Positions 1-49,530 of a stretch of 49,530 nucleotides of DNA are shown here, piece by piece. Under the pieces are notes generated by a model. The model was given only the letters and a program-made list of their open reading frames with translations. It did not search any database and was not told where the DNA came from. The stretch lies in the sequence record NC_049825.1; one strand, given 5' to 3'. Numbering within the stretch: the stretch's first letter is position 1; each line of letters starts with the position of its first letter. The translations under genes and the position numbers were made by a program. Source of the DNA: Escherichia phage grams.

Positions 1-325
1 ATAGCGTCCAGCGGTCGCCAGCTTCATCAAAAACATAACCAGCAACAGCACCAAGCGCTCTTCCTTGCTCAATCTGGTAACGCTTTCCTTCTTTGAAATG
101 CTTTTTGCACGGGATTTTGTGATCTACAAATGTGCATTTAATTGTTTTTGTCTTGATATGACGATAGTCAGACTCAACAGCGTTTTGCCACTTACTACCC
201 TTTGCAATGCTCTTTACCTGGAATTGTTCCAACTCGATCACATCATAGCTACCAGCAATTTTTTCGTATACAGCTTTATAACGACCGTTCATCAAAACGT
301 TGGTTTTATTGCAGATAACTTTCAT
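1..325 (-). CDS. hypothetical protein, N-terminal part; gene runs off the left edge
   Basis: ATG at 325..323 preceded by RBS AGGAGAAATAAACG (minus strand); open frame to position 1 (108 codons, MKVICNKTNVLMNGRYKAVYEK...); frame is continuous with the C-terminal fragment at 49470..49530. Confidence 0.5.
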   Translation of the reverse strand, partial: MKVICNKTNVLMNGRYKAVYEKIAGSYDVIELEQFQVKSIAKGSKWQNAVESDYRHIKTKTIKCTFVDHKIPCKKHFKEGKRYQIEQGRALGAVAGYVFDEAGDRWTL

Positions 326-356
326 CGTTTATTTCTCCTTTCGTTTCGGTGAAGTG

Positions 357-402
357 ATTATGCCAGGCTTTTACACCTGGCTTTTAACAAAAAGTGCTAT
401 TT
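357..402 (-). promoter_or_regulatory. conserved 22-bp element plus -10 (CATAAT), leftward
   Basis: AAATAGCACTTTTTGTTAAAAG-N18-CATAAT on minus strand; spacer CCAGGTGTAAAAGCCTGG is a hairpin-forming dyad; stop codon of methyltransferase gene lies inside element. Confidence 0.55.
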
Positions 403-1107
403 TGCGTTAGATTCAAAGACTGCGCGAGCAAAACCGCGCGGGGTGAGGGAGCGGATCATCTTTGTGCGCGATGATTTTCCGCCAGTTTTGGCCCAGCCTG
501 GATTATCTTTGTCGTCCTCTTTCGGCAGTATTAAAGCGCGCGGAGGAATAACAAAGCCGTTGCCAGTCCAAAGACATGTTTTCTTAAAGTAGCGATCCCG
601 CGCCGGAATGATATCAGGGAAGTCGGGATGTTTATCATCTTCCGGTAAATATCCGGCGTAATCGCACGGATGGAACGTGTAATCAGGCTTACGCCATAAC
701 GTTGACAGCTTGCCTACAGGATTCTCTATCATGTAAGGAACACCGAAATAATCAGCGATATGCGCGGCTATTTTGCAAGTGTCGGCGGCCTCATTTTGGA
801 AGTTAGGATTTTCCATGCGCTTTTTAGCCCAATGGCGAGATCCGCTGTTTGCTAATTGTGTGCAAGGTGGGAAGGCCATAATGAAATCAGGTTTACCCCA
901 ATTTTCAAGTTTTGCGTTATATTTGAATAGATCATCAATCCACACATTAACGTAAAAAATATTATCATGGATTATGCGCACTGAGTGGTAATCTCCGTGA
1001 TCGGCATCATCGTAATTAAAGCAAATGCATTTATAACCAGCATCAGCCCAATCTTTAACAGCCTTACCAGATCCATCAAACAAAGAGAAAATTAAACCTT
1101 TATACAT
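397..1107 (-). CDS. DNA (cytosine-5)-methyltransferase
   Basis: 236 aa; motif I FSLFDGSGK, catalytic PC motif FPPCTQ, ENV motif MIENPVG in canonical order; RBS GAGGTGA upstream. Confidence 0.75.
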   Translation of the reverse strand: MYKGLIFSLFDGSGKAVKDWADAGYKCICFNYDDADHGDYHSVRIIHDNIFYVNVWIDDLFKYNAKLENWGKPDFIMAFPPCTQLANSGSRHWAKKRMENPNFQNEAADTCKIAAHIADYFGVPYMIENPVGKLSTLWRKPDYTFHPCDYAGYLPEDDKHPDFPDIIPARDRYFKKTCLWTGNGFVIPPRALILPKEDDKDNPGWAKTGGKSSRTKMIRSLTPRGFARAVFESNAK

Positions 1108-1116
1108 TTCATCACC

Positions 1117-1341
1117 TCAAAACGGAAAGCATCGCGCACAGTTAGGATCAAAATTGCAGCCGCAATCATTGACAATCATCGTTGGATCTGCAAATGCAGC
1201 GCCGCATTCATGATCCATATCCATATCACCCAGCGCATCATCAAGCGTCCTGATCTTATATGCAACTTCAAGCGCTGCCTCTTTATTTAATCCTGCATCT
1301 TCAGCCATTTGCAGGCGCTCAAAAAATCCGTCCTGACTCAT
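1117..1341 (-). CDS. hypothetical small Cys-rich protein (74 aa)
   Basis: ORF with C-terminal Cys cluster (HECG...NDCGCNFDPNCARC); start ATG overlaps stop of upstream small ORF (ATGA coupling). Confidence 0.5.
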   Translation of the reverse strand: MSQDGFFERLQMAEDAGLNKEAALEVAYKIRTLDDALGDMDMDHECGAAFADPTMIVNDCGCNFDPNCARCFPF

Positions 1342-1451
1342 TTCATAAGCTCCTTGATAACAACCAGAATAATAGCAAGACCAGCAGTGACAACCAAAAG
1401 ACCAATAAGGCCAATCATCACTCCAAATAAAATATCAAGAAATTTCATCAT
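1338..1451 (-). CDS. small hydrophobic membrane peptide (37 aa)
   Basis: MMKFLDILFGVMIGLIGLLVVTAGLAIILVVIKELMK; RBS AAAGGTGA 6 nt upstream; stop overlaps next start; below size cut-off of the ORF track. Confidence 0.4.
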   Translation of the reverse strand: MMKFLDILFGVMIGLIGLLVVTAGLAIILVVIKELMK

Positions 1452-1498
1452 TATTATCACCTTTATTTAAAGGGAGGCGAAAACCTCCCATTGATTAA

Positions 1499-1726
1499 TC
1501 AGACAGCCTTCCAGCTTTCAATAAACATGCTGTTTTCTTCCAGTAGTTTAATCAATTCTTCGCGTGTATATTTGCGGATTTTACTACCAGGATGCGAGCC
1601 AACAACAAACACACCTTTACCGCTTGTGATTGTTAACTGGTTGATTCCGCAAGATTTATCCATTTTCACGGCGACGCGGTGATGTGCATCAACAGTGTGC
1701 ATGATGTTAGTGATTTTAGCTTTCAT
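1499..1726 (-). CDS. hypothetical protein (75 aa)
   Basis: ORF with RBS GAGGA upstream on minus strand. Confidence 0.5.
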   Translation of the reverse strand: MKAKITNIMHTVDAHHRVAVKMDKSCGINQLTITSGKGVFVVGSHPGSKIRKYTREELIKLLEENSMFIESWKAV

Positions 1727-1900
1727 TATTCAATCCTCATTATATTTAGTGTGGTAACTATGCCAATTTTGCGAAATATTGTTTAACAATTCGTGATATC
1801 AGTTGAAATAGCTATGGCGCTTTGCTCGCTTGTCGTCTCCGCCATAATGATCATTAGAAACTGCAATCATCCAGGCATTATGGAATATTATTAGCTTCAT

Positions 1901-2194
1901 CTAATTAATGCCCACCACGTTAAAACTTACAGCTTTTGTTGCGCCAAATACATACGCCTCAACAGCGCCGCCAAATACGCGAATTTTTCCCTGTCCGTAC
2001 TGCGTATTCATATTGCGCCAAACGGTTCTATTAGAACAGAACGCGTTACCAGTCTTAATGAGATTATCCATCTCTTTTCTTAGATCATGATAATCAAGCC
2101 AGAATCTATAAGCGCGTTGTTTAATTCGCGCGCTTCCGGATGGCTGTTTTCGTGTTCCCAGGTAATCAGAGTAACCATTTTCAAATCCTCGCAT
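1901..2194 (-). CDS. hypothetical protein (97 aa)
   Basis: ORF immediately downstream of a motif promoter; short leader without clear SD, start uncertain. Confidence 0.4.
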   Translation of the reverse strand: MRGFENGYSDYLGTRKQPSGSARIKQRAYRFWLDYHDLRKEMDNLIKTGNAFCSNRTVWRNMNTQYGQGKIRVFGGAVEAYVFGATKAVSFNVVGIN

Positions 2195-2211
2195 TCGTTA
2201 TCGATGTGTGT

Positions 2212-2257
2212 AATATATCGGATCGCGAGGATTGAGTTTTAACAAAAAGTGCTATTT
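2212..2257 (-). promoter_or_regulatory. conserved 22-bp element plus -10 (TATATT), leftward
   Basis: AAATAGCACTTTTTGTTAAAAC-N18-TATATT on minus strand; 9-bp inverted repeat AATCCTCGC/GCGAGGATT flanks the -10. Confidence 0.55.
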
Positions 2258-2522
2258 AGTCCAGGAATTCGATTTCACGATCGCCAGTTAACGGATCTAC
2301 AAGCCAGAATCCGAGCGGTTCGCCGTAAACACCGCCATAGAATCCAAGCGCCGCCAGATCTTCACCTTTAACGAATGCCAGGTTTCCGCTACGGCTTACG
2401 TGCGACACGTTAACGATAACCGGAAAGGTGCGATCCTTAAACGCAGGCCGCAGGGCGTAACATCCGTTGTTGAGCAAACGGGCTTTGCGCTTAACTGGAA
2501 TAGGTGCATTGATTCGCGCCAT
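2256..2522 (-). CDS. hypothetical protein (89 aa)
   Basis: Internal ATG of track ORF 2256..2615 chosen because of RBS AAAGGGGAAATAAAG and to avoid overlap with upstream gene; stop TAA abuts conserved element. Confidence 0.5.
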   Translation of the reverse strand: MARINAPIPVKRKARLLNNGCYALRPAFKDRTFPVIVNVSHVSRSGNLAFVKGEDLAALGFYGGVYGEPLGFWLVDPLTGDREIEFLD

Positions 2523-2541
2523 CTTTATTTCCCCTTTGTTG

Positions 2542-2781
2542 TTAACCATGTTTAACAGCATCCAGAACATCACAGGATTCGTTAATAAACTTTGCCATGC
2601 GCTTATCATCACCAAAAGGAATTAGCGCGTTAAACTCGCGTTTGCTACTGAATACCGTCACTTTATGAAACGATGCGAACGGCATCGACGGGAACTCTAC
2701 TGTTTGCGTCAGGATCCGCAATCCCATCTTTTTGGCCCTTACCTGGGCCTCAGCGAGTTCAAAATCCACTTCATTAATCAT
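2542..2781 (-). CDS. hypothetical protein (79 aa)
   Basis: ORF; RBS GAGGAG; start overlaps stop of upstream gene (ATGA). Confidence 0.5.
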   Translation of the reverse strand: MINEVDFELAEAQVRAKKMGLRILTQTVEFPSMPFASFHKVTVFSSKREFNALIPFGDDKRMAKFINESCDVLDAVKHG

Positions 2782-3050
2782 TTCTTGATCTCCTCAGCAA
2801 TAAACTTCAGGACTTTGCGCAAAAACACTTCATTATTGATGGTCGCTGGCAATTCCTCTTTCACTTCTTGCGGCAGATAGATATTGCCGTGCCATGTCAA
2901 ACAATCGTAGTTGATACGATAAGAGCAAAGCCATTCGCAATCGTTATCCGCTTCCCAAATGCAGAGTTGCAGAACATCACCGAAATCCTCAACAGTCAGA
3001 TCCAGACCGTGACGCTTTGCAAAGTTGAAAGTGGTTTTGCTGATGTTCAT
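2778..3050 (-). CDS. hypothetical protein (90 aa), first gene of leftward operon
   Basis: ORF with RBS CAGGAGAAAGCAA; preceded by motif promoter at 3089..3134. Confidence 0.55.
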   Translation of the reverse strand: MNISKTTFNFAKRHGLDLTVEDFGDVLQLCIWEADNDCEWLCSYRINYDCLTWHGNIYLPQEVKEELPATINNEVFLRKVLKFIAEEIKK

Positions 3051-3088
3051 TTGCTTTCTCCTGATGGGTATCTCGTTTCGATGTGTGC

Positions 3089-3134
3089 ATTATGCCGAAT
3101 CCAGTCAGGCACGTTTTAACAAAAAGTGCTATTT
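3089..3134 (-). promoter_or_regulatory. conserved 22-bp element plus -10 (CATAAT), leftward
   Basis: Minus-strand reading AAATAGCACTTTTTGTTAAAAC-N18-CATAAT. Confidence 0.55.
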
Positions 3135-3786
3135 GCCTACTGGTCATTATTCCATCTATTCCATTAATCAGGAATAACAGGAATAACTCATTCGCGATCA
3201 CCTGGATTGTGAGACTTTGAGTTTGGTCAATTTTAATCAGTTGATTAACTTTTTGTGTGGAGGGGATAGAGAAACGCGGCCCTCTTGCGTCCTTTCCAGC
3301 AATCCTGGCGCGCGCATCTGTTATTTCTGTTCCCCGCGTTATCTCAATCAAGCCTCCGCACTTTGAGATAACGCAATCAGCGTTCATAAACAAAAAGAAC
3401 AAAATAAAATTTATATATATACACATAAAATCAATAAGTTAGTTATATATGTATTTATATTTGTTATTTACTGTTATGCTTGTTCTGTGGGTATATGGTA
3501 GTGTGGTATTGTTTTTGGTGATATGTATGTGTGGTTGTATACTTTTTAATCAATGGTAATGCGTGGTGATTTTTGTATGTATATATATGGGGTGGCGGCA
3601 ATCCTCCGTCAACCAGGTTAACAAGGTCATTTTTATCTGTTAAACCAATAACTTAACTTGTGCATTTTGTTATCTTTAAACGCGCCACACGCCAAAAGTC
3701 GTTATTAAAACACAAAATATATTGACATGTAGGAAAGGCAAGGCAATAATGCATCCAGTTTAAACGCAACAAAAGGAGTAGATGCC
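3135..3786. repeat. AT-rich non-coding region A (diverged paralogue of 32268..32692)
   Basis: No convincing ORF; shares AATCAATAAGTTAGT, GGTGATTTTT and TTTTGTTATCT blocks with region B. Confidence 0.6.
3722..3750 (+). promoter_or_regulatory. canonical sigma70 promoter (candidate early promoter)
   Basis: TTGACA-N17-AATAAT, about 36 bp upstream of ATG 3787. Confidence 0.6.
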
Positions 3787-4275
3787 ATGAGCGAAGAAAA
3801 TATTAGCACCATGTCGCGCAGTGAGTTCTGCGATATGCTTCGCACCCTGGGCGCGGCAATTGGTAGCGGTGAACGTAATAATGTATTCATGCCAGCACTT
3901 TTCTTGTGCGCTAACGTGGAGAACGGCGACGCAATTACAGCATCGTACATGCGCCAGGTTGTAAACCGCGTACCAGAAGTGAAGCAAAAAGGCGTGATCA
4001 GCATTAAGCGAAAGGTGACTGATGAGGGTGATGGCTTTGTGTTTACGCTCACAGAAGCCAAAAGCAAGCCACGCGTTCTGACTGGTGAAGAAATCGACGA
4101 GATCGCAGAAAAGCGCGCAGAGAAGGCGGTAAGCAAAATCCTTAATCACCTTGTAAGCGTAATGCCAAATATCACAGACCTGGAAGGCGATAAACTTGCT
4201 GGAGCGTGTGAGGCTATCGGGCGCTACCAGGATATGATTCGTAAACTCGCTGGAGGAAAAGAGGTAAAATTCTAA
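3787..4275 (+). CDS. hypothetical early protein (162 aa)
   Basis: ORF with RBS AAAGGAG; first gene downstream of sigma70 promoter. Confidence 0.6.
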   Translation: MSEENISTMSRSEFCDMLRTLGAAIGSGERNNVFMPALFLCANVENGDAITASYMRQVVNRVPEVKQKGVISIKRKVTDEGDGFVFTLTEAKSKPRVLTGEEIDEIAEKRAEKAVSKILNHLVSVMPNITDLEGDKLAGACEAIGRYQDMIRKLAGGKEVKF

Positions 4276-4319
4276 ATAGCACTTTTTGTCAAAAGTCAAA
4301 AACGATAACCAGGCATAAT
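4274..4319 (+). promoter_or_regulatory. conserved 22-bp element plus -10 (CATAAT)
   Basis: AAATAGCACTTTTTGTCAAAAG-N18-CATAAT; overlaps stop codon TAA of upstream gene. Confidence 0.55.
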
Positions 4320-4374
4320 AAATCACATAGGGCGGCACGGCGTCGCCCACTAAAACCAATCAGGAGAAAGCACC

Positions 4375-5265
4375 ATGTTAAAACTTACTGACATTAAATT
4401 CCCGATCACCTTCGAATCTCGCGGCGTTGGTCATTTCATGTTTACCGACGAGAAGACATGCACTAAGTTTAACGAATACGGAAGTCCAAACGCTTCAACA
4501 ATGGAGATTGAACACTTCATTGAAGCGCACAATAAACACTACAACTCACTCAGAGACTACGGCTATGCAATGCCAGGATATACCAGCTTACACTACAAGC
4601 CATATAAAGGCCAGGTGCTGCCAGTGCGCTCACCGGAACGCGCAGATATTCCGATGGTAGAAATGAAAACGTGCGACTATAAAAAATTGTGGTGCTTAAG
4701 TGTGGACAATATCAAGTATCCGATCGTATTCCGAACGACTGGTAAATCGACGATTCGCTACACATCTCGCGACAATGGCGTTTATAGCTATGGTACGAAA
4801 TCAGAGTTGAAAGTTGATTTCTTTGTCAACGGTCACAACAAATTCAATCCGCACAACGAAGAGGATAAAGTGTATTACGTGGAAGACATTACAAAACACT
4901 TGTTTGGAGAAACTCCATTCGGCGGCGGAAAGACGTCAATTCAAAAAATCATTGGCGAGGAGATCCACAAAGCGGCTGCCGAAATGAAAGCGCCTGGAGG
5001 CTGGCGTATTGACAAGAGCGCCTTTGCCTATCAAGAAATCGTAACGCAGGGCGCGATTGAAGATATGCCAGTTGCAGCCACGCTAAAAGGAGTCCAGCTT
5101 GATGACGGCACTTGGTATGAATTAACGGCCACACCAAAGACGATCGAAATTCATGATGATGTTGTTATCCTTCTGCTTCACTACGGCGGCACTAAAAACC
5201 GGACTGTTGCAGGTGAGATCAGCATCAAGCGCGGAGCGATGGTTAAGTGGAAGGTCAAAGTGTAA
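4375..5265 (+). CDS. hypothetical protein (296 aa)
   Basis: ORF with RBS CAGGAGAAAG. Confidence 0.65.
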   Translation: MLKLTDIKFPITFESRGVGHFMFTDEKTCTKFNEYGSPNASTMEIEHFIEAHNKHYNSLRDYGYAMPGYTSLHYKPYKGQVLPVRSPERADIPMVEMKTCDYKKLWCLSVDNIKYPIVFRTTGKSTIRYTSRDNGVYSYGTKSELKVDFFVNGHNKFNPHNEEDKVYYVEDITKHLFGETPFGGGKTSIQKIIGEEIHKAAAEMKAPGGWRIDKSAFAYQEIVTQGAIEDMPVAATLKGVQLDDGTWYELTATPKTIEIHDDVVILLLHYGGTKNRTVAGEISIKRGAMVKWKVKV

Positions 5266-5308
5266 ATAGCACGAATTGTTAAAACTCAAATGTGGGGCCA
5301 GGTATAAT
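5264..5308 (+). promoter_or_regulatory. conserved 22-bp element (GAATTG variant) plus -10 (TATAAT)
   Basis: AAATAGCACGAATTGTTAAAAC-N17-TATAAT; -10 flanked by near-dyad GTGGGGCC/GGCCTCAC. Confidence 0.55.
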
Positions 5309-5338
5309 GGCCTCACTTTCAACGAAGGGGATAAAACG

Positions 5339-5569
5339 ATGTACATTAACAAGAAGATGAAATGCGTTTCCGTTAACTATGGTTGTGCTGGAATGTTCAA
5401 GCCTGGCGAAATCTATATGGCGCAAAAGTTGAAATCGTCAACCGGATCTTTTTACGTCAGAAACAGCAAAGGGCATCGCATGTTCCTGAACGGTGGCGAA
5501 GGCACTAAGGTTATGGCGCACGCTATGGTGATTGCTGAATTTGAGGAGGTGAAGGATGGAGACAAATAA
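5339..5569 (+). CDS. hypothetical protein (76 aa)
   Basis: Internal ATG of track ORF chosen for RBS AAGGGGATAAAACG and position downstream of promoter. Confidence 0.5.
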   Translation: MYINKKMKCVSVNYGCAGMFKPGEIYMAQKLKSSTGSFYVRNSKGHRMFLNGGEGTKVMAHAMVIAEFEEVKDGDK

Positions 5570-5777
5570 GCGCGTTAAACACAAGTTTATTGATAATCAT
5601 GGCGATGCACTTGAGGTATATAAGTTTGGCGATCGCGTGTTTATTGATGGCACGTTTGAAGGTGGGCGCAGGCCGGATTTTAGGTCTATACTCACCATTG
5701 ACAAGGTGCGCAAGCTGGCGGATAAGTTAAATGATCTGGCAGATGAAATCGAATACAAGCAAATCCATTTTAATTGA
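5556..5777 (+). CDS. hypothetical protein (73 aa)
   Basis: ORF with RBS GAGGAGGTGAAGG. Confidence 0.5.
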   Translation: METNKRVKHKFIDNHGDALEVYKFGDRVFIDGTFEGGRRPDFRSILTIDKVRKLADKLNDLADEIEYKQIHFN

Positions 5778-5788
5778 TAGGTTTGATA

Positions 5789-6331
5789 ATGAAAAAATAC
5801 GAATTTGAACTTTGGGGAAGCAAATACCATTTTTCCACGAGCAAGCCGATTGTTATCGTTGACCTGGACGGAACGTTATCAGACGGAACGCATCGATTGC
5901 ACCTGCTTCCGACAGAAGATTTGCACCTTACAGAAAGCTGGTCTGAGTTCAATAAGGCGGCTGTTGGCGATTCGCCGATTAAGAGCACGGTTGCAGTGGT
6001 TAACGGTTTGTGGATGTCAGGATTTGCCATCGTTATCATGACCGGACGTAGCGATGAAGTGATGGAGGACACCTGCAAATGGATTAACGAAAACGGCATC
6101 AAGTACGATGCGTTAATCATGCGCCGCAGGGAAGACAACCGCAAAGACACAATCATCAAAGAAGAAGTCTTGCGCGCTATCGGCCTAGAAAACATCGTGT
6201 GCGCTTTTGATGATTCGCCGAACGTGGTTAAGCACTTCCGCAGCCTGGGAATCACAACCTATCAGGTCACGGAATACGACAAGCCACATAATCATATCCA
6301 ATCGCATGGCGTGGAGGAGTTGCGCAAATGA
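5789..6331 (+). CDS. HAD-superfamily phosphatase (polynucleotide 3'-phosphatase / nucleotidase-like)
   Basis: DxDGT motif IVIVDLDGTL, IVIMTGRSDE, KDTIIKEEVL, CAFDDSPNVV blocks recalled as resembling the phosphatase domain of T4 polynucleotide kinase; ATG at 5789 in frame with track ORF 5774. Confidence 0.55.
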   Translation: MKKYEFELWGSKYHFSTSKPIVIVDLDGTLSDGTHRLHLLPTEDLHLTESWSEFNKAAVGDSPIKSTVAVVNGLWMSGFAIVIMTGRSDEVMEDTCKWINENGIKYDALIMRRREDNRKDTIIKEEVLRAIGLENIVCAFDDSPNVVKHFRSLGITTYQVTEYDKPHNHIQSHGVEELRK

Positions 6332-6543
6332 TTGTGACGCACGATGTAGAGCCAGGCGCGAGCACTGCGCAGGACATGGTTTCCGGAATGACGCCAAAAT
6401 CGCACAGAATGGTACGCGTGCGCGGTTATAGCTTCAATGTCTCCCAAACACTCAAGGAGATCTTGGCCTTGCCAGAAGTAGATACAGCTCTTGTGGGTGT
6501 GCATACAAACGAATATGTTTCTTTCCACATTGTGACGAAATAG
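6328..6543 (+). CDS. hypothetical protein (71 aa)
   Basis: ORF; ATGA overlap with upstream gene. Confidence 0.5.
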   Translation: MIVTHDVEPGASTAQDMVSGMTPKSHRMVRVRGYSFNVSQTLKEILALPEVDTALVGVHTNEYVSFHIVTK

Positions 6544-6583
6544 CACTTTTTGTTAAAATAGCTTAACGGGCTTGCTGTATAGT
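6538..6583 (+). promoter_or_regulatory. conserved 22-bp element plus -10 (TATAGT)
   Basis: AAATAGCACTTTTTGTTAAAAT-N18-TATAGT; stop TAG of upstream gene inside element. Confidence 0.55.
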
Positions 6584-6614
6584 AAGCCCATCTACAACAA
6601 ACGAGGATTAAATC

Positions 6615-6878
6615 ATGGCTAATAAAGTTGAGTTTTTCAAAGCGGTGGACGTTATTGATGGTGCGCCTAGCTTCTTTGCTATCCATTCTATTGACGGCGA
6701 GGATATTGGGTACAATGTTATCCGTCGAGATGGAATCTCAAAACTTAGCGATCTTGTGAGTGTTATTGTGGCAAACGGAAAATGTGTGTTGCAAGATTCG
6801 CCACGAGAGCCGCGCCGCCGCGACATGGTAGAGCCTGTTCTGCTTTACACTCTGGTAATTGAAGGAGTAAACAAATGA
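6615..6878 (+). CDS. hypothetical protein (87 aa)
   Basis: ORF with RBS GAGGA. Confidence 0.5.
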   Translation: MANKVEFFKAVDVIDGAPSFFAIHSIDGEDIGYNVIRRDGISKLSDLVSVIVANGKCVLQDSPREPRRRDMVEPVLLYTLVIEGVNK

Positions 6879-7060
6879 TTTGGTTACTTGTATTTTTAGT
6901 GGTTTTCTTTTATATTTCAGGCTTATTCATCTTTCGCGCGCTGGTGAAAACATGCGATTGCACGGATAAAGATCAGCCTCTTGTTCTGATGTTCTGGTTT
7001 GTGTGGTTTTGGGTGGCGCTTTACCAGATTGTACGGGATGAAAACGGCTTTAAGTGGTGA
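6875..7060 (+). CDS. small membrane protein (61 aa)
   Basis: Hydrophobic N-terminal and C-terminal segments (IWLLVFLVVFFYISGLFIF, LVLMFWFVWFWVAL); ATGA overlap. Confidence 0.5.
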   Translation: MIWLLVFLVVFFYISGLFIFRALVKTCDCTDKDQPLVLMFWFVWFWVALYQIVRDENGFKW

Positions 7061-7115
7061 TTCTTGCTATAGCGCATTCATGCAGTGCGCTATGTTGAGA
7101 TAACAACAGGAGATC

Positions 7116-7244
7116 ATGAAGATGCGAAACTTCGAAAAAATCGTAACCAAGAAGAAGCGCTACAGCTATGATGAGCACCGCGAGATGAATCAACGCTATC
7201 GCAAGAAGCTACAGCGCCCAGGTAAACATTCAAGCCGATATTGA
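7116..7244 (+). CDS. small basic protein (42 aa)
   Basis: MKMRNFEKIVTKKKRYSYDEHREMNQRYRKKLQRPGKHSSRY; RBS AGGAG; below ORF-track cut-off. Confidence 0.35.
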   Translation: MKMRNFEKIVTKKKRYSYDEHREMNQRYRKKLQRPGKHSSRY

Positions 7245-7254
7245 GACAACTAAT

Positions 7255-7845
7255 ATGAAACGCGACATTATCATCCTTAACGGACCGCCAGGAGTTGGCA
7301 AGGATACGCTTGCGGCATACTTAACGGGCCATCGTTACGCAGCCGTTAAAGCGTCGTTTAAACAGCCTATGTTTGATATTGCGTTTTCCATGCTTGGCGT
7401 TTACCGATATGACGAGTTCATTGATCTGTATAACGACCGCGAGCAGAAAGAAAAGCCTCAAGCAATCTTGCAAGGCAAGTCGCCTCGCCAGTTCATGATC
7501 TGGATTAGCGAAGAAGTTATGAAGCCAGCTTTTGGTGAGCAATATTTCGGAAATCGCATGGTTGAGCAAGTACACGAGATGTACAGAGATTTAGCTGTTG
7601 TAATTAGTGATGGCGGATTCCCTGAAGAAATCAAGTCGCTAGTTAAGGCAGGCCATGAAGTGCATATTTGCCGACTGCATCGCGAAGGCTTCACGTTTGA
7701 TGGCGATTCACGAAACTATATTGACCTGAGCGGATACCATCACCGAGTAAAACATTACGACTTCACGATGATTGATGGCGATCCAGAAAAGACTGTTGAC
7801 GAGATCATCAAAACTGTCCAGTGGCAACACATCAAGATCAAATAG
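7255..7845 (+). CDS. deoxynucleoside monophosphate kinase-like P-loop kinase
   Basis: Walker A LNGPPGVGKDT; blocks YAAVKASFKQPMFDIAFSMLGV and VISDGGFPEEIKSLVKAGHEVHICRL recalled as similar to T4 gp1 dNMP kinase. Confidence 0.55.
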   Translation: MKRDIIILNGPPGVGKDTLAAYLTGHRYAAVKASFKQPMFDIAFSMLGVYRYDEFIDLYNDREQKEKPQAILQGKSPRQFMIWISEEVMKPAFGEQYFGNRMVEQVHEMYRDLAVVISDGGFPEEIKSLVKAGHEVHICRLHREGFTFDGDSRNYIDLSGYHHRVKHYDFTMIDGDPEKTVDEIIKTVQWQHIKIK

Positions 7846-7885
7846 CACGAATTGCTAAAAGCGGGGCGCAATGCCTCGCTATAAT
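7840..7885 (+). promoter_or_regulatory. conserved 22-bp element (GAATTG variant) plus -10 (TATAAT)
   Basis: AAATAGCACGAATTGCTAAAAG-N18-TATAAT; stop TAG inside element. Confidence 0.55.
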
Positions 7886-7915
7886 GCAAACACCAATCAA
7901 CGAGAGGAAATCATC

Positions 7916-8317
7916 ATGGTAGAGTTAAACGACATTCGCGTTGGAACAAAATTTCGCGTAACCTGGGCAGATAAATATTGCGGAGTTAGCAAGGGCCAGG
8001 TTGTTACTGTGGATAGTATTTATCGCGGATGCAGCAAAGACTTTCGCCGACCACGCATCAAGAATGGCTATATCATTACTCGACAACTTGGCTTTGATCA
8101 TTATTGCGTAGTGGCAACTCAAGGCGTTTTGATTGAGCTTAAGCGAATCAGCGATCATCGCGGCTGCCATGTTAAGACAATGAAAATTCCATTTCTGCGA
8201 GCGCGATACGATGCGCGACGTATGCGCCGACTTGCTCGCAATGCGATCAAGTTCAAAAAGCCTGATAATGTTCTTTACGGCATGTACAAGGGGATTGCGC
8301 GAAATGCTGGGAAATAA
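7916..8317 (+). CDS. hypothetical protein (133 aa), basic C-terminus
   Basis: Internal ATG of track ORF with RBS GAGAGGAAA. Confidence 0.5.
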   Translation: MVELNDIRVGTKFRVTWADKYCGVSKGQVVTVDSIYRGCSKDFRRPRIKNGYIITRQLGFDHYCVVATQGVLIELKRISDHRGCHVKTMKIPFLRARYDARRMRRLARNAIKFKKPDNVLYGMYKGIARNAGK

Positions 8318-8435
8318 CAACAACGCAACCAATCCTAAGCCACCGTTTGATTTTCATGAAATCATGATTGTGTTATTCTTGATTCTCTTAGTTATTTATT
8401 CAGTGAGGGCCGCACTATGGTTTTTAACGCACTAA
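8304..8435 (+). CDS. small membrane protein (43 aa)
   Basis: MLGNNNNATNPKPPFDFHEIMIVLFLILLVIYSVRAALWFLTH; weak RBS; overlaps end of upstream gene. Confidence 0.3.
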   Translation: MLGNNNNATNPKPPFDFHEIMIVLFLILLVIYSVRAALWFLTH

Positions 8436-8680
8436 AACGAATCTTTAAACCTGAATACCGGATCGTTGCTTGCACAGAATGCAAGATTTATTACCTGCAA
8501 CGCCGCCGCGTTATTAGTGGCGATTGGGAATATCTGACGGATGATGCTTTCGGCTTTTGGGCTATGGAGTTCAATAGCTACAGTGAAGCGCGTGAGTACG
8601 CTAAAAAGTTGCACAAGTTCCGACCTTACAAACTGCGTTTGCTGGTTGTCAAAAAGTGCGACGTATGGGATCACGAATGA
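8417..8680 (+). CDS. hypothetical protein (87 aa)
   Basis: ORF with RBS GAGGG. Confidence 0.5.
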   Translation: MVFNALKRIFKPEYRIVACTECKIYYLQRRRVISGDWEYLTDDAFGFWAMEFNSYSEAREYAKKLHKFRPYKLRLLVVKKCDVWDHE

Positions 8681-8856
8681 AAAGAGTAATTATCATTTTT
8701 ATTGCCGTTATCGCTGGTTGTTACCTGGCTTATAATTATAGCGGCATTGTTGAGTCAATCGGCGGGTTGATTATCTTCATGGCTGGCGGGTATGCTGGCT
8801 ATTGTGATGGATTCGAAAACGGAAAGCGATACATGCTGACCGAAAAAAAGAAGTAA
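8677..8856 (+). CDS. small membrane protein (59 aa)
   Basis: MKRVIIIFIAVIAGCYLAYNYSGIVESIGGLIIFMAGGYAG...; ATGA overlap with upstream stop. Confidence 0.45.
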   Translation: MKRVIIIFIAVIAGCYLAYNYSGIVESIGGLIIFMAGGYAGYCDGFENGKRYMLTEKKK

Positions 8857-8899
8857 TGTTAACCGCGCCGCTTCGGTGGCGCTAAAAGGAGGAAACAAA

Positions 8900-9208
8900 A
8901 TGGCTAAAAGCAATCGTAAAATGTTGATTAACGCATTCGAAAAGGCAGCACTTGAGCGTGGTTGGAATGACTCATTTCACACAGCAAACTGTATCCGCCG
9001 TTACGGATTCAAGAATTGCCGCTCATGGGCGCGTGAAATGGCTTCATGGTATGATTTTGATGCTCATTATCTTGATATGGATTGCGCCATGGTTGAAATG
9101 GATTGCGCCATGGTTGAAATGATTGAGCAGGCCGCACTAGAGGATCGACCATTAACGCAATCTGATTTTGACGATTTTGTGCGCGATGAAATCTATTACA
9201 TGAGCTAA
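8900..9208 (+). CDS. hypothetical protein (102 aa) containing an in-frame 21-bp tandem duplication
   Basis: ATG at 8900 with RBS AAAGGAGGAAACAAA; duplicated peptide MDCAMVE. Confidence 0.5.
   Translation: MAKSNRKMLINAFEKAALERGWNDSFHTANCIRRYGFKNCRSWAREMASWYDFDAHYLDMDCAMVEMDCAMVEMIEQAALEDRPLTQSDFDDFVRDEIYYMS
9079..9120 (+). repeat. perfect 2 x 21-bp tandem direct repeat inside CDS
   Basis: GGATTGCGCCATGGTTGAAAT repeated twice. Confidence 0.9.
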
Positions 9209-9251
9209 TAGCACTTTTTGTTAAAACTTCCGCGAGGGCATTTGTTAAAGT
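9206..9251 (+). promoter_or_regulatory. conserved 22-bp element plus -10-like TAAAGT
   Basis: TAATAGCACTTTTTGTTAAAAC-N18-TAAAGT (preceded by TG); stop TAA inside element. Confidence 0.5.
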
Positions 9252-9283
9252 GTCCTCATTGAAGCGAAACAGAGGAAATCAAA

Positions 9284-9496
9284 ATGAAAATTCGAATCAC
9301 CAGGGTTGACATTGACCGTAACGACGGAAGCATTACCCTTGAGCAATGCGGATTCAAAGTTGGTGACATTGTAGAGGTTGACGGATTCTTTCGCGATGGT
9401 TCTTACTGCGTGTTAGCAATCCGCAACACGGAAGAAATTCGAATCGGTGATAACATCGGCGTAAACCATGACGAATGCGAGGTAGTAGAAGAATGA
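9284..9496 (+). CDS. hypothetical protein (70 aa)
   Basis: ORF with RBS AGAGGAAA. Confidence 0.5.
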   Translation: MKIRITRVDIDRNDGSITLEQCGFKVGDIVEVDGFFRDGSYCVLAIRNTEEIRIGDNIGVNHDECEVVEE

Positions 9497-9726
9497 TCAC
9501 GATTAACCTTTCAGAGAAGCAAGCATATCAAGTGATGCGCTACATTTCTGGCTTTGGTATGGAAGGCGCTATGGGTGAGGTTGCGGATCAGATTTGCCGT
9601 CAACTTACACCAGCACCAACGCGAGCGGCAGAAACTGCAGCATGGCGCAACGAGGCTGGATACATCCAGAAAGCTATTGAAGACTGGAAGCGCAAAAACG
9701 AGACTGCGGAGGATGCAGGATTATGA
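9493..9726 (+). CDS. hypothetical protein (77 aa)
   Basis: ATG overlapping upstream stop (ATGA). Confidence 0.5.
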   Translation: MITINLSEKQAYQVMRYISGFGMEGAMGEVADQICRQLTPAPTRAAETAAWRNEAGYIQKAIEDWKRKNETAEDAGL

Positions 9727-10037
9727 TTTACATTCACTACTACCAGATCGGGACAAACGAAAACAAGCAGGAGCGCAGAGCAATTTGTGACACGCTCGAC
9801 GATGCGAAAGCACAGCAACGCGTTTTGGGTGGCGTAATTCAGGCTTTTGAGTCAGTGGAAGACATAGAGCGCCGAGAGCATTTGAAAGAGATTGTTGTTG
9901 ATGAAATTTCATCACTAATCGACGACATGACAAATCACGGGCCTGGTTCTCCGTGGGAAGAAGCCGGATCGACGGAGTGGGATTGCGCTAAAGTTGCAAC
10001 GCTTAACAACTTTCGTGAGTTGCTAGACGATTTTTAA
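9723..10037 (+). CDS. hypothetical acidic protein (104 aa)
   Basis: ATG overlapping upstream stop. Confidence 0.5.
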   Translation: MIYIHYYQIGTNENKQERRAICDTLDDAKAQQRVLGGVIQAFESVEDIERREHLKEIVVDEISSLIDDMTNHGPGSPWEEAGSTEWDCAKVATLNNFRELLDDF

Positions 10038-10107
10038 TTAAAATTGAATGCCTCATACAGCGAACAGGACGCATTTTGACGAGGTATTTTTTATGTAAGG
10101 TGATTCA

Positions 10108-10236
10108 ATGGGTAGCTATATAAAACCGTCGCAATGGTGCTCACAGAAGCAAGAGGAAGCATTGGAGCGCGACGATACTGAAACAGCAATGCACTATTTC
10201 GAAATGTACAACTTGTGGAAGGGTAGAGGTCTGTAA
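10108..10236 (+). CDS. small protein (42 aa)
   Basis: RBS AAGGTGA; stop overlaps next start (TAATG); below track cut-off. Confidence 0.35.
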   Translation: MGSYIKPSQWCSQKQEEALERDDTETAMHYFEMYNLWKGRGL

Positions 10237-10466
10237 TGTTTGGAATGAACGAGGCACAATTCAACGCTGCAAAACGCCAGGCTAAGAAGTGCGGCGAGGC
10301 AATGAAGGCGGATGTTGAAAAGCGCGGGAAGTATGTTGATGAAGTCATGAAGGGCATTATTGCCGAACATTATCAGCCAGTTGCGCCAATGCTGACAATT
10401 ACACAATTCATCTGGTTGTGTGGTTATCTTCGTGGGAGATGGGGAAACGCATTTGACCGCGAATGA
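10236..10466 (+). CDS. hypothetical protein (76 aa)
   Basis: ORF in operon context. Confidence 0.5.
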   Translation: MFGMNEAQFNAAKRQAKKCGEAMKADVEKRGKYVDEVMKGIIAEHYQPVAPMLTITQFIWLCGYLRGRWGNAFDRE

Positions 10467-10495
10467 TTGACAACGATTTCCTGATTGGTTAGCAT
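10467..10495 (+). promoter_or_regulatory. canonical sigma70 promoter
   Basis: TTGACA-N17-TAGCAT directly after stop codon of upstream gene. Confidence 0.5.
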
Positions 10496-10555
10496 ATTCA
10501 GCGTTTACATAAGAGCGGCATTAGTGCCGAACGGGTGGCGCGGTTGCCACGCAAC

Positions 10556-10620
10556 AATGGCGATGTGCTGGAGGTTATTGCGATGCAATATAATCCGTAA
10601 GACGTATCGCCTTTTTTTTT
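10556..10620 (+). terminator. candidate intrinsic terminator with long structured loop
   Basis: GGCGAT ... ATCGCC stem closing a structured region, followed by T9. Confidence 0.4.
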
Positions 10621-10632
10621 ATAGGTGAATAT

Positions 10633-10866
10633 ATGGAAAAGTACAAATTAACTTTCATGTTTAATAGCATGGTGATGAATCCCTTAAATGGTTACGCTTG
10701 CAATAGCTTTTCTGTTACCGTTAATGAGGATGAAATTGATGATGATGGAAAATTCATTCGAATTGGTGAATACTTGTACCCAGTGCACAATATCAATTGC
10801 ATCAAACGCGAGATCGTAAAAGATGAAGTACAAGGTAAGGTTGACGATCAGGCGAATGGGGCGTAA
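10633..10866 (+). CDS. hypothetical protein (77 aa)
   Basis: ORF with RBS AGGTGA. Confidence 0.5.
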   Translation: MEKYKLTFMFNSMVMNPLNGYACNSFSVTVNEDEIDDDGKFIRIGEYLYPVHNINCIKREIVKDEVQGKVDDQANGA

Positions 10867-11008
10867 TTGCTCGTCATGTAGACAAAGTTTTGAATGTGAG
10901 GTTGAAGCGCGCGGAGAGCTTGAGGCAGCAGCAAGAGCAAAAGAGTTGTCCGGCGCTAATCAAGACACTCACCAGTTTTCAATAGATCTTGTAAGGAAAA
11001 TGTCATGA
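10823..11008 (+). CDS. hypothetical small protein; start uncertain (10823 or 10856)
   Basis: ORF overlapping end of upstream gene; weak RBS. Confidence 0.25.
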   Translation: MKYKVRLTIRRMGRNCSSCRQSFECEVEARGELEAAARAKELSGANQDTHQFSIDLVRKMS

Positions 11009-11244
11009 GTTCTGTAATTATTGGTTTGGTTGCTTTAATCATTGGTGTTCTAATCGGCTTTGTTGCTGTATCTTTCGTGGTGGCTGTTGGTGTTCGCTAT
11101 AAGTCAAAAAAAGGTGAATTTGCTTTAGCGTTTTGGGATGAAGATCAGAAAGTTTGGCAGGTTCGCGGTCACTACTTATCAATCGGTGGCAGGATTCACA
11201 GCACTATGAAGACAAATCCAGAAAAAGTAAAATACAAGTATTGA
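11005..11244 (+). CDS. membrane-anchored protein (79 aa)
   Basis: N-terminal TM helix VIIGLVALIIGVLIGFVAVSFVVAV. Confidence 0.5.
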   Translation: MSSVIIGLVALIIGVLIGFVAVSFVVAVGVRYKSKKGEFALAFWDEDQKVWQVRGHYLSIGGRIHSTMKTNPEKVKYKY

Positions 11245-11251
11245 ACAACTA

Positions 11252-11275
11252 CCCGCCAAATGGCGGGTTTTTTAT
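11252..11275 (+). terminator. intrinsic terminator
   Basis: CCCGCCAAATGGCGGG followed by T-run. Confidence 0.7.
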
Positions 11276-11324
11276 TGCCTGCAATTTGTCTATAATGATG
11301 CTTTGTTATAAAGGAGGGCGCATT

Positions 11325-11846
11325 ATGGCTAAAAACGTTGAGCCAGCAGTAAAGGCTTGCAATTTTAAAAAACTATATAATAAGCAATATGGCGATATAG
11401 CAAAAATGACAAAGGCGCACAAGTACACGCCGGAGCAGGTATTTGATCTGGCTGTTCGTTACTTTACGTGGGCTGAGGAAAACCATATACAGGCTGCGGA
11501 AACGGCATCCTTTCAGGGTGACGTATACGAAAGTAAGATTCACAAGCCGCGCGTGTTCACCTTAAATGGATTCCGCTTATTCGCTGGCCTTTCTGCTTCC
11601 GTGCTTGAAAAATGGCGACGCGAGCCAGGATTCAGCGATGTTATGGACTTTATCGACGGCGTTGTTTACGAGCAAAAATTCCAGCTTGCTGCAAACAATA
11701 TTGTTAACGCCGGATTCATTGGTAAAGAGATCGGCATTGAAAAGCCAGCTACCGTTACCATTGAGAATAACACAAGCGCAAGCGTTGACGCTGTAACGGC
11801 GGAGGAAGTCAAAGAGGCGGTAATTGACATTCTGGAGAAGATATAA
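11325..11846 (+). CDS. terminase small subunit (putative)
   Basis: 173 aa ORF immediately upstream of and overlapping terminase large subunit; RBS AAAGGAGGG; assignment by position and size. Confidence 0.5.
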   Translation: MAKNVEPAVKACNFKKLYNKQYGDIAKMTKAHKYTPEQVFDLAVRYFTWAEENHIQAAETASFQGDVYESKIHKPRVFTLNGFRLFAGLSASVLEKWRREPGFSDVMDFIDGVVYEQKFQLAANNIVNAGFIGKEIGIEKPATVTIENNTSASVDAVTAEEVKEAVIDILEKI

Positions 11847-13414
11847 TGCTGATTTGGGAAGACTTAACAGCGGCGCAGAAACGCGCCGTTAAGGAAATGA
11901 GCGAATATTCATTCGAAAAGATGATCCGCATTTGGTTTCAATTATTGCAAGGTCAGAAATTCTTAGGAAACTGGCATTTCAGCTACCTATGTAGCGAAGT
12001 TGAAAAAATCATCAAAGGCGAGTCACAGAACGTAATTTTCAACATAACGCCAGGCAGCGGTAAAACAGAGATATTCTCGATCCATATGTCACCTTATGCG
12101 TCATTGAAAAGTAAGAAGGTGCGAAATCTTAATCTTTCGTTTAGTGATGGCCTTGTCCAGCAGAATAGTAACCGAATTAAGGAGATTATTGGTTCTCCAG
12201 AATGGCAGGAGCTATGGCCAGGAAAGCTGGCAAAGGCGAGCGCAAAGGATTTGATTGTAACCGATGGCGGCAAGGTTAAGTTACAAGTTAACTCGCGTTC
12301 TATCGGTGGTCAGGTTACTGGTCTGCGTGGCGGCTACATGGACGATGGATTTACTGGTATGCTGGTTCTTGATGATCCAGACAAGCCGGATGACATGCTT
12401 TCTAAGGTGAAGCGCGAAGCCGGACACATGCGCCTAAAGAACACGGTGCGATCGCGTCGAATGAAGGACACAACGCCCATCGTAATGGTCCAGCAACGGC
12501 TACACGTCAATGATTCAACATGGTTCATGACAAACGGCGGCATGGGCGGCATACAGTTTAAGGTGGTTAGTATTCCGGCGCTCGTTACTAAGGAATATCG
12601 CGAAACGCTTCCTGATTGGTTAAAGCCTGAGTTTGATCGCGATGTTTTGTCCAGTAAGCCAGTGATGATTGATGGAGTTGCTCATTATTCATTCTGGCCT
12701 GCTAAGGAAAGCGCGGAGGAATTGCTTGCGCTTCGAAATGCTGATCCGTACACGTTCGCTAGTCAGTATCAGCAACAGCCTGTTGCGCTTGGCGGTAACG
12801 TGTTTAAAACAGAGTGGTTTCAGTATTACGGCAGCAGCGAGAAATGCACGCTACCAAAACCGGATCGCTTTGAATATACATTTATCACGGTTGATACCGC
12901 ACAGAAAACAGGGGATCTTAACGACTACTCCGTGATCTGTTATTGGGGGATGTATAAAGATCGCGTTTACTTCATTGATGGTGTTCGCGGAAAATGGGAA
13001 GCACCAGACCTTGAGACTAATTTTGTTGCGTTCGTTAATCAGTGCTGGAAGCGCAATAAAGAATGCGGAACGTTGCGAAGGATTCATGTTGAAGATAAAT
13101 CGTCTGGCACTGGTTTGATTCAGAGTGCAGCGAAAAAAATAATGATCAAGATCAATCCCGTTCAGCGCGATAAAGACAAGGTTACTCGTGCAATGGACGC
13201 AGCGCCAGTAATGCGCGCCGGACGCGTAGCACTTCCAGAATCGCATCCTATGCTGGCTGAGATACTCGCTGAAGTTGCGGCGTTTACATTCGATGATTCG
13301 CATCCTCATGATGATATTGTTGATAACATCATTGATGCGGTTAACATTGAAATGAACATGGCAGATGATCCGGTAGGAAGAATGAAAAAATTGGCAGGTT
13401 TGCGGAACAAATAG
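11846..13414 (+). CDS. terminase large subunit
   Basis: 522 aa; P-loop ITPGSGKTE; N-terminal ATPase and C-terminal nuclease-sized domains; position before portal. Confidence 0.8.
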   Translation: MLIWEDLTAAQKRAVKEMSEYSFEKMIRIWFQLLQGQKFLGNWHFSYLCSEVEKIIKGESQNVIFNITPGSGKTEIFSIHMSPYASLKSKKVRNLNLSFSDGLVQQNSNRIKEIIGSPEWQELWPGKLAKASAKDLIVTDGGKVKLQVNSRSIGGQVTGLRGGYMDDGFTGMLVLDDPDKPDDMLSKVKREAGHMRLKNTVRSRRMKDTTPIVMVQQRLHVNDSTWFMTNGGMGGIQFKVVSIPALVTKEYRETLPDWLKPEFDRDVLSSKPVMIDGVAHYSFWPAKESAEELLALRNADPYTFASQYQQQPVALGGNVFKTEWFQYYGSSEKCTLPKPDRFEYTFITVDTAQKTGDLNDYSVICYWGMYKDRVYFIDGVRGKWEAPDLETNFVAFVNQCWKRNKECGTLRRIHVEDKSSGTGLIQSAAKKIMIKINPVQRDKDKVTRAMDAAPVMRAGRVALPESHPMLAEILAEVAAFTFDDSHPHDDIVDNIIDAVNIEMNMADDPVGRMKKLAGLRNK

Positions 13415-13440
13415 CACGAATCGACAAACCAATATATAAT
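13409..13440 (+). promoter_or_regulatory. degenerate copy of conserved element
   Basis: AAATAGCACGAATCGACAAACC followed directly by TATAAT and then a terminator hairpin; architecture differs from other copies. Confidence 0.3.
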
Positions 13441-13444
13441 CAAA

Positions 13445-13468
13445 GGCTGGTAAATCCAGCCTTTTTTA
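13445..13468 (+). terminator. intrinsic terminator
   Basis: GGCTGGTAAATCCAGCC plus T6. Confidence 0.65.
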
Positions 13469-13482
13469 TTGGAGGAAAGATA

Positions 13483-14763
13483 ATGAGTAAATCACGAATC
13501 GTTAAGGCTGACGGCTACAACGAGATCTTTAAAGGCGAGAATTGCAAATCGCGAGTAGAGCAACCATTCTACATGCAGTCAATGCCATACAAGACGCTTG
13601 CTGACTTTTACGAAAAAGATGGCCTGGCAAAAAGGATTATTGACGTAGTGCCAGAGGAAATGGTTTCCCCTGGCTTTACTGTTGACGGCGTGGCAGACGA
13701 GGCAGCATTCCGTTCTTTGTGGGATGAGAAGCGATTGAATGCAAAAATTATTGATGCGCTTTGCTGGTCGCGTTTGTTTGGCGGATCTGCAATCATTGCT
13801 CTTGTTCAGGATGGGCGAGCGCTCAAATCACCTGTAAAGCCTGGTGCCATGTTGGAGGATGTGCGAGTTTACGATCGCTATCAGATTCGCGTTGAAGCGC
13901 GCGAAACTAATCCCCGCAAGGTTCGCTATGGTGAGCCAGTGCTTTACACTGTAACGCCAGGCGGAGACTTGCCGGAATACCAGGTACACTACACGCGCGT
14001 TTGCATTATCGACGGTGAGCGGATACCTAACGCAAAGCGACGCAGCAATGATGGCTGGGGTGAGTCAGTTCTTAACAAGCGACTTGTTGAGGCTATTGTT
14101 GATTATAACTATTGTGAAACATTGGCAACGCAATTATTGCGGCGTAAGCAACAGGCGGTATGGAAGGCTAAAGGACTCGCTGACTTGTGCGATGATGAGG
14201 AAGGTGTTAGCGCGGCACGCCTGAGACTTGCGCAGGTTGACGATGAGGGCGGCGTAGGCAAGGCCATTGGTATTGATGCTGAGGATGAGGAATATGATGT
14301 TCTTAACTCTGACATTAGCGGAGTTGATTCTTTTCTGGAAAAGAAAATGGATCGCATAGTTTCCCTTTCAGGTATTCATGAAATCATCCTGAAAAATAAA
14401 AACGTTGGCGGCGTTAGCGCAAGCCAAAACACGGCGCTTGAAACATTCTATAAACTTATTGAGCGAAAACGCGTTGAGGATTACAAGCCTATCCTTGAAT
14501 TTCTATTGCCGTTCATCATTAGTGAGCAGGAGTGGAGCATTGAGTTTTCACCTTTGAGCGTGCCTAGCGATAAAGATCAGGCTGAAATTCTGAATAAGAA
14601 TATCGACTCAATCAGCAAGGCTATTGATGGTCAGTTCCTTGATGTTGAAGAAGCGCGAGACACGTTGCGAGCAATCGCCCCAAGCGTTAAACTAAAGGAC
14701 ACTAATAAAATCAAGCTGCCGGATCCAACGGAGCCGGAGCCAGGCACACAGGGGAATGAGTAA
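13483..14763 (+). CDS. portal protein
   Basis: 426 aa ORF between terminase and head morphogenesis genes; RBS GGAGGAAAG. Confidence 0.75.
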   Translation: MSKSRIVKADGYNEIFKGENCKSRVEQPFYMQSMPYKTLADFYEKDGLAKRIIDVVPEEMVSPGFTVDGVADEAAFRSLWDEKRLNAKIIDALCWSRLFGGSAIIALVQDGRALKSPVKPGAMLEDVRVYDRYQIRVEARETNPRKVRYGEPVLYTVTPGGDLPEYQVHYTRVCIIDGERIPNAKRRSNDGWGESVLNKRLVEAIVDYNYCETLATQLLRRKQQAVWKAKGLADLCDDEEGVSAARLRLAQVDDEGGVGKAIGIDAEDEEYDVLNSDISGVDSFLEKKMDRIVSLSGIHEIILKNKNVGGVSASQNTALETFYKLIERKRVEDYKPILEFLLPFIISEQEWSIEFSPLSVPSDKDQAEILNKNIDSISKAIDGQFLDVEEARDTLRAIAPSVKLKDTNKIKLPDPTEPEPGTQGNE

Positions 14764-15527
14764 TGAAAGTGAAGGGCGTCGTTAAACAATGGCGCTTTCC
14801 TGAAGCAAGCGAGCGGCAATTTAGCCGCTCAATTCAGGAGGCAATTAGAGATCTTGTAGTTCTCATGCGCAAGCGAACAAAAGCGATGAAGTTTGACGCA
14901 ACAGATAATGAGATCAACAGCGCAGAAGATGAAATTAACAGCCTGGCAACTGACCTTATAGCTGGCATTGTTTCCACTCTTCCTGCAATCGCGTTGACCA
15001 TTTATAAATTCAATGCGAAGCAGTTTATCAATGTTGCCAAGTCAACTGGCGGAAAGGATAATACGGCGGTAATTGTTTTGATCGCTGTTGGCGCTAACGC
15101 TAACGAGGATTGGTATCAGACGCTTTACGGTCAATGGTACGGCCTTACAGAATCATCGCTAAGGAAGTTATTCACAAATATTGTGTCTGACTGGTCAACA
15201 AACATTCGCAATGCAAACTTTCGCGGAAGCAATGATAAACAGGTTAATGATCTTGCAGAAAAGAGATTTGCTGTTTATAGCTCCTGGGGTAAAACTAGAT
15301 CAGAAAACATTATCGGCGCGTGGAATAGTCGCCTGATGCGCCAGCGCCTTTATGATGCTAAGGTGACTCATTATTTCTGGCATGGAATGTTAGATGATAG
15401 AGAGCGCTTGCAGCATGTGTTATGGGAAGGTAAAAGAATAGCGCTTGATGCAATTCATGATTTCCCTGGTGAGCCGTGGGGTTGCCGTTGCTGGGCGATT
15501 CCAGATTGGAATAATAAAGGAGAGTAA
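14763..15527 (+). CDS. head morphogenesis protein (Mu F / SPP1 gp7-like)
   Basis: 254 aa; C-terminal WGCRCW block typical of this family; position after portal. Confidence 0.6.
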   Translation: MKVKGVVKQWRFPEASERQFSRSIQEAIRDLVVLMRKRTKAMKFDATDNEINSAEDEINSLATDLIAGIVSTLPAIALTIYKFNAKQFINVAKSTGGKDNTAVIVLIAVGANANEDWYQTLYGQWYGLTESSLRKLFTNIVSDWSTNIRNANFRGSNDKQVNDLAEKRFAVYSSWGKTRSENIIGAWNSRLMRQRLYDAKVTHYFWHGMLDDRERLQHVLWEGKRIALDAIHDFPGEPWGCRCWAIPDWNNKGE

Positions 15528-15530
15528 TTA

Positions 15531-16643
15531 ATGAAGGCAAAACAAAGATTTGATAGCGTCCAGGTTAAGGCGCATTTTGATGATAATGGCTTTTTAGTGG
15601 ATCGCCCAATTGTGGCGCGAATTGGTTTGCAGGAGTACCGCACACCGTATGGAATCAGACGAGAGTTCCGACCAGCGTCAGAGGTGTTTAAGGCTGATTC
15701 GCTTGCTACGTTCGCAGGCAAGCCGATCACTATCGGTCACGTCACGGTAACGCCAGACAATGCGGATCAGGTTGTTGTTGGTTCATGCGCTGGCGCTGGT
15801 GTTCCAAATGGGATTGGCGTTGAAGTTCCGTTAAGCATTTACTCAAAGCGAGCAATTGAGAGTGCAAAAAAGAAAGACACGGCGGAAATTTCAGTTGGTT
15901 ACACATCGGTTGATATTGACAAGCCAGGCTGGGGTAATAATAAAACTGGTGATTACTTGTTTGAGGAAGACCTCAAGGAAGACTGGAAGCCTGATTCTTC
16001 TGATTGGGTTAAATTTGACGCCATTCAGACGAATATCCGTGTTAATCACATTGCACTTGTCTTTCGTGGTCGTGCTGGCATTGCCAAATTAAATCTTGAT
16101 AGTGAACAGGATTTTCCGTATAGTGACGAGGTTCTAAATGACAAAGGAGATGAGGAAATGACAGTAAAAATTAAACTTGATGGCGCGGTAGAATTTGATG
16201 TTCCAAAGGCCGTTGCTGATCATATTGAGGCGTTAAAGGCAGATGCAAAAGCTGCAACCGAAAAAGCTGATGGCCTTGAGGCAGAGCGCGACGCCCTGAA
16301 AACTAAAGTCGATGGCATTCCGGCGCAGATTGCAGAAGCTGTTAAGAAGGCAAAGACTGACGCAGAAGAACACGCCAAGCTGGTTGCAGATGCAACTGAA
16401 ATTGGCATCAAGTGTGACGGATTGGACGCTAAAGCGATCAAGGTTGCTTACGTCAAAGAAGTCACTGGCGCTGATATTTCAGAAAAAGCCGATGCATATA
16501 TTGAAACAGCTTTTGACCTTGCGAAGCAGTCTGATAAAATGGCGGCGCAGCGTAAATCTGTTAAGGGCGATTCTTTCGAATCTGGCAAGAGTGAAAAAAC
16601 CGACTCCCTTGATCCGACTGCGCGTTTGAAAAAACTTAAATAA
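15531..16643 (+). CDS. scaffolding / prohead core protein (putative)
   Basis: 370 aa with long C-terminal coiled-coil-like Ala/Lys/Glu-rich region; position between portal-associated gene and capsid genes. Confidence 0.5.
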   Translation: MKAKQRFDSVQVKAHFDDNGFLVDRPIVARIGLQEYRTPYGIRREFRPASEVFKADSLATFAGKPITIGHVTVTPDNADQVVVGSCAGAGVPNGIGVEVPLSIYSKRAIESAKKKDTAEISVGYTSVDIDKPGWGNNKTGDYLFEEDLKEDWKPDSSDWVKFDAIQTNIRVNHIALVFRGRAGIAKLNLDSEQDFPYSDEVLNDKGDEEMTVKIKLDGAVEFDVPKAVADHIEALKADAKAATEKADGLEAERDALKTKVDGIPAQIAEAVKKAKTDAEEHAKLVADATEIGIKCDGLDAKAIKVAYVKEVTGADISEKADAYIETAFDLAKQSDKMAAQRKSVKGDSFESGKSEKTDSLDPTARLKKLK

Positions 16644-16655
16644 GGAGAAATAAAC

Positions 16656-17168
16656 ATGGCTACAATTGGAGCAAGTTATTTTGCTGTAATGTCTCGTGCG
16701 TTACCTGGTCAGGTTTCTGACACTTCAGCTTATAATATTGATGGCGCTTGTGTTCTTGAGAATGCGGCAGGCAATCAGAATCAGTCTGTTTTTGTTGGTG
16801 TGGCGGTCCAGCATGGCGGCGTTGATGCTATGGGCAATAAGCTAATTAAGCCGATGGCGGCAAGCGGCAAGGCTTACGGCGTTGCAATTCGATCTCACTT
16901 TCAGACAACTTCGTCTGACGGTCGAATGATTTATGAATCTGGCGGCGGAATCAACGTAATGACTGAGGGGCGTGTTTGGATGTTGGCTAAAGACGCTTCC
17001 GCTCCAGCGTTCGGCGCTACAATCAAACTTTCTGATGATGGTCAGGTTGATACCGCGTCTGGCACTATCGAAACAAACTGGATCGCGACTGGTGATTTCA
17101 CCGAGTTTCAAGGCTTGAAGCTGGTAGAGGTTCAGGTGCAAAAAGTTCCGGCAGTTTCAGCAGGTTAA
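16656..17168 (+). CDS. capsid-associated protein, paralogue 1 (decoration-like)
   Basis: 170 aa; shares GVAV...RG-VW...G-I-TG pattern with next gene. Confidence 0.4.
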   Translation: MATIGASYFAVMSRALPGQVSDTSAYNIDGACVLENAAGNQNQSVFVGVAVQHGGVDAMGNKLIKPMAASGKAYGVAIRSHFQTTSSDGRMIYESGGGINVMTEGRVWMLAKDASAPAFGATIKLSDDGQVDTASGTIETNWIATGDFTEFQGLKLVEVQVQKVPAVSAG

Positions 17169-17175
17169 TAAATAT

Positions 17176-17199
17176 GGCGCTCACTGAGCGCCTTTTTTA
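17176..17199 (+). terminator. intrinsic terminator
   Basis: GGCGCTCACTGAGCGCC plus T6. Confidence 0.7.
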
Positions 17200-17213
17200 T
17201 ATTTGGGGTTATC

Positions 17214-17648
17214 ATGAGTGATTATTCAGTCATTGTTGGCGCTGAGTCGCCAGGGTGCATGGTCGATTCTTCAATAATGGTGATTAACGGATCTTTCGTG
17301 TGCGGAGATGAATTTATTGCGCCAGGTAAGATTGTGCGACTATCACATATAATAAATGGATACAAAATAGCAAGTGTTAATGGGGATCTTGTTATTGGCG
17401 TGGCAGTAAGGCCGCCGGACTCGTGCATATATGAGGAGGGTGATCCCGTTAATGTGGTTAGTAGAGGTAGTGTGTGGTGCTTAACTTCTGAGAGCGAAGC
17501 GCCAGAATATGGAGATAAAGTATTTGTAACGCAAGATGGAGATGCGGCATACAGTGAAGGCGACTTGCTGAGCGGTTGGATCTTTACTGGCGAACATGTA
17601 AAGGTTGATCATGATTCATATATTGTCGGGGTAAGCATTAGCGCATAA
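17214..17648 (+). CDS. capsid-associated protein, paralogue 2
   Basis: 144 aa; paralogous to 16656..17168. Confidence 0.4.
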   Translation: MSDYSVIVGAESPGCMVDSSIMVINGSFVCGDEFIAPGKIVRLSHIINGYKIASVNGDLVIGVAVRPPDSCIYEEGDPVNVVSRGSVWCLTSESEAPEYGDKVFVTQDGDAAYSEGDLLSGWIFTGEHVKVDHDSYIVGVSISA

Positions 17649-17665
17649 CACAAAATTATGTTGCA

Positions 17666-17687
17666 CGTTTAACAAAAAATGCTATCA
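17666..17687 (-). promoter_or_regulatory. conserved element in orientation opposite to flanking late genes
   Basis: Plus strand reads GTTTAACAAAAAATGCTATCA; no well-spaced -10 on minus strand. Confidence 0.35.
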
Positions 17688-17731
17688 TTGTGGCGTTACA
17701 TACTAACAGCCTTTATATATGGAGGGAGAAA

Positions 17732-18706
17732 ATGGAAAAAGAAAAATTTGATCAGCTAGATGCGGATATTGTTTCTAGCTATCTGGCTACTCGCGGCGTT
17801 AAGGGTGATGCTTCTGATATGGGTATCTGGACGGCGCAAGAGCTTCACAAGATCCGCTCAACTGCTTACGAGAAAGAATATCCGGCAGGTTCAGCGCTTC
17901 GTGTATTCCCTGTAACTAATGAGCTTTCTGATACTGATAAGACTTTTGAATATCAGATGTTTGACAAGGTTGGTTACGCAAAAATTATCGCTGATTACAC
18001 CGACGATCTGCCGACCGTTGACGCGCTGATGTCCAGCGAATTTGGTAAAGTGTTCCGCTTGGGTAACGCGTTCTTGATCTCCATTGACGAAATCAAGGCT
18101 GGTCAGCGCACTGGTAAGAGCCTTTCCACTCGCAAGGCAAACGCAGCGCAAAACGCTCATGATCAGGAAGTTAACCGCCTGGTGTTTAAGGGTTCAAAGC
18201 CGCATAAGATTCTTTCGGTGTTTGAGCACCCTAACCTGACAAAGATCGTGTCAACTGGCTGGTTAAGTGCTGATGAAAACACTAAGTTCCCGCAGGCAGC
18301 ATCTGATGAACTGGAAAAGGCTATTGAAACCATTCAGACCATCACCAATGGTCAGCACCGCGCAACCAATATCCTGATTCCGCCGTCTATGCGCAAGGTT
18401 CTTTCCGTTCGAATGGAAAACACCACTGAAAGTTATCTGGAATACTTCCAGAAACAAAACAGCGGAATCACCATTGACTCAATCGCAGAGCTTGAGGATA
18501 TTGACGGCACAGGAACGAAAGGTTGTCTGGTATATGAGAAAGACCCGATGAACATGTCGATCGAAATTCCAGAAGCATTTAACATGCTTCCTGCGCAACC
18601 AAAAGATCTGCATTTCAAAGTTCCGTGTACTTCAAAATGTACTGGCCTGACGATTTACCGTCCGTTTACGCTAGTGCTTATTACTGGCTTGAAAAAATCA
18701 GGTTAA
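17732..18706 (+). CDS. major capsid protein (putative)
   Basis: 324 aa; strong RBS GGAGGGAG; position after scaffold and before head-tail genes. Confidence 0.6.
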   Translation: MEKEKFDQLDADIVSSYLATRGVKGDASDMGIWTAQELHKIRSTAYEKEYPAGSALRVFPVTNELSDTDKTFEYQMFDKVGYAKIIADYTDDLPTVDALMSSEFGKVFRLGNAFLISIDEIKAGQRTGKSLSTRKANAAQNAHDQEVNRLVFKGSKPHKILSVFEHPNLTKIVSTGWLSADENTKFPQAASDELEKAIETIQTITNGQHRATNILIPPSMRKVLSVRMENTTESYLEYFQKQNSGITIDSIAELEDIDGTGTKGCLVYEKDPMNMSIEIPEAFNMLPAQPKDLHFKVPCTSKCTGLTIYRPFTLVLITGLKKSG

Positions 18707-18719
18707 TCGTATAACATTG

Positions 18720-18748
18720 GGGAATCCTTAACTTGATTCCCTTTTTTA
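18720..18748 (+). terminator. intrinsic terminator
   Basis: GGGAATC...GATTCCC plus T6. Confidence 0.7.
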
Positions 18749-18762
18749 TTGGAGGTTATGAA

Positions 18763-19035
18763 ATGGCTAAAGAAAAAACTGTAACGCTAAAGGTTTCCGG
18801 CGTGTGCCTTATCATTGTTGATGGTGAGCATTATCATCCAGGCAAAGAGTTTGACGTAGAAGAATCAAAATTGAAAACAAGCGCGTTTGAATATCTAATT
18901 GCAAAAGGCGATCTGGAGGTTAAAGACAACTCCGCATTGAACGAAGAAATCAAACAGAGCGCAGCAAGCAAACGTAAAAAAGACCCGCGAGAGGGCAAGA
19001 GCAAAGCCGAACTTGAAGACGGCGGCATCTATTAA
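18763..19035 (+). CDS. hypothetical structural protein (90 aa)
   Basis: ATG with RBS GGAGG. Confidence 0.45.
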
Positions 19036-19082
19036 TAAAGAGGGCGCTTATAGCGCCCTTTGTCATATCTGGAGGAAACAAA

Positions 19083-19499
19083 ATGGTTGATGAATTTTTC
19101 ACTGACGCAGAAATCACGCAGCAAATCGTAAAATTAGCGCCACCGATGAAGCAGATTGATCCAGATTTAATGGTGGCATGGATTGAGCTTGCAAAGGAAT
19201 TTGTTTGCAAGAAGCGGTTTAAAGAGTCATATCCTAAAGCGGTTGCTCTTTATACGTTGCACCTTATGACGCTTGATGGAGCCATGAAGCAAGAAGGGGA
19301 AAGCGTAGAAAGTTACTCGCGGCGAGTTGCGTCATTTTCCCTGACTGGTGAATTTAGCCAGACTTTTGATCGAGTGTCAGGCGACTCTGGCGGAAAAGAG
19401 ATTAGACAAACTCCCTGGGGGAAAATGTACGAAACGCTAAATCGTAAGAAAGGCGGTGGATTTGGCCTTGTGACTGGATTCCGGAGGCGCTGCAAATGA
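19083..19499 (+). CDS. head-tail connector protein (putative)
   Basis: 138 aa, position in head-tail joining cluster. Confidence 0.4.
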
Positions 19500-19867
19500 A
19501 CTATAACGAGATCGCAAGAATGGCAACCGAAGGAATTAACTTCTTTAGTGATAGCAACGGTGAGTTTAAGTGCATAACGCAGCGTGGAAGAGTTGAAATC
19601 ATCGGAGGCGAAGAAGTAGAAAAGCCAGAGATTAGTGTAATGATTAAGGGTTTAATTCGATCCCCAAAAGTCAGAGAGGTTGACGGCGAGACAATACGAG
19701 TAACCGATAAGTTGGGAATTTTTAACAATAAAGTTGAAATTAAGAACGGGTATCATATTGATGTTGATGGTGAATTATATGTTGTAGTTGAAGCAAGACC
19801 AATCAGGCAAACCAATGTCACTGTTGCTTATCGGCCTATTTTGAGAAGGATTTCTGTACATGGCTAA
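19496..19867 (+). CDS. head-tail joining protein (putative)
   Basis: 123 aa, overlapping start/stop with neighbours. Confidence 0.4.
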
Positions 19868-20303
19868 AAACTACACGATAAGGGAATTTCACGGCAACAT
19901 TGATGCGTGGATAAACGCCGTTGATAGTGGACTAAAAGATTGTGTTGAGTTATTCGCCGAAAAAGTACACGCAGATTTGGTTAAGCGTTCTCCGGTAGAT
20001 ACTGGTCGTTACCGTGGAAACTGGCAGGTAACAGCAAATAAGCCGCCATTGTATGCGCTTAACCAGTACGATAAGCACGGCGACAAAACGATCGCGGAAG
20101 GTAAGAGAGCTATATACGCAATATTGAGAGGTGGCGGAGCGGTAAGGGCCATTTATTTTTCAAACATGCTTATTTACGCTAACGCGCTTGAATACGGTCA
20201 TTCAAAACAAGCGCCAGCTGGTGTGCTTGGGATTGTAGCGGTTAAGTTGAGATCTTATATGGCTGAGGCAATAAAAGAATCGAGGGCAAAAAATGCACTA
20301 TGA
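19860..20303 (+). CDS. HK97 gp10-like neck/tail component
   Basis: 147 aa; VDTGRYRGNWQV block characteristic of the family. Confidence 0.5.
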   Translation: MAKNYTIREFHGNIDAWINAVDSGLKDCVELFAEKVHADLVKRSPVDTGRYRGNWQVTANKPPLYALNQYDKHGDKTIAEGKRAIYAILRGGGAVRAIYFSNMLIYANALEYGHSKQAPAGVLGIVAVKLRSYMAEAIKESRAKNAL

Positions 20304-20691
20304 ATTAATGCTATCGGCGCGTAAGGCGCTGGCGACTGAATACGAGAGCAGATTCACGATCGCTTATGAAAACGTAGAGTTTACGCCACCTGGTGACGGT
20401 TCGCCGTGGTTGAAATTTGACTATACCGAAGTTGACACAGAATACTTGTCATTGGATCGCAAATGTGTTTCATATATCGGAATGATTCAGGTTGGCATTG
20501 TGTTTCCGCCAGGTTACGGAACTGACAGACCGCGTGTGCTCGCTAAAGAGATTGCGCAATTCTTTTACGATGGTAAAATGTTGGAGCATGGTTATATATA
20601 TGAGGGTGCAAGAGTTCACAAGCCGCTCAAGAGTGAAAGCGGCTGGATTCTCCCAATAAGATTTTATGTTCGAATTGAAACAAAGGAGTAA
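20293..20691 (+). CDS. tail completion / terminator protein (putative)
   Basis: 132 aa, position before major tail protein. Confidence 0.4.
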   Translation: MHYELMLSARKALATEYESRFTIAYENVEFTPPGDGSPWLKFDYTEVDTEYLSLDRKCVSYIGMIQVGIVFPPGYGTDRPRVLAKEIAQFFYDGKMLEHGYIYEGARVHKPLKSESGWILPIRFYVRIETKE

Positions 20692-20696
20692 AAATT

Positions 20697-21359
20697 ATGC
20701 ATTTACCAAATGGATCGCAAATTTTCGTTGAGAGCAATCGCGGCAGCGAAATCCAAGCAACCGCAGTGTCAAACGCTAAAGATCCCGTTTTCACTGTTGC
20801 ATCTGGTGGCACTGCGTACAAGAAAGGCGATTATGTAATCATCACTGCATCCTCCTGGGGCAAGCTGATTGATCGTGTTATGCGTGTAAAGGCTAACGGT
20901 GAAGAAACAAGCGTAACTCTTGAGGGTGTTGATACTACCGATCAGAACGTGTTCCCGACTGGCGGCACTGCATCTTTTGCCAAGATTGATGCATGGACTG
21001 AGATCCCTTGCGTTCAGGATTTGTCGCAGGGCGGCGGAGAACAGCAATATTACACTTATCAGTGTTTGGCTGACGACCAGGAGCAGCAGTTACCTACCTA
21101 TAAGAGCGCGGTTTCTCTTACCTACACTTTTGCGCACGAATACGATAACGCGATCTATCCGTTACTTCGTGCAGCAGACGAATCCGGTGAAGTAACGGCG
21201 CTTCGCATGTATGTACCAAAAGCAAAAGAGATGCGTTGCTGGGCTGGTGTACTTTCGTTTAACGAGATCCCGCAAACGACCGTTAACGAAATGGAAACTG
21301 TTTCCCTGTCTGTATCCCTGAAAGGTCGATTCACCTTTCTACCTTCTCAAGTAGCATAA
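20697..21359 (+). CDS. major tail protein
   Basis: 220 aa; position before chaperone-frameshift-tape measure triad; followed by strong terminator. Confidence 0.6.
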   Translation: MHLPNGSQIFVESNRGSEIQATAVSNAKDPVFTVASGGTAYKKGDYVIITASSWGKLIDRVMRVKANGEETSVTLEGVDTTDQNVFPTGGTASFAKIDAWTEIPCVQDLSQGGGEQQYYTYQCLADDQEQQLPTYKSAVSLTYTFAHEYDNAIYPLLRAADESGEVTALRMYVPKAKEMRCWAGVLSFNEIPQTTVNEMETVSLSVSLKGRFTFLPSQVA

Positions 21360-21365
21360 TCACAA

Positions 21366-21388
21366 GGGGCGTTGCGCCCCTTTTTTTG
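21366..21388 (+). terminator. intrinsic terminator
   Basis: GGGGCGTTGCGCCCC plus T7. Confidence 0.8.
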
Positions 21389-21401
21389 TTACTGTACAAT
21401 C

Positions 21402-21447
21402 ATGCTACACGATTCATAATCAATTCTTTTAACAAAAAGTGCTATCA
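21402..21447 (-). promoter_or_regulatory. conserved element plus -10 (TAGCAT) pointing leftward, antisense to late genes
   Basis: Minus-strand reading TGATAGCACTTTTTGTTAAAAG-N18-TAGCAT. Confidence 0.4.
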
Positions 21448-21458
21448 AGGAGAAAGAA

Positions 21459-21776
21459 ATGTCAAAAATGAAATTGACGATTGGGCCGCTTCCTGACTTT
21501 AAATTACCAGTGAAATTTGCAATGCCTAACGGAGAAGATCAAACAATTATCTTCACAGTTCGCCACCGCAAAACAAGTGAGATTCACGAGCGCTACACGT
21601 CAGATACTCCAATGAGCGATGTTGAAATGATTACCTTCCTTGCTTCCGGTTGGAATCTTGATGATGAATTTAACGAAGAAAATATTAAACAGCTTCTTGA
21701 TTACTACCCAGCAACAGCAATCGGATTAACTAGCGCATACATGAAAGCGCTTGCGGGGCAGCGAGTAAAAAACTAA
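21459..21776 (+). CDS. tail assembly chaperone (G-like)
   Basis: 105 aa; ends ...QRVKN stop with slippery AAAAAAC at 21767..21773. Confidence 0.7.
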   Translation: MSKMKLTIGPLPDFKLPVKFAMPNGEDQTIIFTVRHRKTSEIHERYTSDTPMSDVEMITFLASGWNLDDEFNEENIKQLLDYYPATAIGLTSAYMKALAGQRVKN

Positions 21777-22087
21777 AAAGGGCGGTTTACCTGTTTTATC
21801 AGAAACCGCCGACAGATGCAGAGCTTGAGGCCGTTGGGCTTACAAGGGCAGACTATGAAGGAGAAGATCCGCCAGAGGTTATATTTGATAAAAGCATGAT
21901 GCAATCATGGGATATATTTTGCGCAATGCAAACGCAGTGGAGATGTTCTGGCGGTGGCGCTTACGGATTTGATTATAATGTCTTGCCTATGCTTTTTGAG
22001 ATTTACAAGGTTGAGGATCGCGAGATGGCGCTAAACGACTTGCGAATCATGGAGCAAAAAGCACTTGAAATGATGCATTCAAAATAA
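21459..22087 (+). CDS. tail assembly chaperone frameshift product (G-T-like), -1 frameshift at 21767..21773
   Basis: -1 frame is open for about 107 codons from the slippery heptamer A AAA AAC to stop at 22087, ending just before tape measure gene. Confidence 0.6.
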
Positions 22088-22108
22088 GCGCCTACGGGCG
22101 CTTTTTTA
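22088..22108 (+). terminator. intrinsic terminator / attenuator
   Basis: GCGCCTACGGGCGC plus T6. Confidence 0.6.
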
Positions 22109-22126
22109 TTATCTGGAGGATTAATA

Positions 22127-24799
22127 ATGTCAGAACAATACGCAGGATTGACGCTTGGGGTTGACGTTTCTCAACTCAACAATGCTGTAAAGTCTTTGCA
22201 GCAATTCAAGAAGGCAAACGACGACGCAAAGGGAAGCGTTGAAAGTTTTGTTGATTCAGAGGTTGTTGCAAGACAAAGAGCCAAACAACTGGCTGAGGAA
22301 TTGGCAAAGCAGAAGCAAGAATTTAAAGCAATTCAGTCGGCAATAGATCCGACAGCAAGCAAAATGGATAAGTTGCGCCAGGCTGCGACACAGCTTGATG
22401 CGCTTTGGAAAAAAGGAATTGTGCCGGATGATACATTCTTTGAGTTAGGATCGATTCTTGAGACGCAGCAAAATAAACTGATCGCAACTAAAAAGGCACT
22501 AACTGAAGAAGGCCGCGCAGCGCTTGAGGAAGCAAAAAATAAGGCAAGAGCAGAGGCTGAGGCAAGAAAGTTTATTGCGGCATTGCAGGCGCAAGCTGAC
22601 GCAGCGGAAAAAACAAAGTCAGAGCTTGTAGAAATGAGAGCCGCACAACTTGGAGTTAGTGCAGAGGCCGCGCAATTTATTGCAAAAATGAAGGAGCAGG
22701 AAAAACAAGCCTCAAAACTTGGCGTTTCTATGGGGCAGTACAAGCAAGCAATGGCGCAATTGCCAATGCAGATCACTGACGTTGTTACTTCTCTTGCTTC
22801 AGGTATGCCAGTATGGATGATCGCAATCCAGCAGGGTGGTCAAATCAAGGACTCATTCGGCGGTGTTGCTAATACGTTTAAAGCGCTAATGACATTTGTC
22901 ACGCCTTTAAGTGTAGGAATGACGGCGCTGACTGGTGCTCTTGGTTATGCTGCATATAATGCATACAAAACAAATGCACAGCTGAAGGAGATCACAAAAA
23001 CCGTTCAGGAGGCAACAGGTCTTTCAGGTGAGTTTGCAGAGCGGATCGCAACTGGAATTCAGGCGCTATCTGACAAGACAGGAGAGAGCGCAGACAATAT
23101 CGCAAAGGCTTATATAAGCACTAAGGATGGAGCAAGCGAGGCTATACAAAAACTCGTCGATGTTGGATTTACCTATGACGAAGCAAAGGCAAAAGTAAAC
23201 GAATACAAAAACGCATCAAGTTTTGTAAGTCTTAACAATGAAATTGCTGATCACAAAAACAAAGTTCTTGAGCTTGGCGATTCATGGTATGCGGTCTTAA
23301 AAGCAAAACGTGATTATGCTTCACCGTCCGGCGGGCTGTTGGGGAAAGAGCTTGGTTATGTAAATCCTATGTTGCAATTTGCGAAGAACACCTATGAGGA
23401 TATAGGAAAGATCGTAAAAGATGCGAATAGGGATATGGCGGAACGAGCAGCACGCATCGACAGAGAAAACCTTTCATTAAACAGAGTTCGATCGGCGCAA
23501 GAGGCTTTAAACAAAGCCATAGAGGATCAGAAGAACGTAGCAAGGACAGCAGACGAAGAGTTGAAAAAACGAGCGGCTGAGAACGTTGAGTTCAGGCGAA
23601 AAGAGCTTGAAGAGGCGAAGAAGGCGCAGCAGCAAAAGGAAAAAGTTGGTGGAGTTGTAAAAGCACCAACAGAGCAGCTTGATAAGGAGCTATATGTTCT
23701 CAAAGCGCAACTTGAAACACTAAAAGAGCACAGGACTGTAAATGATGTTATTTCACGCCAGAGGCAATCTTTGTGGAGTATTGAAAAGCAGATCCAGATC
23801 CTGGAGGAAGCGCAAAGCAAACGCAAGCTGACAAGAGCGGAACAGGCGTTACTAAACGAGCAAAAAACAGTTCTTGCTATGGCAAAAGAAAAGGCAGATA
23901 TAGGCGATCAGATTGTTTTGCAACAGAGAAAGAATAAGCAATACCAGGAAGGGCTTAAATTCATTCAGCAAACATCAGATGCTATTGACGCTATGAACTT
24001 GCGACAGTCTGGAGCTACAGATCTGCAAATCCAGCGAGAGCTTGAGTTGAAGAAGTTGCGAACTGATTATGTTGCTGGCGGCGGTAGTATCGACGATGAA
24101 ATTTATCAGCAGATGGAAGCAAAGCTGAAGGAGTATTACGCCACTGAGGATCAGCTTAGAAATAACTGGATTGCAGGAGCAAAGAACGCATGGGAGGTTT
24201 ACGGACAAGATGCAATGGATATGTACGGCAACGTGCAAGATATTGCAAGCGAGGCGCTCAACGGTCTAACCAACCAAATGGCTACATTCCTTGCAACAGG
24301 TAAGGCAAATTTTAAGAGCTTCGCAACGTCAATCATCCAAATGATTATCCAGATGATCACAAAGATGGTTATCTTTAATGCCATATCTGGTGCGATTGGC
24401 GGTGACACTTGGACGATTGGGAGCCTTCTTAAAAATGTTGGATTTGCAACTGGTGGATACACTGGCGACGGCGGGAAGTATGAGCCAGCAGGTGTTGTTC
24501 ATAAAGGCGAGTTTGTCATGACTAAGGAGGCCACGAGGCGGATCGGAGTTGGAAATCTTTACAAAATGATGCGCGGTTATGCAAATGGCGGCGTTGTTGG
24601 TGGATCTTCATACACTGGCGGCGGCGTTTCATCTGGAGCCACAAATCTTAATATTGGCGGGATCAGCGTTGATATTAACAACGGAAGCGATCCGAAAGGG
24701 TTGGAGACTGGCGTAAAAATGATTTTCACTGATATGATTAAGCGATCCTGTACGCAAGGTGGAGAAGTTTACGAATTTGTTATGTCTAAGCGGGGGTGA
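22127..24799 (+). CDS. tail tape measure protein
   Basis: 890 aa, Ala/Lys/Glu/Gln-rich coiled-coil-like sequence, Gly-rich C-terminal region; RBS GGAGG. Confidence 0.85.
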
Positions 24800-25152
24800 T
24801 AGTGAAACTTGAGCAATTCAAATGGTGTACGCAAACGCAAGGAGGCGGCGGCACTATGACCACATCAAATAACGACAGGGAAATCTCATTTGGTAATGGT
24901 TACACGCAGGTTGCGTCAGGAGGGTTTAACACTGTACGCAGGGAATTTTCCATTGTCTATGTGGGTAATGATTACCGAGATGTTGTTGACTTCCTGAATG
25001 GTCACAGGTTGAAGCCGTTTTTATGGTTTATGCCTGACGGTCAACCTGGTCTATTCAGGGTGAAATCTGGTAGCGTTGGATTGACTCCAATATCAGCAAC
25101 CGTTCAGGAAGTGAAAGCAACATTTACTGAGCAATTTACATCAATGCAATAA
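24796..25152 (+). CDS. minor tail protein (lambda M-like)
   Basis: 118 aa directly after tape measure. Confidence 0.55.
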
Positions 25153-25157
25153 TTCAA

Positions 25158-25180
25158 GCCGCCTTTGTGCGGCTTTTTTA
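25158..25180 (+). terminator. intrinsic terminator
   Basis: GCCGCCTTTGTGCGGC plus T6. Confidence 0.65.
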
Positions 25181-25213
25181 TTGATGATACAATGCACGAA
25201 AGGAGGTGCAATT

Positions 25214-25975
25214 ATGGCTAATGAAACAACAGGTCGCGCGGATCTTGAAAATTGTCTGCAAAGCCTTTACCCTGGCGAGATTATCACGCTAATTGAAATT
25301 GACGGCACAAAGTTTGGCGCAAACATTTACCGCATACACAATGAGAACATCTCATACACTGCGGAAGAATTATTGCAGGCGCGAGAAACTGGAGTTCTTC
25401 CGCCGAAAGAGATTACATTCCGTGGTGAGGTTTACGGCGCGCGCCCGTTCGGAATATCTGGAATCAACTTCACAAGCAACGGAAAGGCTGATAAGCCACA
25501 ATTGATACTATCAAACCTTGATAGCCAGGTGAGTGCGATGATTCGTAACTTTAACGGCATGATGCAAGCTAAGGTTACAATCTGGATCACGCCAGCGGAA
25601 TTAATGGGGAAAGATGGCAGCATTAAAGATGGCGCTTCAAGAAAGCTGGTTTATTACATTGAGCGCCCAAGCCATTACAATAGGATGATGGCAAAATTTG
25701 ATCTGACATCGCCTTATGATATGGATGGAATAATGATTCCTCCGCGAATAACTCAAAGCGTTTGTTATTGGGCGCAGCGTGGATGGTATCGAAGCGGAAA
25801 AGGTTGCGGATACAATGGATCGCGAATGTTTGACAAAGACAACAATCCTGTAACCGATCCATCTCAAGACTTTTGCGCAGGAACTGTAACAGCGTGCAAA
25901 CTTCGTTTTGGTGCAGATCAGCAGCTTGATTTTGGCGGCGCACCAGTAGCAAGCCTGTTAAGGAGAAACCAGTAA
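25214..25975 (+). CDS. minor tail protein (lambda L-like)
   Basis: ATG at 25214 with RBS AAAGGAGG; C-terminal four-Cys cluster as in gpL. Confidence 0.6.
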   Translation: MANETTGRADLENCLQSLYPGEIITLIEIDGTKFGANIYRIHNENISYTAEELLQARETGVLPPKEITFRGEVYGARPFGISGINFTSNGKADKPQLILSNLDSQVSAMIRNFNGMMQAKVTIWITPAELMGKDGSIKDGASRKLVYYIERPSHYNRMMAKFDLTSPYDMDGIMIPPRITQSVCYWAQRGWYRSGKGCGYNGSRMFDKDNNPVTDPSQDFCAGTVTACKLRFGADQQLDFGGAPVASLLRRNQ

Positions 25976-26706
25976 TGATTAGTGCAAAGATAAAACTTGA
26001 AATAATGCAGCACGTAAAAGATGAATACCCGCGCGAGGCGTGCGGGGTTATCACTCAAAAGTCGCGGGTACAGAAATATCACCGAATAACAAACGTGCAT
26101 GATGATCCTGAAAATCATTTTGAGATGGACGCAATTGAATACGTTGAGGCTTGTGAAAGTGGTGAGCTTATTGCTGTTGTGCATAGCCACACAGGAGACG
26201 GGGCAAGCACAATTCCAAGCGCCCATGATACATGCATGTGTGATGAAATGGGTGTTTCATGGGTTATTGTGTCATGGCCCGAAGGTGACATGAGAATCAT
26301 AGAGCCTGAATCTCGTCCCCTGATTGGTCGCCCGTGGTCGCTTGGTTCTTATGATTGCTGGGGTCTTATTATGGCATGGCACAAACAACATGGCGTTATC
26401 CTGAATGATTTCAGGAAACCATATGAATGGTGGAAGCCTGAGCACGGCGAAAATCTTTACCAGGAAAATTATCTGAAAGAGGGTTTTGTTGAAACAGGAG
26501 AGACGCCAAAACCTGGTGATATGGTTATCTTTCAGCTTTCCGCTCCAGTGTGGAATCATGCAGGTATTTATCTTGGCAACAATCAGTTGCTTCATCATGC
26601 CTTTGGTAAGTTGTCGAGGGTTGATTTGTATTCTGGATGGTATCAGGAACATGCAAAAACGGTTTGTAGACATAAGGATCTGAAATATGACTTTGAAGGT
26701 AATTAA
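25975..26706 (+). CDS. tail assembly protein (lambda K-like; MPN/JAB plus NlpC/P60)
   Basis: HSH...D metal-binding block and NlpC/P60 Cys (SYDCWGL) and His (WNHAGIYLG) motifs. Confidence 0.7.
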   Translation: MISAKIKLEIMQHVKDEYPREACGVITQKSRVQKYHRITNVHDDPENHFEMDAIEYVEACESGELIAVVHSHTGDGASTIPSAHDTCMCDEMGVSWVIVSWPEGDMRIIEPESRPLIGRPWSLGSYDCWGLIMAWHKQHGVILNDFRKPYEWWKPEHGENLYQENYLKEGFVETGETPKPGDMVIFQLSAPVWNHAGIYLGNNQLLHHAFGKLSRVDLYSGWYQEHAKTVCRHKDLKYDFEGN

Positions 26707-27283
26707 ATTATCTGGATCTTTAGGACGAAGATTTGGTGTATTTCATAAGCTGGCTGTTGATTCATACCCCGAAGCAATACGCGCACTATCTTCGCAGGTG
26801 GAAGGATTCAAGGACTACATGCAAAGCGAAGTAGGATCGCGAATGCGTTACGCTGTATTTGTTGACGGTAAGAATGTAGGACAGCACGATGAAAAATCGT
26901 GGCAATGCGCAAAGGAAGTGAGGATTATTCCAATCCCAACAGGTTCAAAGTCTGGCGGGTTGTTTCAGGTTGTTCTTGGTGCGGTTATTATGGCGACTGC
27001 ATTTTTCACTGGCGGCGCTTCACTTGCTCTGATGGGTGCTTTTGCATCGTCTGCTTTCATGATGGGTGGAGCAATGGTACTTGGCGGAGTAATGCAAATG
27101 ATTTCACCGCAGCAAGGAGGATCAAGATTGTCCTCACAGTCAGCAGAAAACAAGCCGTCTTATGCTTTCGGTGGCGCTGTTAACACAACGGCAGCAGGAT
27201 ACCCAATACCATTGCCATATGGTCAAAGGACAGTCGGCGGAGCTATCTGGTCGGCTGGCAGTTATGCAGAGGATAAGGCTTAA
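26687..27283 (+). CDS. tail assembly protein (lambda I-like)
   Basis: 198 aa with hydrophobic Gly/Ala-rich C-terminal half; position before J. Confidence 0.55.
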   Translation: MTLKVIKLSGSLGRRFGVFHKLAVDSYPEAIRALSSQVEGFKDYMQSEVGSRMRYAVFVDGKNVGQHDEKSWQCAKEVRIIPIPTGSKSGGLFQVVLGAVIMATAFFTGGASLALMGAFASSAFMMGGAMVLGGVMQMISPQQGGSRLSSQSAENKPSYAFGGAVNTTAAGYPIPLPYGQRTVGGAIWSAGSYAEDKA

Positions 27284-27291
27284 TATAAAAG

Positions 27292-27319
27292 AGTCGCGCG
27301 TTGCGCGGCTTTTTTTTTG
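27292..27319 (+). terminator. intrinsic terminator
   Basis: CGCGCG-TT-GCGCGG stem plus T9. Confidence 0.65.
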
Positions 27320-27329
27320 CCCGTATAAT
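27301..27329 (+). promoter_or_regulatory. sigma70-like promoter overlapping terminator, upstream of J
   Basis: TTGCGC-N17-TATAAT; partial conserved element AAATAGCAC at 27340..27348 in leader. Confidence 0.4.
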
Positions 27330-27363
27330 TCAACAAATTAAATAGCACAAAAGGTGAAAAAGC

Positions 27364-30300
27364 ATGGCTGAAAATATGATAACTGGCAGTAAGGGTGGAT
27401 CATCAAAACCTTATGTTCCAAAAGAGATGGAAGATAACCTGATCTCAATCAATAAAATCAAAATCCTTCTTGCAGTTTCCGATGGCGAGTGCGATCCAGA
27501 TTTTACACTTCGCGATCTGTATCTTGATGATGTTCCGGTAATTGCAGACGACGGAACTGTTAACTACCAGGGTGTGAGCGCAGAGTTTCGCCCAGGCACA
27601 CAGACTCAAGATTACATCCAGGGATTTACTGACACATCAAGCGAAGTGACGCTGGCGCGTGATATTACTACGTCAAATCCTTATGTGATTTCCGTAACCA
27701 ACAAAACATTATCTGCTATCAGAATCAAAATGCTAATGCCAACAGGCATTAAGCAAGAGGATAACGGCGATCTTGTCGGCGTTAAGGTTACTTATGCTGT
27801 TGATATGGCTGTTGACGGAGACTCCTACAAAGAAGTATTGCGAGACACTATCGAAGGTAAAACTCGTTCCGGTTACGACAGAAGCAGAAGGATTGACCTT
27901 CCGTCATTCAATGATCGCGTATTACTTAGGGTTAGAAGGATTACGGCAGACAGCGCATCTTCTCGTGTTACTGATCTGATTAAGCTACAAAGTTACGCTG
28001 AGGTTATTGATGCAAAATTCCGTTATCCTCTGACTGGTCTTGTATACGTTGAATTTGACAGTGAGTTGTTTCCTAACCAGATCCCAAATATTTCAATCAA
28101 GAAAAAGTGGAAACTGATTAATGTACCAAGCAACTATGATCCTGTATCTCGAGAGTATAGAGGTTCATGGGATGGAACATTCAAAAAAGCCTGGTCAAAT
28201 AATCCAGCATGGGTGCTTTACGACATCATTACAAATCAGCGTTATGGATTAGATCAGAGAGAGCTTGGTGTACAGGTTGATAAGTGGAGTCTTTACGAAG
28301 CTGCGCAATACTGCGATCAGAAAGTTCCAGACGGAAAAGGAGGCACAGAGCCACGCTATCTATGTGATGTTGTTATCCAGAGTCAGATTGAGGCTTATCA
28401 GCTTATTCGTGACATTTGCTCTATCTTCCGTGGAATGAGCTTTTGGAATGGCGAGAGTTTGTCAATCGTTATTGATAAACCACGCGATCCATCTTACATC
28501 TTCACAAATGATAACGTTGTTGATGGTGATTTCCAGTATACGACGGCAAGCGAAAAGAGCATGTACACGCAGTGCAACGTGACGTTCGACGACGAACAAA
28601 ACATGTATCAACAGGACGTAGAGGGCGTATTCGACACCGAGGCAGCATTGCGCTTTGGATACAATCCTACAAGCATAACCGCGATCGGATGTACACGCAG
28701 GAGTGAGGCTAATCGGCGCGGTCGATGGATACTAAAAACCAACTTGCGCAGCACTACGGTAAACTTTGCTACTGGACTGGAAGGCATGATCCCATCAATA
28801 GGTGATGTGATTGCTATTGCTGACAATTTTCACAGCAGCAACCTTAAATTAAACCTATCAGGGCGCGTGATGGAAGTTTCCGGCTTGCAGGTGTTCGTTC
28901 CGTTTAAGATTGACGCGCGACCAGGTGATTTCATTATCATCAACAAGCCGGACGGAAAGCCAGTTAAGCGCACAATCTCAAAAGTAAGCGATGACGGAAA
29001 AACCATTGAGCTAAACATTGGGTTTGGGTTTGAAGTTAAGCCGGATACAGTTTTTGCAATCGACCGCACTGACATTGCGTTGCAGCAATATGTTGTAACG
29101 AGTATCGGAAAAGGTGATGATGATGATGAATTTACATACTCCATCACGGCTGTTGAATATGACCCTAACAAATACGACGAGATTGATTACGGAGTAAACA
29201 TTGACGACAGGCCAACTTCAATTGTCCAGCCTGACACGATGGCAGCACCGGAAAACGTGCAAATATCCTCATACTCGCGAATTGTCCAGGGTGCAAGCGT
29301 TGAAACAATGGTTGTGTCGTGGGATAAAGTACCTTACGCATCACTGTATGAAATGCAATGGCGAAAAGGTGATGGCAACTGGCTGAATACACCACAGACC
29401 GCAAACAAAGAAATTGAGGTTGAAGGTATTTATTCAGGAAACTACCAGGTAAGGGTTAGATCTGTTTCTGCTTCAGGTTCTACGTCTCCGTGGTCCAGAA
29501 TTGTGACAGCTTCACTGACTGGTAAGGTAGGAGAGCCAGGCGCGCCAGTTAACTTAACCGCATCCGACAATGAAGTTTTTGGCATTCGTGTTAAGTGGGG
29601 GATGCCAGAAGGGAGCGGAGACACGGCATACATTGAGCTTCATCAGTCGCCAGATGGAACGGCTGAAAACTCAAGCCTGCTAACGCTGATCCCGTATCCA
29701 CAATATGAATACTGGCATGGAACTCTTCCGGCTGGTCATGTTGTATGGTATCGGATCAGGAGCGTAGACAGGATCGGCAACGTTTCCGGTTGGACTGATT
29801 TTGTTAGAGGTATGGCTTCAGATGATGTGGAGGCTGTTTTAGGAGATATTCTTGATAAGATTTTTGATACTGAAGCAGGTCAGGATCTGAAAGAGAACGC
29901 CATTGACAGTGCAAACAAGATAAAGGACCAGGCGCAAGCAATCATCCAGAATGCTCTTGCTAATGATGCTGATATTAAGTGGACGCGAGTACAAAACGGA
30001 AAGAGAAAGGCTGAATATGGTCACGCTCTTGAGCTTATAGCCACAGAGACTGAGGCACGAGTTACGCAGATTGAAGAATTGAGGGCGTCAATCGACGAGG
30101 ATATTGTTTCAAGCATAAAGACAGTGCAGGAGGCTATTGCCACAGAATCTGAAACGCGAGCAACTCAAATAAACGCTTTGGATTCAAAATTTACAACTGA
30201 AATTGACGGTGTAAAACGCGATACAGCAGCAAGCATTAATCAGGTGAATCAAACAATTGCCAACGAATCTGAAGCGAGAGCGCAGGCCGTTAACGCTCTT

Positions 30301-30942
30301 GATGCGAAGTTCACAAAGGAGATCGAAGATTTAAACGGAGTTATTAAGACTGAGGTTGAGGCTAACATCTCTGAAGTGAAACAGGCTATCGCTAACGAGA
30401 CAGAGGCAAGGGTGCAGGCTGACCAGGCGTTAACAGCTAAGTTTGGAGACGTTGAATCTGCATTAGCTCAAAAACTTGATTCATGGGCTGGCGTGTCGTC
30501 TGTTGGTGCTAAATACTCAATGAAACTTGGGTTAACTTACAACGGACAGCAGTACAGCGCAGGCATGATCATGCAGCTTTCGCAGAGTTCATCCGGCCTT
30601 ATCTCGCAGATTTTGTTTGATGCGAACAGGTTCGCCATCATGACAAGTTCGACTGGCGGGGTGTATACGCTGCCTTTCGTGGTGGAAAATAACCAGGTAT
30701 TCATTAACAGCCTGTTAGTGAAAAACGGTTCAATCACCAATGCGATGATCGGTAATTATATTCAGTCGAATAACTTTGTTGCTAATCAGCAGGGGTGGAG
30801 GCTGGATAAAAACGGCAGATTTGAGAACTACGGTTCTACATCTGGAGAAGGGGCCATGAAGTTGACCAACGAAACAATAAGTGTACGAGACGCAAACGGG
30901 CGCTTGCGTGTTCAGATTGGTAGGCTTACTGGTACATGGTAA
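27364..30942 (+). CDS. host specificity / central tail fibre protein (lambda J-like)
   Basis: 1192 aa; size, position after K and I homologues, Ala-rich coiled-coil segment and variable C-terminus. Confidence 0.85.
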   Translation: MAENMITGSKGGSSKPYVPKEMEDNLISINKIKILLAVSDGECDPDFTLRDLYLDDVPVIADDGTVNYQGVSAEFRPGTQTQDYIQGFTDTSSEVTLARDITTSNPYVISVTNKTLSAIRIKMLMPTGIKQEDNGDLVGVKVTYAVDMAVDGDSYKEVLRDTIEGKTRSGYDRSRRIDLPSFNDRVLLRVRRITADSASSRVTDLIKLQSYAEVIDAKFRYPLTGLVYVEFDSELFPNQIPNISIKKKWKLINVPSNYDPVSREYRGSWDGTFKKAWSNNPAWVLYDIITNQRYGLDQRELGVQVDKWSLYEAAQYCDQKVPDGKGGTEPRYLCDVVIQSQIEAYQLIRDICSIFRGMSFWNGESLSIVIDKPRDPSYIFTNDNVVDGDFQYTTASEKSMYTQCNVTFDDEQNMYQQDVEGVFDTEAALRFGYNPTSITAIGCTRRSEANRRGRWILKTNLRSTTVNFATGLEGMIPSIGDVIAIADNFHSSNLKLNLSGRVMEVSGLQVFVPFKIDARPGDFIIINKPDGKPVKRTISKVSDDGKTIELNIGFGFEVKPDTVFAIDRTDIALQQYVVTSIGKGDDDDEFTYSITAVEYDPNKYDEIDYGVNIDDRPTSIVQPDTMAAPENVQISSYSRIVQGASVETMVVSWDKVPYASLYEMQWRKGDGNWLNTPQTANKEIEVEGIYSGNYQVRVRSVSASGSTSPWSRIVTASLTGKVGEPGAPVNLTASDNEVFGIRVKWGMPEGSGDTAYIELHQSPDGTAENSSLLTLIPYPQYEYWHGTLPAGHVVWYRIRSVDRIGNVSGWTDFVRGMASDDVEAVLGDILDKIFDTEAGQDLKENAIDSANKIKDQAQAIIQNALANDADIKWTRVQNGKRKAEYGHALELIATETEARVTQIEELRASIDEDIVSSIKTVQEAIATESETRATQINALDSKFTTEIDGVKRDTAASINQVNQTIANESEARAQAVNALDAKFTKEIEDLNGVIKTEVEANISEVKQAIANETEARVQADQALTAKFGDVESALAQKLDSWAGVSSVGAKYSMKLGLTYNGQQYSAGMIMQLSQSSSGLISQILFDANRFAIMTSSTGGVYTLPFVVENNQVFINSLLVKNGSITNAMIGNYIQSNNFVANQQGWRLDKNGRFENYGSTSGEGAMKLTNETISVRDANGRLRVQIGRLTGTW

Positions 30943-30985
30943 AATCAAAGCGGGGCGATTGCCCCGCATCTATGGAGGTTTAATA

Positions 30986-31291
30986 ATGGCTGAATATGGT
31001 GTTTCAACGTGGGATGCTAACGGGAAGTATAACAACTACGGAATCAAGCCAGTTTCCGTTGTTGGTGTCATCAGCCTTGCCGCTGGTCAGACAAGCGGAT
31101 CGTGGAGCTTTAGCATTCCAAGTGGTTTTAAGGTTGGGTATGTTGTTTCACTTGATGAAGGTGCTAGAGGAGTTGGAAGGGAAATAGTAGCATCTGGAAA
31201 TACAATAAGAATTAGTCCTACATCGTCAATCGGTGCAAATAGATATTCTTCTTCAAAGTGCGAGTTAGTTGTTTTTCTTGAGAGGGTTTAA
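30986..31291 (+). CDS. hypothetical protein (101 aa), paralogue a
   Basis: ATG with RBS GGAGG; N-terminus MAEYGVSTWDANGKY similar to next gene. Confidence 0.5.
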   Translation: MAEYGVSTWDANGKYNNYGIKPVSVVGVISLAAGQTSGSWSFSIPSGFKVGYVVSLDEGARGVGREIVASGNTIRISPTSSIGANRYSSSKCELVVFLERV

Positions 31292-31292
31292 A

Positions 31293-31931
31293 ATGGCTGA
31301 GTATGGAGCGATGTTATCATTATCAAATGGGAATCCATTTGTTACACCAAAATCAACGCCATTTTGCTTATATGGCAAGTACACTTATTCATCTTCAGGC
31401 ACTTCTGCCTACCATAGCGCAAGCGCAAATATACCAGTAAATCAATCTTATCCATGCATGGCATTTATAAAAACAACAAACACACAACAGCCAACTGCAT
31501 TAATAGCTTACAGGAACGGTGGTAACATTTATGTAAACGGAGGCAATCCATACGGGCAATCATTTACAATGACTGTTTATATATTTGCTATATTCCCTCA
31601 AACTCTACCAAAATATGGTATGGCTATATGGGATGCAAGCGGAAAGTTGGTTTTAACTAATGAAAGCAGGGTGCTAACAGACCTTGTGACAATTGGCACT
31701 CCTGGATCTTCAGGTGGGACGAATATAGATCAGACATTATCTGGTTCTTATGCCGTTTGCCCATCAAGGCTTGGTGCGGTTATAGGTATGGGTGCGTCTG
31801 ACATATATACATCATGCAGGTATAATGGTTCAGTCACAAGGATAGGTGCAGCAAGGACAACTCCAGGGACGGGTTCTATAACAAATAACGGAAATTCAAT
31901 AATTGCAATAAAGACTGATATTTACGACTAA
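31293..31931 (+). CDS. hypothetical protein (212 aa), paralogue b
   Basis: N-terminus MAEYG and WDASGK block shared with preceding gene. Confidence 0.5.
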   Translation: MAEYGAMLSLSNGNPFVTPKSTPFCLYGKYTYSSSGTSAYHSASANIPVNQSYPCMAFIKTTNTQQPTALIAYRNGGNIYVNGGNPYGQSFTMTVYIFAIFPQTLPKYGMAIWDASGKLVLTNESRVLTDLVTIGTPGSSGGTNIDQTLSGSYAVCPSRLGAVIGMGASDIYTSCRYNGSVTRIGAARTTPGTGSITNNGNSIIAIKTDIYD

Positions 31932-31936
31932 TGAAA

Positions 31937-31962
31937 AAGGGGCTTTCGCCCCTTTGTTTTTA
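31937..31962. terminator. bidirectional intrinsic terminator
   Basis: AAAAAGGGGCTTTCGCCCCTTTGTTTTT: hairpin flanked by A-run and T-run, between convergent genes. Confidence 0.75.
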
Positions 31963-31963
31963 T

Positions 31964-32191
31964 TTACAGACTGCAATCAGCGTTTTTAAAGTTGTCAATG
32001 CTTACCCACTGAAAATTAAACGGATAGCCAGCCTTAACAAGAGTGCGGTCGCCAACTCGTTTTACTTCAAAAATAGCAACTGAATACTGCATACCGCTAT
32101 TTTCATAAATAGCCGTGCATTCACGTTTAGGCATATTTGCGCAACCAGTCAGGGTTACGGCTGCAATCAAAACGGCGATTAACTTTTTCAT
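31964..32191 (-). CDS. outer-membrane lipoprotein, Cor-like superinfection exclusion candidate
   Basis: 75 aa; signal peptide plus lipobox LTGC; small size, location just after the J gene and opposite orientation. Confidence 0.5.
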   Translation of the reverse strand: MKKLIAVLIAAVTLTGCANMPKRECTAIYENSGMQYSVAIFEVKRVGDRTLVKAGYPFNFQWVSIDNFKNADCSL

Positions 32192-32222
32192 GTTGGTGTC
32201 TCCTTCGTTGTTGTTGGTTGCA

Positions 32223-32267
32223 ACTATACACGATCTTACAGCAGGCGTTTAGCAAAAAGTGCTATTC
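32223..32267 (-). promoter_or_regulatory. conserved 22-bp element plus -10 (TATAGT), leftward
   Basis: GAATAGCACTTTTTGCTAAACG-N17-TATAGT on minus strand, upstream of lipoprotein gene. Confidence 0.5.
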
Positions 32268-32692
32268 TGTTCTTTTTGTTCTCCTGCGTTCTCAAATCTG
32301 CGGAGGCGTAAATTTAGAGCAAAAAGTGAGCAATAACAGAGCGCGATATATACAGATAAATATATATACATACATATAAATCAATAAGTTAGTAGTATAT
32401 ATATTAATGTTTGTTCTTTATTGTTATCTGTGTTTTGTGTGATTTTGTGTGCCTGGTGATTTTTCTGTGATTATGCATGTGTCAGTGGTTATGTGTGTCT
32501 ATATATCTATATCCGGCGCAAATTGAGGAACAAGAGAACAAAAAGACAACAAAGATATTTATCAATCACTTACATGTAAGTTTTGTTATCTAAGTTGGCG
32601 AGAACGTTGTTAAAACAGAAAAAACAAAATAACTATTGACTAAACGCATCAAATAGCTACAATGCAGGCATACCAACCAATGAGGGTAAATC
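32268..32692. repeat. AT-rich non-coding region B (diverged paralogue of 3135..3786)
   Basis: Shares AATCAATAAGTTAGT, GGTGATTTTT, TTTTGTTATCT and GTTGTTAAAAC blocks with region A. Confidence 0.6.
32636..32663 (+). promoter_or_regulatory. canonical sigma70 promoter (candidate early promoter)
   Basis: TTGACT-N16-TACAAT about 30 bp upstream of ATG 32693. Confidence 0.6.
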
Positions 32693-33754
32693 ATGAATAA
32701 GTTTATGGCGTACACCAGCGAAGAAATGAGTAATGAGCTTTATCACGATCCAGAAGCGTGGACGGCTGATTATGTTAGTGGATCAAGCCTGGCCGAGATT
32801 TACAGCACATGCCCGGCGGCGTGGAAGTTCAAGCCTCGTGACGATAAGAGCAAGGCGCTAGTTTTTGGTACACAGTCGCATACCAACTTTGAAAGCAATG
32901 AGCTTTTCGAAAAAACCTATCGACGCGCGCCAGCGCCAGAAGACTTTAAGGATCTGATAACTAGCCAAACTGCGCTTGCCGCAAAACTGAAATCATTTGG
33001 CCTGAAAGGTACAACCGGAAAGACTTATCCAGACCTTATCAAAATGATGGTCGATTGCGGAGAAGACCTTAACGTCATGTGGTTAATCGACATGATCGCA
33101 GAAAGCCAGGCCAGGGCCGACGGAGTGCAGTTAATCGACGCTAAAGACTACGACGCTTGCGTTGCAATGCGCCAGGTTCTGGAATCAATACCTGAACATA
33201 ACGCATGTATGAATAGCAAGACAGCACAACGTGAATTATCGTTGTTCGGTGAAATCAACGGCGTAAAAGTCAAAGTGCGATGCGATCACGTTGACGTAAC
33301 AAAGAACGTAACAGCAACTTTGATTGATGGTTACGATGAAAAAGGTCAACCGATTTGCCGCGATATTATTTATCCAGAGGCGATTGTGATCACTGACTAC
33401 AAAACAACAATGAGCGCTAATCCGGTTGAGTTTATGCGCCTGGCTTACAATCACGGCTATTATTTGAAAATGGCGTTGCAATGTGATTTATTCAGGAAAG
33501 CGTATCCAGAAGAAAAGCGACCTATAGTTGTGCGCCTGTTAGCGCAAGAGAAGAAAGAGCCTTATTTGCCGTTGGCTTTCCGCATGAACAGCGAGCAGTT
33601 GAAGATCGGGCGCATTCAGTACATGAGCGTAATTAACCAGTTTGCCATGTGCCAGCAGCATGACGTTTGGCCTTCGTATTCAAACGGTGAGCCGGAGGTT
33701 TGTCTTGATACTCCTGATTGGGTGCGCCGCCAGTTTAAGCAATATCTTATTTAA
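32693..33754 (+). CDS. PD-(D/E)XK exonuclease (recombination exonuclease candidate)
   Basis: 353 aa; RCDHVD and ITDYKT blocks fit a D...(D/E)xK nuclease core; heads an Erf/SSB module. Confidence 0.55.
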   Translation: MNKFMAYTSEEMSNELYHDPEAWTADYVSGSSLAEIYSTCPAAWKFKPRDDKSKALVFGTQSHTNFESNELFEKTYRRAPAPEDFKDLITSQTALAAKLKSFGLKGTTGKTYPDLIKMMVDCGEDLNVMWLIDMIAESQARADGVQLIDAKDYDACVAMRQVLESIPEHNACMNSKTAQRELSLFGEINGVKVKVRCDHVDVTKNVTATLIDGYDEKGQPICRDIIYPEAIVITDYKTTMSANPVEFMRLAYNHGYYLKMALQCDLFRKAYPEEKRPIVVRLLAQEKKEPYLPLAFRMNSEQLKIGRIQYMSVINQFAMCQQHDVWPSYSNGEPEVCLDTPDWVRRQFKQYLI

Positions 33755-33835
33755 ACAGCACAAATAGCTAAACAAATGAAAAATGCGGTGTTATAATTCA
33801 CCGCATAAGTTAACAACAAGCGTGAGGAAATAAAC

Positions 33836-34114
33836 ATGGAAAACAAACAAGTTTCAGATGTGGCAGTTCATATCAACAATTTTGCAACTGGCATGGCTAT
33901 GTTGCTTCGTGACTTTGTGGCGCCGCTTGATCCAACGGCAGGCGCAGAAGAAATGGAGTACATCAGAAAAGTAATGGATGCAGTCGATAACGTCGTACTT
34001 GTTGCAACAATGAGCGAAGACAACGATGAAGCAGTAAAGGCGGTTAAAGAAAGTACTGATCGCATGATGGAAAATCTGATTAAATTACACACCAAAGAAG
34101 AAACAAAGCATTAA
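33836..34114 (+). CDS. hypothetical protein (92 aa)
   Basis: ORF with RBS GAGGAAA. Confidence 0.5.
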   Translation: MENKQVSDVAVHINNFATGMAMLLRDFVAPLDPTAGAEEMEYIRKVMDAVDNVVLVATMSEDNDEAVKAVKESTDRMMENLIKLHTKEETKH

Positions 34115-34159
34115 CAGCAATAAGGCGGCGAAAGCCGCCATTAATTACGGGAATTAATC

Positions 34160-34816
34160 ATGAAACTATCAGAGCAATTCGACAAGGTTTTACCAGCACT
34201 GCATAAAGCGCGTAGTTTGTTTGTAAAGGTGAAGAAGGATAAGCAAAACACGCACCTCAAAAACCGTTACGCGACACTTGATGCCGTACTTGATGCAATT
34301 ACTCCAGCATTGAATGATAACGAGCTAATGTTGATGCAGGATATGATTGAAAGCGAACAACCTAACCGAATAAAGGTTGAAACTACAGTCCTGCATGTTT
34401 CCGGTCAGTGGGTTAAATTCTATGCTGAATTACCAATAGTTAAAAACGATCCTCAAGGTGTAGGATCTGCATTCACATACGCGCGCCGTTATGCAGCCGC
34501 CGCAGCATTTGGCTTAAGCCAGGCAGACGATGACGCACAGATTGCCGTTAAATCTGCAAACGACTGGAAACGTGACATTGAGAAATGCGAAAGCGTAAAT
34601 GAATTACAAGAAGTGCTTAAATCAGCATGGAAGGCAAGCGATCCGGCAAGCAAGCAGGTAATTAAAGAGCATTACGAAAAACGCAAGGCAGAGCTTGAGA
34701 TAGGCAAAGCACGAGGATTTAATCCAGCGCAACCAAAGCAAAATCTTGCCTCGCCAGAAGTTGACACAAAAAACGACGAGCAAGTAAAATCACAAAGTAT
34801 CACTGATTTTGAATAA
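34160..34816 (+). CDS. Erf-like single-strand annealing protein
   Basis: 218 aa; [14 protein letters not shown] block; location between exonuclease and SSB. Confidence 0.65.
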
Positions 34817-34860
34817 TTGACATGGGGCGATTGCGCCCCTTTTTTACAGGAGAATAAATA

Positions 34861-35313
34861 ATGCATATCATTACTGGTGAGATCCGAAAAGAGCCGCGAG
34901 TAAAGCAAATGCCTAACGGCAGCACACTTTATGTGGTTGAACTTTCAGAGCGATACAAAGATAAAGATGGAAACTGGCAATATACAAACTACAGTTTCTT
35001 TTTTAATGCGAAAACTGACGGACTTAATGGTTGGTATGCTGAGGCGTTCCAGGTTGGCAAGGTTATTTCTGTTTCTTGTGACACTCTGCGCATTGAAACG
35101 CGAGAATACAACGGAAAGATGTATTCAAGTTTAATGCCTGGTGGATTTGCAAATCTTATCTTCAGTCAGCGAGGGGAAAGCCAGCAACAATATCAGCAGC
35201 GAACGCAAGGAGGATGGGGCCAACCACAACAACAGAATCAACCGCAACAACCGCAACAGCCAAGACAAAGCAATCAACCTCCTATGGACTTTGACGACGA
35301 CATTCCTTTCTGA
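34861..35313 (+). CDS. ssb: single-stranded DNA-binding protein
   Basis: 150 aa; Gln/Pro-rich linker and acidic C-terminal tail DFDDDIPF. Confidence 0.8.
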   Translation: MHIITGEIRKEPRVKQMPNGSTLYVVELSERYKDKDGNWQYTNYSFFFNAKTDGLNGWYAEAFQVGKVISVSCDTLRIETREYNGKMYSSLMPGGFANLIFSQRGESQQQYQQRTQGGWGQPQQQNQPQQPQQPRQSNQPPMDFDDDIPF

Positions 35314-35317
35314 TCAA

Positions 35318-35345
35318 CAAAGGGGCATTACGCCCCTTTTTCACT
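35318..35345. terminator. bidirectional intrinsic terminator
   Basis: AAAGGGGCATTACGCCCCTTTTT between convergent genes. Confidence 0.7.
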
Positions 35346-35585
35346 TTCAGCCATCCCAAGCACGGCAATCACCTTAACAGCAATTCTCTTTGCAAGTTCA
35401 GTTTGATGAGCGTTAAGTTTTCCAGTGGTCATTATTGACAACATTCCGCTCATACTTCCAAGCCCGTTAAAATCTGACATTGCTGATTTCATTATTGATA
35501 TTGGTGAGTGACCTTCATCAGCTATTGTGTGCGCTCTCTCTGAAAGGTCTTTAACTACCTGATCAATTCCTTCACTTTTCGTCAT
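35328..35585 (-). CDS. hypothetical protein (85 aa)
   Basis: ORF, last gene of leftward operon. Confidence 0.45.
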   Translation of the reverse strand: MTKSEGIDQVVKDLSERAHTIADEGHSPISIMKSAMSDFNGLGSMSGMLSIMTTGKLNAHQTELAKRIAVKVIAVLGMAESEKGA

Positions 35586-36063
35586 TTGCTTTTCCTTCAG
35601 GAGTTGATTGCTGTTCTGGCATTACAGGCCACGGGCTAATTGATTCCCTTTCTGCTACTGGCTTTTCAGGTTCAATTCCTAAAAACTTTCCTACAAACTC
35701 ACCAACAAAATTTGAGCTATCGCTTACATAAACATGCATCCTGTCTAGATCTGCAACAGTAACGCTATTTGGTGCGATCATGATCCTCTGTTGGTGGAAA
35801 CCGATATACATCACATTAGCCGGACGCTCAAGAGTCCCCATATTTGGCGCAATTACGCCCATTATCCAACAATAATGAATGTTGCCATCAAGCGGCTCAC
35901 ATCCAGCGTTAAGCCAGTTTACTTTCTGGTGAGGAAACGCCATTGATGAATCAGTAGCATCACGCCGTAACGACCATTTAACGCCGCCAATCTCAATGAT
36001 TTGTTTCGGCCTCATCCCGTTGAATTGAGTCACGCCAGCGCCATTTTGATTAATGTTTTGCAT
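35572..36063 (-). CDS. hypothetical protein (163 aa)
   Basis: ORF in operon. Confidence 0.5.
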   Translation of the reverse strand: MQNINQNGAGVTQFNGMRPKQIIEIGGVKWSLRRDATDSSMAFPHQKVNWLNAGCEPLDGNIHYCWIMGVIAPNMGTLERPANVMYIGFHQQRIMIAPNSVTVADLDRMHVYVSDSSNFVGEFVGKFLGIEPEKPVAERESISPWPVMPEQQSTPEGKANDEK

Positions 36064-36077
36064 ATCGGTTAACCTTT

Positions 36078-36401
36078 TTACATTGATTTCATTTTACGCA
36101 ATGCGCAGATACAAGCGGCAGCAAGATCGGTTAATTCTTTCTCAATGCCATGATGCGAGCCGTCTGCCTTTTCGGTCATTAGCTCTTTGTATTCCATTTC
36201 TACAATCGACATTAAGCCGCCTGGCTTGTCAATGTGCGCGTCCCAGGTTTTAGGATAGTGCTTAGTTCTTTCCATAACACTTCCCATAACTGAATCATGT
36301 TTGCTATCTCGCTCATAATCATCATCATGATCATCACTCCCGATTGAAACTCGCGGCAAATGAATGCGCGGTATTTTATAGCCAGCATAACGGATCTTCA
36401 T
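36078..36401 (-). CDS. possible MazG-like nucleotide pyrophosphohydrolase
   Basis: 107 aa; paired EEx-EL-like blocks (VEMEYKELMTEK, EKELTDLAAACICALRK); weak. Confidence 0.3.
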   Translation of the reverse strand: MKIRYAGYKIPRIHLPRVSIGSDDHDDDYERDSKHDSVMGSVMERTKHYPKTWDAHIDKPGGLMSIVEMEYKELMTEKADGSHHGIEKELTDLAAACICALRKMKSM

Positions 36402-36450
36402 TATCTCGCCCTCTTGATGAAAAGCGCCCCGAAAGGCGCTTGATTTATTA

Positions 36451-37152
36451 TCAGCCGCAACAGCCAGTAGGCGGAGTCTGAGGAGTAGGCAACTTGAAGT
36501 TTACCAATTGCTCTACCTGGTTGATTTTGCAATTCAGTGCGGCGGTCTGGTTTGCCTGAGAAAGAGCAAAACGAGCCTCCTGCAACTGAGCTTTCATATC
36601 GCAAATCAGAACAGCCTGAGAATCAGCGAACTGTTGACGAATCAGATCTCGCGTTGCGTTACCTTGTCGCTCAATGTTCAGGTTAGTCTCGCAGCAACAT
36701 CTCTCAGCTGCAATCTGTGCCTGATAGGAACGCTCAAGAGCATTAACATCAGCAGCATTAATCGCAGCAACTGTCTGGTTAGTACCGCTAACAATCGCGG
36801 TATTCAGTCCGGCGAAACCTTGCACCGATGCAAGCAGGCTTTGCGTATTCTGGCTGGTAATGCCGTTAAATGTTGATGCGGCGGAGCGCTCAACGGCAAG
36901 GTTTGTGGAGTTTTGGCCTTGCAGAGTTTGCAGTCCTAGGTTGTTTACGCCTGTCTGGATGTTATTAATACCATCAAGAACAGCGTTAGCACCGACAGCA
37001 ACAGCCGCACCATCACCACCATAACCACCACGACCATTAAATCCGTTACCAAACCATGACCCAATCAGGCCGCCAACAGCACCGCCAAGACCAGCCGCGC
37101 CAGCTTCGCCACCAAAACCACCACCAGTAGGGAGTAAAGTCATATCTGACAT
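36451..37152 (-). CDS. glycine-rich, Cys-clustered protein (233 aa)
   Basis: ATG at 37152 with RBS AGAGGA; about 60-residue Gly-rich N-terminus, Gln/Asn/Thr/Ser-rich middle, CCC and CCG clusters near C-terminus. Confidence 0.55.
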   Translation of the reverse strand: MSDMTLLPTGGGFGGEAGAAGLGGAVGGLIGSWFGNGFNGRGGYGGDGAAVAVGANAVLDGINNIQTGVNNLGLQTLQGQNSTNLAVERSAASTFNGITSQNTQSLLASVQGFAGLNTAIVSGTNQTVAAINAADVNALERSYQAQIAAERCCCETNLNIERQGNATRDLIRQQFADSQAVLICDMKAQLQEARFALSQANQTAALNCKINQVEQLVNFKLPTPQTPPTGCCG

Positions 37153-37330
37153 AGTAAATTCCTCTTTGACGTTAAAAAAATTAAAAAAAGTTTGCAACAT
37201 TTATGTTACGACAAAGAGTATGCGCCAAATTACCAGGAATAGATATAAAACATTTGTAAGCGATATGTCAGCAAATGGCATAAAGACGAAAAAAGGCGCA
37301 GCCGTAGCAGCGCCTTGTGATTATTTTTTG

Positions 37331-38698
37331 TTAACTCTCAAGAGTTGTCTGTTTGTTGATTAATGCAGAAACAGCCGCTTTCAGTTCTTCAACCTCCTTT
37401 TCAAGTTTTGCTATTTTTTCTTTGTTATCAACATCACGAGAACGTAGAGCCTTTATTGCAGCCAATCCATCAAGAAGCATTGGTGTTTGATCTAAATGAA
37501 GAATGCCGCCAATTTCTTTTGTGTATTCTCTATCTATCTTTCTGATTTGTTGAGATATAACGCCCCTTCTATAACTTCTTTCTGGGCCATCAGATAAATA
37601 TGAAAATATTTTAAAATCCATCCTGTTTATATTGTCTAAAGCGCCTTCAATATTAAGATTTCCCTTAATATTTTTCATTGTTTCATCTGATATTGCGTAA
37701 GTGGTTAGGCCAGCCCACGCACTCCATGCTCCAGATTCCATTGTTCTTGCATAAAATGACGAATTACGTGCTGACAACTGAAAAACATAATTATCTGGCG
37801 AACCAACATGAGGGATATTTATACCAAATGTAACTAGGCTAGACGCTCCATTTGTTGAGCCAGTAAAGAATCTATAATATTTTGTGGAGTTTAAATCGCT
37901 CCAGTCTGAATCACCATACTCAGCCCATGCCAATTTTTGATTTTTTGCATATTCCTCAGTGCTTTGATATCCAGTTCCTCCTTGATCAATTCCCAATGGT
38001 ATCCATCCAGGAGTATTATTTTTTGTAACTCCCCATTCACCATTGTTTGCAAGACTGAATTTATAATCACCAACAGTCATTACTGTTGACGTTGTTTCTT
38101 GTACAAATCTGTCTACGCTTAGGTTTTTTCTTGCTTCACCTTTATCTGCAACATCGCTAAGGTTGTTGTTTTTGTTAAGCATATTTGCCGGATTTATGCT
38201 ATCTGCATATTCTTTCGCCTTATCTTCAGAAGCCTTAGCGGCATTTTTTGAAGTCAGAGCATCAGAAGCAGATCTCGCTGCGGCATCCTTGCTTTGATTC
38301 GCAGACGCTGCGTTTTCTTCCACCTGTTTAGCCAAATCTTGATAATGCTTCCAATCAAACGTCTTAAAGAATTCCAGCGCTTCCCCGATCTCTGATTCTT
38401 TACTCTGATAGTAGCGCAATGTTTCCGCTACATCTTGAGCAAGCCCATCAACAGTTATTGAGTCATGAAGCAAGATCGCGTAATTTGAGCGAGCAACTAC
38501 CGCACCTCCAGTTGTAATTGCACGAATGCTTGTATCGTTGATAACTTCAGTTATTACAGCAATCTGCAACGGCTGAGTTAAAAATACAATGGTCGCACCA
38601 GGGCGAATGAGTGTTAGTTGCTCTCGCCATTTTGTGTCGTATCCAGTGATATAACCTTGTGCGTCCATTGACGCTTGTCCGGTTCTGTAAATTGCCAT
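37331..38698 (-). CDS. tail fibre protein with C-terminal intramolecular chaperone domain
   Basis: ATG at 38698 with RBS GGGAGA; Ala/Ser/Lys-rich repeats like fibre shafts; C-terminal region recalled as resembling autoproteolytic chaperone domains of T5 L-shaped fibre. Confidence 0.65.
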
Positions 38699-38761
38699 GC
38701 GTTTTCTCCCATGTTGCATGTTAATGTCAATGCAGATAATAGCATTTGCTAAGGCCAAAAA

Positions 38762-38780
38762 AAACCCCGCAATGCGGGGT
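38762..38780. terminator. hairpin terminator
   Basis: A-run then CCCCGCAATGCGGGG. Confidence 0.5.
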
Positions 38781-38796
38781 AAAGTAGCAGTGACAT

Positions 38797-39729
38797 TTAG
38801 AGAAGTGATTCAGGCTTGAAAACCTTCCTCTCTATCCCTTGCCTGTAATTATCATTAATCGGCATCATAATTTCAAGTCCTCTTTCCTCGGCAGCAATGA
38901 TCGCGTCACGATCTGTGCTCTTACAGACAACTCGCATTCTTCTGTTGCCTTTATACCTGTAAGCTACAATCTCAATGTTAGTTGCATCAAAGCAGGCCCA
39001 AACCTCCTGACCAGTTGCAAGGTGAATATGTTGCGCATCAATCCAGTCAACGCAAAGATAGATAGTCTTATCTGTACTTCCGGTTCTAACAATCGACCCT
39101 CGCGTGTAGTCCTTTGCTAGAAAAGACTGATTACCTTCTTCATCAATGAAAAGCACATTGCACATTTCATCATCAATTTCATCTGAATGTACCAGGTAAC
39201 ATGGTAACGCGTGAATGTATCGACCATCTTTAACGCCGCATTCATAATAACCATCTTCAGGAGGATATATCCCTTCATAGGTGCTTAGCGGCGTGCGATC
39301 AAATTTTAGTGTTTTTGACATAACGCGCTCGCAGCATTCATGGCTTGCCTGTTTCCCGAACGAATAACCAGAATCACGAGATACTCGCTTATTTGCCTTG
39401 ATCCTATAGTCCTGCGGAACTTTTCCAAGAAATCGGCCCAAAATATTGATCACTTCGCTGTAAGGTTCTCCGGTTAGCTTCATGATCCAACCAATTCCGG
39501 TATCATTACCGCACACGTTGCAGATCGCACCGCCATCGCCTTTTTTATCGCCAAGTTTATCCGTCCATCTGAAGCGATCCTTTCCGCCGCAGTTGGGGCA
39601 AGATTGATGCTTGCCGTTAAAAACTTCATTTGGAAGACCGCAAATACTTTGTAGCGCCTCACGCCACAATCCTTGCATATATGGGAGAACATCTTCCTTT
39701 TGATAAACCATAAAGTTTTCGTTATTCAT
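38797..39729 (-). CDS. DNA primase (zinc-finger type)
   Basis: ATG at 39729 with RBS GAGGTG; [12 protein letters not shown]...CNVCG zinc-binding motif. Confidence 0.6.
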
Positions 39730-39783
39730 ATACACCTCAAACAAAAAGCCTGACAGATGATAACATCATGCCAGGCATTGTTT

Positions 39784-40257
39784 TTAGCAATTAGTGCTTT
39801 CAGGTTTATACAGGAATCCGCCAGGTTCATAATCTGACATTCTTACCACTCGCAACATTTCACGCTTATCACATCTCTTTGTGAGCGGTTTACCATTGGA
39901 ATCAAATCGCAGATCTGGACGGCAGAATGACGCGCGATAGCCTTGGCAGCCATATTTTTTGTAATCGTTATGCACCTTTTGAGCGCCAGCGGCTGAAATC
40001 ATACCGCGAACACGCCACTGATTTACAGTTTGCTGGCTAACGTTAAGACGTTTTGCCATTGCTGACACACTTCCGTAATACTCAATAAGGATATCAAGTC
40101 GCGCTTTTAGCCCGGCACGCACCTCATCTTTTAAAACATAGTATCCTGTAGGGCGCTTGCGCTTTTTCTTATCTTTACCCCGTCGAGTTCCGTTATTGCC
40201 ATTAATTGTGCGCTTGTCAATCTTTCCTGTTGATACTGCGATTCGCTGTTCTTTCAT
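39784..40257 (-). CDS. HTH DNA-binding regulator
   Basis: 157 aa; helix-turn-helix AKRLNVSQQTVNQWRVRG; basic N-terminal region; RBS GGAGAA. Confidence 0.6.
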   Translation of the reverse strand: MKEQRIAVSTGKIDKRTINGNNGTRRGKDKKKRKRPTGYYVLKDEVRAGLKARLDILIEYYGSVSAMAKRLNVSQQTVNQWRVRGMISAAGAQKVHNDYKKYGCQGYRASFCRPDLRFDSNGKPLTKRCDKREMLRVVRMSDYEPGGFLYKPESTNC

Positions 40258-40268
40258 TATTCATTCTC

Positions 40269-40314
40269 CAATAGCATTTTTTGTTAAACGATGATTTAAT
40301 GATTGTGTATTATA
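40269..40314 (+). promoter_or_regulatory. conserved element (variant) plus -10 (TATTAT) for helicase operon
   Basis: CAATAGCATTTTTTGTTAAACG-N17-TATTAT. Confidence 0.5.
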
Positions 40315-40336
40315 CACGCCAAATGGCATTACTCAA
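40309..40336 (-). promoter_or_regulatory. sigma70 promoter for regulator/primase operon
   Basis: Minus strand TTGAGT-N16-TATAAT with TG extension; -10 lies in near-palindrome GTGTATTATACAC. Confidence 0.5.
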
Positions 40337-40346
40337 AGGTTTTAGA

Positions 40347-42392
40347 ATGATTCCAAACATTGAAAAGCAAATATCAGCACTTGGTGAAGCGGTAATTAAA
40401 TCCATTCAGGAGCGATTCACTGTTGGCGAGATTGTGCCTTACCCTTACCAGTGCGTTGCATACGCTGAGATCGCAAAGCGCATGAAAAATTATGAGCATC
40501 CATTCTTTGTTAAAGCGTCCGTATCGGCTGGAAAAACATTGATGTTTGCAATGGTTGCTCACCAGTGCCGGAAAATGGGCTTGAAAATGATGGTCCTTGC
40601 TCGCCAGGCTGAGATTGTGGATCAGGATTCTGAAGAGATAACAAATCTTGGCGTGCCGAACTCCATCTATTGTGCAGGACTGAAGACAAAAAGCGCATAC
40701 TTTCCGATCGTTGTTGGTTCTGAGGGAACTGTAGTTAATGGACTGTTTAAAGCGCTTGGCGACTATGTTCCGCACGTTATCGGGATTGACGAGTGTCACC
40801 AGGTGGATTGGGAAGACCTTGCCGACGCCATAGAGAAAGACGAGTCATTTTTACAAATGACGACGAAGAAAGGCGAAAAAGTACCAAATCCAGATTATGA
40901 CATAACAAAGGGAAGCAGGAACAGAAATACAGAGTTCCTGATTGGTGAGGATGGCTTGCCAATGGAGGGAACAGGCCGCACGCAATACACTGTCATTATC
41001 ATGGAAATGATGCGACGTTGCAGGAAAGCATACGGTCATGAACTGCGCATCTTTGGTATGACTGGATCGGAGTTTCGCGGCGTAGTTCCAATACTGGTAG
41101 AAGATAAAAAGCAGAAAGGATTTTGGCGTGAACAGGTTACTAATATTGACACCAACTACCTAATCAAGTTCGGTTCTGTTGTTCCGACTAATTTTGGCGA
41201 CGTTGGCGATCTCGGGTATGACCTTTCAGAGTTTGAGGCATCCAGTGAGGATGGCGTTGCAGACTTTGACGCTAAAACGCTTCGTAGGATGGAACAAAAA
41301 ATTCATGAAGAAGCGACCATGACAAAGCGCATCATGGCGAAAGTGCACGAGATCTGTAAAAACCGTAACGGTGTACTTGTGACATGTGCAGGCGAAAGGC
41401 ACTGTAAAGAGGCAGCGGCAGCATTGCCGCCTGGAACGACTTACAGGATCATTACTGGTAAGACTGGCGATAACCAGCGCAAGGAGTGGTTGAAAGAAGC
41501 ATACGAGGGAAAGGTTAAATACATCTTCCAGGTGCAGGCGCTAACTACTGGCGTTAACGTGCCGTTTTGGGATACGTCTGTTATTCTGCGTAAGATTGGA
41601 TCTCTTACGTTGCTGATTCAGCTTTTAGGTCGCGGAATGCGACTACTTAAGAAGTGGCATAAGGAGCAAGGATTCCAGAAGGATGATCATCTAGTCATGG
41701 ATTTTTCAGGAACGATGGACGAGCTAGGGGAGCTTTATTTTGATCCGATACTGGAACAGGCGCAGCACCAGAAGCGATTTAGGAACGGTAAAGATCCGAA
41801 GCCTTGTCCTGTTTGCGGAACTCTTAACAGCTATTATGCTCGTCGTTGTATGAACGTAGATGAAAACGGCAACAGATGCGAGTGGTTCTTTAAATTCAGG
41901 ACATGTGATGATCAGATTGACCCGCGCACTAAAAAGATTATTCATCGCGGTTGCGGAACGAAGAATGATATTGCGGCCAGGGTATGCAGACATTGCGACA
42001 TGTCATTGATTGACCCTAACGAGAAGTTAAGCGGAAAGCACTACACAAAAAACGACTGGTTCCAAGTGCAATCTTTCGCGGTTGACATGACGAAAAACCA
42101 GAAAGGGATAATATTTAATTATGAGCTTTCCGATGGCATAGATACTTTCAAGGCGAGAGAGATATTTTTCCCTGAATCTGAAAGCCAAATTTGTCGCGCA
42201 AAATGGCGAAGCGTTGCTCTTAAGCACATACCAGATCGCCGTGTCGCTGGCATGGTCGCGAGCTATCGTAATGCACGTAAAATCATGCAATATGTGAATC
42301 ACATTATGCCACCATCGCGTGTGACTCACCGCAAGACGAGCAAGGGCGAAGATAATTTGTACAAGAAGGAATTTAATTATGGCAATGACTGA
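40347..42392 (+). CDS. superfamily 2 DNA helicase with C-terminal zinc ribbon
   Basis: Walker A SVSAGKTL, DECH box IGIDECHQV, motif VI QLLGRGMR; CxxC pairs near C-terminus; start at 40347 chosen for SD. Confidence 0.75.
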   Translation: MIPNIEKQISALGEAVIKSIQERFTVGEIVPYPYQCVAYAEIAKRMKNYEHPFFVKASVSAGKTLMFAMVAHQCRKMGLKMMVLARQAEIVDQDSEEITNLGVPNSIYCAGLKTKSAYFPIVVGSEGTVVNGLFKALGDYVPHVIGIDECHQVDWEDLADAIEKDESFLQMTTKKGEKVPNPDYDITKGSRNRNTEFLIGEDGLPMEGTGRTQYTVIIMEMMRRCRKAYGHELRIFGMTGSEFRGVVPILVEDKKQKGFWREQVTNIDTNYLIKFGSVVPTNFGDVGDLGYDLSEFEASSEDGVADFDAKTLRRMEQKIHEEATMTKRIMAKVHEICKNRNGVLVTCAGERHCKEAAAALPPGTTYRIITGKTGDNQRKEWLKEAYEGKVKYIFQVQALTTGVNVPFWDTSVILRKIGSLTLLIQLLGRGMRLLKKWHKEQGFQKDDHLVMDFSGTMDELGELYFDPILEQAQHQKRFRNGKDPKPCPVCGTLNSYYARRCMNVDENGNRCEWFFKFRTCDDQIDPRTKKIIHRGCGTKNDIAARVCRHCDMSLIDPNEKLSGKHYTKNDWFQVQSFAVDMTKNQKGIIFNYELSDGIDTFKAREIFFPESESQICRAKWRSVALKHIPDRRVAGMVASYRNARKIMQYVNHIMPPSRVTHRKTSKGEDNLYKKEFNYGND

Positions 42393-42798
42393 TAAAGGCG
42401 ATTATCTGGAGTTTTACGAAAGAGATCCGACAGATACGCTAAAAGAGGAATCTCACCAGATCGGGGCGTTTCAATGGTTAACTTATGCTCATCCTGAATT
42501 ACTGGCATGGCATACGAAAAACGAGGGCGACAAGGGGATCGCCACCGCAATGATGGATCAGCAAGCTGGGCTTGTTAAGGGCGTAAGTGATTTTATCATC
42601 CTGATTGGATTAAAAGGTCGTTACCCGTTCGCGGCAATTGAGATGAAGCGCGTCAATAAGTCCGGCAAGGGTAAGGCTTCACCAGTCAGCAAGGACCAAA
42701 AAGCCTTCTTGCGTCGTGTGCGTGAGCTTGGCGGATTCGCTGCCGTAACATACGGATATAAGCAATTCATGATCGCGGTAGAATACATGATGAAATAG
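42379..42798 (+). CDS. VRR-NUC domain nuclease
   Basis: 139 aa; SDFIILIG...AIEMK block fits PD-(D/E)XK of VRR-NUC; overlaps helicase stop. Confidence 0.55.
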   Translation: MAMTDKGDYLEFYERDPTDTLKEESHQIGAFQWLTYAHPELLAWHTKNEGDKGIATAMMDQQAGLVKGVSDFIILIGLKGRYPFAAIEMKRVNKSGKGKASPVSKDQKAFLRRVRELGGFAAVTYGYKQFMIAVEYMMK

Positions 42799-42838
42799 CA
42801 CTTTTTGTTAAAACAGGCGCGAAGGATTGCGCCATAAT
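42793..42838 (+). promoter_or_regulatory. conserved 22-bp element plus -10 (CATAAT)
   Basis: AAATAGCACTTTTTGTTAAAAC-N18-CATAAT; spacer contains GGCGC...GCGCC dyad; stop TAG inside element. Confidence 0.55.
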
Positions 42839-42872
42839 AACGCCAGTTCAACAAGCAACAGGTAATTAAGAA

Positions 42873-43574
42873 ATGAGTAAAGAAACTGAAGTGACATTTG
42901 AACAAATAGAACGCGAAACATTCATTGGCAATGCTCTTGCTACTGGTGGTCATTACCAGGCTGTTAAACCAAATCAATATTTCAAAGTGACTGGCAACCG
43001 CTATAACGGCAGCAATACGCCGGACATTGTGCGCGATTTGTGGTCTACTCCGTATGAGCTTGTCGCATGGATGGAAAGTGAATACGGTGATTATGACATC
43101 GACGCGGCTGCAAGCAAAGAAAATGCTGTATGTGAAAAATTCTACAGCAAGGAAACAAATTGCTTAAAGCGTTGGTGGGGTAGTAACAAGCATATATGGC
43201 TTAATCCACCGTACAGCAATATTACGCCATTTGTTAAGAAGGCGATTGAGCAAATGGAGCACAACAACCAGATCGACATGCTGTTACCTTGCGACACATC
43301 AACAGGATGGTTTTATGAAGCGCAACAGCGCGCAGCGGAAATCATCTGGATCACTGGCGAAGTTTACCAGGAAGACGGAACAGAATATTCCCGCACAGGA
43401 CGCCTTGCGTTTACCTCTGCTCTTACAGGTAAACCAGTGCAGGGCAACAACAAAGGCAGCGTTATTTTCATCATGCGCGAACTAAAAGAAGGTGAGCAGC
43501 AGAAAACGCGATACGTTAAAATCAGCGACATTTGCCCTTCGGTGGCAGACCGTCGCGCACGGAAACGGAGCTAA
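42873..43574 (+). CDS. DNA N6-adenine methyltransferase (Dam-like)
   Basis: 233 aa; NPPY catalytic motif (WLNPPYSN); RBS AAGAAATG context. Confidence 0.7.
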   Translation: MSKETEVTFEQIERETFIGNALATGGHYQAVKPNQYFKVTGNRYNGSNTPDIVRDLWSTPYELVAWMESEYGDYDIDAAASKENAVCEKFYSKETNCLKRWWGSNKHIWLNPPYSNITPFVKKAIEQMEHNNQIDMLLPCDTSTGWFYEAQQRAAEIIWITGEVYQEDGTEYSRTGRLAFTSALTGKPVQGNNKGSVIFIMRELKEGEQQKTRYVKISDICPSVADRRARKRS

Positions 43575-43578
43575 AACC

Positions 43579-43836
43579 ATGCAGAAAGAAAGAAGAGTTT
43601 TACTTAATGAAGATGGCGAATTTCTTTTGTATCGCGCTATGGTATGCGATGCACTTGATAAAAACCCTAACGTGAAAAAGATGATTGATTGCGATCCGTG
43701 GGAATTTTCAAGCGCATTAGATATGAGCTTTGAGGAGACAAAAAAACTCCCGCTTGAAAAATGGCACGAACAAATCAGAAATGACATGCAAGAATTTGTC
43801 GATTCTTGGAATTTTAAGAACGGAATGATCCACTAA
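43579..43836 (+). CDS. hypothetical protein (85 aa)
   Basis: Internal ATG of track ORF with RBS GGAGC. Confidence 0.45.
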   Translation: MQKERRVLLNEDGEFLLYRAMVCDALDKNPNVKKMIDCDPWEFSSALDMSFEETKKLPLEKWHEQIRNDMQEFVDSWNFKNGMIH

Positions 43837-43879
43837 TAGCACTTTTTGTTAAAACGCCCGGCCTTGTGTCGGGCATAAT
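43834..43879 (+). promoter_or_regulatory. conserved 22-bp element plus -10 (CATAAT)
   Basis: TAATAGCACTTTTTGTTAAAAC-N18-CATAAT; spacer GCCCG...CGGGC dyad; stop TAA inside element. Confidence 0.55.
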
Positions 43880-43911
43880 TATTTCATCAAAACGAACAAG
43901 AGGAAAACAAA

Positions 43912-44091
43912 ATGGTTGTTTACGATCCACGCGCTTTTAAAATTGCTCAAGAAGTTTCACGCGAATCTGTTGCTGGCGGTTCGGTTAACGGCTATCAGTT
44001 TGATTGGTCGGCAGCAATGACCTTGCTTAAGGTTGCATATGGTCACGCGCCAATTGAAACAGCGGAGGAATATTATAAGCATGAAGGTTGA
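43912..44091 (+). CDS. hypothetical small protein (59 aa)
   Basis: Strong RBS AAGAGGAAAACAAA; below track cut-off. Confidence 0.4.
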   Translation: MVVYDPRAFKIAQEVSRESVAGGSVNGYQFDWSAAMTLLKVAYGHAPIETAEEYYKHEG

Positions 44092-44323
44092 ACAAGGTAG
44101 GCAGGCTGTATGGGATCACGCAAAGGAATGCGGGATCGCAGAAGACATATCCAGGATAGCGAAATATTTTGATATTGCTGACATAAGCATTATCAGCGGC
44201 GACAAAATGACATTTCTCAATGAACGCCCGCGCAAGATGCATCGTGTCCCAGCAATACCAACAAAGATTGATTTCAAAGAGGCTATGGCGAAAATTCGCG
44301 AGCCGCGCAAATACTACAAATGA
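44081..44323 (+). CDS. hypothetical protein (80 aa); start uncertain (44039 or 44081)
   Basis: In frame with track ORF 44033..44323. Confidence 0.4.
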   Translation: MKVEQGRQAVWDHAKECGIAEDISRIAKYFDIADISIISGDKMTFLNERPRKMHRVPAIPTKIDFKEAMAKIREPRKYYK

Positions 44324-44421
44324 GGATTATTATCATGTGGCGTTTGTTACTTTTGCCCTTACCTGTTATGATGTCGATCTCTATTGTATATGTTGTCATA
44401 ATGAGATAAGGAGAATTTTTG

Positions 44422-45537
44422 ATGAAGCAAATCAAAATCACAGATGAACAATTTATCAATGAGCGCAAGCAGGGAAAGACATATAAGCAGATCGCTAATG
44501 AGTATGGCATGAACGTTCGCAGCATTGAGCGCCGCGCAGCACGACTTGCAAAGAAGGGAGAGATTGACACAAAAGGTGCGCCAGGATTTGGGATTGCTCG
44601 TGAATCTGTTTTACGACGCGCCAACGGTGAAGAAGTAATGAGATGGACAATCACCACTCGCGACAAAGAACAGTTAGAAGCATTAATGCAGGCCGCTATT
44701 GATGCATTTAGCGAAGAAGTCCCTCGACTTGATCCGCAGCAAGAATCACAAAAGGATTATAGCGAGACGTTATCACTGTATCCGATCTTTGATATGCACC
44801 TGGGCGCAATGGCGCATAAGCATGAATGCGGCGAGAATTGGGATACAGCAACAGCAGAGCGCGTAATGAATAATTTCATTGACTATTCCATCCAGTGCGC
44901 GCCGGATAGTGAAAAAGCTGTTTTGCTGATTGGTGGTGATATGCTTCACAGCGACGGACTGGAAGCGGTAACACCTGCAAGCGGTCACGTATTGGATCAA
45001 GATAGTCGATACGCAAAACTGGTTTACGTTGCCATCCGGTCAGTGCGTCGAGCAATCACAAAGCTGTTATCAAAACACAAAAACGTAGAGATTCAGATCA
45101 TTGAAGGCAACCACGACCAAAGCGGCATGATCTGGTTGCGCGCAGCAATGGCGGCAGCATATGAGAATGAGCCGCGAGTGCATGTTGATGTGTCTCCGCG
45201 AGTAGTTCATCACACACAATATGGCAAAACGTTCCTGGCATACCATCACGGGCATACTATCCGCAAACCTGAAACATTGCTCATGATGTGCGCGGCAGAC
45301 TGGCGCGAAGATTTCGGCAATTCAAAAATGATGTATGCTCACGTAGGGCACTGGCATCATCAGACAGTAACTGAAACAAGCCTTGGCATTGTTGAAGTGC
45401 ATAGCACTATGGCGGCAAAAGATGCATATGCTGCGCGCGGTGGATGGCGTTCTCGTCGCCGTGCGGCTGTTATTGTTTATGATAAAGAATACGGAGAAGT
45501 AGGGCGATTTATGCATTATCCAGAAATGGCTGGTTGA
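44422..45537 (+). CDS. metallophosphoesterase with N-terminal HTH-like domain
   Basis: Calcineurin-like motifs DMHLG, GGDMLH, GNHD, GHWHH; N-terminal YKQIANEYGMNVRSIERRAARL; RBS AAGGAG. Confidence 0.6.
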   Translation: MKQIKITDEQFINERKQGKTYKQIANEYGMNVRSIERRAARLAKKGEIDTKGAPGFGIARESVLRRANGEEVMRWTITTRDKEQLEALMQAAIDAFSEEVPRLDPQQESQKDYSETLSLYPIFDMHLGAMAHKHECGENWDTATAERVMNNFIDYSIQCAPDSEKAVLLIGGDMLHSDGLEAVTPASGHVLDQDSRYAKLVYVAIRSVRRAITKLLSKHKNVEIQIIEGNHDQSGMIWLRAAMAAAYENEPRVHVDVSPRVVHHTQYGKTFLAYHHGHTIRKPETLLMMCAADWREDFGNSKMMYAHVGHWHHQTVTETSLGIVEVHSTMAAKDAYAARGGWRSRRRAAVIVYDKEYGEVGRFMHYPEMAG

Positions 45538-45579
45538 ACTTTTAATCATTAAAATATAAATATAAATCATCAATTTAAT

Positions 45580-45612
45580 TGGGCGTGGCATTTTGCTTCG
45601 CCCTTTTTTTAT
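45580..45612 (+). terminator. intrinsic terminator
   Basis: GGGCG...CGCCC stem plus T-run. Confidence 0.6.
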
Positions 45613-45683
45613 TCCTTTTTGTGCGTTCAATGGTTAGGATACAATCAATTAATTGTTGACTTTTATCTACAGGAGATCTAATT

Positions 45684-45899
45684 ATGAAAGATTTTTTAAA
45701 CGCTGCAACTTCCGGCACTGGCGGCGCGTCAATCACTGGCGCGGTAACTGGTCAAACAACTATTGCAATAGCCAGCTTCGTTTTGATGGCTGCATTTGGT
45801 ATGTGGGGCGCTTATCTTCGTTGGCGTGATAGTAAGGCGCTACGTGACGCGCTTGAATGCGGTGATATTAAGAAGGCTATTGAAATCAGGGGTAAATAA
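45684..45899 (+). CDS. holin (pinholin-like)
   Basis: 71 aa; Gly/Ala/Thr-rich hydrophobic segments; directly upstream of endolysin; RBS CAGGAG. Confidence 0.6.
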
Positions 45900-46387
45900 T
45901 GAGCATAAAACAAAGAGTGACCGCTGCGGCTTTTGGCGTTGCTCTTGCTCTTACTTCTCCATTACTGGAGGAAATAGAAGGAGTAAAATATAAGCCGTAC
46001 AAAGATATTGCTGGAATATGGACGGTTTGCGCCGGAATAACTGGACCTGACGTAATACTAGGTAAGACGTACACACAGAGAGAGTGCGATGCGCTACTGG
46101 CAAAGCATATCAAGATCGCAAAGGATGAAGTTGATAAGCGCGTGAAGGTTGATATTCCTGATACAATGCGCGCGGCAATGTATTCATTCACGTATAATGC
46201 TGGCACTGGTGCTTTTAGAAATTCAACCATGCTTAAGCTGATTAATAAAGGCCGTTACATGGAAGCGTGCGATCAGTTATGGCGATGGACCAAATACACC
46301 AATCCAAAAACAGGAAAGAAAGAAACGTCTAAAGGACTGCGCAACCGCCGCGCCGTGGAATTTAAATATTGCATTAAGGAACTGTAA
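45899..46387 (+). CDS. SAR endolysin (lysozyme)
   Basis: 162 aa; weakly hydrophobic N-terminal segment [17 protein letters not shown]; E-x8-D-x5-T catalytic spacing; sequence recalled as closely resembling phage 21 R. Confidence 0.8.
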
Positions 46388-46389
46388 TT

Positions 46390-46776
46390 ATGAGAAAGTT
46401 ATCAGTAATCGCGATCGCTGTTATCTTGTCTGGATGTTCAAGCGTTATGCCACTGACCGGATTGATAGGAAGCAAGCCTGAAATAACAGCACAGGCTGGC
46501 GCGGAGAACGTTAAGCAGACAGTTGGCGTTACCGCAAAGCAGGACGCCAGCACAAAACAGGAAACCACAATAAAGGAATCTGCGGTTGATAAGGTGGACA
46601 CGTCCAGCAAGAAGGATTTCACAACATCAACCATTCAGGCCAATACCATCAAGGCTGATAAAATCCAGGTCGTGCAGGGTAATAACGGCAGATGGTACGA
46701 CCCCGTAATCATATGCGTGGTTGTGTTCCTTGTGCTGATTTGTCTTTACTGGAGGGAAAAGAAAAAGGAGGCTTAA
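46390..46776 (+). CDS. unimolecular spanin
   Basis: 128 aa; N-terminal lipobox ILSGC and C-terminal TM helix VIICVVVFLVLICLYW, the arrangement described for T1 gp11. Confidence 0.7.
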   Translation: MRKLSVIAIAVILSGCSSVMPLTGLIGSKPEITAQAGAENVKQTVGVTAKQDASTKQETTIKESAVDKVDTSSKKDFTTSTIQANTIKADKIQVVQGNNGRWYDPVIICVVVFLVLICLYWREKKKEA

Positions 46777-46800
46777 CGCCTCCTTTATTTTTATGCGTCG
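46770..46800. terminator. bidirectional intrinsic terminator
   Basis: GGAGGCTTAACGCCTCC flanked by A-run and T-run. Confidence 0.7.
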
Positions 46801-47006
46801 GGCCACATATGGCTTTCGTTTGTGAGTTTTTCATATTCGCGAACTTCAAATTCGCACTTATCACCGTACATCTCCGCGACTTTCTTCTCGTTCTCTACCG
46901 CTGATTCCTCGGTCCATCCATCAGCTTTGCTGTAAAGAGTTGGAATCTCACTGCTAGTACCGTTGGAGTGATTATAAACGCGAACTACTAAAAATTTGTT
47001 AGCCAT
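46791..47006 (-). CDS. hypothetical protein (71 aa)
   Basis: ORF downstream of motif promoter 47044..47089. Confidence 0.5.
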   Translation of the reverse strand: MANKFLVVRVYNHSNGTSSEIPTLYSKADGWTEESAVENEKKVAEMYGDKCEFEVREYEKLTNESHMWPDA

Positions 47007-47043
47007 GATGTTTTCCTTCTGGTCGTTTCGTTTCGATGAAACA

Positions 47044-47089
47044 AATATACCCGATACGAGATCGGGTGTTTTAACAAAAAGTGCTATTC
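47044..47089 (-). promoter_or_regulatory. conserved 22-bp element plus -10 (TATATT), leftward
   Basis: GAATAGCACTTTTTGTTAAAAC-N18-TATATT; spacer CCCGAT...ATCGGG dyad. Confidence 0.55.
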
Positions 47090-47204
47090 AATACGCTTTA
47101 CAGTAACCAACAAAACGCCGTCATCATCACACAAATTATGCTCTGATATATCAAACGCTCGCATGTCAGAATGAATGAGCGTTAACATTGCGTGCATGAA
47201 GTCG

Positions 47205-47597
47205 TCATGTGAGATTGAACTTACGGCGCAGAACTTCAATATTTTGTCTATTAGCATTTGACGTAAACAATTCTTCATCGCTCATTTCTCCGATCCGTAA
47301 AACATCCCTTACCCATTCGTTTTGCATACCTTCCAGGCTGTAAAGTTCAAACGAGAAAGGGCGATTTGCTGATCCTTTCTTACACCAGAACTTTCCACCA
47401 ACTCCATCAAGATAACCAGCGGTCATCATTCTTGCGCAAAATTCTTTTGAAACGGCAGTTGCAAACGTCCTCGGAGTAAATCCTGCGGCCCTTGCGAGCC
47501 GCTCACATTCTCTGTGCTGAAAGATAAATTTTGCTATATGTTGACGTGTAAACCACTCGAATGACTCACACCAGCGATACAGATCCAGAAGAAACAT
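47205..47597 (-). CDS. hypothetical protein (130 aa)
   Basis: ORF; start overlaps stop of upstream gene. Confidence 0.5.
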   Translation of the reverse strand: MFLLDLYRWCESFEWFTRQHIAKFIFQHRECERLARAAGFTPRTFATAVSKEFCARMMTAGYLDGVGGKFWCKKGSANRPFSFELYSLEGMQNEWVRDVLRIGEMSDEELFTSNANRQNIEVLRRKFNLT

Positions 47598-47599
47598 AA

Positions 47600-49183
47600 T
47601 TACCCTAGCAATGTTGGATTTACGAAAACAACACCATTAATTACACAAATATAATTTCTTTCCTCAAGCATCGGAAGCAGTTGCGTTTCCATGCGCTTCA
47701 TTACTCCAGCCTGGCCAACAAAAGGCTTAACTTTTCGTGCAGCCTCGTATATTGCGCGCACATTCAAGATCCCCTTGTTAGCCTTACCGTGTCGAGTGAT
47801 GATCTCGATTAGTTTACCCATTTCAGCATCATCACCAGCATAGCCAGAAGCGTTGGCGGCGCTAATGTATGTTTTGCTCAACTCGCTAAACATCAGCAGT
47901 GCTTCCTGAACGGTTTCAACCTCAATCTCTTTCGACTTCTGAGGGTATCCACCAGGATTAAACCAATTGCGGATAGTGTGCAAAACCGAAGCAATCCTTA
48001 TCACCTGCTTATCCATTTTGCCAAGCGCGCCGCGCAGCATTGTATGCGAATACTTTCCTCCATCGGCAAGGTGCGGCTCCATCTCCTGACGAGCCATGTT
48101 AAGCACTCGCATTGCTGATTTGCTGATCTTAAGCTGGATGTTTGATTCGCTCATTATGTTATGGATCAGCTTAAAATATTGGCTTTTCAGTTCTCCATCA
48201 ACAGGTTCATAAGTCGAATCACCGTTATCATCAACAAATTTTCGACGACCTAAAAATGATTCTTCACGCACAAGCAAATAACGTTCACTCACACCGATAC
48301 CGCGCGATCCTGCATCCATGATGGCATTAATTGTTTCATCCTGAGCAATTACTGCCATACAGCCAAGAGCTTTAAAACTCATGTTATTGTCTGCGTTTGC
48401 GCGAGCTATAGAAACATGACCGTGATCCCATGCTTTTAGCACAAGTTCGCTGTTTGTTTTGCGTTCGCTATTGGCATATGTCAGACCTAAAAGGCTGTTA
48501 ATACTCGTTGCCTCGTCTGAAATTACAGCAAAGTTACCCTGGCGATTGTTGATTCTTGCAAGTCCTTCAGGCGTGGTGTCTGAAACAGGGAAAACAATGT
48601 CACACATCTTTTCCAGCTTTTCTTCAAGATCTTCTTTCTCCTGGTATAGCGATTCCATATCAGCACCAGATCGCTCGCTCTTCATCTCTTTTGCAAGACC
48701 TGCCAACTTTGCCTGAATCTTTTTCCGCTCCTTCTTTCGCTGATCATTAATCCTTTCCACTTCAGCAACCATAGGAGCAAGAGCCAGGCTGTTAACGGCA
48801 GATTTACCAGTTGAAGGAGGCTGGCTTGTGACAACATAAAGAGCGGTTGGCTGATCCGTTCCGTGATACTCAACCGTGAATCGCCCAAGCATTGCAGCAG
48901 ACACACAGCCGATAAAATGCATATATGCCGATGATTCAGGGAATTGAACAGATCGAGCAATGTTTCGCGCCAACTTTCCAACAACATCAACATCATTGCC
49001 AAGAGAAATTACAGGGTAGCGATCGTTTCCGTTATTAACATCATTAACCTCACCCCAAAAGCTGGACGATTGACGGTATCCGTTAGCCTGAATGGACACG
49101 CGCACCGGAGACAATCCTTGTGCATCAGCTAATTCGATAATTTGTTTTGGTGTTAGTTTATTGGTTTCAAACGAAAAATTCAT
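47600..49183 (-). CDS. P-loop ATPase, replication-associated candidate
   Basis: ATG at 49183 with RBS AAAAGGAG; Walker A-like SQPPSTGKS and Walker B-like VISDE. Confidence 0.55.
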   Translation of the reverse strand: MNFSFETNKLTPKQIIELADAQGLSPVRVSIQANGYRQSSSFWGEVNDVNNGNDRYPVISLGNDVDVVGKLARNIARSVQFPESSAYMHFIGCVSAAMLGRFTVEYHGTDQPTALYVVTSQPPSTGKSAVNSLALAPMVAEVERINDQRKKERKKIQAKLAGLAKEMKSERSGADMESLYQEKEDLEEKLEKMCDIVFPVSDTTPEGLARINNRQGNFAVISDEATSINSLLGLTYANSERKTNSELVLKAWDHGHVSIARANADNNMSFKALGCMAVIAQDETINAIMDAGSRGIGVSERYLLVREESFLGRRKFVDDNGDSTYEPVDGELKSQYFKLIHNIMSESNIQLKISKSAMRVLNMARQEMEPHLADGGKYSHTMLRGALGKMDKQVIRIASVLHTIRNWFNPGGYPQKSKEIEVETVQEALLMFSELSKTYISAANASGYAGDDAEMGKLIEIITRHGKANKGILNVRAIYEAARKVKPFVGQAGVMKRMETQLLPMLEERNYICVINGVVFVNPTLLG

Positions 49184-49210
49184 TGATGATAACTCCTTTT
49201 TGATGCGGCA

Positions 49211-49256
49211 ATAATACCGCACCAATGCTACCCGCATTTAACAAAAAATGCTATTT
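49211..49256 (-). promoter_or_regulatory. conserved element (variant) plus -10 (TATTAT), leftward
   Basis: AAATAGCATTTTTTGTTAAATG-N18-TATTAT; ATGCGG/CCGCAT dyad flanks spacer and -10. Confidence 0.5.
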
Positions 49257-49472
49257 TATCCGCTCTATGCTAACTAAGATTTTTTCTGGTTCCTTTGCAC
49301 TATGGCAATGCGCGGTTACAGAATCAACAAAATCAAAGTAAAGTGATTTGTGATATGAGAATCCAATCAGCCATCCAACCATTGTTTTCTTTATTGGCCT
49401 GACTATATCGCCAGGCTTAAAGGTTTTTGTTGCTGAATAAGTCACCTTATAGCGATATTCAGTCTTGATCAC
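49251..49472 (-). CDS. hypothetical protein (73 aa), GTG start
   Basis: GTG start overlapping stop of upstream fragment (GTGA); stop TAG inside conserved element. Confidence 0.4.
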   Translation of the reverse strand: MIKTEYRYKVTYSATKTFKPGDIVRPIKKTMVGWLIGFSYHKSLYFDFVDSVTAHCHSAKEPEKILVSIERIK

Positions 49473-49530
49473 TTATACATAGCCTCAAACAAATGGCAGC
49501 CACCAGCGGAAAATCCTACTTCTTCGCGGT
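49470..49530 (-). CDS. C-terminal fragment of gene entering from right edge (likely same gene as 1..325)
   Basis: Open frame ...REEVGFSAGGCHLFEAMYK stop; frame continuous with 1..325 if ends are joined. Confidence 0.4.

Follow-up and report, generated by a model that had tools for sequence, protein, structure and literature searches.

Does the sequence record of Escherichia phage grams (NC_049825.1) begin and end where the virion DNA does, or was a circular map opened at a convenient place? The question is raised by a minus-strand gene that runs off both edges of the window, i.e. the whole 49,530-nt stretch analysed here, which the first-pass annotation had taken to be most likely a complete, arbitrarily linearised genome. 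Features that bear on the answer are collected in Table 1.

The gene at the left edge begins at an ATG (the reverse complement of positions 323-325) behind an AAGGAG ribosome-binding site, and a frame check agrees that it is still open at base 1 with one nucleotide over (325 = 108 x 3 + 1). The right edge, 49469-49530 (62 nt), gives two nucleotides followed by 19 codons and the stop codon TGA. When base 49530 is joined to base 1, the Tyr codon cut by the window ends (T/AC) is whole again, and the result is a 387-nt minus-strand gene, 325..1 + 49530..49469, whose 128-aa product, MKVICNK...DRWTL-Y-REEVGFSAGGCHLFEAMYK, is exactly the one written down at first pass for the in-frame continuation. 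The stop of this junction gene overlaps the GTG start of the 73-aa gene downstream as GTGA, a 4-nt overlap that the annotations of relatives share. The GC skew has a negative sign at either end of the window, which agrees with one minus-strand block crossing the join. Each end of the window carries one part of the junction gene, and nothing is missing between the two. End-to-end comparison found no terminal repeat of at least 10 bp between the two ends; this carries little weight because overlaps of this sort are removed by assemblers and curators.

Table 1. Features at the join, in the packaging region and of the window as a whole
Feature	Coordinates	Strand	Basis
Window, probable whole genome	1..49530	.	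Hanrivervirus-like (Drexlerviridae, Tempevirinae) virulent siphovirus, 44.1% G+C
Junction gene, 5' part	1..325	-	ATG at 325-323, 108 codons + 1 nt; phrog_2684 match of joined product
T1-family 21-nt repeat copy (ATAGCACTTTTTGTTAA core)	384..403	-	CATAAT after 21 nt
DNA methyltransferase-like gene, directly upstream of junction gene	397..1107	-	phrog_757 E 1.4e-85
AT-rich non-coding region, ~650 nt, between leftward and rightward early gene blocks	3140..3786	.	Sequence
Small terminase subunit, P22 gp3 type	11325..11846	+	Pfam GP3_package, phrog_606
Large terminase subunit	11846..13414	+	phrog_38 E 4e-106
DUF3987-type DNA helicase, 527 aa	47600..49183	-	Pfam DUF3987 E 1.8e-43; phrog_2373
Second copy of T1-family 21-nt repeat	49238..49257	-	TATTAT after 21 nt
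73-aa gene directly downstream of junction gene	49251..49472	-	phrog_12725; GTG start
Junction gene, 3' part	49469..49530	-	2 nt, 19 codons, TGA 49471-49469; orthologues, T1 ST7

How much is the frame match worth? The left part of the junction gene was joined in simulation to 20,000 sites drawn at random from this genome; in 37% of the joins the frame remained open over 20 codons or more, and in 5.8% the stop overlapped the beginning of an ORF 60 or more codons long. Because so many random joins stay open, the frame match is not significant by itself, and we dropped it as statistical evidence for closure. The in-frame join that had prompted the whole-genome idea is nevertheless real, judged by the homology that runs across 49530/1; only the frame match alone proved statistically weak.

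That homology covers the full length of the joined protein. Its residues 1-128 align to positions 1-127 of 127 of phrog_2684 (E 1.8e-47), and the four 128-aa orthologues annotated in relatives match it with 98% identity and no gaps, residues 101-128 being identical in all four. ST7 of phage T1 aligns through the join as well (64% identity over 74 residues, E 1e-33). By similarity, the junction gene is a small conserved gene of the phrog_2684 family and an orthologue of T1 ST7. Joining the ends, the check proposed at first pass, thus gives a single open ORF with full-length homologues, rather than one without relatives. Two relatives carry function labels for this gene, 'MORN repeat-containing' (the phiE31-2 orthologue) and 'phosphoglucomutase/phosphomannomutase'. 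Both are unsupported, because searches of Pfam, NCBIfam and PDB gave sub-threshold noise only: the sole Pfam match of the joined protein was SURF2, below threshold; NCBIfam and PDB sequences returned nothing significant; and no Pfam MORN match appeared even at E up to 1.

On either side of the junction gene lie the methyltransferase-like gene, called Dcm-like or site-specific methylase in relatives and without a match in Pfam or NCBIfam, and, beyond the 73-aa gene, the helicase gene. Two copies of a 21-nt repeat described for phage TLS (PMC11447400) were recognised here; from their sequence, the copy at 384..403 is probably the promoter of the junction gene and that at 49238..49257 probably the promoter of the helicase gene.

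Contiguity of the ends was examined in other genomes with a 1206-nt query centred on 49530/1, counted where one piece aligned over 80% or more of it. The query is collinear in one unbroken alignment in 96 phage records. For the four best of these, which we checked (EC147, both haarsle entries and JakobBernoulli), exactly 1206 nt are covered at 97% identity, and the net length across the join is unchanged. Independent contigs from metagenomes and read archives were found via the exact helicase protein (many contigs, 50-52 kb), and the join is spanned by four of the six inspected; contigs L007 and L008 have zero gaps across it over about 4.6 kb. An exact 29-mer across the join is present in two IMG/VR contigs; an exact 45-mer had no match there, nor had a 41-mer specific to the window and taken from its lateral tail fibre gene. 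The extra sequence between the ends that would speak against closure is absent from the four records checked, from the ungapped L007 and L008 and from the IMG/VR contigs with the 29-mer. No identical strain opened elsewhere was found with exact words in IMG/VR or by exact look-ups of two proteins (the 97-aa ORF at 1901-2194 and the methyltransferase-like product).

The comparison also works in the other direction. The joined ends correspond to 48593/48594 of the complete genome JLBYU09 (OK272487.1), and the ends of JLBYU09 map to window 395/396, inside continuous sequence; likewise, the ends of haarsle map to 3259/3260, again inside continuous sequence. Closure is therefore reciprocal: the window ends are contiguous in related genomes, and the linearisation points of relatives lie inside the window. 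Records of relatives differ widely in where they are opened, and one close relative was deposited as circular.

Is the unit complete? The window and JLBYU09 are collinear around the whole circle, and what is unmatched amounts to four replacement segments only: window 1753-2122, 6333-6537 and 46792-47026 are equal or near-equal in length to their counterparts (370/359, 205/203 and 235/235 nt, window vs JLBYU09), and at 37382-38364 the end of the lateral tail fibre differs (983/441 nt). Every module listed at first pass (packaging, structural, replication, recombination and lysis genes) is present; no tRNA genes were found in the 49,530-bp window. Its size, said to be near that of T1-like genomes, indeed lies close to the 48,836 bp of T1 and the 49,902 bp of TLS, and within the 46,060-52,463 bp spanned by the genus, in which genome length varies with optional HNH endonuclease genes and with small accessory genes. 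With no bases missing at the join, these results bear out the view that the window is a whole genome.

Each half of the window matches Hanrivervirus records with 95-96% identity over 91-97%. The ICTV criterion for a genus is at least 70% nucleotide identity over the whole genome, which places the window in Hanrivervirus. Our home-made VIRIDIC-like estimate, with two full genomes compared directly, gives intergenomic similarities of 92.3% to JLBYU09 and 83.2% to haarsle, against a same-species threshold of at least 95%, and coverage x identity is at most ~0.92 for every listed record (collection up to August 2025). By these sequence measures, the genome seems to add one more member to a well-populated genus, possibly a distinct one at the species level.

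The small terminase scores 37.3 bits against Pfam GP3_package (cut-off 29.4) and is 53% identical to that of T1 and 49% to that of TLS; the large terminase is 65% and 63% identical, respectively, over full length. TLS has been shown by experiment to package by a pac-headful mechanism, with terminally redundant, partly permuted DNA (PMC11447400), one Hanrivervirus was classed as 'Headful (pac)' by PhageTermVirome (PMC13507304), and T1-like phages are stated to be without fixed ends (PMC13164509). The T1 record (NC_005833) has an annotated terminal redundancy of 2.8 kb (repeat_region 1..2800) and opens in the gap equivalent to window 3140..3786. The TLS record start maps to window ~3200, and haarsle starts at 3260 and ends at 3259. 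By analogy, the pac site of this phage is expected in the AT-rich non-coding region of Table 1. Location of pac by the P22-like word AGATTT, reported for TLS, was rejected because a 6-mer is uninformative. The window break lies about 3.2-3.8 kb from the expected pac region, from which we conclude that the opening point is arbitrary. The description 'arbitrarily linearised' fits a break inside a conserved gene, away from the openings of T1, TLS and haarsle, in a group whose records open variously.

Were the window ends the true ends of virion DNA, either cos ends or short terminal repeats of which one was trimmed, the continuity of frame would be coincidental or incidental, and this is compatible with what is seen, given that 37% of random joins leave an open frame of 20 codons or more. 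Such ends would, however, fall within a codon, in a gene found intact and conserved in 96 records as well as in T1. The window is also without a terminal repeat, its terminases belong to the P22-gp3/T1 headful type, experimental and PhageTerm data on relatives point to pac-headful packaging, and the T1, TLS and haarsle records open elsewhere, at the equivalent of window 3.2-3.8 kb; we consider physical ends extremely improbable. Hardly more credible is a naturally circular replicon, e.g. a plasmid-like prophage or episome, with a circularity that does not come from headful packaging. The map is circular and a relative was deposited as such, yet the 40 largest ORFs and the junction-region genes gave no match to integrase, partition or repressor-switch PHROGs, the relatives are virulent phages from plaque assay, and the gene set is that of T1, which is strictly lytic and has linear virion DNA.

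A near-complete contig that lost sequence at the break or elsewhere would account for a length 1.5-3 kb below that of many relatives (51-52.5 kb), and several window segments are without a counterpart in haarsle. Against such a loss stand the unchanged length at the join in the four best records and the ungapped L007 and L008; the pieces unmatched in JLBYU09 are replacements, not deletions, and length in the genus varies with the optional HNH endonuclease and accessory genes, the modules all being present. We regard an incomplete window as very unlikely. A similarly small chance attaches to a packaging series that starts in or beside the junction gene, such that the break would be a coverage discontinuity at a relocated pac and the genome still complete; nothing in the sequence favours it.

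We are thus highly confident that the window is one complete, unit-length genome of a T1-like coliphage (Hanrivervirus), a circular assembly cut inside a gene, and that the break is not a physical end. On the model of its relatives, the phage would replicate to concatemers, on which the P22-gp3-type small terminase and the large terminase would make a first cut at pac; each head would take in a little over one genome length, and the virion DNA would be linear, with terminal redundancy and partial circular permutation. Reads of such DNA would assemble into a circle without natural ends; the cut that opened it lies between the first and second base of the Tyr codon inside the T1 ST7 orthologue. 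The terminal redundancy, permutation and pac position of this phage are those suggested by its relatives.

Circular closure of this kind is already known and is an ordinary bookkeeping result of T1-like packaging, not a new biological feature; since it is expected for T1-like headful phages, it neither opens nor settles a biological question. It does matter in practice. Gene calling should treat the window as circular, or a conserved 128-aa gene is lost or split in two, and the window can be rotated to the T1 convention (a non-coding start near 3.2-3.8 kb) for genome comparison.

Among known systems, the Hanrivervirus genomes (JLBYU09, pSf-1, herni, damhaus, haarsle and JakobBernoulli) are closest. 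Their gene order agrees with that of the window around the entire circle, and in them, too, the 128-aa gene lies between those for the methyltransferase and the helicase; the window differs in being identical to none in the collection and in an opening point used by no listed relative. T1 (NC_005833) belongs to another subfamily (Tunavirinae) and TLS (AY308796) to another genus, but both have homologous small and large terminases and a like overall layout. The portal is 63% identical to that of T1, in which ST7 occupies the same neighbourhood as the junction gene and adjoins the helicase. Pac-headful packaging was established by experiment in T1 and TLS, whereas here it would follow from that kinship; the T1 and TLS records were opened at or near pac, and the window inside a gene ~3.2-3.8 kb off. 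The gp3/gp2 terminase of the Salmonella phage P22 is the textbook case of pac-headful packaging. P22 is a temperate podovirus with a genome unrelated to that of the window, and the likeness is a distant one at the domain level only (GP3_package, in the small terminase); the T1 small terminase is likewise annotated as similar to P22 gp3.

When 49530 is joined to 1, the minus-strand gene divided by the window ends becomes a single 387-nt ORF encoding 128 aa, with its Tyr codon divided T/AC, and the in silico join bears out the in-frame continuation described in the first-pass annotation. The stop codon overlaps the GTG start of the 73-aa gene next downstream (49251..49472, minus strand) in a GTGA arrangement. 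Taken alone, the frame match is weak evidence: the left part of the gene was attached at 20,000 random points of the same genome, and 37% of these joins kept the frame open for 20 codons or more; 5.8% closed with a stop that overlapped the start of an ORF of 60 codons or more. With a match so frequent by chance, the case must rest on homology across the join.

Coordinates of the divided gene, the T1-family 21-nt repeat and the non-coding region between the early gene blocks
Feature	Position	Strand	Remarks
Junction gene, 5' part	325..1	-	ATG read from 325-323; good ribosome-binding site upstream; frame still open at base 1, one base over
Junction gene, 3' part	49469..49530	-	62 nt continuing the frame: 2 nt, then 19 codons, then TGA stop (49471-49469)
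21-nt repeat copies	384-403, 2239-2258, 3116-3135, 4273-4292, 6537-6556, 9205-9224		core ATAGCAYNNNTTGNTAA
21-nt repeat copies	32249-32268, 40268-40287, 42792-42811, 43833-43852, 47071-47090, 49238-49257		core ATAGCAYNNNTTGNTAA
21-nt repeat, looser matches	start near 1799, 5266, 7842, 39800
21-nt repeat, antisense copies	17669-17688, 21429-21448	-	against direction of late structural operon
AT-rich non-coding region, 650 nt	3140-3786		between divergent early gene blocks; many short TATATATG- and GTGGT-like words

The joined ORF has the homologues that had been proposed as a check. Its product matches phrog_2684 end to end (residues 1-128 on profile positions 1-127 of 127, E 1.8e-47), and a 387-nt gene is annotated at the same place in relatives, four of whose products are 98% identical to it without gaps; residues 101-128, which span the join, are identical. 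The orthologue in T1, a member of another subfamily, is ST7, whose alignment ends at window base 2 when the window is used alone and runs through the join when the joined protein is used (64% identity over 74 residues, E 1e-33), conservation being limited to the C-terminal ~75 residues. A 1206-nt query centred on the join aligned as a single segment covering 80% or more of the query in 96 phage records, and in the four best, which were checked, it spans exactly 1206 nt at 97% identity. The window's exact helicase protein (47600..49183, minus strand) is found on many independent 50-52 kb contigs assembled from read archives and metagenomes; of six that were inspected, four run across the join, two of these aligning ungapped over ~4.6 kb, and an exact 29-mer across the join is present in two IMG/VR contigs. 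No bases are lost or doubled at the join. The names given to two orthologues, 'MORN repeat-containing protein' (phiE31-2, PP988008.1) and 'putative phosphoglucomutase/phosphomannomutase' (JLBYU09, OK272487.1), found no support in Pfam, NCBIfam and PDB sequence searches.

In relatives, the surroundings of the junction gene form a hot spot of HNH_3 homing endonucleases; the window has no such gene there. One relative (L006, 5010-5722) has a 75-aa gene and an HNH gene in place of the 128-aa and 73-aa genes, another (L009, 3614-4111 and 5206-5703) has HNH genes on both sides of a 127-aa version, and T1 has the HNH gene ST8 (46085-46624) between ST7 and the helicase. The product of 397-1107 (minus strand), called 'Dcm-like C5 cytosine methyltransferase' or 'site-specific DNA methylase' in relatives, had no Pfam or NCBIfam match at the thresholds used; its sole match is phrog_757 (DNA methyltransferase), and the evidence for the assignment is weaker than the name implies.

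By nucleotide similarity, this is a Hanrivervirus-like genome (Drexlerviridae, Tempevirinae): several members of that genus show 95-96% identity over 91-97% of each window half, none being identical. It is collinear all round with the complete genome of JLBYU09, in which 49530/1 corresponds to 48593/48594. The ends of JLBYU09 itself fall at window 395/396 and those of haarsle at 3259/3260; since the ends of each genome fall within the continuous sequence of the other, each closes the other's gap. Only four replacement segments are unmatched in JLBYU09: three are similar in length in the two genomes, and the fourth is a different end of the lateral tail fibre. Intergenomic similarity is estimated at 92.3% with JLBYU09 and 83.2% with haarsle. 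The genome adds a further member, possibly a separate species, to a well-sampled genus. Its largest single difference from the closest genome is 37382-38364, the distal portion of the gene for the lateral tail fibre (37331-38758, minus strand), a strain-specific receptor-binding cassette with no nucleotide similarity to JLBYU09 or haarsle, from which a 41-mer is absent from IMG/VR.

PHROG scans found the packaging, structural, replication, recombination and lysis genes that the first-pass annotation had listed: small and large terminase, portal, head morphogenesis protein, prohead protease and major head protein; connector proteins, major tail protein, tape measure protein and its chaperone, tail tip proteins, J-like central fibre and lateral fibre; the Cor exclusion protein; RecE-like exonuclease, Erf, SSB, primase and two helicases; Dam, a second methyltransferase and kinases; and holin, endolysin and spanin. 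The length, 49,530 bp, is indeed near those of T1 (48,836 bp) and TLS (49,902 bp) and lies inside the genus range of 46,060-52,463 bp. Both ends show negative GC skew, as they should where one minus-strand gene block runs from ~47 kb through the join to ~3.4 kb. Some 20-22 unannotated 'Campylobacter phage' records (host Campylobacter jejuni; MG065636, MG065641, MG065675, MG065681 and ~18 more) resemble the window, those listed at 91-93% identity over most of their 47-50 kb; the host labels look doubtful, since the window is 44% G+C and Escherichia, Shigella or Salmonella are the hosts of all its other relatives.

The circular map can be explained by headful packaging of the T1-like kind. The small terminase matches Pfam GP3_package (P22 gp3) above the curated cut-off, and the large terminase shares 65% identity with its T1 counterpart and 63% with the TLS one. 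TLS, of the same subfamily, packages by a pac-site headful mechanism according to restriction analysis, its DNA being terminally redundant and partly permuted (PMC11447400); in the T1 record a terminal redundancy of 2.8 kb is annotated from the first base, and PhageTermVirome classed one Hanrivervirus as 'Headful (pac)' (PMC13507304). Packaging from pac, as in these relatives, would yield terminally redundant, partly permuted DNA, reads of which would assemble as a circle.

That the window boundaries are true physical ends is very improbable: they would cut a conserved gene in two, a terminal repeat of at least 10 bp was sought between them and not found, and the terminases are of the headful type. 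An incomplete contig is just as hard to credit, given the gap-free join and the reciprocal closure with JLBYU09 and haarsle, and the earlier view of the window as a whole genome stands. A naturally circular episome has an equally slight chance, as no lysogeny or partition function occurs among the 40 ORFs scanned and the relatives are all virulent.

For the complete phage genome, the opening point is arbitrary as far as the sequence can tell, as had been supposed. According to a recent T1-like genome paper, such phages lack fixed ends and their records are simply oriented like T1 (PMC13164509). The T1 record opens in the gap between leftward and rightward early gene blocks, and the starts of TLS and haarsle map to ~3200 and 3260, at the edge of the AT-rich non-coding region; because these records open there, that region is a candidate site of pac and/or the replication origin. 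It also holds a near-consensus sigma-70 promoter (TTGACA-17-AATAAT, ~3723-3751) toward the rightward genes. The window break lies 3.2-3.8 kb from it, inside a codon, and related records open at many points (window-equivalent 326, 396, 1161, 2241, 3260, 3268 and ~24,260, for example), one relative being deposited as circular. For annotation, the sequence should be handled as circular, or the 128-aa gene is lost.

Two elements bracketing the small unit of junction gene and 73-aa gene belong to the T1-family 21-nt repeat, whose function the TLS authors list as an open question (PMC11447400). The window has 14 copies by a strict pattern (0.04 expected) and 18 by a looser one; T1 has 21. In 17/18 window copies a -10-like hexamer (CATAAT, TATAGT, TATATT or TATTAT) lies 20-21 nt downstream, and 15 of the 21 T1 copies have one at 21 nt; the mean TATAAT match at that offset is 4.0 vs ~1.7 elsewhere. 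Beyond the hexamer, 25-45 nt further on, come a ribosome-binding site and a start codon. The repeat would thus sit at roughly −51 to −34 of a putative promoter with a non-canonical −35/−10 spacing of ~22 nt. If TTGNTA serves as the -35 element, such a spacer is longer than a standard sigma-70 promoter allows, and the repeat may then represent the upstream half of a promoter class, conserved in two subfamilies, that depends on an activator or a modified polymerase. The two antisense copies have poorer -10-like hexamers (TATGCG, TAGCAT). One occupies the short gap immediately ahead of the gene for the major head protein (17690), the other that ahead of the tape-measure chaperone gene (21459), and T1 carries antisense copies at the corresponding positions (15086- and 18850-). 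In TLS, all repeats are stated to be oriented with transcription (PMC11447400). Closure of the window ends is itself the ordinary, already known behaviour of T1-like headful phages and their assemblies.

Follow-up and report, generated by a model that had tools for sequence, protein, structure and literature searches.

Intergenic gaps along this phage genome hold near-identical copies of a 22-bp element followed by -10-like hexamers, and the question is what the element does and which protein would read it. The window, the whole 49,530-nt stretch analysed here, comes from a T1-like phage (Drexlerviridae, near Hanrivervirus), which is virulent and has a 49.5-kb genome.

The repeat as such is not new, having already been published without an assigned function. 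The 2024 re-annotation of phage TLS (Phage 2024, PMC11447400), which lay beyond the view of the sequence-only reading of this DNA, describes 21-nt intergenic direct repeats (consensus aaATAGCACnnnTTGnTAAAA) that run along the direction of transcription ~76 nt 5′ of start codons, fall into TTT, GAA, and AAA subgroups, and are noted also in T1, Rtp, and Rogue1. The TLS repeat agrees with the window element in every respect and is the same element; its function is left there as a question, with a stoperator, an enhancer site, or an UP element as guesses, and the passages on the repeat that were consulted draw no link to a fixed-distance -10, a marbox, a hairpin, or stop codons.

Copies of the element and promoter spacing

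The repeat is real, as the 22-mer at ≤3 mismatches gives 12 matches in the window versus 0.01 expected; looser scans retrieved every coordinate listed by the sequence-only reading, and there are ~21 copies in total. Four copies had escaped that list (1780-1799, 17666-17687, 21426-21447, and 39781-39802, all on the minus strand), and the copy called degenerate at 33762 is actually a full divergent box at 33755-33774. The copies at 13409 and 27340 are present and lack a -10, the first being a relic and the second lying over a ribosome-binding site. Seventeen of the ~21 copies are followed, 17–18 bp on, by a -10 hexamer and a C-1/A+1 start, and then by an A/C-rich leader, a Shine-Dalgarno site, and an ATG. 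The hexamer at this distance, earlier reported for 13 of 14 co-oriented copies, is seen in all 14 (weakest at 9206), and the reported absence of a canonical -35 also holds, the hexamer at its place in the phage modules being TAAAAC (2/6 matches to canonical). The copies are as follows, where "module" denotes a candidate class II box module and scores out of 14 refer to the marbox consensus discussed below.

381..402, minus: module; -10 CATAAT 362..357, +1 ~350, ATG 325; marbox 13/14; contains the TAG at which the upstream 236-aa methyltransferase ORF ends
1780..1799, minus: module ATATCACGAATTGTTAAACA; -10 CATAGT 1762..1757, +1 ~1750, ATG 1726
2236..2257, minus: module; -10 TATATT 2217..2212, +1 ~2205, ATG 2194
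3113..3134, minus: module; -10 CATAAT 3094..3089, +1 ~3082, ATG 3050
4274..4295, plus: module; -10 CATAAT 4314-4319, +1 ~4326, ATG 4375; B-box GTCAAAAG, like micF; indel boundary versus four relatives at 4259-4264
5264..5285, plus: module, GAA variant; -10 TATAAT 5303-5308, enclosed by a hairpin, +1 ~5315, ATG 5339; indel boundary 5258/5264
6538..6559, plus: module; -10 TATAGT 6578-6583, within hairpin GGGCTT/AAGCCC, +1 ~6590, ATG 6615; a window-specific gene has its boundary at 6538
7840..7861, plus: module, GAA, TTGCTA variant; -10 TATAAT 7880-7885, +1 ~7892, ATG 7916
9206..9227, plus: module; weak -10 TAAAGT 9246-9251 after TGt, +1 ~9258, ATG 9284
13409..13430, plus: degenerate relic box in which the terminase gene has its stop codon; a suitably spaced -10 is absent; an ordinary terminator is next (13442-13464)
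27340..27361, plus: partial box overlapping the ribosome-binding site of a 1192-aa tail gene (ATG 27364); no -10; conserved in T1 (25021)
32246..32267, minus: module, perfect 14/14 marbox; -10 TATAGT 32228..32223, +1 ~32216, ATG 32191
33755..33774, plus: divergent yet perfect marbox ACAGCACAAATAGCTAAACA; TGtTATAAT, 33792-33797, 17 bp downstream, the -10 in a hairpin loop; ATG 33836; T1 (31443) and Klebsiella phage MezzoGao have the same variant
39781..39802, minus: box (12/14) separating the regulator gene from the primase gene; TGtTATCAT 39762..39757, the -10 in the loop of a terminator-like hairpin, then a T-run; ATG 39729
40269..40290, plus: module of the helicase gene, GCAT variant; -10 TATTAT 40308-40313, ATG 40347; also within the leader of the divergent regulator gene, an arrangement kept across the family
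42793..42814, plus: module; -10 CATAAT 42833-42838, +1 ~42845, ATG 42873; spacer hairpin
43834..43855, plus: module; -10 CATAAT 43874-43879, +1 ~43886, ATG 43912; terminator-like hairpin in spacer, 43856-43874
47068..47089, minus: module; -10 TATATT 47049..47044, +1 ~47037, ATG 47006; terminator-like hairpin in spacer, 47067..47049
49235..49256, minus: module, GCAT variant; -10 TATTAT 49216..49211, +1 ~49204; ATG 49183 opens a 545-aa ORF whose relatives are annotated as DNA helicase

The remaining two copies are reversed relative to late genes and are described below.

A motif search of related phages, which had been proposed as a check, gave 289 non-redundant copies, with the hexamer exactly 18 bp away in 78%, and within ±2 bp of 18 in 89% versus 10.7% at random positions. 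We propose that each element serves as activator box within a compact promoter cassette ~90 bp long. The element would occupy -52 to -31, followed by an 18-bp G+C-rich spacer of variable sequence (-30 to -13), often with TG at -15/-14, a TATAAT-like hexamer at -12 to -7, a C-rich discriminator at -6 to -1, and A at +1; the 3′ part would comprise an A/C-rich leader of ~25 nt (AUCGAAACGA...), a Shine-Dalgarno site, and the ATG. The core promoter logo gives T-15 0.47, G-14 0.77, TATAAT, C-1 0.67, and A+1 0.76. The cassette would also close the upstream ORF, with TAG at box positions 2-4, TAA at 15-17, or tAA just 5′ of the box; the claim that an upstream stop codon usually lies inside the element is borne out by 13 copies that contain the stop of a long ORF (tAA at offset 0/1, or TAG at offset 4). 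The idea of a dedicated, -35-less promoter class in gene cassettes stands, and this class is very probably activator-dependent.

A hairpin of variable sequence is located within the spacer or around the -10, its 3′ arm ending at -1, with a mean folding energy of -7.8 kcal/mol versus -3.4 to -3.9 in column-shuffled controls. Most hairpins lack a U-tract and wrap the -10; a minority are terminator-like, with the -10 serving as U-rich tail. The hairpin would be present solely in transcripts arriving from upstream, and we infer that it probably terminates, insulates, or stabilises them.

Indel boundaries versus relatives coincide with element 5′ edges at 4259-4264, 5258/5264, and 6538, and 4 of 17 breakpoint clusters fall at elements, within 6.2% of the sequence (p=0.018), most breakpoints lying elsewhere. 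This association, the closing of reading frames by the element, and the reversed boxes within late promoters would suit elements that are chiefly recombination joints (PeSL-like cassette shuffling) or repressor stoperators, the latter suggested by the TLS authors (PMC11447400), with any promoter role incidental. We consider this very improbable, as most breakpoints are elsewhere and the strict spacing of -10, start, leader, and ATG, in 78–89% of the 289 copies, is a need of promoters rather than of recombination sites; such roles are compatible with the activator-box explanation and do not replace it.

The element as a probable marbox in micF geometry

The published marbox consensus, AYNGCACNNWNNRYYAAAYN (PMC2064960, PMC3709825), used alone and allowing ≤1 mismatch, yields 21 window sites where 1.42 are expected and retrieves every copy of the element. 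Scored against the marbox/soxbox AYnGCACnnWnnRYYAAAYn, window boxes agree at 13–14 of the 14 specified positions, compared with 13/14 for the crystallised micF and mar sites, and a random 20-mer scores at least 13/14 with P = 7e-6. Counting against a marbox reading, marboxes have low information content and are plentiful in genomes. Among the 289 copies, variation occurs only at degenerate consensus positions (A/T at W, C/T at Y, and N positions), and divergent copies such as ACAGCACAAATAGCTAAAC differ only there. Some positions that are free in the consensus are near-invariant in the phages (A at box position 3, TT at 11-12, and A at 19); the stop-codon role explains only part of these, and the rest could reflect another binder or recombination homogenisation.

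At micF of E. coli MG1655, the box ACAGCACTGAATGTCAAAAC is on the same strand as the RNA and centred at -41.5, with 18 bp between its end and the -10 TAGAAT. Class II promoters are defined by a forward box that overlaps the -35 and has its centre near -41; their -10 and start site are canonical, but a -35 cannot be recognised (mean 1.9 matches) (PMC10268841, PMC9638938, PMC12052159, PMC8811837). The element appears to be a near-consensus marbox/soxbox/robbox, placed forward in lieu of a -35 and 18 bp from the -10 as at micF; the A-box GCAC would lie at -47 to -44 and the B-box TAAA at -36 to -33.

Host RNA polymerase alone might instead read the element, either as an UP-like sequence on an extended -10 or with a phage protein redirecting sigma70, and no MarA-family activator would be involved. 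Early phage promoters must run on host polymerase in its unmodified form, a promoter with an extended -10 (G-14 in 77% of copies, TG in about half) can dispense with a -35, and the element has A/T tracts; an UP-like element is one proposal of the TLS authors (PMC11447400). We regard this as unlikely, given that the invariant G/C (GCAC, and G at box position 13) indicates major-groove reading, not alpha-CTD, that the element is at -52 to -31 rather than at -59 to -38, where UP elements lie, and that TTGnTA is 21–22 bp from the -10, too distant for a -35. The element also does not match the UP consensus, and the 13–14/14 marbox match and micF-identical spacing would be left without explanation.

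Some other host protein could own the site, Lrp being the best other match, with SELEX consensus yAGhAwATTwTdCTr (PMC5554404). The element agrees with it at 12–13 of 15 positions and Lrp is conserved across hosts, but the marbox is matched better, divergent boxes reach only 11/15, and the phage-invariant positions include ones that are loose for Lrp. We know of no fixed Lrp-promoter geometry that explains the strict 18-bp spacing, and hold this to be extremely unlikely.

Candidate activators

We favour, with reasonable though not high confidence, the interpretation that the elements are class II-type activator boxes, probably read by a host protein of the MarA/SoxS/Rob/RamA group, and that the phage probably switches on ~17 of its own promoters through host MarA/SoxS/Rob, which are bacterial activators for stress and antibiotic resistance. 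A monomeric, two-HTH activator of this group would bind instead of the sigma70 region 4/-35 contact, thereby bringing host RNA polymerase to the extended -10; it would be constitutive Rob, or MarA/SoxS/RamA upon induction. From the box and its placement, we infer that MarA-family binding and activation at the element is likely.

A Pfam scan of the 52 window ORFs found no AraC-family protein. In tblastn of the phage collection, MarA core and AAM37 gp49 matched 88 and 24 records, respectively, with no T1-like phage among the matches listed, nor in the organism breakdown of the AAM37 gp49 matches. Because T1-like phages, by these searches, encode no MarA-like protein, host Rob, MarA, or SoxS (RamA in Klebsiella) are the likely activators, and a conserved host protein would fit the fact that the box does not vary among phages infecting E. 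coli, Shigella, or Klebsiella, nor in a Pantoea myovirus with the same module. The Pantoea phage AraC-family protein lacks the MarA residues contacting the A-box and gives no clear support for a MarA link. A limited literature search found no mapped start sites for any T1-like phage. Counting against a host activator, Rob is reportedly sequestered for the most part without inducers (PMC12052159). Levels of MarA and SoxS are likewise low in the absence of stress, yet T1-like phages thrive in ordinary cultures, so that the promoters may have substantial activator-independent activity via the extended -10.

The phage also codes for a candidate regulator of its own:

39784-40257, minus: gene of a conserved 157-aa Cro/YdaS-like HTH protein, corresponding to T1 gp23

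A dimer of this protein might bind the partial dyad of the element (TAGCA-N5-TGCTA, centre near -42) and activate or repress the promoters. The protein is the sole predicted transcription regulator of the window and a core gene of the T1-like family (841 records of the phage collection), its own leader holds a box with overlapping divergent -10 hexamers in a conserved arrangement, and the element forms a 5+5 bp inverted repeat if position 13 is C. We find this improbable, however, because its predicted recognition helix differs by genus (VSQQTVNQW, VTHQTIQQW, VTRQAVEEW, VTTKVVTGW; IPFSGVRSW in the Pantoea phage) whereas the element is invariant. The dyad is imperfect in the window (TTGTTA) with asymmetric flanks, and divergent, functional-looking boxes lose the dyad but retain the marbox consensus.

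Reversed boxes at late genes

Two minus-strand boxes face plus-strand genes:

17666..17687, minus: reversed box that supplies spacer, TGn, and the initial half of the -10 to a plus-strand sigma70 promoter (TTGCAC 17661-17666, 16 bp, TGcTATCAT 17680-17688) upstream of ATG 17733
21426..21447, minus: reversed box directly 5′ of the Shine-Dalgarno of a plus-strand tail gene (ATG 21459); a sigma70-like TGTACA-16-CATAAT lies upstream; conserved in T1 (18831-)

ATG 17733 is at the position of T1's major head protein gene. T1 has the same arrangement as the 17666 box, with TTGACG-16-TGcTATTAT and the box at 15067-. At E. coli pbpG, a marbox in the promoter spacer is reported to give direct repression by MarA/SoxS/Rob (PMC12052159), and the boxes at 17666 and at T1 15067 share this placement within a sigma70 spacer. 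We predict that phage late promoters would be repressed via the reversed boxes.

Comparison with known systems

The modules had been likened to the promoter early stem-loop (PeSL) cassettes of T4-type phages. Both are compact, recurring units of promoter plus stem-loop set between variable early genes of small size, with some indel boundaries on cassettes (PMC2839356, PMC4122927), and a minority of the hairpins here are terminator-like. However, T4-type PeSLs are near-consensus sigma70 promoters (TTGACA-N17-TATAAT) with terminator stem-loops (PMC4122927); they have a -35 plus a -10, whereas the window modules lack the -35. Most hairpins here have no U-tract and wrap the -10, the phage family differs, and the breakpoint association is modest (4/17 clusters). 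The window module resembles PeSLs only loosely, and membership in that family reduces to an analogy.

In T4 middle promoters, a MotA box replaces the -35 and the sigma70 -10 is kept, as in the window modules, which likewise have a proposed activator box at the -35 place. A PmSL variant of such promoters is mentioned in PMC4122927. T4, however, supplies both the activator, MotA, and the co-activator, AsiA, from its own genome, and its box sequence, box position (centre -30), and proteins are unrelated to those of the window.

The closest known counterparts of the phage module are the class II MarA/SoxS/Rob/RamA promoters of enterobacteria, with micF as archetype. Shared features are a 20-bp asymmetric forward box that replaces the -35, 18 bp to the -10, a centre near -41, and a canonical -10 and start site. 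Unlike the host sites, the phage boxes occur in ~17–21 copies in one genome, are far nearer to the consensus and to each other, and are fused to an upstream stop codon, a hairpin, and a conserved leader.

A repeated intergenic element in the phage grams genome

Phage grams is a virulent T1-like siphovirus (Drexlerviridae, Tempevirinae), and the window apparently holds its entire genome, circularly permuted, with 49,530 bp and 44% G+C; over its first 12 kb it shares ~92–93% identity with Hanrivervirus phages, among them Escherichia phage herni and Shigella phage pSf-1. No tRNA genes were found in the 49,530-bp window, and no Rfam family matched within it. A 22-bp element recurs in the intergenic gaps, and a search for the 22-mer with three or fewer mismatches gives 12 occurrences where 0.01 are expected, showing that the copies are real and non-random. 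Looser scans recovered every coordinate listed in an earlier reading made without database searches (the sequence-only reading), together with four copies that it had overlooked:

1780–1799, minus strand, overlooked box
17666–17687, minus strand, overlooked box
21426–21447, minus strand, overlooked box
39781–39802, minus strand, overlooked box

The copy at 33762, which had been called degenerate, is actually a complete, divergent box at 33755–33774 with TGtTATAAT at the right distance. At 27340–27361, where the large tail-tip gene has its ribosome-binding site, there is an overlapping box-like sequence with no −10 downstream; it is also present in T1 (25021–25040), likewise without a downstream −10, and is either a relic or a regulatory site.

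All 14 copies that the sequence-only reading called co-oriented are followed at 17–18 bp by a −10-like hexamer, and then by C−1/A+1, an A/C-rich leader, a Shine-Dalgarno site, and an ATG that lies 20–32 nt from the predicted start (49 nt at 4274). The upstream gene's stop codon had been placed, in most cases, inside the element, and 13 copies do hold the stop of a long upstream ORF, either as the tAA at the 5′ edge of the element or as the TAG of ATAGCAC. If the TAA of TTAAAA is counted too, the element alone provides stops in two reading frames, and in the third when a T precedes it.

The repeat itself is already described and not new. The 2024 re-annotation of TLS describes 18 intergenic 21-nt repeats, aaATAGCACnnnTTGnTAAAA, which are co-directional with transcription, lie ~76 nt 5′ of start codons, and are also present in T1, Rtp, and Rogue1; the authors suggest that they are stoperators, enhancer sites, or UP elements, and count their function among the open questions on T1-like phages (PMC11447400). 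The window element has the same consensus, is intergenic and co-oriented with genes, and starts ~75 nt from the ATG. A literature search found no further account of the repeat beyond this re-annotation.

The element is very probably part of a promoter module

We scanned IMG/VR for ATAGCACNNNTTGNTAAAA, which returned many 41–52-kb contigs with several copies each, and aligned 289 non-redundant copies (IMG/VR loci, T1, and the window) on the element. The downstream logo of the 289 copies reads T (0.47), G (0.77), n, and then TATAAT (A 0.84, final T 0.85) beginning 18 bp past the 22-mer, with C (0.67) and A (0.76) 6–7 nt beyond the hexamer. This is an extended −10 with a C−1/A+1 start, the start sites being predicted. 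A −10-like hexamer lies at exactly 18 bp in 78% of the 289 copies and within ±2 bp in 89%, versus 10.7% at random positions. Half-anchored logos show that the two halves of the element always co-occur, variation being confined to the central triplet (TTT, GAA, or AAA-type) and a single C/T position. Most modules also conserve a leader, AUCGAAACGA(A), at +1 to +12 (for example, 43886–43900 and 47037–47023; A 0.76, then C/G/A-rich with A at 0.6–0.7), which could be a translation enhancer or an initially-transcribed-sequence signal.

Relative to the +1 A of the logo, ATAGCAC occupies −50 to −44, and TTGnTAAAA follows it at −40 to −32. There is no canonical −35, as had been claimed; the hexamer in that place is TAAAAC, with 2/6 matches. 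Reading TTGnTA as the −35 was rejected, with a spacer that would be 21–22 bp and no −10 at 17 bp downstream. The window shows no enrichment of canonical sigma70 promoters (33, 31, and 14 versus 36, 39, and 22 in shuffles). We have little doubt that the element forms part of a promoter module composed of the 22-bp box, a spacer, and a −10.

Several known elements were compared and rejected. UP elements are A/T-rich alpha-CTD sites at −59 to −38, upstream of a −35; the phage element lies at −52 to −31, G/C is invariant at some of its positions, and no −35 follows. Sigma54 promoters have GG and GC exactly 10 bp apart (TGGCAC-N5-TTGCW), whereas the element reads TAGCAC-N3-TTGC, with AG for GG and a spacing 2 bp too short, and has a well-placed sigma70 −10 downstream. 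For sigma28, sigma32, OmpR, IHF, Fis, and CRP/FNR, either the spacing is wrong or the match is poor.

The box resembles a marbox in class II position

The consensus binding site of the host activators MarA, SoxS, and Rob, the marbox, is AYNGCACNNWNNRYYAAAYN (PMC2064960, PMC3709825). The phage box, ATAGCAC-TTT-TTG-C/T-TAAAA-C, agrees with it at 13/14 specified positions, and the lone mismatch, A for Y at position 19, occurs in the E. coli micF site as well. Of 19 window boxes, 18 match at 13–14 of the 14 specified positions (AYnGCACnnWnnRYYAAAYn), the box at 39781 having 12/14; the micF and mar reference sites score 13/14 on the same consensus. The window boxes score equal to the reference sites of the Rob-micF and MarA-mar crystal structures (PMC8279559) and are identical to them at 14–16 of 20 bases. 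A random 20-mer reaches at least 13/14 with a probability of 7e-6, and the consensus alone, at one mismatch or fewer, finds 21 sites in the window versus 1.42 expected, including two divergent boxes, ACAGCACAAATAGCTAAAC and ATATCACGAATTGTTAAAC. Phage copies differ from one another at the degenerate positions of the consensus: A/T at W, C/T at Y, and the N positions.

In three boxes, GCAT replaces the A-box GCAC: 40271 (the helicase promoter), 17666 (in the capsid promoter spacer), and 49235 (the promoter of a 545-aa ORF with its ATG at 49183). These may be graded, lower-affinity sites, because one substitution in the A-box reportedly reduces the affinity of Rob 7- to 100-fold (PMC8279559).

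The geometry of the modules agrees with that of micF. In E. coli MG1655 the micF box, ACAGCACTGAATGTCAAAAC on the strand of the micF RNA, ends 18 bp ahead of the −10 TAGAAT and is centered at −41.5 from the annotated 5′ end; both this orientation and the 18-bp spacing recur in the phage modules, whose box centers are at −40.5 to −41.5. Class II promoters of the mar/sox/rob system have a forward box over the −35, clustering near −41, no recognizable −35 (mean 1.9 matches), and a canonical −10 and start site, and structures show sigma70 region 4 displaced from the −35 by the activator (PMC10268841, PMC9638938, PMC12052159, PMC8811837). The phage modules have each of the sequence-level features: the box sequence, its orientation and position, and a missing −35 with a canonical −10 and a predicted start.

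It is possible instead that polymerase alone recognizes the box through an UP-like element, although this leaves the invariant G/C positions and the micF geometry unexplained. Lrp is a further candidate binder, its consensus yAGhAwATTwTdCTr (PMC5554404) matching typical copies at 12–13/15 positions by hand alignment; however, divergent copies match at 11/15, and the fit is weaker than that to the marbox. We favor, with moderate confidence, the box being the activator site of a class II micF-type promoter working by a MarA-family mechanism, a grade that reflects evidence consisting of sequence and geometry.

Candidate activators

Judging from the site, the likely binders are host Rob, which is constitutive, or MarA, SoxS, or RamA when induced. 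Phages of E. coli, Shigella, and Klebsiella all carry the same box, as does Pantoea myovirus vB_PagM_AAM37, and such constancy among phages whose hosts and regulators differ is consistent with a conserved host protein. A Pfam scan of 52 non-structural ORFs of the window identified no AraC-family protein. Searching the phage collection by tblastn matched 88 records with the MarA core and 24 with AAM37 gp49; no T1-like phages are among the matches listed for either query, or in the organism breakdown for gp49.

AAM37 belongs to Dibbivirus, a myovirus genus distinct from the T1-like phages that also includes PSKM and DIBBI, and it shares a helicase/regulator/primase block with T1-like phages. Its early region has ~8 modules of box, hairpin, and −10, located within 32330–46364. 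AAM37 gp49 (36758–37168) is a 136-aa, two-HTH AraC-family protein of MarA size (Pfam HTH_18, 1.8e-14; best PDB match MarA, 1.4e-6), and its stop codon sits within a box. We rejected gp49 as the cognate activator: the A-box contact residues of MarA are not conserved in it, and no homologue was found among T1-like phages in the tblastn matches listed.

We also considered that the element is bound by the phage's own regulator, the family's 157-aa Cro/YdaS-like HTH protein (39784–40257, minus strand; T1 gp23), which 841 records carry. The element contains a partial dyad, TAGCA-N5-TGCTA, and a box sits in the leader of the regulator gene; however, divergent boxes break the dyad while keeping the marbox, and the box stays constant even though the predicted recognition helix changes from genus to genus and again in AAM37. 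Because this helix varies, the DNA target of the regulator is probably not the invariant box, and we have demoted this explanation below a host activator of the MarA family. The N-terminal part of the regulator carries an invariant motif, DKRxxNGNNGTxRGxD, and the protein also has a CRPDL motif. About 20 GenBank records labelled Campylobacter phage (e.g., MG065638.1, ‘Campylobacter phage A15a’) encode a regulator 100% identical to that of the window, and are probably contaminant or mislabelled T1-like sequences.

Reversed boxes and the regulator/helicase region

Two boxes in the late region are reversed, lying on the opposite strand upstream of the major capsid gene and of a tail gene (21426–21447), and both are conserved in T1 (15067–15086 and 18831–18850). 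The capsid-gene box supplies the spacer, TGn, and TAT of a good sigma70 promoter, TTGCAC-16-TGcTATCAT in the window (17661–17688) and TTGACG-16-TGcTATTAT in T1. The capsid promoters of both phages thus have the arrangement, a marbox in the promoter spacer, that is reported for direct repression at E. coli pbpG (PMC12052159), and by analogy this suggests repression by the box-binding factor. Because of this resemblance, we speculate that one factor could both activate early promoters and hold back late ones.

In the regulator/helicase intergenic region (40258–40346), the helicase box lies in the leader of the regulator, at ~+12 to +33 of its transcript and adjoining its Shine-Dalgarno site. Two divergent promoters there share a palindromic −10, TATTATA (GTGTATTATACAC), that of the regulator reading TTGAGT-16-TATAAT on the minus strand. 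Across the family, 14 loci of several genera keep this layout, which resembles a competitive or autoregulatory switch.

Hairpins and gene cassettes

The 31 nt from the box to +1 have a mean folding energy of −7.8 kcal/mol, versus −3.4 to −3.9 in controls in which each alignment column was shuffled among copies; because the real copies fold better, the complementarity lies within each copy, with the sequence free to vary. In most copies, the 5′ arm of the hairpin spans −24 to −16, TGnTAT falls in the loop, and the C-rich discriminator, which ends at −1, makes up the 3′ arm. Of 231 strong hairpins, a minority of 44 form in the spacer only, with the −10 as a U-rich tail, and a terminator scan flagged two window spacer hairpins as terminator-like; most wrap the −10, lack a U-tract, and precede AUCGAAACGA. 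The hairpin is absent from transcripts starting at the module and present only in read-through from upstream, and we infer, tentatively, that it would terminate, insulate, or stabilize the 3′ ends of upstream transcripts. The regulator–primase gap (39729–39802) has a terminator-like hairpin, GCCTGGCA...TGTCAGGC, with the −10 TATCAT in its loop, followed by a T-run, TTTTTGTTT; upstream transcripts should stop there and internally started ones escape.

Aligning the first 12.5 kb of the window to the GenBank relatives herni, pSf-1, aaroes, and damhaus places 4 of 17 breakpoint clusters in modules, which occupy 6.2% of the sequence (p=0.018; four relatives, one region), and indels end exactly at the 5′ edge of the box at 4259–4264, 5258/5264, and 6538. 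This gives modest support to a role for the modules in gene shuffling like that of the promoter-early-stem-loop (PeSL) cassettes, compatible with a promoter role.

Implications and comparison with known systems

We tentatively propose, at less than even confidence, that in the virulent Drexlerviridae (including Klebsiella Webervirus), and in a Pantoea myovirus genus unrelated to them, most non-structural promoters have come under the control of Rob, MarA, SoxS, and RamA, the activators with which the host responds to antibiotics and oxidative stress. If so, they would include what is, to our knowledge, the first family of virulent phages with promoters dependent on host mar/sox/rob regulators. 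Phage gene expression would then rise in stressed cells and in multidrug-resistant mar/ram/sox mutants, tying phage development to the switch by which resistant clinical strains increase efflux and reduce porins. The reversed boxes in capsid and tail promoters would turn the same activator into a late-gene repressor, and replication, by multiplying the boxes, would titrate the activator and so set the timing of the early-to-late switch. This would bear on the therapeutic use of T1-like phages of Klebsiella and E. coli, in that resistant mutants (marR, ramR, or soxR) might support them better as hosts and the course of infection might be modulated by salicylate, bile, or oxidants. The module would also offer a compact, portable activator-responsive promoter cassette. 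The marbox reading turns the question left open by the TLS authors into simple experiments.

The sequence-only reading likened the modules to the PeSLs of T4-type phages, which are near-consensus sigma70 promoters (TTGACA-N17-TATAAT or a close variant) with terminator stem-loops (PMC4122927). The likeness is therefore one of lifestyle and not of mechanism: PeSLs have a −35, whereas the phage module has none, its TTGnTA lying 21–22 bp from the −10. With micF-type class II promoters, the phage modules share the box, its orientation, the 18-bp spacing, and the missing −35, and the box would act as the activator site of such a promoter, packaged as a gene cassette.

What the first reader, a model, noticed from the sequence alone, without database searches (positions are those of the whole stretch)
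397..1107. Two orphan DNA methyltransferases of different classes
A C5-cytosine methyltransferase (397..1107; FxGxG, PC and ENV motifs) and an N6-adenine methyltransferase (42873..43574; NPPY motif) are both present, with no adjacent restriction endonuclease gene seen. Each has its own element-type promoter. Orphan phage methyltransferases commonly protect phage DNA from host restriction; carrying both classes suggests broad anti-restriction coverage.
Basis: partly seen in the sequence, partly recalled or inferred. Interest (0 to 1): 0.45.

Follow-up and report, generated by a model that had tools for sequence, protein, structure and literature searches.

The report
Known phage Dam and mini-Dcm methyltransferases
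This T1-like coliphage carries two stand-alone DNA methyltransferase genes, a Dam that marks GATC and a very small Dcm that marks CCWGG; both are real, but close relatives of both have already been annotated and tested, so the finding is ordinary.

Summary
Both genes are real and sit at the stated coordinates. The window is a complete, circularly permuted genome of a T1-like phage (Drexlerviridae, Hanrivervirus-like).

- **ORF 42873..43574 (plus strand, 233 aa).** It is a PF05869/TIGR01712 phage Dam, 67% identical to T1 Dam, which is experimentally GATC-specific.
- **No restriction enzyme.** No PADLOC restriction-endonuclease model matched any of 75 predicted proteins. The VRR-NUC gene beside dam also occurs in phage Rtp, which has no dam.

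- "ENV" is actually ENP.
- The repeated promoter-like element precedes dam but lies downstream of dcm.
- "Broad" anti-restriction coverage is overstated: only two motifs are covered.
- Published work also shows that phage Dcm and GATC Dam methylation trigger retron defences.

My own comparison adds modest support. Phages with dam keep GATC, and dam-less relatives deplete it.

Verdict: already known, low interest.

The parts
397..1107 (-). Mini Dcm-like C5-cytosine DNA methyltransferase gene (236 aa), orphan
1066..1080 (-). Motif I, FDGSG (residues 10-14), the presumed SAM-binding loop
   Evidence: Read from the sequence. It sits after strand 1 of the model. It is poorly conserved across the family.
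862..867 (-). Motif IV, Pro81-Cys82, with the catalytic cysteine
   Evidence: C82 is invariant in 77 diverse homologues. It is the same residue mutated in K42 Dcm (C82A).
718..726 (-). Motif VI, Glu128-Asn129-Pro130 (ENP in place of the canonical ENV)
   Evidence: E128 and N129 are at least 90% conserved and P130 is invariant. E128 was mutated in K42 Dcm.
1113..1118 (-). Shine-Dalgarno GAGGTG of dcm, overlapping the stop codon of the upstream ORF 1117..1341
   Evidence: Read from the sequence. K42 escape mutants carry a base change 9 bp upstream of the dcm start. In this sequence that position falls in the GAGG. This mapping is an inference.
1739..1766 (-). Sigma-70-like promoter candidate (TTGGCA-16-TATAAT) upstream of the four-ORF leftward run that ends with dcm
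   Evidence: 11 of 12 consensus matches. The total number of such sites is no higher than in shuffled sequence, so this is only a candidate.
382..399 (-). Copy of the T1-like direct repeat TAGCACTTTTTGTTAAAA. It overlaps the dcm stop codon and lies downstream of dcm
   Evidence: It is followed by a hairpin, CATAAT, and the next gene's start at 325.
42873..43574 (+). Dam-type N6-adenine DNA methyltransferase gene (233 aa), orphan
   Evidence: PF05869 at 2.9e-61. TIGR01712 at 1.2e-54, above its cutoff. PADLOC 'orphan methyltransferase' at 9.1e-104. 67% identical to T1 Dam YP_003925.1.
43203..43214 (+). Catalytic NPPY motif (residues 111-114)
   Evidence: Read from the sequence. It is conserved in the alignment with T1 Dam.
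43095..43112 (+). DIDAAA (residues 75-80), the presumed SAM-binding motif of the phage Dam family
   Evidence: Read from the sequence. T1 Dam has DLDAAA at the aligned position. The functional assignment is an inference from general knowledge of the family.
42796..42838 (+). Direct-repeat element, a GC-rich hairpin and a CATAAT hexamer immediately upstream of dam
   Evidence: The matching hairpin in T1 is annotated as a rho-independent terminator.
42379..42798 (+). VRR-NUC nuclease-fold gene next to dam. It belongs to the helicase module and is not a cognate restriction enzyme
   Evidence: PF08774 at 1.1e-09. It overlaps the helicase stop by 14 nt. It has no PADLOC hit. Rtp keeps helicase plus VRR-NUC without any dam.

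Best explanation
The phage encodes two stand-alone DNA methyltransferases that modify its own replicating DNA.

**Dam.** It lies in the replication module, after the helicase and VRR-NUC genes, and has its own upstream repeat element. It is an orthologue of T1 Dam and converts GATC to G(6mA)TC. The genome has 270 GATC sites.

**Mini-Dcm.** It is the last gene of a run of small leftward ORFs. It is a minimal C5-cytosine methyltransferase with a catalytic Cys82, an ENP motif and a very short stretch where the target-recognition domain normally sits. It is an orthologue of K42/KarlJaspers Dcm and most likely converts CCWGG to C(5mC)WGG. The genome has 116 CCWGG sites.

**Likely purpose.** Phage-encoded copies make methylation fast and complete on DNA that host Dam, and probably host Dcm, cannot keep up with. 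They also work in hosts that lack those enzymes. This shields those two motifs from methylation-sensitive restriction enzymes of the MboI/DpnII, EcoRII and CCNGG types. Other restriction sites are handled by avoiding the sites altogether.

**Cost.** These methylation activities are sensed by retron defences: Eco1/Ec86 for phage Dcm and Sen2 for GATC Dam methylation.

**Shown here:** gene integrity, family and fold membership, orthology, absence of a detectable cognate endonuclease, and motif statistics.

**Shown by others on close relatives:** 5mC formation by K42 Dcm and GATC methylation by T1 Dam.

**Inferred:** the exact CCWGG specificity of this enzyme, and restriction evasion as the selected function.
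For: **Identity**
- the window is 92-99% identical to Hanrivervirus genomes that annotate a 'Dcm-like C5 cytosine methyltransferase' and a 'Dam-like N6-adenine methyltransferase'.
- TLS already annotates dam and dcm at the same syntenic positions.

**Dcm**
- 96% identical to KarlJaspers Dcm, with the same length and the same C82, E128, K175 and K176.
- K42 Dcm gave high 5mC on Ec86 msDNA by LC-MS, and mutating the CCTGG site in the msDNA abolished defence. This was later published as Wang et al. 2024, Cell Rep 43:114857.
- C82 is invariant and E128-N129-P130 nearly invariant in 77 homologues.

**Dam**
- for family membership, and 67% identity to T1 Dam.
- T1 Dam methylates GATC. T1 DNA from a dam-minus host is still DpnI-sensitive, and a deletion mutant loses this. 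Host Dam alone methylates T1 DNA only partly (PMC10470545).

**Orphan status**
- No restriction-enzyme model hit in 75 proteins.
- VRR-NUC persists in dam-less Rtp.

**Function**
- GATC O/E is 1.45 and CCWGG O/E is 1.79 here, while 17 of 64 six-base palindromes are absent.
- In 81 loci that contain this dam, GATC O/E is never below 0.67 (median 1.39). Dam-less Rtp has 0.41. Sixteen loci without dam in view are below 0.5.
- The native-DNA, nanopore-only record of the 91%-identical phage 2019SD1 miscalls 40 of 40 CCWGG sites. Near-cognate 5-mers are conserved at control rates. This is consistent with virion DNA modified at exactly CCWGG.
Against: - No curated C5-methyltransferase model reaches threshold. 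PF00145 gives 11.6 bits against a 22-bit cutoff, there is no NCBIfam hit, and there is no PDB sequence hit.
- Motif I is not conserved across the family. This lineage has Asn31 where at least 90% of the family has Asp.
- CCWGG specificity of the phage enzyme was assumed from E. coli Dcm plus msDNA mutagenesis. It has not been mapped genome-wide.
- The 2019SD1 signal cannot separate host Dcm from phage Dcm.
- Comparative support for Dcm protecting CCWGG is weak. Carriers have a median O/E of 1.89, but the two non-carriers, T1 (1.17) and Rtp (1.22), are not depleted either.
- The BASEL study found no simple relation between these genes and restriction resistance.
- Deleting T1 dam lowers burst size by about 40% even without an RM system. 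This suggests a role beyond anti-restriction.
Confidence: 0.82

Rival explanations
1. The methyltransferases mainly serve the phage's own DNA metabolism. Full GATC methylation would prevent MutH nicking or SeqA binding of newly made DNA, or help replication and packaging. Restriction evasion would then be secondary.
For: Deleting T1 dam reduced burst size from about 52 to about 32 in a host with no added RM system. This happened even in a host with its own Dam, which methylated the phage DNA only partly (PMC10470545). dam sits inside the replication module after the helicase and VRR-NUC genes. BASEL found no simple link between these genes and restriction phenotypes.
Against: Dam-less relatives deplete GATC strongly: Rtp has 72 sites against about 175 expected, and Salmonella siphovirus loci have 3-6 against about 80. 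That is the signature of selection by GATC-cutting enzymes, not of a replication need. No comparable housekeeping role is known for CCWGG methylation. Rtp and T1 each do without one or both genes.
Confidence: 0.25
2. The mini-Dcm has a recognition sequence different from or broader than CCWGG (for example CCNGG or a shorter site). The label 'Dcm-like' would then mislead about what it protects.
For: The protein is only 236 aa, and the stretch where C5-methyltransferases carry their target-recognition domain is very short. Its closest structural match is DNMT3, not a CCWGG enzyme. The published specificity was assumed from E. coli Dcm and from loss of defence after mutating the msDNA site. The authors also suspected that Dcm itself is toxic. 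CCSGG is almost absent from this genome: 3 sites against 51 expected.
Against: In the native-DNA nanopore record of 2019SD1, errors hit 40 of 40 CCWGG sites. CCWGC, GCWGG, ACWGG and CCWGT were conserved at control rates with 0-1 gaps. CCSGG depletion is lineage-specific and not tied to the gene: 28 of 46 carrier loci are depleted and 17 are not. CCWGG is retained or enriched in all 46 T1-like loci with an intact gene.
Confidence: 0.15
3. dam forms a restriction-modification-like unit with the adjacent VRR-NUC nuclease and the ResIII-type helicase, so it is not an orphan.
For: The gene order is helicase (PF04851 ResIII plus Helicase_C), then VRR-NUC (a PD-(D/E)xK-type nuclease fold), then dam. 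The helicase has weak PADLOC hits to type IV restriction helicase domains, E about 1e-6.
Against: Rtp keeps the helicase plus VRR-NUC pair with no dam at all. VRR-NUC overlaps the helicase stop by 14 nt, but a 74-nt spacer carrying the repeat element and a hairpin separates it from dam. T1 annotates that hairpin as a terminator. VRR-NUC has no hit to any PADLOC restriction model. A GATC-directed nuclease could not tell phage DNA from a Dam-positive host's DNA.
Confidence: 0.03
4. The 236-aa protein is not an active DNA methyltransferase. It could be a degenerate relic or an RNA-modifying enzyme like DNMT2.
For: It falls below threshold for every curated sequence model. The best PDB sequence hit to a methyltransferase is DNMT2 at E = 0.13. 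The motif II Asp is replaced by Asn31.
Against: The family has more than 2596 members, and 1221 representatives at 50% identity, all with an invariant catalytic Cys. It occurs in 1498 phage records. A close relative (K42, a KarlJaspers strain) made 5mC in DNA, and a catalytic-site mutant did not.
Confidence: 0.03

Closest known systems
Dcm of phage K42 / KarlJaspers (Bas06), the trigger of retron Ec86/Eco1 (bioRxiv 10.1101/2023.08.16.553469; Wang et al. 2024, Cell Rep 43:114857)
   Same: The gene is 711 bp and the protein 236 aa, 96% identical to KarlJaspers Dcm. It has the same C82, E128, K175 and K176, the same position upstream of the DUF3987 helicase, and the same phage genus.
   Different: There are ten amino-acid differences. 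This allele has not been tested. Whether this phage is sensitive to retron Ec86 is unknown.
Phage T1 Dam (YP_003925.1, ST20)
   Same: 67% identity, the same PF05869/TIGR01712 family, the same NPPY motif, and the same position after the helicase and VRR-NUC genes. T1 Dam methylates GATC, and its deletion leaves GATC unmethylated.
   Different: About one third of residues differ, and the N-terminal 15 residues do not align. Specificity here is inferred, not measured.
The dam plus dcm gene pair of phage TLS and other Tempevirinae
   Same: Both genes occur at the same syntenic positions. TLS dcm is 66% identical and TLS dam 67% identical to the window's genes. TLS also has the same repeat element and the same CCSGG avoidance.
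   Different: It belongs to a different genus. TLS has an extra ORF between VRR-NUC and dam, and HNH genes nearby.
Canonical bacterial C5-methyltransferases (Pfam PF00145, e.g. M.HhaI and E. coli Dcm)
   Different: The protein is much shorter: 236 aa against 327 for M.HhaI. The usual target-recognition domain is absent or very short. The match to PF00145 is below threshold. Motif I is variable across the family, and the third motif is ENP rather than ENV.
Catalytic domains of DNMT3A and DNMT3B
   Different: Sequence identity is only 11-17%. These are eukaryotic CpG enzymes that work as oligomers with regulatory domains. Nothing here shows a shared oligomeric mechanism.

Membership tests
C5-cytosine DNA methyltransferase (Pfam PF00145 superfamily) | Sequence match to the curated family model above its gathering score | tested here: not met
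   PF00145 gives E = 0.18 and 11.6 bits against a 22-bit cutoff, over the N-terminal 90 residues only. Only 8 of 77 family members match at all, best E = 0.0039. There is no NCBIfam hit.
C5-cytosine DNA methyltransferase (Pfam PF00145 superfamily) | Catalytic-domain fold matching solved C5-methyltransferases better than other Rossmann-type folds | tested here: met
C5-cytosine DNA methyltransferase (Pfam PF00145 superfamily) | Motif IV Pro-Cys with the catalytic cysteine, and the motif VI glutamate (ENV) | tested here: met
   P81-C82 is present, and C82 is invariant in 77 homologues. E128 and N129 are at least 90% conserved and P130 is invariant, so the motif reads ENP.
C5-cytosine DNA methyltransferase (Pfam PF00145 superfamily) | Motif I FxGxG SAM-binding loop and the motif II acidic residue | tested here: inconclusive
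   FDGSG is present in this protein, but the motif is not conserved across the family. Position 31 is Asn here, whereas at least 90% of the family has Asp.
C5-cytosine DNA methyltransferase (Pfam PF00145 superfamily) | SAM-dependent formation of 5-methylcytosine in DNA | not testable with these tools
   LC-MS showed this for K42 Dcm, the enzyme of a KarlJaspers strain, and a C82A/E128A/K175A/K176A mutant lost it. The window protein is 96% identical to KarlJaspers Dcm.
Phage mini-Dcm family (phrog_757; K42/KarlJaspers Dcm) | Full-length similarity, the same size and the same key residues as the tested member | tested here: met
   phrog_757 at 1.4e-85. 226 of 236 residues are identical to KarlJaspers Dcm, with no gaps. 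The gene sits at the syntenic position.
Phage mini-Dcm family (phrog_757; K42/KarlJaspers Dcm) | CCWGG target specificity | not testable with these tools
   The evidence is indirect only. Errors confined to CCWGG appear in the native-DNA nanopore record of the related phage 2019SD1. CCWGG is retained in all 46 T1-like carrier loci. Host Dcm is not excluded as the source.
Phage Dam N6-adenine methyltransferase (PF05869 / TIGR01712) | Match above the curated cutoffs | tested here: met
   PF05869 scores 206.5 bits against a 28.1 cutoff. TIGR01712 (an equivalog model) scores 184.3 bits against 97.05.
Phage Dam N6-adenine methyltransferase (PF05869 / TIGR01712) | Catalytic (D/N)PPY motif | tested here: met
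   NPPY lies at residues 111-114 and is conserved with T1 Dam.
Phage Dam N6-adenine methyltransferase (PF05869 / TIGR01712) | GATC specificity | not testable with these tools
   It has been shown for T1 Dam, which is 67% identical. GATC is retained here (270 sites, O/E 1.45) and depleted in dam-less Rtp (0.41).
Type II restriction-modification system | A cognate restriction endonuclease encoded next to the methyltransferase | tested here: not met
   No restriction-endonuclease model hit in 75 proteins of the complete genome. The neighbours of dcm are small ORFs of unknown function. The VRR-NUC gene next to dam occurs without dam in Rtp.

The most novel reading that the evidence does not exclude
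The mini-Dcm and the near-total absence of CCSGG may be two halves of one strategy against CCNGG-cutting restriction enzymes of enterobacteria (the SsoII, Ecl18kI and StyD4I types) and against EcoRII. The W half of CCNGG would be kept and methylated: 116 CCWGG sites, O/E 1.79. The S half would be removed by mutation: 3 CCSGG sites against 51 expected here, and 0 in TLS despite 113 CCGG sites. If so, the phage would resist these enzymes completely, and a dcm deletion would restore sensitivity. A related open point is how a 236-aa enzyme with almost no recognition domain reads a 5-bp site.
Probability: 0.3. Interest if true: 0.4.

Novelty: already known. Interest (0 to 1): 0.2.

Why it matters
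The finding adds little new knowledge. The dam plus dcm pair is annotated in TLS, in the BASEL phages and in many other T1-like phage records. T1 Dam and K42 Dcm have been tested experimentally.

It matters in practice for three reasons:
- It predicts which restriction systems this phage can ignore, namely GATC- and CCWGG-sensitive ones only.
- It predicts sensitivity to retron Eco1/Ec86, which is native to E. coli BL21.
- It warns that native-DNA nanopore assemblies of such phages can be corrupted at every CCWGG site, as the public 2019SD1 record shows.

The comparative motif statistics give modest new support that phage Dam is tied to retention of GATC. They also expose a sharp, lineage-specific purge of CCSGG that remains unexplained.

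Tried and rejected
**Sequence-only assignment of the 236-aa protein**
- Pfam, NCBIfam and a PDB phmmer search gave nothing.
- A 77-sequence profile gave only a sub-threshold DNMT2 hit at E = 0.13. The class call rests on the fold and on the tested orthologue.

**'Disrupted dcm goes with purged CCWGG'**
- Two T1-like loci (L134, and L136, which is Shigella phage 2019SD1) seemed to show a broken dcm and 0-1 CCWGG sites against about 28-30 expected.
- I rejected this as an assembly artefact. At 2019SD1, 0 of 40 orthologous CCWGG sites are conserved, and 18 carry 1-2 nt gaps.
- Near-cognate 5-mers are conserved at control rates.
- The genome was sequenced only by ONT R9.4 on native DNA, with Albacore and Canu.

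**CCSGG depletion caused by carrying the gene**
- Rejected. 17 of 46 carrier loci are not depleted.

**VRR-NUC or the helicase as a cognate restriction enzyme**
- Rejected.

**Technical dead ends**
- Alignment A1 was too diverse for the search for related loci, so I used A2.
- A literature search for 'T1 Dam GATC' found nothing. The evidence came from PMC10470545 instead.
- The dcm status of two helicase-anchored loci (L123, L129) could not be settled, because the contig ends cut the region.
Full report
**What the window is.** The 49,530-bp window is 92-99% identical to T1-like phages of the family Drexlerviridae. The closest are Hanrivervirus genomes: JakobBernoulli, KarlJaspers, herni, damhaus and Fulano1. 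An ORF that starts at 325 on the minus strand reads through the start of the window into its end. It gives a 128-aa protein, the same size as the homologous gene in JakobBernoulli. The window is therefore a complete, circularly permuted genome. In the circular genome the two methyltransferase genes are only about 6-7 kb apart, as in JakobBernoulli, where dam is at 32289 and dcm at 39038.

**Checking the observation.**
- Both ORFs have exactly the stated coordinates.
- ORF 397..1107 lies on the minus strand and encodes 236 aa.
- ORF 42873..43574 (+) encodes 233 aa with NPPY at residues 111-114.
- The cytosine-methyltransferase call is not trivial. Pfam and NCBIfam give no hit at threshold: PF00145 scores E = 0.18 and 11.6 bits against a 22-bit cutoff.
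- The PDB sequence search finds nothing for the single protein. A 77-sequence profile reaches only DNMT2 at E = 0.13.
- PHROGs does recognise it: phrog_757 'DNA methyltransferase' at 1.4e-85.
- The family is large: more than 2596 close homologues, 1221 representatives at 50% identity, and 1498 phage records across several phage groups.

**Fold test.**
- An AlphaFold model built from 77 diverse homologues is confident, with pLDDT 93.3 and pTM 0.91.
- Foldseek agrees.
- C82 is invariant, and E128, N129 and P130 are at least 90% conserved or invariant, in 77 homologues.
- Motif I is not conserved across the family. This lineage also has Asn31 where most members have Asp.
- The protein is a genuine but minimal and divergent C5-methyltransferase, with very little room for a target-recognition domain.

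**Experimental anchor for Dcm.**
- The protein is 96% identical (226 of 236, no gaps) to the 'Dcm-like C5 cytosine methyltransferase' of KarlJaspers.
- A preprint, later published as Wang et al. 2024, Cell Rep 43:114857, studied phage K42, a KarlJaspers strain with a 711-bp dcm.
- Four escape mutants of retron Ec86 all hit dcm. Two carry a base change 9 bp upstream of the start, which maps to the GAGG of the Shine-Dalgarno sequence in this window (this mapping is my inference).
- Expressing Dcm was toxic only when the retron was present.
- LC-MS showed high 5mC on msDNA with Dcm, but not with the C82A/E128A/K175A/K176A mutant. The residue numbers match this window.
- Mutating the CCTGG site of the msDNA abolished defence.
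- The CCWGG specificity was taken from E. coli Dcm and was not mapped genome-wide.

**Dam.**
- The protein matches PF05869 (2.9e-61), the equivalog model TIGR01712 (1.2e-54) and the PADLOC 'orphan methyltransferase' model (9.1e-104).
- It is 100% identical to the damhaus protein and 67% identical to T1 Dam YP_003925.1, which sits at the same syntenic position.
- T1 DNA from a dam-minus host remains DpnI-sensitive.
- A CRISPR-made T1 dam deletion grown on that host becomes MboI-sensitive.
- Host Dam alone methylates the deletion mutant's DNA only partly.
- The deletion lowers burst size by about 40% (PMC10470545).

**Are they orphans?**
- A PADLOC scan of 75 predicted proteins found no restriction-endonuclease model. 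It found only the Dam and weak helicase-domain hits.
- That gene overlaps the stop of the upstream ResIII/Helicase_C helicase by 14 nt.
- It is separated from dam by a 74-nt spacer that carries the repeat element and a hairpin. T1 annotates that hairpin as a terminator.
- Phage Rtp keeps the helicase plus VRR-NUC pair but has neither dam nor dcm. VRR-NUC therefore belongs to the helicase module.
- T1 has dam and VRR-NUC but no dcm: the best tblastn hit has E = 0.28.

**Promoters.**
It has 15 copies at up to 3 mismatches, against 0.14 expected by chance.
- Each copy is oriented with the downstream gene. In most copies a -10-like hexamer follows about 19 nt later.
- The repeat is already described for TLS as a 21-nt direct repeat, aaATAGCACnnnTTGnTAAAA. 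It is also reported in T1, Rtp and Rogue1, with unknown function.
- One copy precedes dam at 42796..42813.
- The copy near dcm at 382..399 (-) overlaps the dcm stop codon and serves the next gene.
- dcm follows the previous ORF after 10 nt. The nearest upstream promoter-like sites on its strand are at 1766..1739 (11 of 12 matches) and the repeat at 2237..2254.

**Does the function fit anti-restriction?**
- The genome avoids palindromes strongly. Seventeen of 64 six-base palindromes are absent, against 3.5% of non-palindromic hexamers.
- GATC (270 sites, O/E 1.45) and CCWGG (116 sites, O/E 1.79) are plentiful.
- O/E relative to base composition, across named genomes:

| Phage | dam | dcm | GATC | CCWGG | CCSGG |
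|---|---|---|---|---|---|
| Window | + | + | 1.45 | 1.79 | 0.06 |
| JakobBernoulli | + | + | 1.51 | 1.75 | 0.10 |
| TLS | + | + | 1.52 | 1.97 | 0.00 |
| T1 | + | - | 1.26 | 1.17 | 1.09 |
| Rtp | - | - | 0.41 | 1.22 | 0.70 |

- I then analysed 131 IMG/VR loci. The 81 loci that contain this dam have GATC O/E of at least 0.67, with a median of 1.39.
- Sixteen loci without dam in view fall below 0.5. Among them, Salmonella siphovirus-type loci have 3-6 GATC sites against about 80 expected.
- This supports Dam as protection for GATC.
- The contrast is weak for Dcm. All 46 T1-like loci with an intact gene have CCWGG O/E of at least 1.0 (median 1.89), but the two non-carriers are not depleted either.
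- The BASEL authors found most Drexlerviridae very sensitive to RM systems. They found no simple link to these genes. 'Broad coverage' is therefore not supported.
- Published work also shows the cost of these activities. Phage Dcm triggers retron Eco1/Ec86, and GATC Dam methylation (tested with E. coli, Salmonella and phage P1 Dam) triggers retron Sen2.

**A trap that I checked.**
- Two loci seemed to pair a broken dcm with purged CCWGG: L134, and L136, which is Shigella phage 2019SD1.
- Aligned to the window, 2019SD1 conserves 0 of 40 CCWGG sites, and 18 of them carry 1-2 nt gaps. The sites read CCGGG, CCGTG or CC-GG instead.
- CCWGC, GCWGG, ACWGG, CCWGT, GATC and TGCA are 61-80% conserved there, with 0-4 gaps each.
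- That genome was sequenced only by ONT R9.4 on native DNA, with Albacore 2.3.1 and Canu (PMC8590004).
- Systematic basecalling errors at Dcm-methylated sites are a known artefact; I rely on my own knowledge for that point. So the 'purge' and the 'broken' genes are artefacts.
- As a side benefit, the record indicates that the virion DNA of a 91%-identical phage was modified at exactly CCWGG. Host Dcm and phage Dcm cannot be separated by this evidence.

**Unexplained remainder.**
- CCSGG is the most depleted of 48 five-base palindromic motifs in this genome (3 sites against 51 expected). CCWGG is among the most enriched.
- The depletion is bimodal among T1-like carriers: 28 of 46 loci are below 0.15 and 17 are at or above 0.5. 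It is therefore lineage-specific and not caused by the gene.
- One possibility is that the phage methylates the W half of CCNGG and purges the S half, as a defence against CCNGG-cutting enzymes. This is speculative.

**Verdict.** Both genes belong to known, experimentally anchored families. Novelty: already known. Interest: low.

Noticed in passing
window 382-399(-), 2237-2254(-), 3114-3131(-), 4277-4294(+), 5267-5284(+), 6541-6558(+), 9209-9226(+), 17667-17684(-), 21427-21444(-), 32247-32264(-), 40272-40289(+), 42796-42813(+), 43837-43854(+), 47069-47086(-), 49236-49253(-): There are fifteen copies of the repeat TAGCACTTTTTGTTAAAA, against 0.14 expected by chance. Each points toward the downstream gene. 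In most copies a -10-like hexamer follows about 19 nt later, and the repeat's own TAG is often the stop codon of the preceding gene. The distance from its TTGTTA to the hexamer (22 nt in the three copies measured) is too long for a standard sigma-70 promoter. The same repeat is described for phage TLS with unknown function (PMC11447400).
   Followed up: partly
whole window; compared with L002 (T1), L003, L004 (TLS), L005 (Rtp) and 46 T1-like IMG/VR loci: CCSGG is almost absent: 3 sites against 51 expected from composition and 12.8 from a Markov model. TLS has 0 CCSGG although it has 113 CCGG sites. CCWGG, by contrast, is enriched. T1 and Rtp are not depleted. Among carriers of the mini-Dcm the depletion is bimodal (28 of 46 loci depleted, 17 not). 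This suggests selection by a CCSGG- or CCNGG-cutting enzyme in some host ranges.
   Followed up: partly
L136/L137 (Shigella phage 2019SD1, NC_049820.1) and L134 (IMGVR_UViG_2974785742_000001): These public records are corrupted at CCWGG. In 2019SD1, all 40 alignable sites are miscalled and 18 carry 1-2 nt deletions. This fragments genes, including dcm, and dam aligns in three pieces. 2019SD1 was assembled from native-DNA ONT R9.4 reads only. L134 shows the same pattern (0 of 18 sites conserved), but the alignment is only 78% identical overall. The artefact mimics restriction-site purging and pseudogenes.
   Followed up: yes
window 1-325(-) joined to 49469-49530(-): An ORF reads through the window junction and gives a 128-aa protein of the same size as its JakobBernoulli homologue. 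The window is therefore a complete, circularly permuted genome, and dcm and dam are only about 6-7 kb apart on the circle.
   Followed up: yes
L005 (Rtp) and loci L027-L036, L077, L078: Relatives with no T1-type dam in view deplete GATC strongly. Rtp has 72 sites against about 175 expected. Salmonella siphovirus-type loci (contigs of roughly 35-45 kb) have 3-6 against about 80 expected, although they carry the mini-Dcm. For the 20-kb loci, a dam elsewhere in the genome was not excluded.
   Followed up: partly
window 1015-1017(-), residue Asn31 of the mini-Dcm: At least 90% of the family has Asp at this position, at the end of strand 2. By general knowledge of these enzymes it is probably the motif II acidic residue that binds the SAM ribose. 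This lineage, including the experimentally active K42 enzyme's close relatives, has Asn.
   Followed up: no
L123 (IMGVR_UViG_3300048920_000084): This metagenomic T1-like contig has almost no CCWGG (1 site against 19 expected) and no CCSGG (0 against 17), while GATC is enriched. Its dcm region is cut off by the contig end. It could be a true CCNGG purge or another artefact.
   Followed up: no
window 42379-42798(+) and 40281-42392(+): The VRR-NUC gene overlaps the end of the ResIII/Helicase_C helicase gene by 14 nt. The pair is conserved in T1, TLS and Rtp whether or not dam is present.
   Followed up: partly

What the first reader, a model, noticed from the sequence alone, without database searches (positions are those of the whole stretch)
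1117..1451. Translationally coupled pair: 37-aa membrane peptide and 74-aa Cys-rich protein next to the C5 methyltransferase
A 37-aa hydrophobic peptide (1338..1451, not in the ORF track) has a good RBS and its stop overlaps the start of a 74-aa protein with a C-terminal Cys cluster (ATGAAATGA arrangement). The methyltransferase gene follows 10 nt downstream. Small membrane peptide plus partner pairs in phage accessory regions are candidate host-interaction or exclusion modules.
Basis: seen in the sequence. Interest (0 to 1): 0.4.

Follow-up and report, generated by a model that had tools for sequence, protein, structure and literature searches.

The report
Small membrane peptide beside phage early gene
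A real but optional 36-37-residue membrane peptide gene lies in a variable slot just upstream of a core, uncharacterised acidic early protein (phage T1 gp6 family) in a T1-like coliphage; the arrangement is ordinary for phage genomes and no function is known for either protein.

Summary
On the minus strand, a 37-aa hydrophobic ORF (1338..1451) has a Shine-Dalgarno site and overlaps the 74-aa ORF (1117..1341) by ATGA. A Dcm-like methyltransferase gene follows after 9 nt.

The window is a Hanrivervirus-like phage (Drexlerviridae). Both ORFs are already annotated as hypothetical proteins in relatives.

The peptide gene looks real. Its frame is kept in 118 phage records, and it is the only small transmembrane ORF with an SD and ATG in the window. 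Four unrelated-looking sequence classes of 36-40-aa single-pass peptides occupy the same slot in other lineages.

It is optional. Most Drexlerviridae, including T1, have the 74-aa gene directly after its upstream neighbour with no peptide gene. ATGA overlaps are common in this genome.

The 74-aa protein belongs to the T1 gp6 family. It has a small helical head, an acidic flexible tail and an optional CxC-x5-CxxC knuckle. Its C-terminus is almost always hydrophobic-Pro-Phe/Trp, which resembles the SSB C-terminal tip. That resemblance is an untested lead.

So the "pair as a module" reading is only partly supported. Function remains inferred. Interest is modest.

The parts
1739..1797 (-). Promoter region of the transcription unit. 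It holds a copy of the repeated 16-nt motif (1797..1782, ATCACGAATTGTTAAA), then -10-like hexamers: CATAGT at 1762..1757, and the scan's TTGGCA-16-TATAAT at 1766..1739.
   Evidence: Motif copies and their fixed architecture. The same motif lies upstream of p75 homologues in other genera. Sigma-70-like match 11/12. Function inferred, not shown.
1499..1726 (-). p75: a 75-aa basic protein (pI 9.7) of the T1 gp5 family (phrog_4344). It is the conserved upstream neighbour of p74 throughout Drexlerviridae.
1472..1489 (-). GC-rich hairpin GGGAGG-TTTTCG-CCTCCC, 9 nt after the p75 stop, followed by TTTAAAT. An equivalent hairpin sits at this position in most lineages, with or without the peptide gene.
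   Evidence: The terminator scan does not call it. Its role (attenuator or RNA stabiliser) is inferred.
1457..1462 (-). Shine-Dalgarno AGGTGA of p37
1338..1451 (-). p37: a 37-aa (or 36-aa from the second ATG) single-pass membrane peptide. The predicted TM segment is residues 7-31, with small-xxx-small motifs (G10, G14, G17, G24). K3, D6, F9, G17, V20, A23, I28 and K33 are invariant within types A and B.
1350..1355 (-). Shine-Dalgarno AAGGAG of p74, embedded in p37 codons K33-E34
1117..1341 (-). p74: a 74-aa acidic protein (pI 4.05) of the T1 gp6 family (phrog_9323). Helical head at about residues 6-45, with the invariant core AGLNxE..VA..L..ALGxMDMDxE. Flexible tail with CxC-x5-CxxC (C60, C62, C68, C71). 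C-terminal tip FPF.
397..1107 (-). A 236-aa Dcm-like C5-type DNA methyltransferase (phrog_757), last gene of the unit. Motifs FDGSG, PPC and ENPVG are visible.
   Evidence: The Pfam PF00145 hit is only weak (E = 0.18), and there is no NCBIfam or PDB sequence hit.
383..398 (-). Next copy of the repeated promoter-associated motif (AGCACTTTTTGTTAAA). It marks the start of the following unit.
34861..35313 (+). The phage's own SSB, ending ...PPMDFDDDIPF. It is the comparator for the p74 tip, and the only other ORF of 50 aa or more in the window that ends hydrophobic-Pro-Phe/Trp.

Best explanation
p37 is a genuine, fast-evolving, lineage-restricted gene for a 36-37-residue single-pass inner-membrane peptide. 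It sits in a variable slot between two core early genes of Drexlerviridae: p75 (T1 gp5 family) and p74 (T1 gp6 family). The four genes p75, p37, p74 and the methyltransferase appear to form one early transcription unit. The unit is bracketed by two copies of a repeated promoter-associated motif and has a conserved hairpin after p75.

The ATGA overlap and the SD embedded in the last p37 codons keep p74 translated wherever a peptide gene occupies the slot. This is ordinary gene packing. It is not evidence of a two-protein machine.

Inferred, not shown:
- The peptide inserts post-translationally into the inner membrane. Through its glycine-rich TM helix it either self-associates or docks on a host membrane protein. 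That would make it an accessory function such as exclusion of competing phages or modulation of a host membrane protein.
- p74 acts separately in the cytoplasm. Its helical head carries an acidic flexible tail whose hydrophobic-Pro-Phe/Trp tip docks on a partner, possibly the pockets that bind the SSB C-terminus on DNA replication, recombination or repair proteins.
For: Gene reality:
- The frame is intact in 118 of 120 phage records.
- The SD, ATG and ATGA junction are conserved in types A, B and C.
- p37 is unique in the window as a small TM ORF with an SD and ATG.
- The polar flank residues K3 and D6 are invariant, and an overlapping signal cannot explain them.
- Replacements in the TM part are nearly all between hydrophobic or small residues.
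- There is no Rfam match that would suggest an RNA element instead.

Accessory and variable:
- p74 is in 448 records but p37 in 120.
- In 64 loci the slot is empty in most lineages, including T1. Elsewhere it holds other TM peptides (types C, D, E) or unrelated ORFs of 80-117 codons in Webervirus, L013 and L062.
- dN/dS is about 0.49 for p37 against 0.05 for p74 in the same loci.
- There is no copy in 5,426 complete E. coli genomes.

Unit structure.

Coupling is ordinary: 8 ATGA overlaps in the JakobBernoulli table.

p74 architecture:
- Invariant core and tip.
- In the AF2 model the head has pLDDT 72-80 and the tail 55-63.
- Only SSB and p74 carry a hydrophobic-Pro-Phe/Trp C-terminus among the 251 ORFs of 50 aa or more in the window.
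Against: - There is no expression, localisation or phenotype data for either protein.
- dN/dS of 0.49 is only weak purifying selection, and the shifted frames give similar values.
- Conservation of the C-terminal K-E of p37 can be explained by the p74 SD.
- Small TM ORFs concentrate at this one junction: 19 of 22 in 206 kb of related loci, and two of the other three lie at the same junction. This hints at a tie to p74 or p75 that the "independent proteins" reading does not explain.
- The window's p74 tip (RCFPF) lacks the acidic residues of a true SSB tip.
Confidence: 0.6

Rival explanations
1. p37 and p74 are a true two-component module. The peptide is a membrane anchor or partner that recruits or regulates the cytoplasmic p74 at the inner membrane. 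Translational coupling sets their stoichiometry.
For: - Four sequence classes of 36-40-aa TM peptides with no demonstrable similarity to each other (A/B, C, D, E) all sit immediately upstream of p74. A, B and C keep the ATGA overlap; D and E end 1-8 nt before it.
- In 206 kb of related loci, 19 of 22 small TM ORFs with an SD lie at this junction. Two of the other three are in the same slot.
Against: - p74 is present and strongly conserved (dN/dS 0.05) without any peptide gene in most lineages, including T1, Tlsvirus, Henuseptimavirus and Changchunvirus.
- No p74 sequence feature tracks the presence of the peptide.
- The same slot holds non-membrane ORFs in Webervirus, L013 and L062.
- ATGA overlaps are common in this genome.
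Confidence: 0.2
2. The small ORF has no function as a protein. It is a translated spacer (upstream ORF) that tunes p74 translation, or a chance ORF in T-rich sequence.
For: - Purifying selection is weak, and dN/dS is similar in a shifted frame (0.49 against 0.54).
- The conserved C-terminal codons coincide with the p74 SD.
- p74 has its own SD and does not need the ORF in other lineages.
- One locus (L036) has lost the stop codon.
Against: - The frame is open in 118 records.
- Strong TM character is retained in five sequence types that each have their own SD and ATG.
- N-terminal K3 and D6 are invariant.
- No comparable ORF exists anywhere else in the window.
Confidence: 0.1
3. p74 is a partner or regulator of the adjacent short C5-type methyltransferase, for example a zinc-binding DNA-recognition or control subunit. 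The whole cluster would then be an anti-restriction unit.
For: - p74 abuts the methyltransferase gene (0-16 nt) in many Tempevirinae and in Webervirus.
- The methyltransferase is unusually short (236 aa) and matches Pfam PF00145 only weakly.
- p74 is strongly acidic (pI 4.05), like DNA-mimic anti-restriction proteins (own knowledge).
- Some records even label p74 as a cytosine methylase.
Against: - T1-type phages and Hafnia phage Pocis76 keep p74 without a neighbouring methyltransferase.
- In ESCO41 and LF82-19 other genes lie between the two.
- The Cys knuckle and the methyltransferase do not co-vary cleanly.
- Most Drexlerviridae are reported as very sensitive to restriction systems, with no link found to their methyltransferase genes (PMC8594841).
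Confidence: 0.1

Closest known systems
Phage T1 gp6 (ST6, YP_003939) and PHROG families 9323 / 9085
   Same: Homologous. The window protein matches phrog_9323 at E = 1.9e-38 over its full length. It shares the invariant core AGLNxE..VA..L..ALGxMDMDxE and a hydrophobic-Pro-aromatic C-terminus. In T1 the gene also lies directly after the gp5 homologue.
   Different: T1 gp6 has no Cys knuckle. Its tail is purely acidic (…EDVDDYIPW). It has no peptide gene upstream and no methyltransferase gene downstream. The function of the family is unknown.
C-terminal tip of bacterial SSB (SSB-Ct, DDDIPF)
   Same: A flexible acidic tail ending in hydrophobic-Pro-Phe at the extreme C-terminus. 135 of 142 short family members end [ILVFM]-P-[FW](W). 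T1-type tails read DDDDYIPW and ESCO41 reads FDDGIPF. The phage's own SSB ends MDFDDDIPF. SSB-Ct is the hub for SSB partner proteins (PMC5872125).
   Different: p74 has no OB fold and is not an SSB. The window's tip is RCFPF, with Phe in place of Ile, no adjacent acidic residues, and a Cys knuckle before it. Some relatives end in Trp or carry an extra Trp. Binding to any SSB partner is untested.
Small single-pass inner-membrane regulators of bacteria (AcrZ, MgrB, MgtS, and similar; own knowledge)
   Same: Size (30-50 aa), a single TM helix with short polar flanks, small-xxx-small motifs, and fast sequence turnover.
   Different: No sequence similarity to any of them: there are no Pfam, NCBIfam or PHROG hits. 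No target is known. p37 is encoded by a virulent phage only.
Cor / Llp superinfection-exclusion lipoproteins of T1- and T5-like phages
   Same: Small envelope proteins of the same phage family with an exclusion role (PMC13164509).
   Different: [quoted passage not shown]
Holins and pinholins
   Same: Small hydrophobic phage membrane proteins. The T1 holin has one TM domain.
   Different: The lysis cassette (holin, endolysin, spanin) is elsewhere in these genomes. p37 is about half the size of the T1 holin and is in an early unit.

Membership tests
PHROG 9323 / T1 gp6 family (for p74) | Full-length profile match | tested here: met
   phrog_9323 E = 1.9e-38 over residues 1-74; phrog_9085 E = 1.2e-15. 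T1 ST6 aligns.
PHROG 9323 / T1 gp6 family (for p74) | Position directly downstream of the gp5-family gene in the leftward early region | tested here: met
   Kept in all Drexlerviridae loci examined, with a variable insert between the two genes.
SSB-Ct-bearing proteins / SSB | Extreme C-terminus hydrophobic-Pro-Phe preceded by acidic residues | tested here: inconclusive
   The family tip is conserved in 135 of 142 short members. Acidic residues precede the tip in T1-type and several other members. The window protein ends RCFPF, without them.
SSB-Ct-bearing proteins / SSB | OB-fold ssDNA-binding domain | tested here: not met
   The AF2 model shows a small all-helical head. There is no SSB Pfam hit. 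p74 is not an SSB; at most it mimics the tail.
SSB-Ct-bearing proteins / SSB | Binding of the tip to SSB partner proteins (Exo I, RecQ, PriA, chi and others) | not testable with these tools
   Needs peptide competition assays or complex prediction.
Zinc knuckle / small Cys4 metal site (p74 tail) | Four conserved Cys in CxC-x5-CxxC spacing | tested here: met
   C60, C62, C68 and C71 are invariant in 30 diverse Cys-type members. The knuckle is absent in T1- and ESCO41-type members. Metal binding itself is not testable here.
Lipoprotein exclusion proteins (Cor / Llp) (for p37) | Signal peptide with a lipobox Cys | tested here: not met
   p37 contains no Cys.
TamB translocation/assembly module (label carried by p37 in some records) | Large protein with a TamB/DUF490 domain | tested here: not met
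   p37 is 37 aa with no Pfam family above threshold. The label in records such as SECphi27 and JLBYU19 is an annotation artefact.
Holin (for p37) | Gene in the lysis cassette next to the endolysin and spanin | tested here: not met
   The lysis cassette is annotated elsewhere in JakobBernoulli and T1.
Type I toxin-like small hydrophobic peptides (for p37) | Overlapping antisense RNA control and toxicity on expression | not testable with these tools
   No Rfam antisense family matches. Toxicity needs an experiment.
C5 cytosine DNA methyltransferase (neighbour gene) | Catalytic motifs I (FxGxG), IV (PC) and VI (ENV) | tested here: inconclusive
   FDGSG, FPPC and ENPVG are visible in the sequence. 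phrog_757 'DNA methyltransferase' E = 1.4e-85. Pfam PF00145 reaches only E = 0.18 over residues 7-94. There is no NCBIfam or PDB sequence match, and no motif X is evident.

The most novel reading that the evidence does not exclude
The T1 gp6 family, including p74, would be a phage-encoded mimic of the SSB C-terminal tail. It would be a small helical head carrying an acidic, sometimes zinc-stiffened, flexible tail. The tail's hydrophobic-Pro-Phe/Trp tip would occupy the SSB-Ct pockets of host or phage DNA replication, recombination or repair enzymes, to block or redirect them early in infection. In several lineages a fast-evolving single-pass membrane peptide encoded immediately upstream would act with it, for example by tethering it or its targets to the inner membrane. 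That would explain why small TM ORFs in this region occur almost only at this one gene junction.
Probability: 0.15. Interest if true: 0.65.

Novelty: new member of a known kind. Interest (0 to 1): 0.33.

Why it matters
As it stands, this is an ordinary piece of phage gene packing involving two uncharacterised small genes. It mainly matters for annotation. The peptide gene is missed in many records, for example herni. Elsewhere it is mislabelled 'TamB'. Its neighbours are mislabelled 'cytosine methylase' and 'polynucleotide nucleotidyltransferase'.

Two points could justify a small experiment:
- A membrane peptide of changing sequence recurs at exactly one junction across Drexlerviridae.
- The core early protein next to it has a nearly invariant SSB-like C-terminal tip.

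If that tip does engage SSB partner proteins, T1-like phages would have a simple, previously undescribed way of interfering with the host SSB interaction hub.

Tried and rejected
- **Remote homology of p74.** Pfam, NCBIfam, a PDB sequence profile, Foldseek against PDB and an exhaustive profile search found only uncharacterised phage proteins. The first AF2 model was poor (pLDDT 58). A deeper alignment improved only the head.
- **Fusion test.** I asked whether the N-terminal extension of the long Ackermannviridae-type homologues (phrog_4823) is a fused p75, which would imply a p75-p74 interaction. hhalign gave probability 0.8%, so this is rejected.
- **Common ancestry of the peptide types.** A and B are homologous (z = 11.8). 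A-D, C2-E and D-E are borderline (z = 2.2-2.6). All other pairs are indistinguishable from shuffles. One ancient fast-evolving gene and repeated capture cannot be told apart.
- **Co-variation of tips.** I compared the p74 tip with the phage's own SSB tip. T1 SSB ends DDDIPF while T1 gp6 ends DDYIPW, so there is no co-variation signal.
- **Origin in host or prophage.** No match in complete E. coli genomes.
- **RNA element instead of an ORF.** No Rfam hit.
- **Literature.** Searches for the family, for small membrane proteins of Drexlerviridae and for non-SSB phage proteins with an SSB-like tip found nothing relevant.
- **Profile search with the 37-aa alignment.** The 40-aa version found only close relatives.
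- **Gene neighbourhoods of distant p74-core homologues.** These showed only myovirus early/baseplate contexts with no functional clue.

Full report
**What the window is.** The first 3.5 kb match T1-like coliphages of the genus Hanrivervirus (Drexlerviridae, Tempevirinae). The best match is Escherichia phage JakobBernoulli, at 93.8% identity over the whole query, and 239 phage records match. All genes in this stretch run on the minus strand.

**Check of the observation.**
- The small ORF is 1338..1451. It starts with two in-frame ATGs (1451 and 1448), and AGGTGA lies 5 nt before the first.
- It encodes MMKFLDILFGVMIGLIGLLVVTAGLAIILVVIKELMK.
- Its stop overlaps the ATG of the 74-aa ORF (1117..1341) as ATGA.
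- p74 also has its own SD, AAGGAG (1355..1350), formed by p37 codons K33-E34.
- The methyltransferase gene (397..1107) follows after 9 nt, not 10, and its SD overlaps the p74 stop.
- p74 has five Cys, of which four (C60, C62, C68, C71) are conserved.

The peptide ORF is not unknown. It is annotated as a hypothetical protein in JakobBernoulli (bas07_0056) and pSf-1 (gp23). It is missing from other records such as herni, and it is labelled 'TamB translocation/assembly module' in some.

**Is the small ORF more than chance?**
- A six-frame scan of the 49.5-kb window looked for 25-60-aa ORFs with a strong hydrophobic segment, an SD and an ATG. It returned only this ORF.
- tblastn finds it in 120 phage records, and 118 cover at least 80% of it without interruption. 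Protein-level homologues occur only on phage contigs, most about 50 kb.
- In nine Hanrivervirus loci dN/dS is about 0.49, against 0.05 for p74 in the same loci. The shifted frames give similar values, so this test alone is weak.
- Replacements in the hydrophobic part are nearly all between hydrophobic or small residues. K3 and D6 are invariant in types A and B and cannot be explained by any overlapping signal. K33-E34 can be explained by the p74 SD.
- In PGN590 the first ATG is ACG, so the second ATG may be the real start.
- No Rfam family matches the region.

**Comparative anatomy of the locus.** I surveyed 64 loci from GenBank phages and IMG/VR. The invariant feature is the gene order p75 (T1 gp5 family, phrog_4344) then p74 (T1 gp6 family). 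The space between them takes four states:
1. No gap (1-20 nt) in Tunavirus, including T1 itself, Tlsvirus and others.
2. About 50-80 nt holding only a GC-rich hairpin.
3. About 140-175 nt holding the hairpin plus a 36-40-aa single-pass peptide ORF.
4. About 230-340 nt holding unrelated ORFs of 80-117 codons (Webervirus, L013, L062).

**The peptide types.** The peptides come in five types:
- A: Hanrivervirus.
- B: Warwickvirus.
- C: five IMG/VR contigs, MMNSVEKLIKILIAVFIFLDCLLIGGMAFLLFDEIWRSLL.
- D: Hafnia phage Pocis76.
- E: one IMG/VR contig.

A and B are clearly homologous (z = 11.8). A-D, C2-E and D-E reach z = 2.2-2.6. The remaining pairs are not distinguishable from composition-matched shuffles. 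All have an SD, an ATG and a predicted TM segment, and A, B and C keep the ATGA junction.

In 206 kb of these loci, 19 of 22 small TM ORFs with an SD lie at this one junction, and two of the other three are in the same slot. This recurrence is the most interesting result.

It can be read two ways. It could be one old gene that evolves too fast to recognise: where p74 is 88% identical between genera, the peptide is already down to 54%. Or it could be repeated capture at a permissive or functionally linked site.

**Transcription-unit context.** A 16-nt motif, AGCAC(TTT/GAA)TTG(T/C)TAAA, occurs about 20 times in the window. About 4 are expected, and none of 100 shuffles reaches 20. It is always co-oriented with the local genes. 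After about 18-22 nt comes a -10-like hexamer, and about 25-30 nt further an SD and ATG. It is also upstream of p75 homologues in other genera, and 17 copies fit the pattern in T1. Copies at 1797..1782 and 398..383 bracket p75, the hairpin, p37, p74 and the methyltransferase gene as one unit. That these are promoters is inferred.

ATGA overlaps are routine here. Eight neighbouring pairs in the JakobBernoulli table overlap this way. The coupling therefore does not by itself argue for a functional pair.

**What p74 is.**
- It matches phrog_9323 over its full length (E = 1.9e-38).
- It occurs in 448 phage records.
- The family is small. An exhaustive profile search of 1.84 billion representatives found only 38.
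- There is no Pfam, NCBIfam or PDB relative. Foldseek against PDB finds nothing (best E = 5.9). BFVD returns only uncharacterised phage proteins, including Vi1-like myoviruses.
- Alignments show an invariant core, AGLNxE..VA..L..ALGxMDMDxE, then a variable and mostly acidic tail.
- AF2 with 52 sequences gives a small helical head (residues 6-45, pLDDT 72-80) and a low-confidence tail.
- The CxC-x5-CxxC cluster is invariant in Cys-type members but absent in T1- and ESCO41-type members.
- Longer homologues carry the core as a module joined to other domains of unknown function.

**The C-terminal tip.** The extreme C-terminus is the most conserved part of the tail. 135 of 142 short members end [ILVFM]-P-[FW], sometimes with an extra W. 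The exceptions are truncated or near misses. T1-type tails read …DDDDYIPW, ESCO41 reads …FDDGIPF, and others read …CKDEIPF.

This resembles the SSB C-terminal tip DDDIPF, which mediates SSB's contacts with its partner proteins (PMC5872125). The phage's own SSB (34861..35313) ends MDFDDDIPF. SSB and p74 are the only two of the window's 251 ORFs of 50 aa or more that end this way.

This is a resemblance, not a test. The window's own tip is RCFPF, without neighbouring acidic residues, and no binding could be examined. I found no paper describing a non-SSB phage protein of this kind in the searchable library.

**Relation to the methyltransferase.** p74 abuts the methyltransferase gene in many Tempevirinae and in Webervirus. 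T1-type phages and Pocis76 have p74 without it. In ESCO41 and LF82-19 other genes intervene. The adjacency is therefore lineage-specific synteny.

The methyltransferase is short (236 aa). Motifs I, IV and VI are visible and the PHROG match is strong, but the Pfam match is only weak. The BASEL study found no simple link between Drexlerviridae methyltransferase genes and restriction sensitivity (PMC8594841).

**Best explanation.** p37 is a real, optional, fast-evolving inner-membrane peptide gene in a variable slot of an early unit. p74 is a core early protein that works without it in most relatives. The overlap is gene packing.

The steps shown are the ORF's conservation, its TM character, its distribution, and the architecture of the unit. 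The steps inferred are membrane insertion, any host target or exclusion role for p37, and tail-tip docking for p74.

**Rivals.**
- A true p37-p74 module is supported by the recurrence at one junction and weakened by the many p74-only lineages.
- A non-functional upstream ORF is weakened by the retained TM character across five types.
- A p74-methyltransferase partnership is weakened by the lineages that have one without the other.

**Novelty and verdict.** Both ORFs are already deposited as hypothetical proteins, and the arrangement is typical of phage early regions. I rate this as a new member of a known kind with modest interest. The one lead worth an experiment is the SSB-like tip of the T1 gp6 family, together with the recurrent membrane peptide upstream of it.

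Noticed in passing
window, about 20 sites, e.g. 383..398(-), 1782..1797(-), 2238..2253(-), 3115..3130(-), 4278..4293(+), 5268..5283(+), 42797..42812(+): The 16-nt motif AGCAC(TTT/GAA)TTG(T/C)TAAA is always co-oriented with the local genes. After about 18-22 nt (often a short hairpin) comes a -10-like (C/T)ATAAT, then an SD and ATG. There are 20 matches against 4.3 expected. T1 has 17 copies fitting the pattern. It looks like a family-wide early promoter class with an unusual upstream element, since the spacing from TTGTTA to the -10 is too long for a normal -35.
   Followed up: partly
window 1472..1489(-) and the equivalent position in L003-L007, L024, L030-L032: A GC-rich hairpin directly after the p75 stop is conserved in position, but not in sequence, across most lineages, with or without the peptide gene. 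It has a weak or absent U-tract, so it may be an attenuator, a processing site or an RNA stabiliser inside the unit.
   Followed up: partly
window 3440..3600(+): A very AT-rich, G+T-rich and C-poor stretch (GC 0.21-0.37, GC skew up to +0.73) lies in the divergent intergenic region between the leftward and rightward early operons. It contains a 36-aa hydrophobic ORF (3449..3559) without an SD, probably an artefact of composition.
   Followed up: no
window 6875..7060(+): A 61-aa ORF with two hydrophobic segments and an SD (GAAGGAG) lies in the rightward early region: MIWLLVFLVVFFYISGLFIFRALVKTCDCTDKDQPLVLMFWFVWFWVALYQIVRDENGFKW. It is another candidate small membrane protein.
   Followed up: no
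GenBank MG0656xx 'Campylobacter phage' records (e.g. A15a, A14a, A123): About 20 records named Campylobacter phage, with host given as C. jejuni, are 88-96% identical to this coliphage-type Hanrivervirus locus. This suggests contamination or a mis-assigned host in those deposits.
   Followed up: no
related records: Misleading product names propagate in this locus. The peptide is called 'TamB translocation/assembly module'. p74 homologues are called 'putative cytosine DNA methylase' or 'Dcm' (U136B_078, STSR3_34, Pseudomonas phage Motto). p75 homologues are called 'polyribonucleotide nucleotidyltransferase'.
   Followed up: partly
L003 (pSf-1, 3194..3442 in flipped locus coordinates), L038 (Shigella phage 2019SD1), L036: There are apparent frameshifts or disruptions. 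In pSf-1 the p74 C-terminus is shifted and the ORF reads 16 nt into the methyltransferase gene. In 2019SD1 p74 is interrupted. In L036 the type C peptide has lost its stop codon. These could be sequencing errors or real decay.
   Followed up: no
window 397..1107(-): The Dcm-like methyltransferase is unusually short (236 aa). Motifs I, IV and VI and an RxLTPR-like motif IX are visible, but no clear motif X, and there is very little room for a target-recognition domain. Pfam PF00145 matches only at E = 0.18.
   Followed up: partly
window about 1800..2200 compared with L001 (JakobBernoulli): The leftward early region is mosaic. JakobBernoulli carries about 700 bp more here, including a putative homing endonuclease gene that the window lacks.
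   Followed up: no
L069 6001..6654 (protein P0147): A 217-aa myovirus-context homologue carries the p74 core fused to a CxxC…CxxC zinc-ribbon part (phrog_3786). It has a precomputed Pfam hit PF26833 (Phage_Mu_gp6). A link to a Mu early protein family was not followed.
   Followed up: no

What the first reader, a model, noticed from the sequence alone, without database searches (positions are those of the whole stretch)
3135..3786. Large AT-rich non-coding region A with a strong sigma70 promoter; one of two diverged copies
About 650 bp without a convincing ORF, between a leftward element-type promoter (3089..3134) and a canonical rightward promoter (TTGACA-N17-AATAAT, 3722..3750). It has runs of TATATG/TGTGG/GGTGAT short repeats and an IHF-consensus-like site (AATCAATAAGTTA, about 3427..3439). 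Region B (32268..32692) shares these blocks in the same order, so the two are diverged duplicates about 29 kb apart. Candidate functions are an early-promoter control region, a replication origin, a packaging site or a non-coding RNA locus.
Basis: seen in the sequence. Interest (0 to 1): 0.7.

Follow-up and report, generated by a model that had tools for sequence, protein, structure and literature searches.

The report
Packaging site plus origin-like promoter module
This non-coding stretch of a T1-like phage genome has two parts: a very conserved segment where DNA packaging probably starts, and an easily melted, repeat-flanked module ending in an early promoter, which six genomes from six genera of the family carry twice and which is the best candidate I found for the family's unknown replication origin.

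Summary
The window is a whole Hanrivervirus genome (T1-like, Drexlerviridae). Region A (3135-3786) has no gene, and about two thirds of it is a diverged copy of region B (alignment z about 29).

Region A is composite:
- 3089-3134: a leftward phage-type promoter.
- 3135-3315: an A-only segment, about 90% invariant among relatives and non-coding. Two independent GenBank records are cut inside it (3259|3260 and 3267|3268), and the T1, TLS and Rtp records start in the equivalent gap. It is probably the pac site.
- 3316-3720: the module shared with B.
- 3722-3750: a sigma70 promoter.

The A/B pairing recurs in six genomes from six genera (window, T1, TLS, Rtp, Rogue1, KP36). In each, the two cores are the two least stable DNA windows of the genome. 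They hold most (TA)n runs and are flanked by short lineage-specific repeats shared by A and B.

Best reading (about 0.4): replication origins coupled to early promoters. Main rival (about 0.33): lambda OL/OR-like promoter-operator regions. Sequence analysis alone cannot decide between them. ncRNA and protein-coding readings are not supported. I found no description of the pair in the papers I could search. This is a new member of known kinds and of moderate interest.

The parts
3089..3134 (-). Leftward phage-type promoter. The 21-nt family repeat (AAATAGCACTTTTTGTTAAAA on the minus strand, 3113-3134) is followed after 19 nt by CATAAT (3089-3094). It drives the gene that starts at 3050.
   Evidence: In 15 of 18 copies of the repeat in the genome, a -10-like hexamer lies 18-19 nt downstream (background 4.5%, P = 4e-18).
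3135..3315 (.). A-only module and probable pac (packaging initiation) region. It contains the nested inverted repeat TTATTCC.../...GGAATAA (3147-3186), a GATC at about 3196, and the palindrome TTAATCA-GT-TGATTAA (about 3233-3248, overlapping an IHF consensus at 3234-3246 on the minus strand). It also contains GTGTG|GAGGGGAT|AGAGAAAC, where two GenBank records are cut (3259|3260 and 3267|3268).
   Evidence: In 30-column windows across about window 3111-3320, 70-93% of columns are invariant among six Hanriverviruses, against 0-53% in the shared module and 53-60% in the upstream flank. It is not coding. It is single-copy in the genome. Record ends are shown. The T1, TLS, Rtp, Rogue1 and KP36 records start in the equivalent gap. 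TLS pac was mapped by restriction digests (PMC11447400).
3316..3385 (.). Left arm of the shared module. It holds TGTTAT-type short repeats (3319, 3337) and an inverted pair, GCGTTATCTCAA (3336-3347) and TTGAGATAACGC (3363-3374), around a GC box CCTCCG (3353-3358).
   Evidence: It aligns with B 32268-32340.
3386..3590 (.). AT-rich core, the least stable duplex in the genome together with the B core. (TA)n runs lie at about 3409-3421, 3443-3450 and 3578-3588. The IHF consensus AATCAATAAGTTA is at 3429-3441. T-rich TGTTAT/TGTTCT repeats lie at 3462-3486, followed by a TG-rich stretch.
   Evidence: windows 3386-3485 and 3387-3586 are about 5 sd above the genome mean; 16 of 23 genome TATATAT 7-mers lie in A and B.
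3599..3720 (.). Promoter-proximal part of the shared module. It holds GC box 2 (CAATCCTCCG, 3599-3608), a second IHF-like site (AACCAATAACTTA, 3643-3655, one mismatch), the conserved block ATTTTGTTATC (3664-3674), CGTTAT (3700-3705) and an A-rich tract just upstream of the -35.
   Evidence: These elements sit at nearly the same distance from the -35 hexamer in A and B: -54/-52, -119/-123 and -142/-136.
3722..3750 (+). Sigma70-type early promoter TTGACA-17-AATAAT. The ribosome-binding site AAGGAG lies at about 3774-3779, and the first gene (DUF7174 family) starts at 3787.
   Evidence: TTGACA and the -10 are conserved in six Hanriverviruses.
32223..32267 (-). Region B, leftward phage-type promoter. 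The family repeat lies at 32246-32267 and TATAGT at 32223-32228. It drives the cor gene.
32268..32635 (.). Region B, paralogue of the shared module. TGTTCT repeats lie at 32268-32292 and a GC box CGGAGG at 32301. The AT core is at 32346-32445, with IHF consensus sites at 32379-32391 and 32560-32572. Inverted arms lie at 32271-32286 and 32531-32546 (94% complementary).
   Evidence: It is highly conserved among six Hanriverviruses and alignable with TLS (mean column identity 88% over all seven sequences).
32636..32663 (+). Region B sigma70-type promoter TTGACT-16-TACAAT, driving recE, erf and ssb (recE starts at 32693).
39784..40257 (-). Tentative trans-acting partner. It is a 157-aa protein with a Cro-type helix-turn-helix, encoded directly upstream of the primase gene (38797-39744) on the same strand. 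It is a candidate binder of the lineage-specific repeats.
   Evidence: Counter-example.

Best explanation
Region A is a composite cis-acting control region of a T1-like phage, with four parts from left to right.

1. 3089-3134: the upstream half and -10 of a phage-specific leftward promoter.
2. 3135-3315: a single-copy, strongly conserved, palindrome-rich segment. This is probably the pac site, where terminase makes the first cut for headful packaging (around 3260-3268) and packages rightwards.
3. 3316-3720: a module of about 400 bp that the genome carries twice (A and B). It is built around a (TA)n-rich core of about 200 bp that is the most easily melted DNA in the genome. The core is flanked on both sides by short lineage-specific repeats and GC boxes.
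4. 3722-3750: a strong host-type early promoter, held in register with the module.

My preferred mechanism for the shared module is a replication origin. A phage-encoded sequence-specific protein would bind the flanking repeats. The candidate is the Cro-type HTH protein encoded just upstream of the primase gene on the same strand, in every genome examined. Host IHF or other bending proteins would help in this genus. Early transcription leaving the module would add negative supercoiling. The (TA)n core would then open, and the phage helicase and primase would be loaded. On this reading A and B are two origins, or one bipartite origin, about 29 kb apart, as in SPP1 (oriL and oriR) or P4 (ori and crr).

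Shown: the anatomy, the paralogy, its recurrence across the family, the duplex instability, the shared lineage-specific repeats, the absence of coding, and the record ends.

Inferred: pac function, protein binding, unwinding, and initiation of replication.
For: - Paralogy is real and recurs across the family. A versus B local-alignment z-scores are: window 29, Rtp 54, KP36 47, Rogue1 21, TLS 14, T1 11.
- In all six genomes the two least stable 100-bp windows are the A and B cores, 4-6 sd from the genome mean. The B cores of three further lineages are also the least stable window of their 20-kb loci.
- TATATAT 7-mers are almost confined to A and B: 16 of 23 in the window, 18 of 20 in T1, 15 of 17 in Rtp.
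- Short repeats are shared by A and B of one genome but absent from A and B of other genera. Examples: T1 TGTAACA 6 of 6 genome copies, Rtp TCCGCGG 6 of 6, KP36 ATCTTAC 13 of 19, window TTGTTCT 5 of 9. In the B-equivalent gap of L132, TGGGACAA has 8 of the 10 copies in its 20-kb locus.
- The repeats lie on both sides of the core.
- The phage encodes a primase, a DUF3987 helicase and a DEAD-type helicase, but no recognisable initiator. Published analyses found no origin in TLS or SU57 (PMC11447400, PMC7718038).
- B always lies in the replication and recombination gene cluster. In KP36, L132 and L133 it lies directly between primase and recE.
- The Cro-type protein upstream of primase has a hypervariable recognition helix, with 54 variants in 59 homologues and 1.96 bits of entropy against 0.84 bits in its N-terminal region. 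The protein fold is confirmed.
- For pac: the A-only module is single-copy, has 70-93% invariant columns and is non-coding. Two independent records are cut 8 bp apart inside it. The TLS record starts at the AGATTT assigned as pac after restriction mapping, 118 nt from the family repeat. The two Hanrivervirus cuts are 125 and 133 nt from it.
Against: - There is no direct evidence that replication starts here.
- The promoter-proximal elements of the module keep nearly the same distance to the -35 in A and B. In KP36 the B module moved with the recE operon and kept its orientation. A pure promoter-control element would show both features equally well.
- The only candidate binder has a Cro fold, which is typical of transcription regulators.
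- Its helix does not track the repeats perfectly. HCF1 has TLS-type repeats but a very different helix.
- Inverted orientation of the repeats about the core is clear in TLS, HCF1 and window B, but the pooled test is not significant (odds ratio 1.19, p = 0.8).
- The perfect IHF consensus is not conserved outside Hanrivervirus. There are no good DnaA boxes and no GATC enrichment.
- GC skew follows gene orientation and says nothing independent.
- The pac assignment rests on record ends and on approximate mapping in relatives, not on read pile-ups for this phage.
Confidence: 0.4

Rival explanations
1. The shared module is only a promoter-operator or enhancer region, the T1-family analogue of lambda OL-PL and OR-PR. 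Two immediate-early promoters would be controlled in parallel by one phage HTH regulator that binds the lineage-specific repeats. The AT-rich, bendable core (with IHF in this genus) would let the upstream sites loop onto RNA polymerase or build a silencing complex for early shut-off. No replication role is needed.
For: - Both copies end in a strong sigma70 promoter.
- Proximal elements keep their register with the -35 hexamer: -54/-52, -119/-123, -142/-136.
- In KP36 the module travels with the recE operon and keeps its orientation.
- The candidate binder has a Cro fold (Xfaso1 and N15 Cro).
- Its recognition helix is hypervariable, as in immunity-specific repressors.
- KP36 has a 16-bp palindrome, GTAAGAT-GA-ATCTTAC, of operator type.
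Against: - In the window no repeat overlaps the -35 or -10. The nearest one ends about 16 bp upstream of the -35.
- Up to 13 repeats spread over about 400 bp, and a 200-bp core that is the least stable DNA in each of six genomes, is far more than known Cro or CI operator regions need.
- The intergenic region between the Cro-like gene and the helicase gene lacks the repeats, so there is no sign of autoregulation.
- The helix and repeat correspondence fails for HCF1 versus TLS.
Confidence: 0.33
2. The whole of A, and B too, serves packaging. The shared module would be part of terminase recognition, and B would be a second pac site.
For: Physical or record ends fall in A. SU57 authors reported several possible ends from PhageTerm (PMC7718038). 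AT-rich bendable DNA with IHF sites is used at lambda cos and P1 pac (from my own knowledge).
Against: - The segment holding the record ends (3135-3315) is exactly the part that B lacks.
- None of the 56 records that match B has a record end inside the match.
- T1 and TLS show a single sub-molar pac fragment (PMC11447400).
- The conserved part is the A-only module, whereas the shared module of A is mosaic among close relatives.
Confidence: 0.05
3. The region encodes a small protein or a non-coding RNA.
For: A frame of about 60 codons on the minus strand stays open across 3135-3320 in five of six relatives, and one record annotates it. The A-only module folds slightly better than shuffles (z = -2.1 and -2.2).
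Against: - The open frame has no conserved start or stop, and Henu8 has an in-frame stop.
- Its 7 synonymous to 12 non-synonymous changes match the other frames.
- No Pfam or PHROGs family matches any of the six ORFs tested in the region.
- Rfam gives no hit in the window.
- The shared module folds like shuffles.
- The modest structure signal in the A-only module is explained by DNA palindromes.
Confidence: 0.04
4. The region is a neutral remnant: an old duplication of AT-rich spacer, or a small mobile element with inverted ends, without present function.
For: The shared part of A is mosaic and replaced by other alleles in close relatives. Inverted arms flank the B core.
Against: - The pairing is kept at the same two syntenic positions in six genera of five lineages.
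- Composition, repeat sharing and promoter linkage are all conserved.
- B is highly conserved among Hanriverviruses and alignable between genera.
- These genomes are about 92% coding (PMC4070988), so about 1 kb of spacer is costly.
Confidence: 0.05

Closest known systems
Bacillus phage SPP1 oriL and oriR (bound by G38P). Recalled from my own knowledge, not tested here.
   Same: SPP1 is a pac-type, headful-packaging siphovirus of about 45 kb. It has two separate origin regions tens of kb apart. Each has repeated binding sites for one phage protein next to an AT-rich region.
   Different: There is no sequence or protein homology. SPP1 oriL lies inside the initiator gene. Here both copies are intergenic, promoter-linked and far more (TA)n-rich. 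Nothing here is experimentally shown.
Satellite phage P4 ori plus crr (alpha protein, type I iteron TGTTCACC). Recalled from my own knowledge.
   Same: P4 has two distant cis elements that share short iterons. Its primase has the same Zn-ribbon family as the window's primase (PF08273). TLS and HCF1 repeats read TGTTCAC.
   Different: The window's primase is a stand-alone protein of 315 aa. Sequence searches found no relative of P4 alpha's origin-binding domain (searches gave no PDB match). The 7-mer resemblance may be chance. Other genera use unrelated repeats.
Lambda OL-PL and OR-PR operator-promoter regions with Cro and CI
   Same: Lambda has two early promoters that are diverged duplicates of each other. 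They carry short sites specific to the phage's own HTH protein. The window encodes a Cro-fold protein.
   Different: Lambda operators overlap the promoters and span about 80 bp. Here the repeats span about 400 bp, do not overlap the -35 or -10, and surround a 200-bp unwinding-prone core.
Iteron plus DUE origins (lambda ori, plasmid origins, SaPI ori with iterons on both sides of an AT-rich stretch)
   Same: An AT-rich, easily melted segment is flanked by multiple replicon-specific short repeats. This genus also has sites for a host bending protein (IHF consensus).
   Different: No initiator has been identified. The repeats are short (6-9 bp) and irregularly spaced. The module is duplicated and in register with a promoter.
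pac regions of T1 and TLS (Drexlerviridae), and of P22 and P1
   Same: The position is the same: the divergent gap at the genome 'start', about 120-130 nt from the family repeat. Like P1 pac, the segment is rich in palindromes and short repeats and has a GATC and an IHF consensus.
   Different: The cut site has not been mapped for this phage. The TLS pac sequence was assigned by weak similarity to P22 (AGATTT), and that motif is not conserved here.

Membership tests
Iteron/DUE-type replication origin | An AT-rich DNA-unwinding element | tested here: met
   The A and B cores are the two least stable 100-bp windows in all six genomes, 4-6 sd from the mean.
Iteron/DUE-type replication origin | Several copies of a replicon-specific binding repeat next to the unwinding element | tested here: inconclusive
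   Lineage-specific 6-9-mers are concentrated in A and B on both sides of the core. They are short and irregularly spaced, and their orientation pattern is not significant when pooled. Binding cannot be tested here.
Iteron/DUE-type replication origin | An initiator protein encoded by the replicon that recognises the repeats | tested here: inconclusive
   A Cro-fold protein upstream of primase has a hypervariable recognition helix. HCF1 versus TLS is a counter-example.
Iteron/DUE-type replication origin | Replication starts there, and the element is required in cis | not testable with these tools
   This needs marker-frequency analysis, 2D gels or plasmid amplification assays.
pac site of a headful-packaging phage | Virion DNA ends of the first headful map to it | tested here: inconclusive
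   Two independent records are cut at 3259|3260 and 3267|3268. The T1, TLS and Rtp records start in the same gap, and TLS pac was mapped by restriction digests. No reads are available for this phage.
pac site of a headful-packaging phage | Single copy in the genome | tested here: met
   The best alignment of 3135-3315 to the rest of the genome scores 16, against 15.0 +/- 1.4 for shuffles.
pac site of a headful-packaging phage | Recognised and cut by the small and large terminase subunits | not testable with these tools
   No binding or cleavage data exist. Strong sequence conservation without coding signal is consistent with this.
Sigma70 promoter | -35 and -10 hexamers with a 16-18 bp spacer, upstream of a gene | tested here: met
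   A scores 11 of 12 (3722-3750) and B scores 10 of 12 (32636-32663). Both are conserved in relatives. The transcription start site is not known.
Lambda-type operator-promoter duplicates | Operators overlap the core promoter | tested here: not met
   The nearest repeat (CGTTAT, 3700-3705) ends 16 bp upstream of the -35, and none lies between or over the hexamers in A or B.
Lambda-type operator-promoter duplicates | A phage Cro/CI-type HTH protein whose specificity co-varies with the sites | tested here: inconclusive
   The fold is confirmed. Eight helix types correspond to seven repeat types, with one conflict.
IHF binding site | A match to WATCAANNNNTTR with an AT-rich 5' flank | tested here: met
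   Sites at 3429-3441, 32379-32391, 32560-32572 and 3234-3246 (minus strand). Four of the 10 genome hits lie in 2.5% of the genome.
IHF binding site | Conserved in related phages, as expected if it is functionally required | tested here: not met
   The site is present in haarsle. TLS, Rogue1 and KP36 have no perfect site in A or B, and T1 and Rtp have one each.
Structured non-coding RNA | A match to a known family, or structure beyond composition | tested here: not met
   Rfam gives no hit. The shared module has z = -0.7 and -1.0.
Protein-coding gene | A conserved ORF with start, stop and purifying selection, or family membership | tested here: not met

The most novel reading that the evidence does not exclude
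A and B are the long-sought replication origins of the T1 family. They would work as a pair, either as two origins like SPP1 or as one bipartite origin with DNA looping like P4. They would be fired by early transcription and recognised by the hypervariable Cro-fold protein encoded with the primase. The fast-evolving helix and the lineage-specific repeats would then define replicon specificity among co-infecting T1-like phages. Placing one origin directly beside pac would couple the start of replication to the start of packaging.
Probability: 0.15. Interest if true: 0.7.

Novelty: new member of a known kind. Interest (0 to 1): 0.5.

Why it matters
T1 is one of the seven classical T phages, yet its replication origin has never been located. 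Recent genome papers on TLS and SU57 state that none was found (PMC11447400, PMC7718038). The work here gives two precise, recurrent candidate loci and a candidate binding protein, which makes the question directly testable. It also narrows the probable pac cut in Hanriverviruses to about 10 bp. That is useful for genome orientation, for understanding generalised transduction by T1-like phages, and for engineering them. If the promoter-control reading is right instead, the same loci are the switch that governs immediate-early expression in a family of notorious laboratory and fermentation contaminants.

Tried and rejected
- Scanning IMG/VR for the shared 16-mer AAATCAATAAGTTAGT gave mostly chance matches in unrelated contigs. 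The motif is not informative on its own.
- GC skew: the cumulative minimum lies at A, but skew follows gene orientation everywhere, so it gives no independent origin signal.
- DnaA boxes and GATC clustering: neither is enriched.
- RNA readings: Rfam, tRNA search and folding z-scores were all negative.
- Coding readings: the open minus-strand frame in 3135-3320 was rejected on start and stop inconsistency and neutral substitution pattern. No family matched.
- Homology of the primase or the DUF3987 helicase to a solved origin-binding domain such as P4 alpha: no PDB sequence match. The P4 parallel stays an analogy.
- Autoregulatory sites: the intergenic region between the Cro-like gene and the helicase gene carries the family repeat but none of the A/B repeats.
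- Rule that repeats point in opposite directions on the two sides of the core: it holds for TLS, HCF1 and window B, but the pooled test gives odds ratio 1.19 and p = 0.8.
- One-to-one match between recognition helix and repeat: it holds for most lineages but fails for HCF1 versus TLS.
- Plasmid collection: no plasmid carries the module, so no natural mini-replicon is available.
- Literature: no accessible paper describes the paired modules. The T1 (2004) and Rtp (2006) genome papers could not be read, so prior mention there cannot be excluded.
Full report
WHAT THE WINDOW IS. The 49,530-base window is a complete genome of a T1-like siphovirus. Region A and region B are each 90-99% identical to dozens of phages of the genus Hanrivervirus (Drexlerviridae, Tempevirinae), such as Henu8, aalborv, aaroes and pSf-1. 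Region A (3135-3786) lies between a leftward block of small genes that ends at 3050 and a rightward early operon that starts at 3787 with a DUF7174 gene. Region B (32268-32692) lies between the leftward cor gene and the rightward recE-erf-ssb operon.

CHECKING THE OBSERVATION.
- The rightward promoter TTGACA-17-AATAAT is at 3722-3750. It scores 11 of 12, and only four sites in the genome score that high.
- The leftward 'element-type promoter' is a copy of a 21-nt repeat found 18 times in the genome.
- The IHF-like site is at 3429-3441.
- A and B align with a local score of 61, against 13.4 +/- 1.6 for dinucleotide shuffles (z = 29). For the cores alone z = 18. B is the only other place in the genome that resembles the A core.
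- One correction: the duplication covers 3316-3786 only. The stretch 3135-3315 has no counterpart in B or elsewhere.

NOT A GENE, NOT A KNOWN RNA. None of the six mechanical ORFs tested in 2989-3601 matches Pfam or PHROGs. One minus-strand frame stays open over 3135-3320 in most relatives and is annotated in one record. It lacks a conserved start and stop, Henu8 has an in-frame stop, and its substitutions are 7 synonymous to 12 non-synonymous, like the other five frames. Rfam and tRNA searches are empty. As RNA, the shared module folds no better than shuffles (z = -0.7 and -1.0). The A-only part gives z of about -2, which its DNA palindromes explain.

THE A-ONLY SEGMENT IS PROBABLY PAC. Among six Hanriverviruses, 30-column windows across about window 3111-3320 have 70-93% invariant columns. 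Most of the family repeat at 3113-3134 falls within this conserved stretch. The flanking gene start has 53-60%, and the shared module has 0-53%. This is conservation of DNA, not of protein.

The archetype records of T1, TLS, Rtp, Rogue1 and KP36 all begin inside the equivalent divergent gap. T1 annotates its 2.8-kb terminal repeat from position 1. For TLS the pac cut was located by restriction mapping and then assigned to AGATTT (PMC11447400). The TLS record starts exactly there, 118 nt after the family repeat.

Two Hanrivervirus records from different laboratories are cut 8 bp apart in the window's GTGTG|GAGGGGAT|AGAGAAAC. These are haarsle at 3259|3260 and G29-2 at 3267|3268. The cuts lie 125 and 133 nt after the repeat. 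By my own estimate, not a computed result, two of about 45 distinct phages cut within 10 bp by chance is very unlikely. I infer that these are physical ends. The segment holds nested inverted repeats, a GATC, and a palindrome that overlaps an IHF consensus. This make-up recalls P1 pac, though that comparison is from memory only.

THE SHARED MODULE RECURS ACROSS THE FAMILY. Comparing the 'start' gap with the gap upstream of recE within each genome gives these z-scores: 54 in Rtp, 47 in KP36, 21 in Rogue1, 14 in TLS and 11 in T1. In all six genomes the two least stable 100-bp duplex windows are these two cores, 4-6 sd from the genome mean. TATATAT 7-mers are nearly confined to them: 16 of 23 in the window, 18 of 20 in T1, 15 of 17 in Rtp.

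A four-way alignment of window and TLS shows a common order of elements:
- left short repeats;
- a GC box;
- an AACAAAAAGAACAAA block;
- (TA)n runs with the IHF-like site;
- T-rich repeats;
- a TG-rich stretch;
- (TA)n again;
- a second GC box;
- right repeats;
- a second IHF-like site;
- ATTTTGTTATC;
- an A-rich tract;
- the -35 hexamer.

In the window the proximal elements sit at nearly the same distance from the -35 in A and B: -54/-52, -119/-123 and -142/-136. In KP36 the recE operon is inverted, and B has moved with it in the same relative orientation. In KP36 and two metagenomic lineages, B lies directly between primase and recE.

LINEAGE-SPECIFIC REPEATS SHARED BY A AND B. Each genus has its own short repeat, concentrated in both copies and absent from A and B of other genera:
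- T1: TGTAACA, 6 of 6 genome copies.
- Rtp: TCCGCGG, 6 of 6.
- KP36: ATCTTAC, 13 of 19, including 16-bp palindromes.
- TLS: GTGAACA, 4 of 8.
- Window: TTGTTCT, 5 of 9, and GTTATCT, 5 of 15.

Further lineages use TGGGACAAA or AAAGTGCGG. This points to a phage-encoded, fast-evolving sequence-specific binder acting on both copies.

The one obvious candidate is the 157-aa protein encoded just upstream of primase on the same strand in every genome examined. It has a Cro-type HTH, shown by Pfam and PDB sequence hits and by an AlphaFold model (mean pLDDT 87) whose best structural matches are the Xfaso1 and N15 Cro proteins. Its recognition helix is the most variable part, at 1.96 bits against 0.84 bits in the N-terminal region, with 54 helix variants among 59 homologues. 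By contrast, the 21-nt family repeat is conserved family-wide. A variable helix therefore fits the variable repeats better than it fits that conserved element.

Two caveats apply. HCF1 carries TLS-type repeats with a very different helix. The window and haarsle share an identical protein although their A modules are different alleles. Both alleles do keep TGTTAT repeats.

MECHANISM. Two readings fit the anatomy.

(1) Origin. An unwinding core is flanked by replicon-specific sites, in a phage that has its own primase and helicases but no identified initiator or origin (PMC11447400; PMC7718038). The module sits in or beside the replication gene cluster and is duplicated, as in SPP1 or P4.

(2) Promoter-operator region, like lambda OL/OR. 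Two early promoters are under one phage HTH protein.

In favour of (1):
- The size of the module and its extreme instability, conserved as a physical property across genera.
- The repeats lie on both sides of the core rather than on the promoter. None overlaps the -35 or -10.
- The conserved gene order of binder followed by primase.

In favour of (2):
- The fixed register with the promoter.
- The orientation kept after the inversion in KP36.
- The Cro fold of the candidate binder.

The two readings are not exclusive, because origins activated by transcription are well known. I put the origin reading at about 0.4, pure promoter control at about 0.33, and pac for the A-only segment at about 0.6.

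Several supports I looked for failed. The IHF consensus is not conserved beyond this genus. There are no DnaA boxes and no GATC clusters. The inverted-orientation rule is not significant when pooled. GC skew is uninformative.

NOVELTY. The kinds of element involved are all known: pac site, iteron/DUE-type origin or operator region, and sigma70 promoter. What I could not find in the accessible literature is the paired, promoter-phased, (TA)n-cored module at two syntenic positions across Drexlerviridae, or any located origin for this family. The original T1 and Rtp genome papers were not readable here. I rate it a new member of known kinds, with moderate interest because it makes an old open question testable.

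Noticed in passing
window, 18 sites: 400, 2255, 3132, 4276, 5266, 6540, 7842, 9208, 13411, 17685, 21445, 27342, 32265, 40271, 42795, 43836, 47087, 49254: The family-wide 21-nt repeat (aaATAGCACnnnTTGnTAAAA) is followed exactly 18-19 nt later by a -10-like hexamer in 15 of 18 copies (background 4.5%, P = 4e-18). It therefore looks like the upstream half of a phage-specific promoter class, with its TTGTTA about 5 bp too far from the -10 for a normal -35. The TLS paper (PMC11447400) lists the function of this repeat as an open question. The three exceptions lie in the structural-gene block.
   Followed up: partly
window 39784-40257 (minus strand): The Cro-fold protein upstream of primase has 54 different recognition-helix sequences among 59 homologues. 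Its N-terminal 40 residues are predicted disordered (pLDDT 54-62) yet are almost invariant (DKRxxNGNNGTxRxxD). That pattern suggests a partner-binding peptide.
   Followed up: partly
window 3316-3720, compared with L119, L120 and L128: Among Hanriverviruses with an identical Cro-fold protein, the shared module of A is mosaic and is replaced by a different allele in pSf-1, vojen and haarsle. That allele has TGTTATC repeats and a TTCCGGCGTGGAA box. The A-only segment and the whole of B stay conserved. Breakpoints fall near 3331, 3499 and 3674.
   Followed up: partly
window 3350-3361 and 32299-32310: The GC box in the left arm is inverted between the two copies: GCCTCCGC in A and GCGGAGGC in B. 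The surrounding palindromic arms align either way.
   Followed up: no
GenBank MG0656xx records (hits H23-H28, H47-H51): About 20 records labelled 'Campylobacter phage' with host C. jejuni are 90-95% identical to E. coli Hanriverviruses over these regions. The host label looks doubtful, and contaminating coliphage is a possible cause.
   Followed up: no
PLSDB CP124687.1 (hit H121): A 49.6-kb 'plasmid' of Paraclostridium bifermentans encodes the Drexlerviridae Cro-fold protein at 68% identity. It is probably a T1-like phage genome deposited as a plasmid.
   Followed up: no
L117 (TLS) 29108-29175: The annotated TLS recE start (29118) lies upstream of the conserved TTGACT promoter that aligns with the window's B promoter. 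An ATG near 29170 fits the alignment better.
   Followed up: no
L127 (KP36) 34952-34987: In KP36 the annotated terminator of the primase operon is a hairpin whose stems are two copies of the lineage-specific repeat (GGTAAGA...TCTTACC). The same sequence may therefore serve both as terminator and as binding site.
   Followed up: no
window 9072-9125: There are 2.6 tandem copies of a 21-bp unit (TTGAAATGGATTGCGCCATGG, 94% matches) inside the early rightward operon.
   Followed up: no
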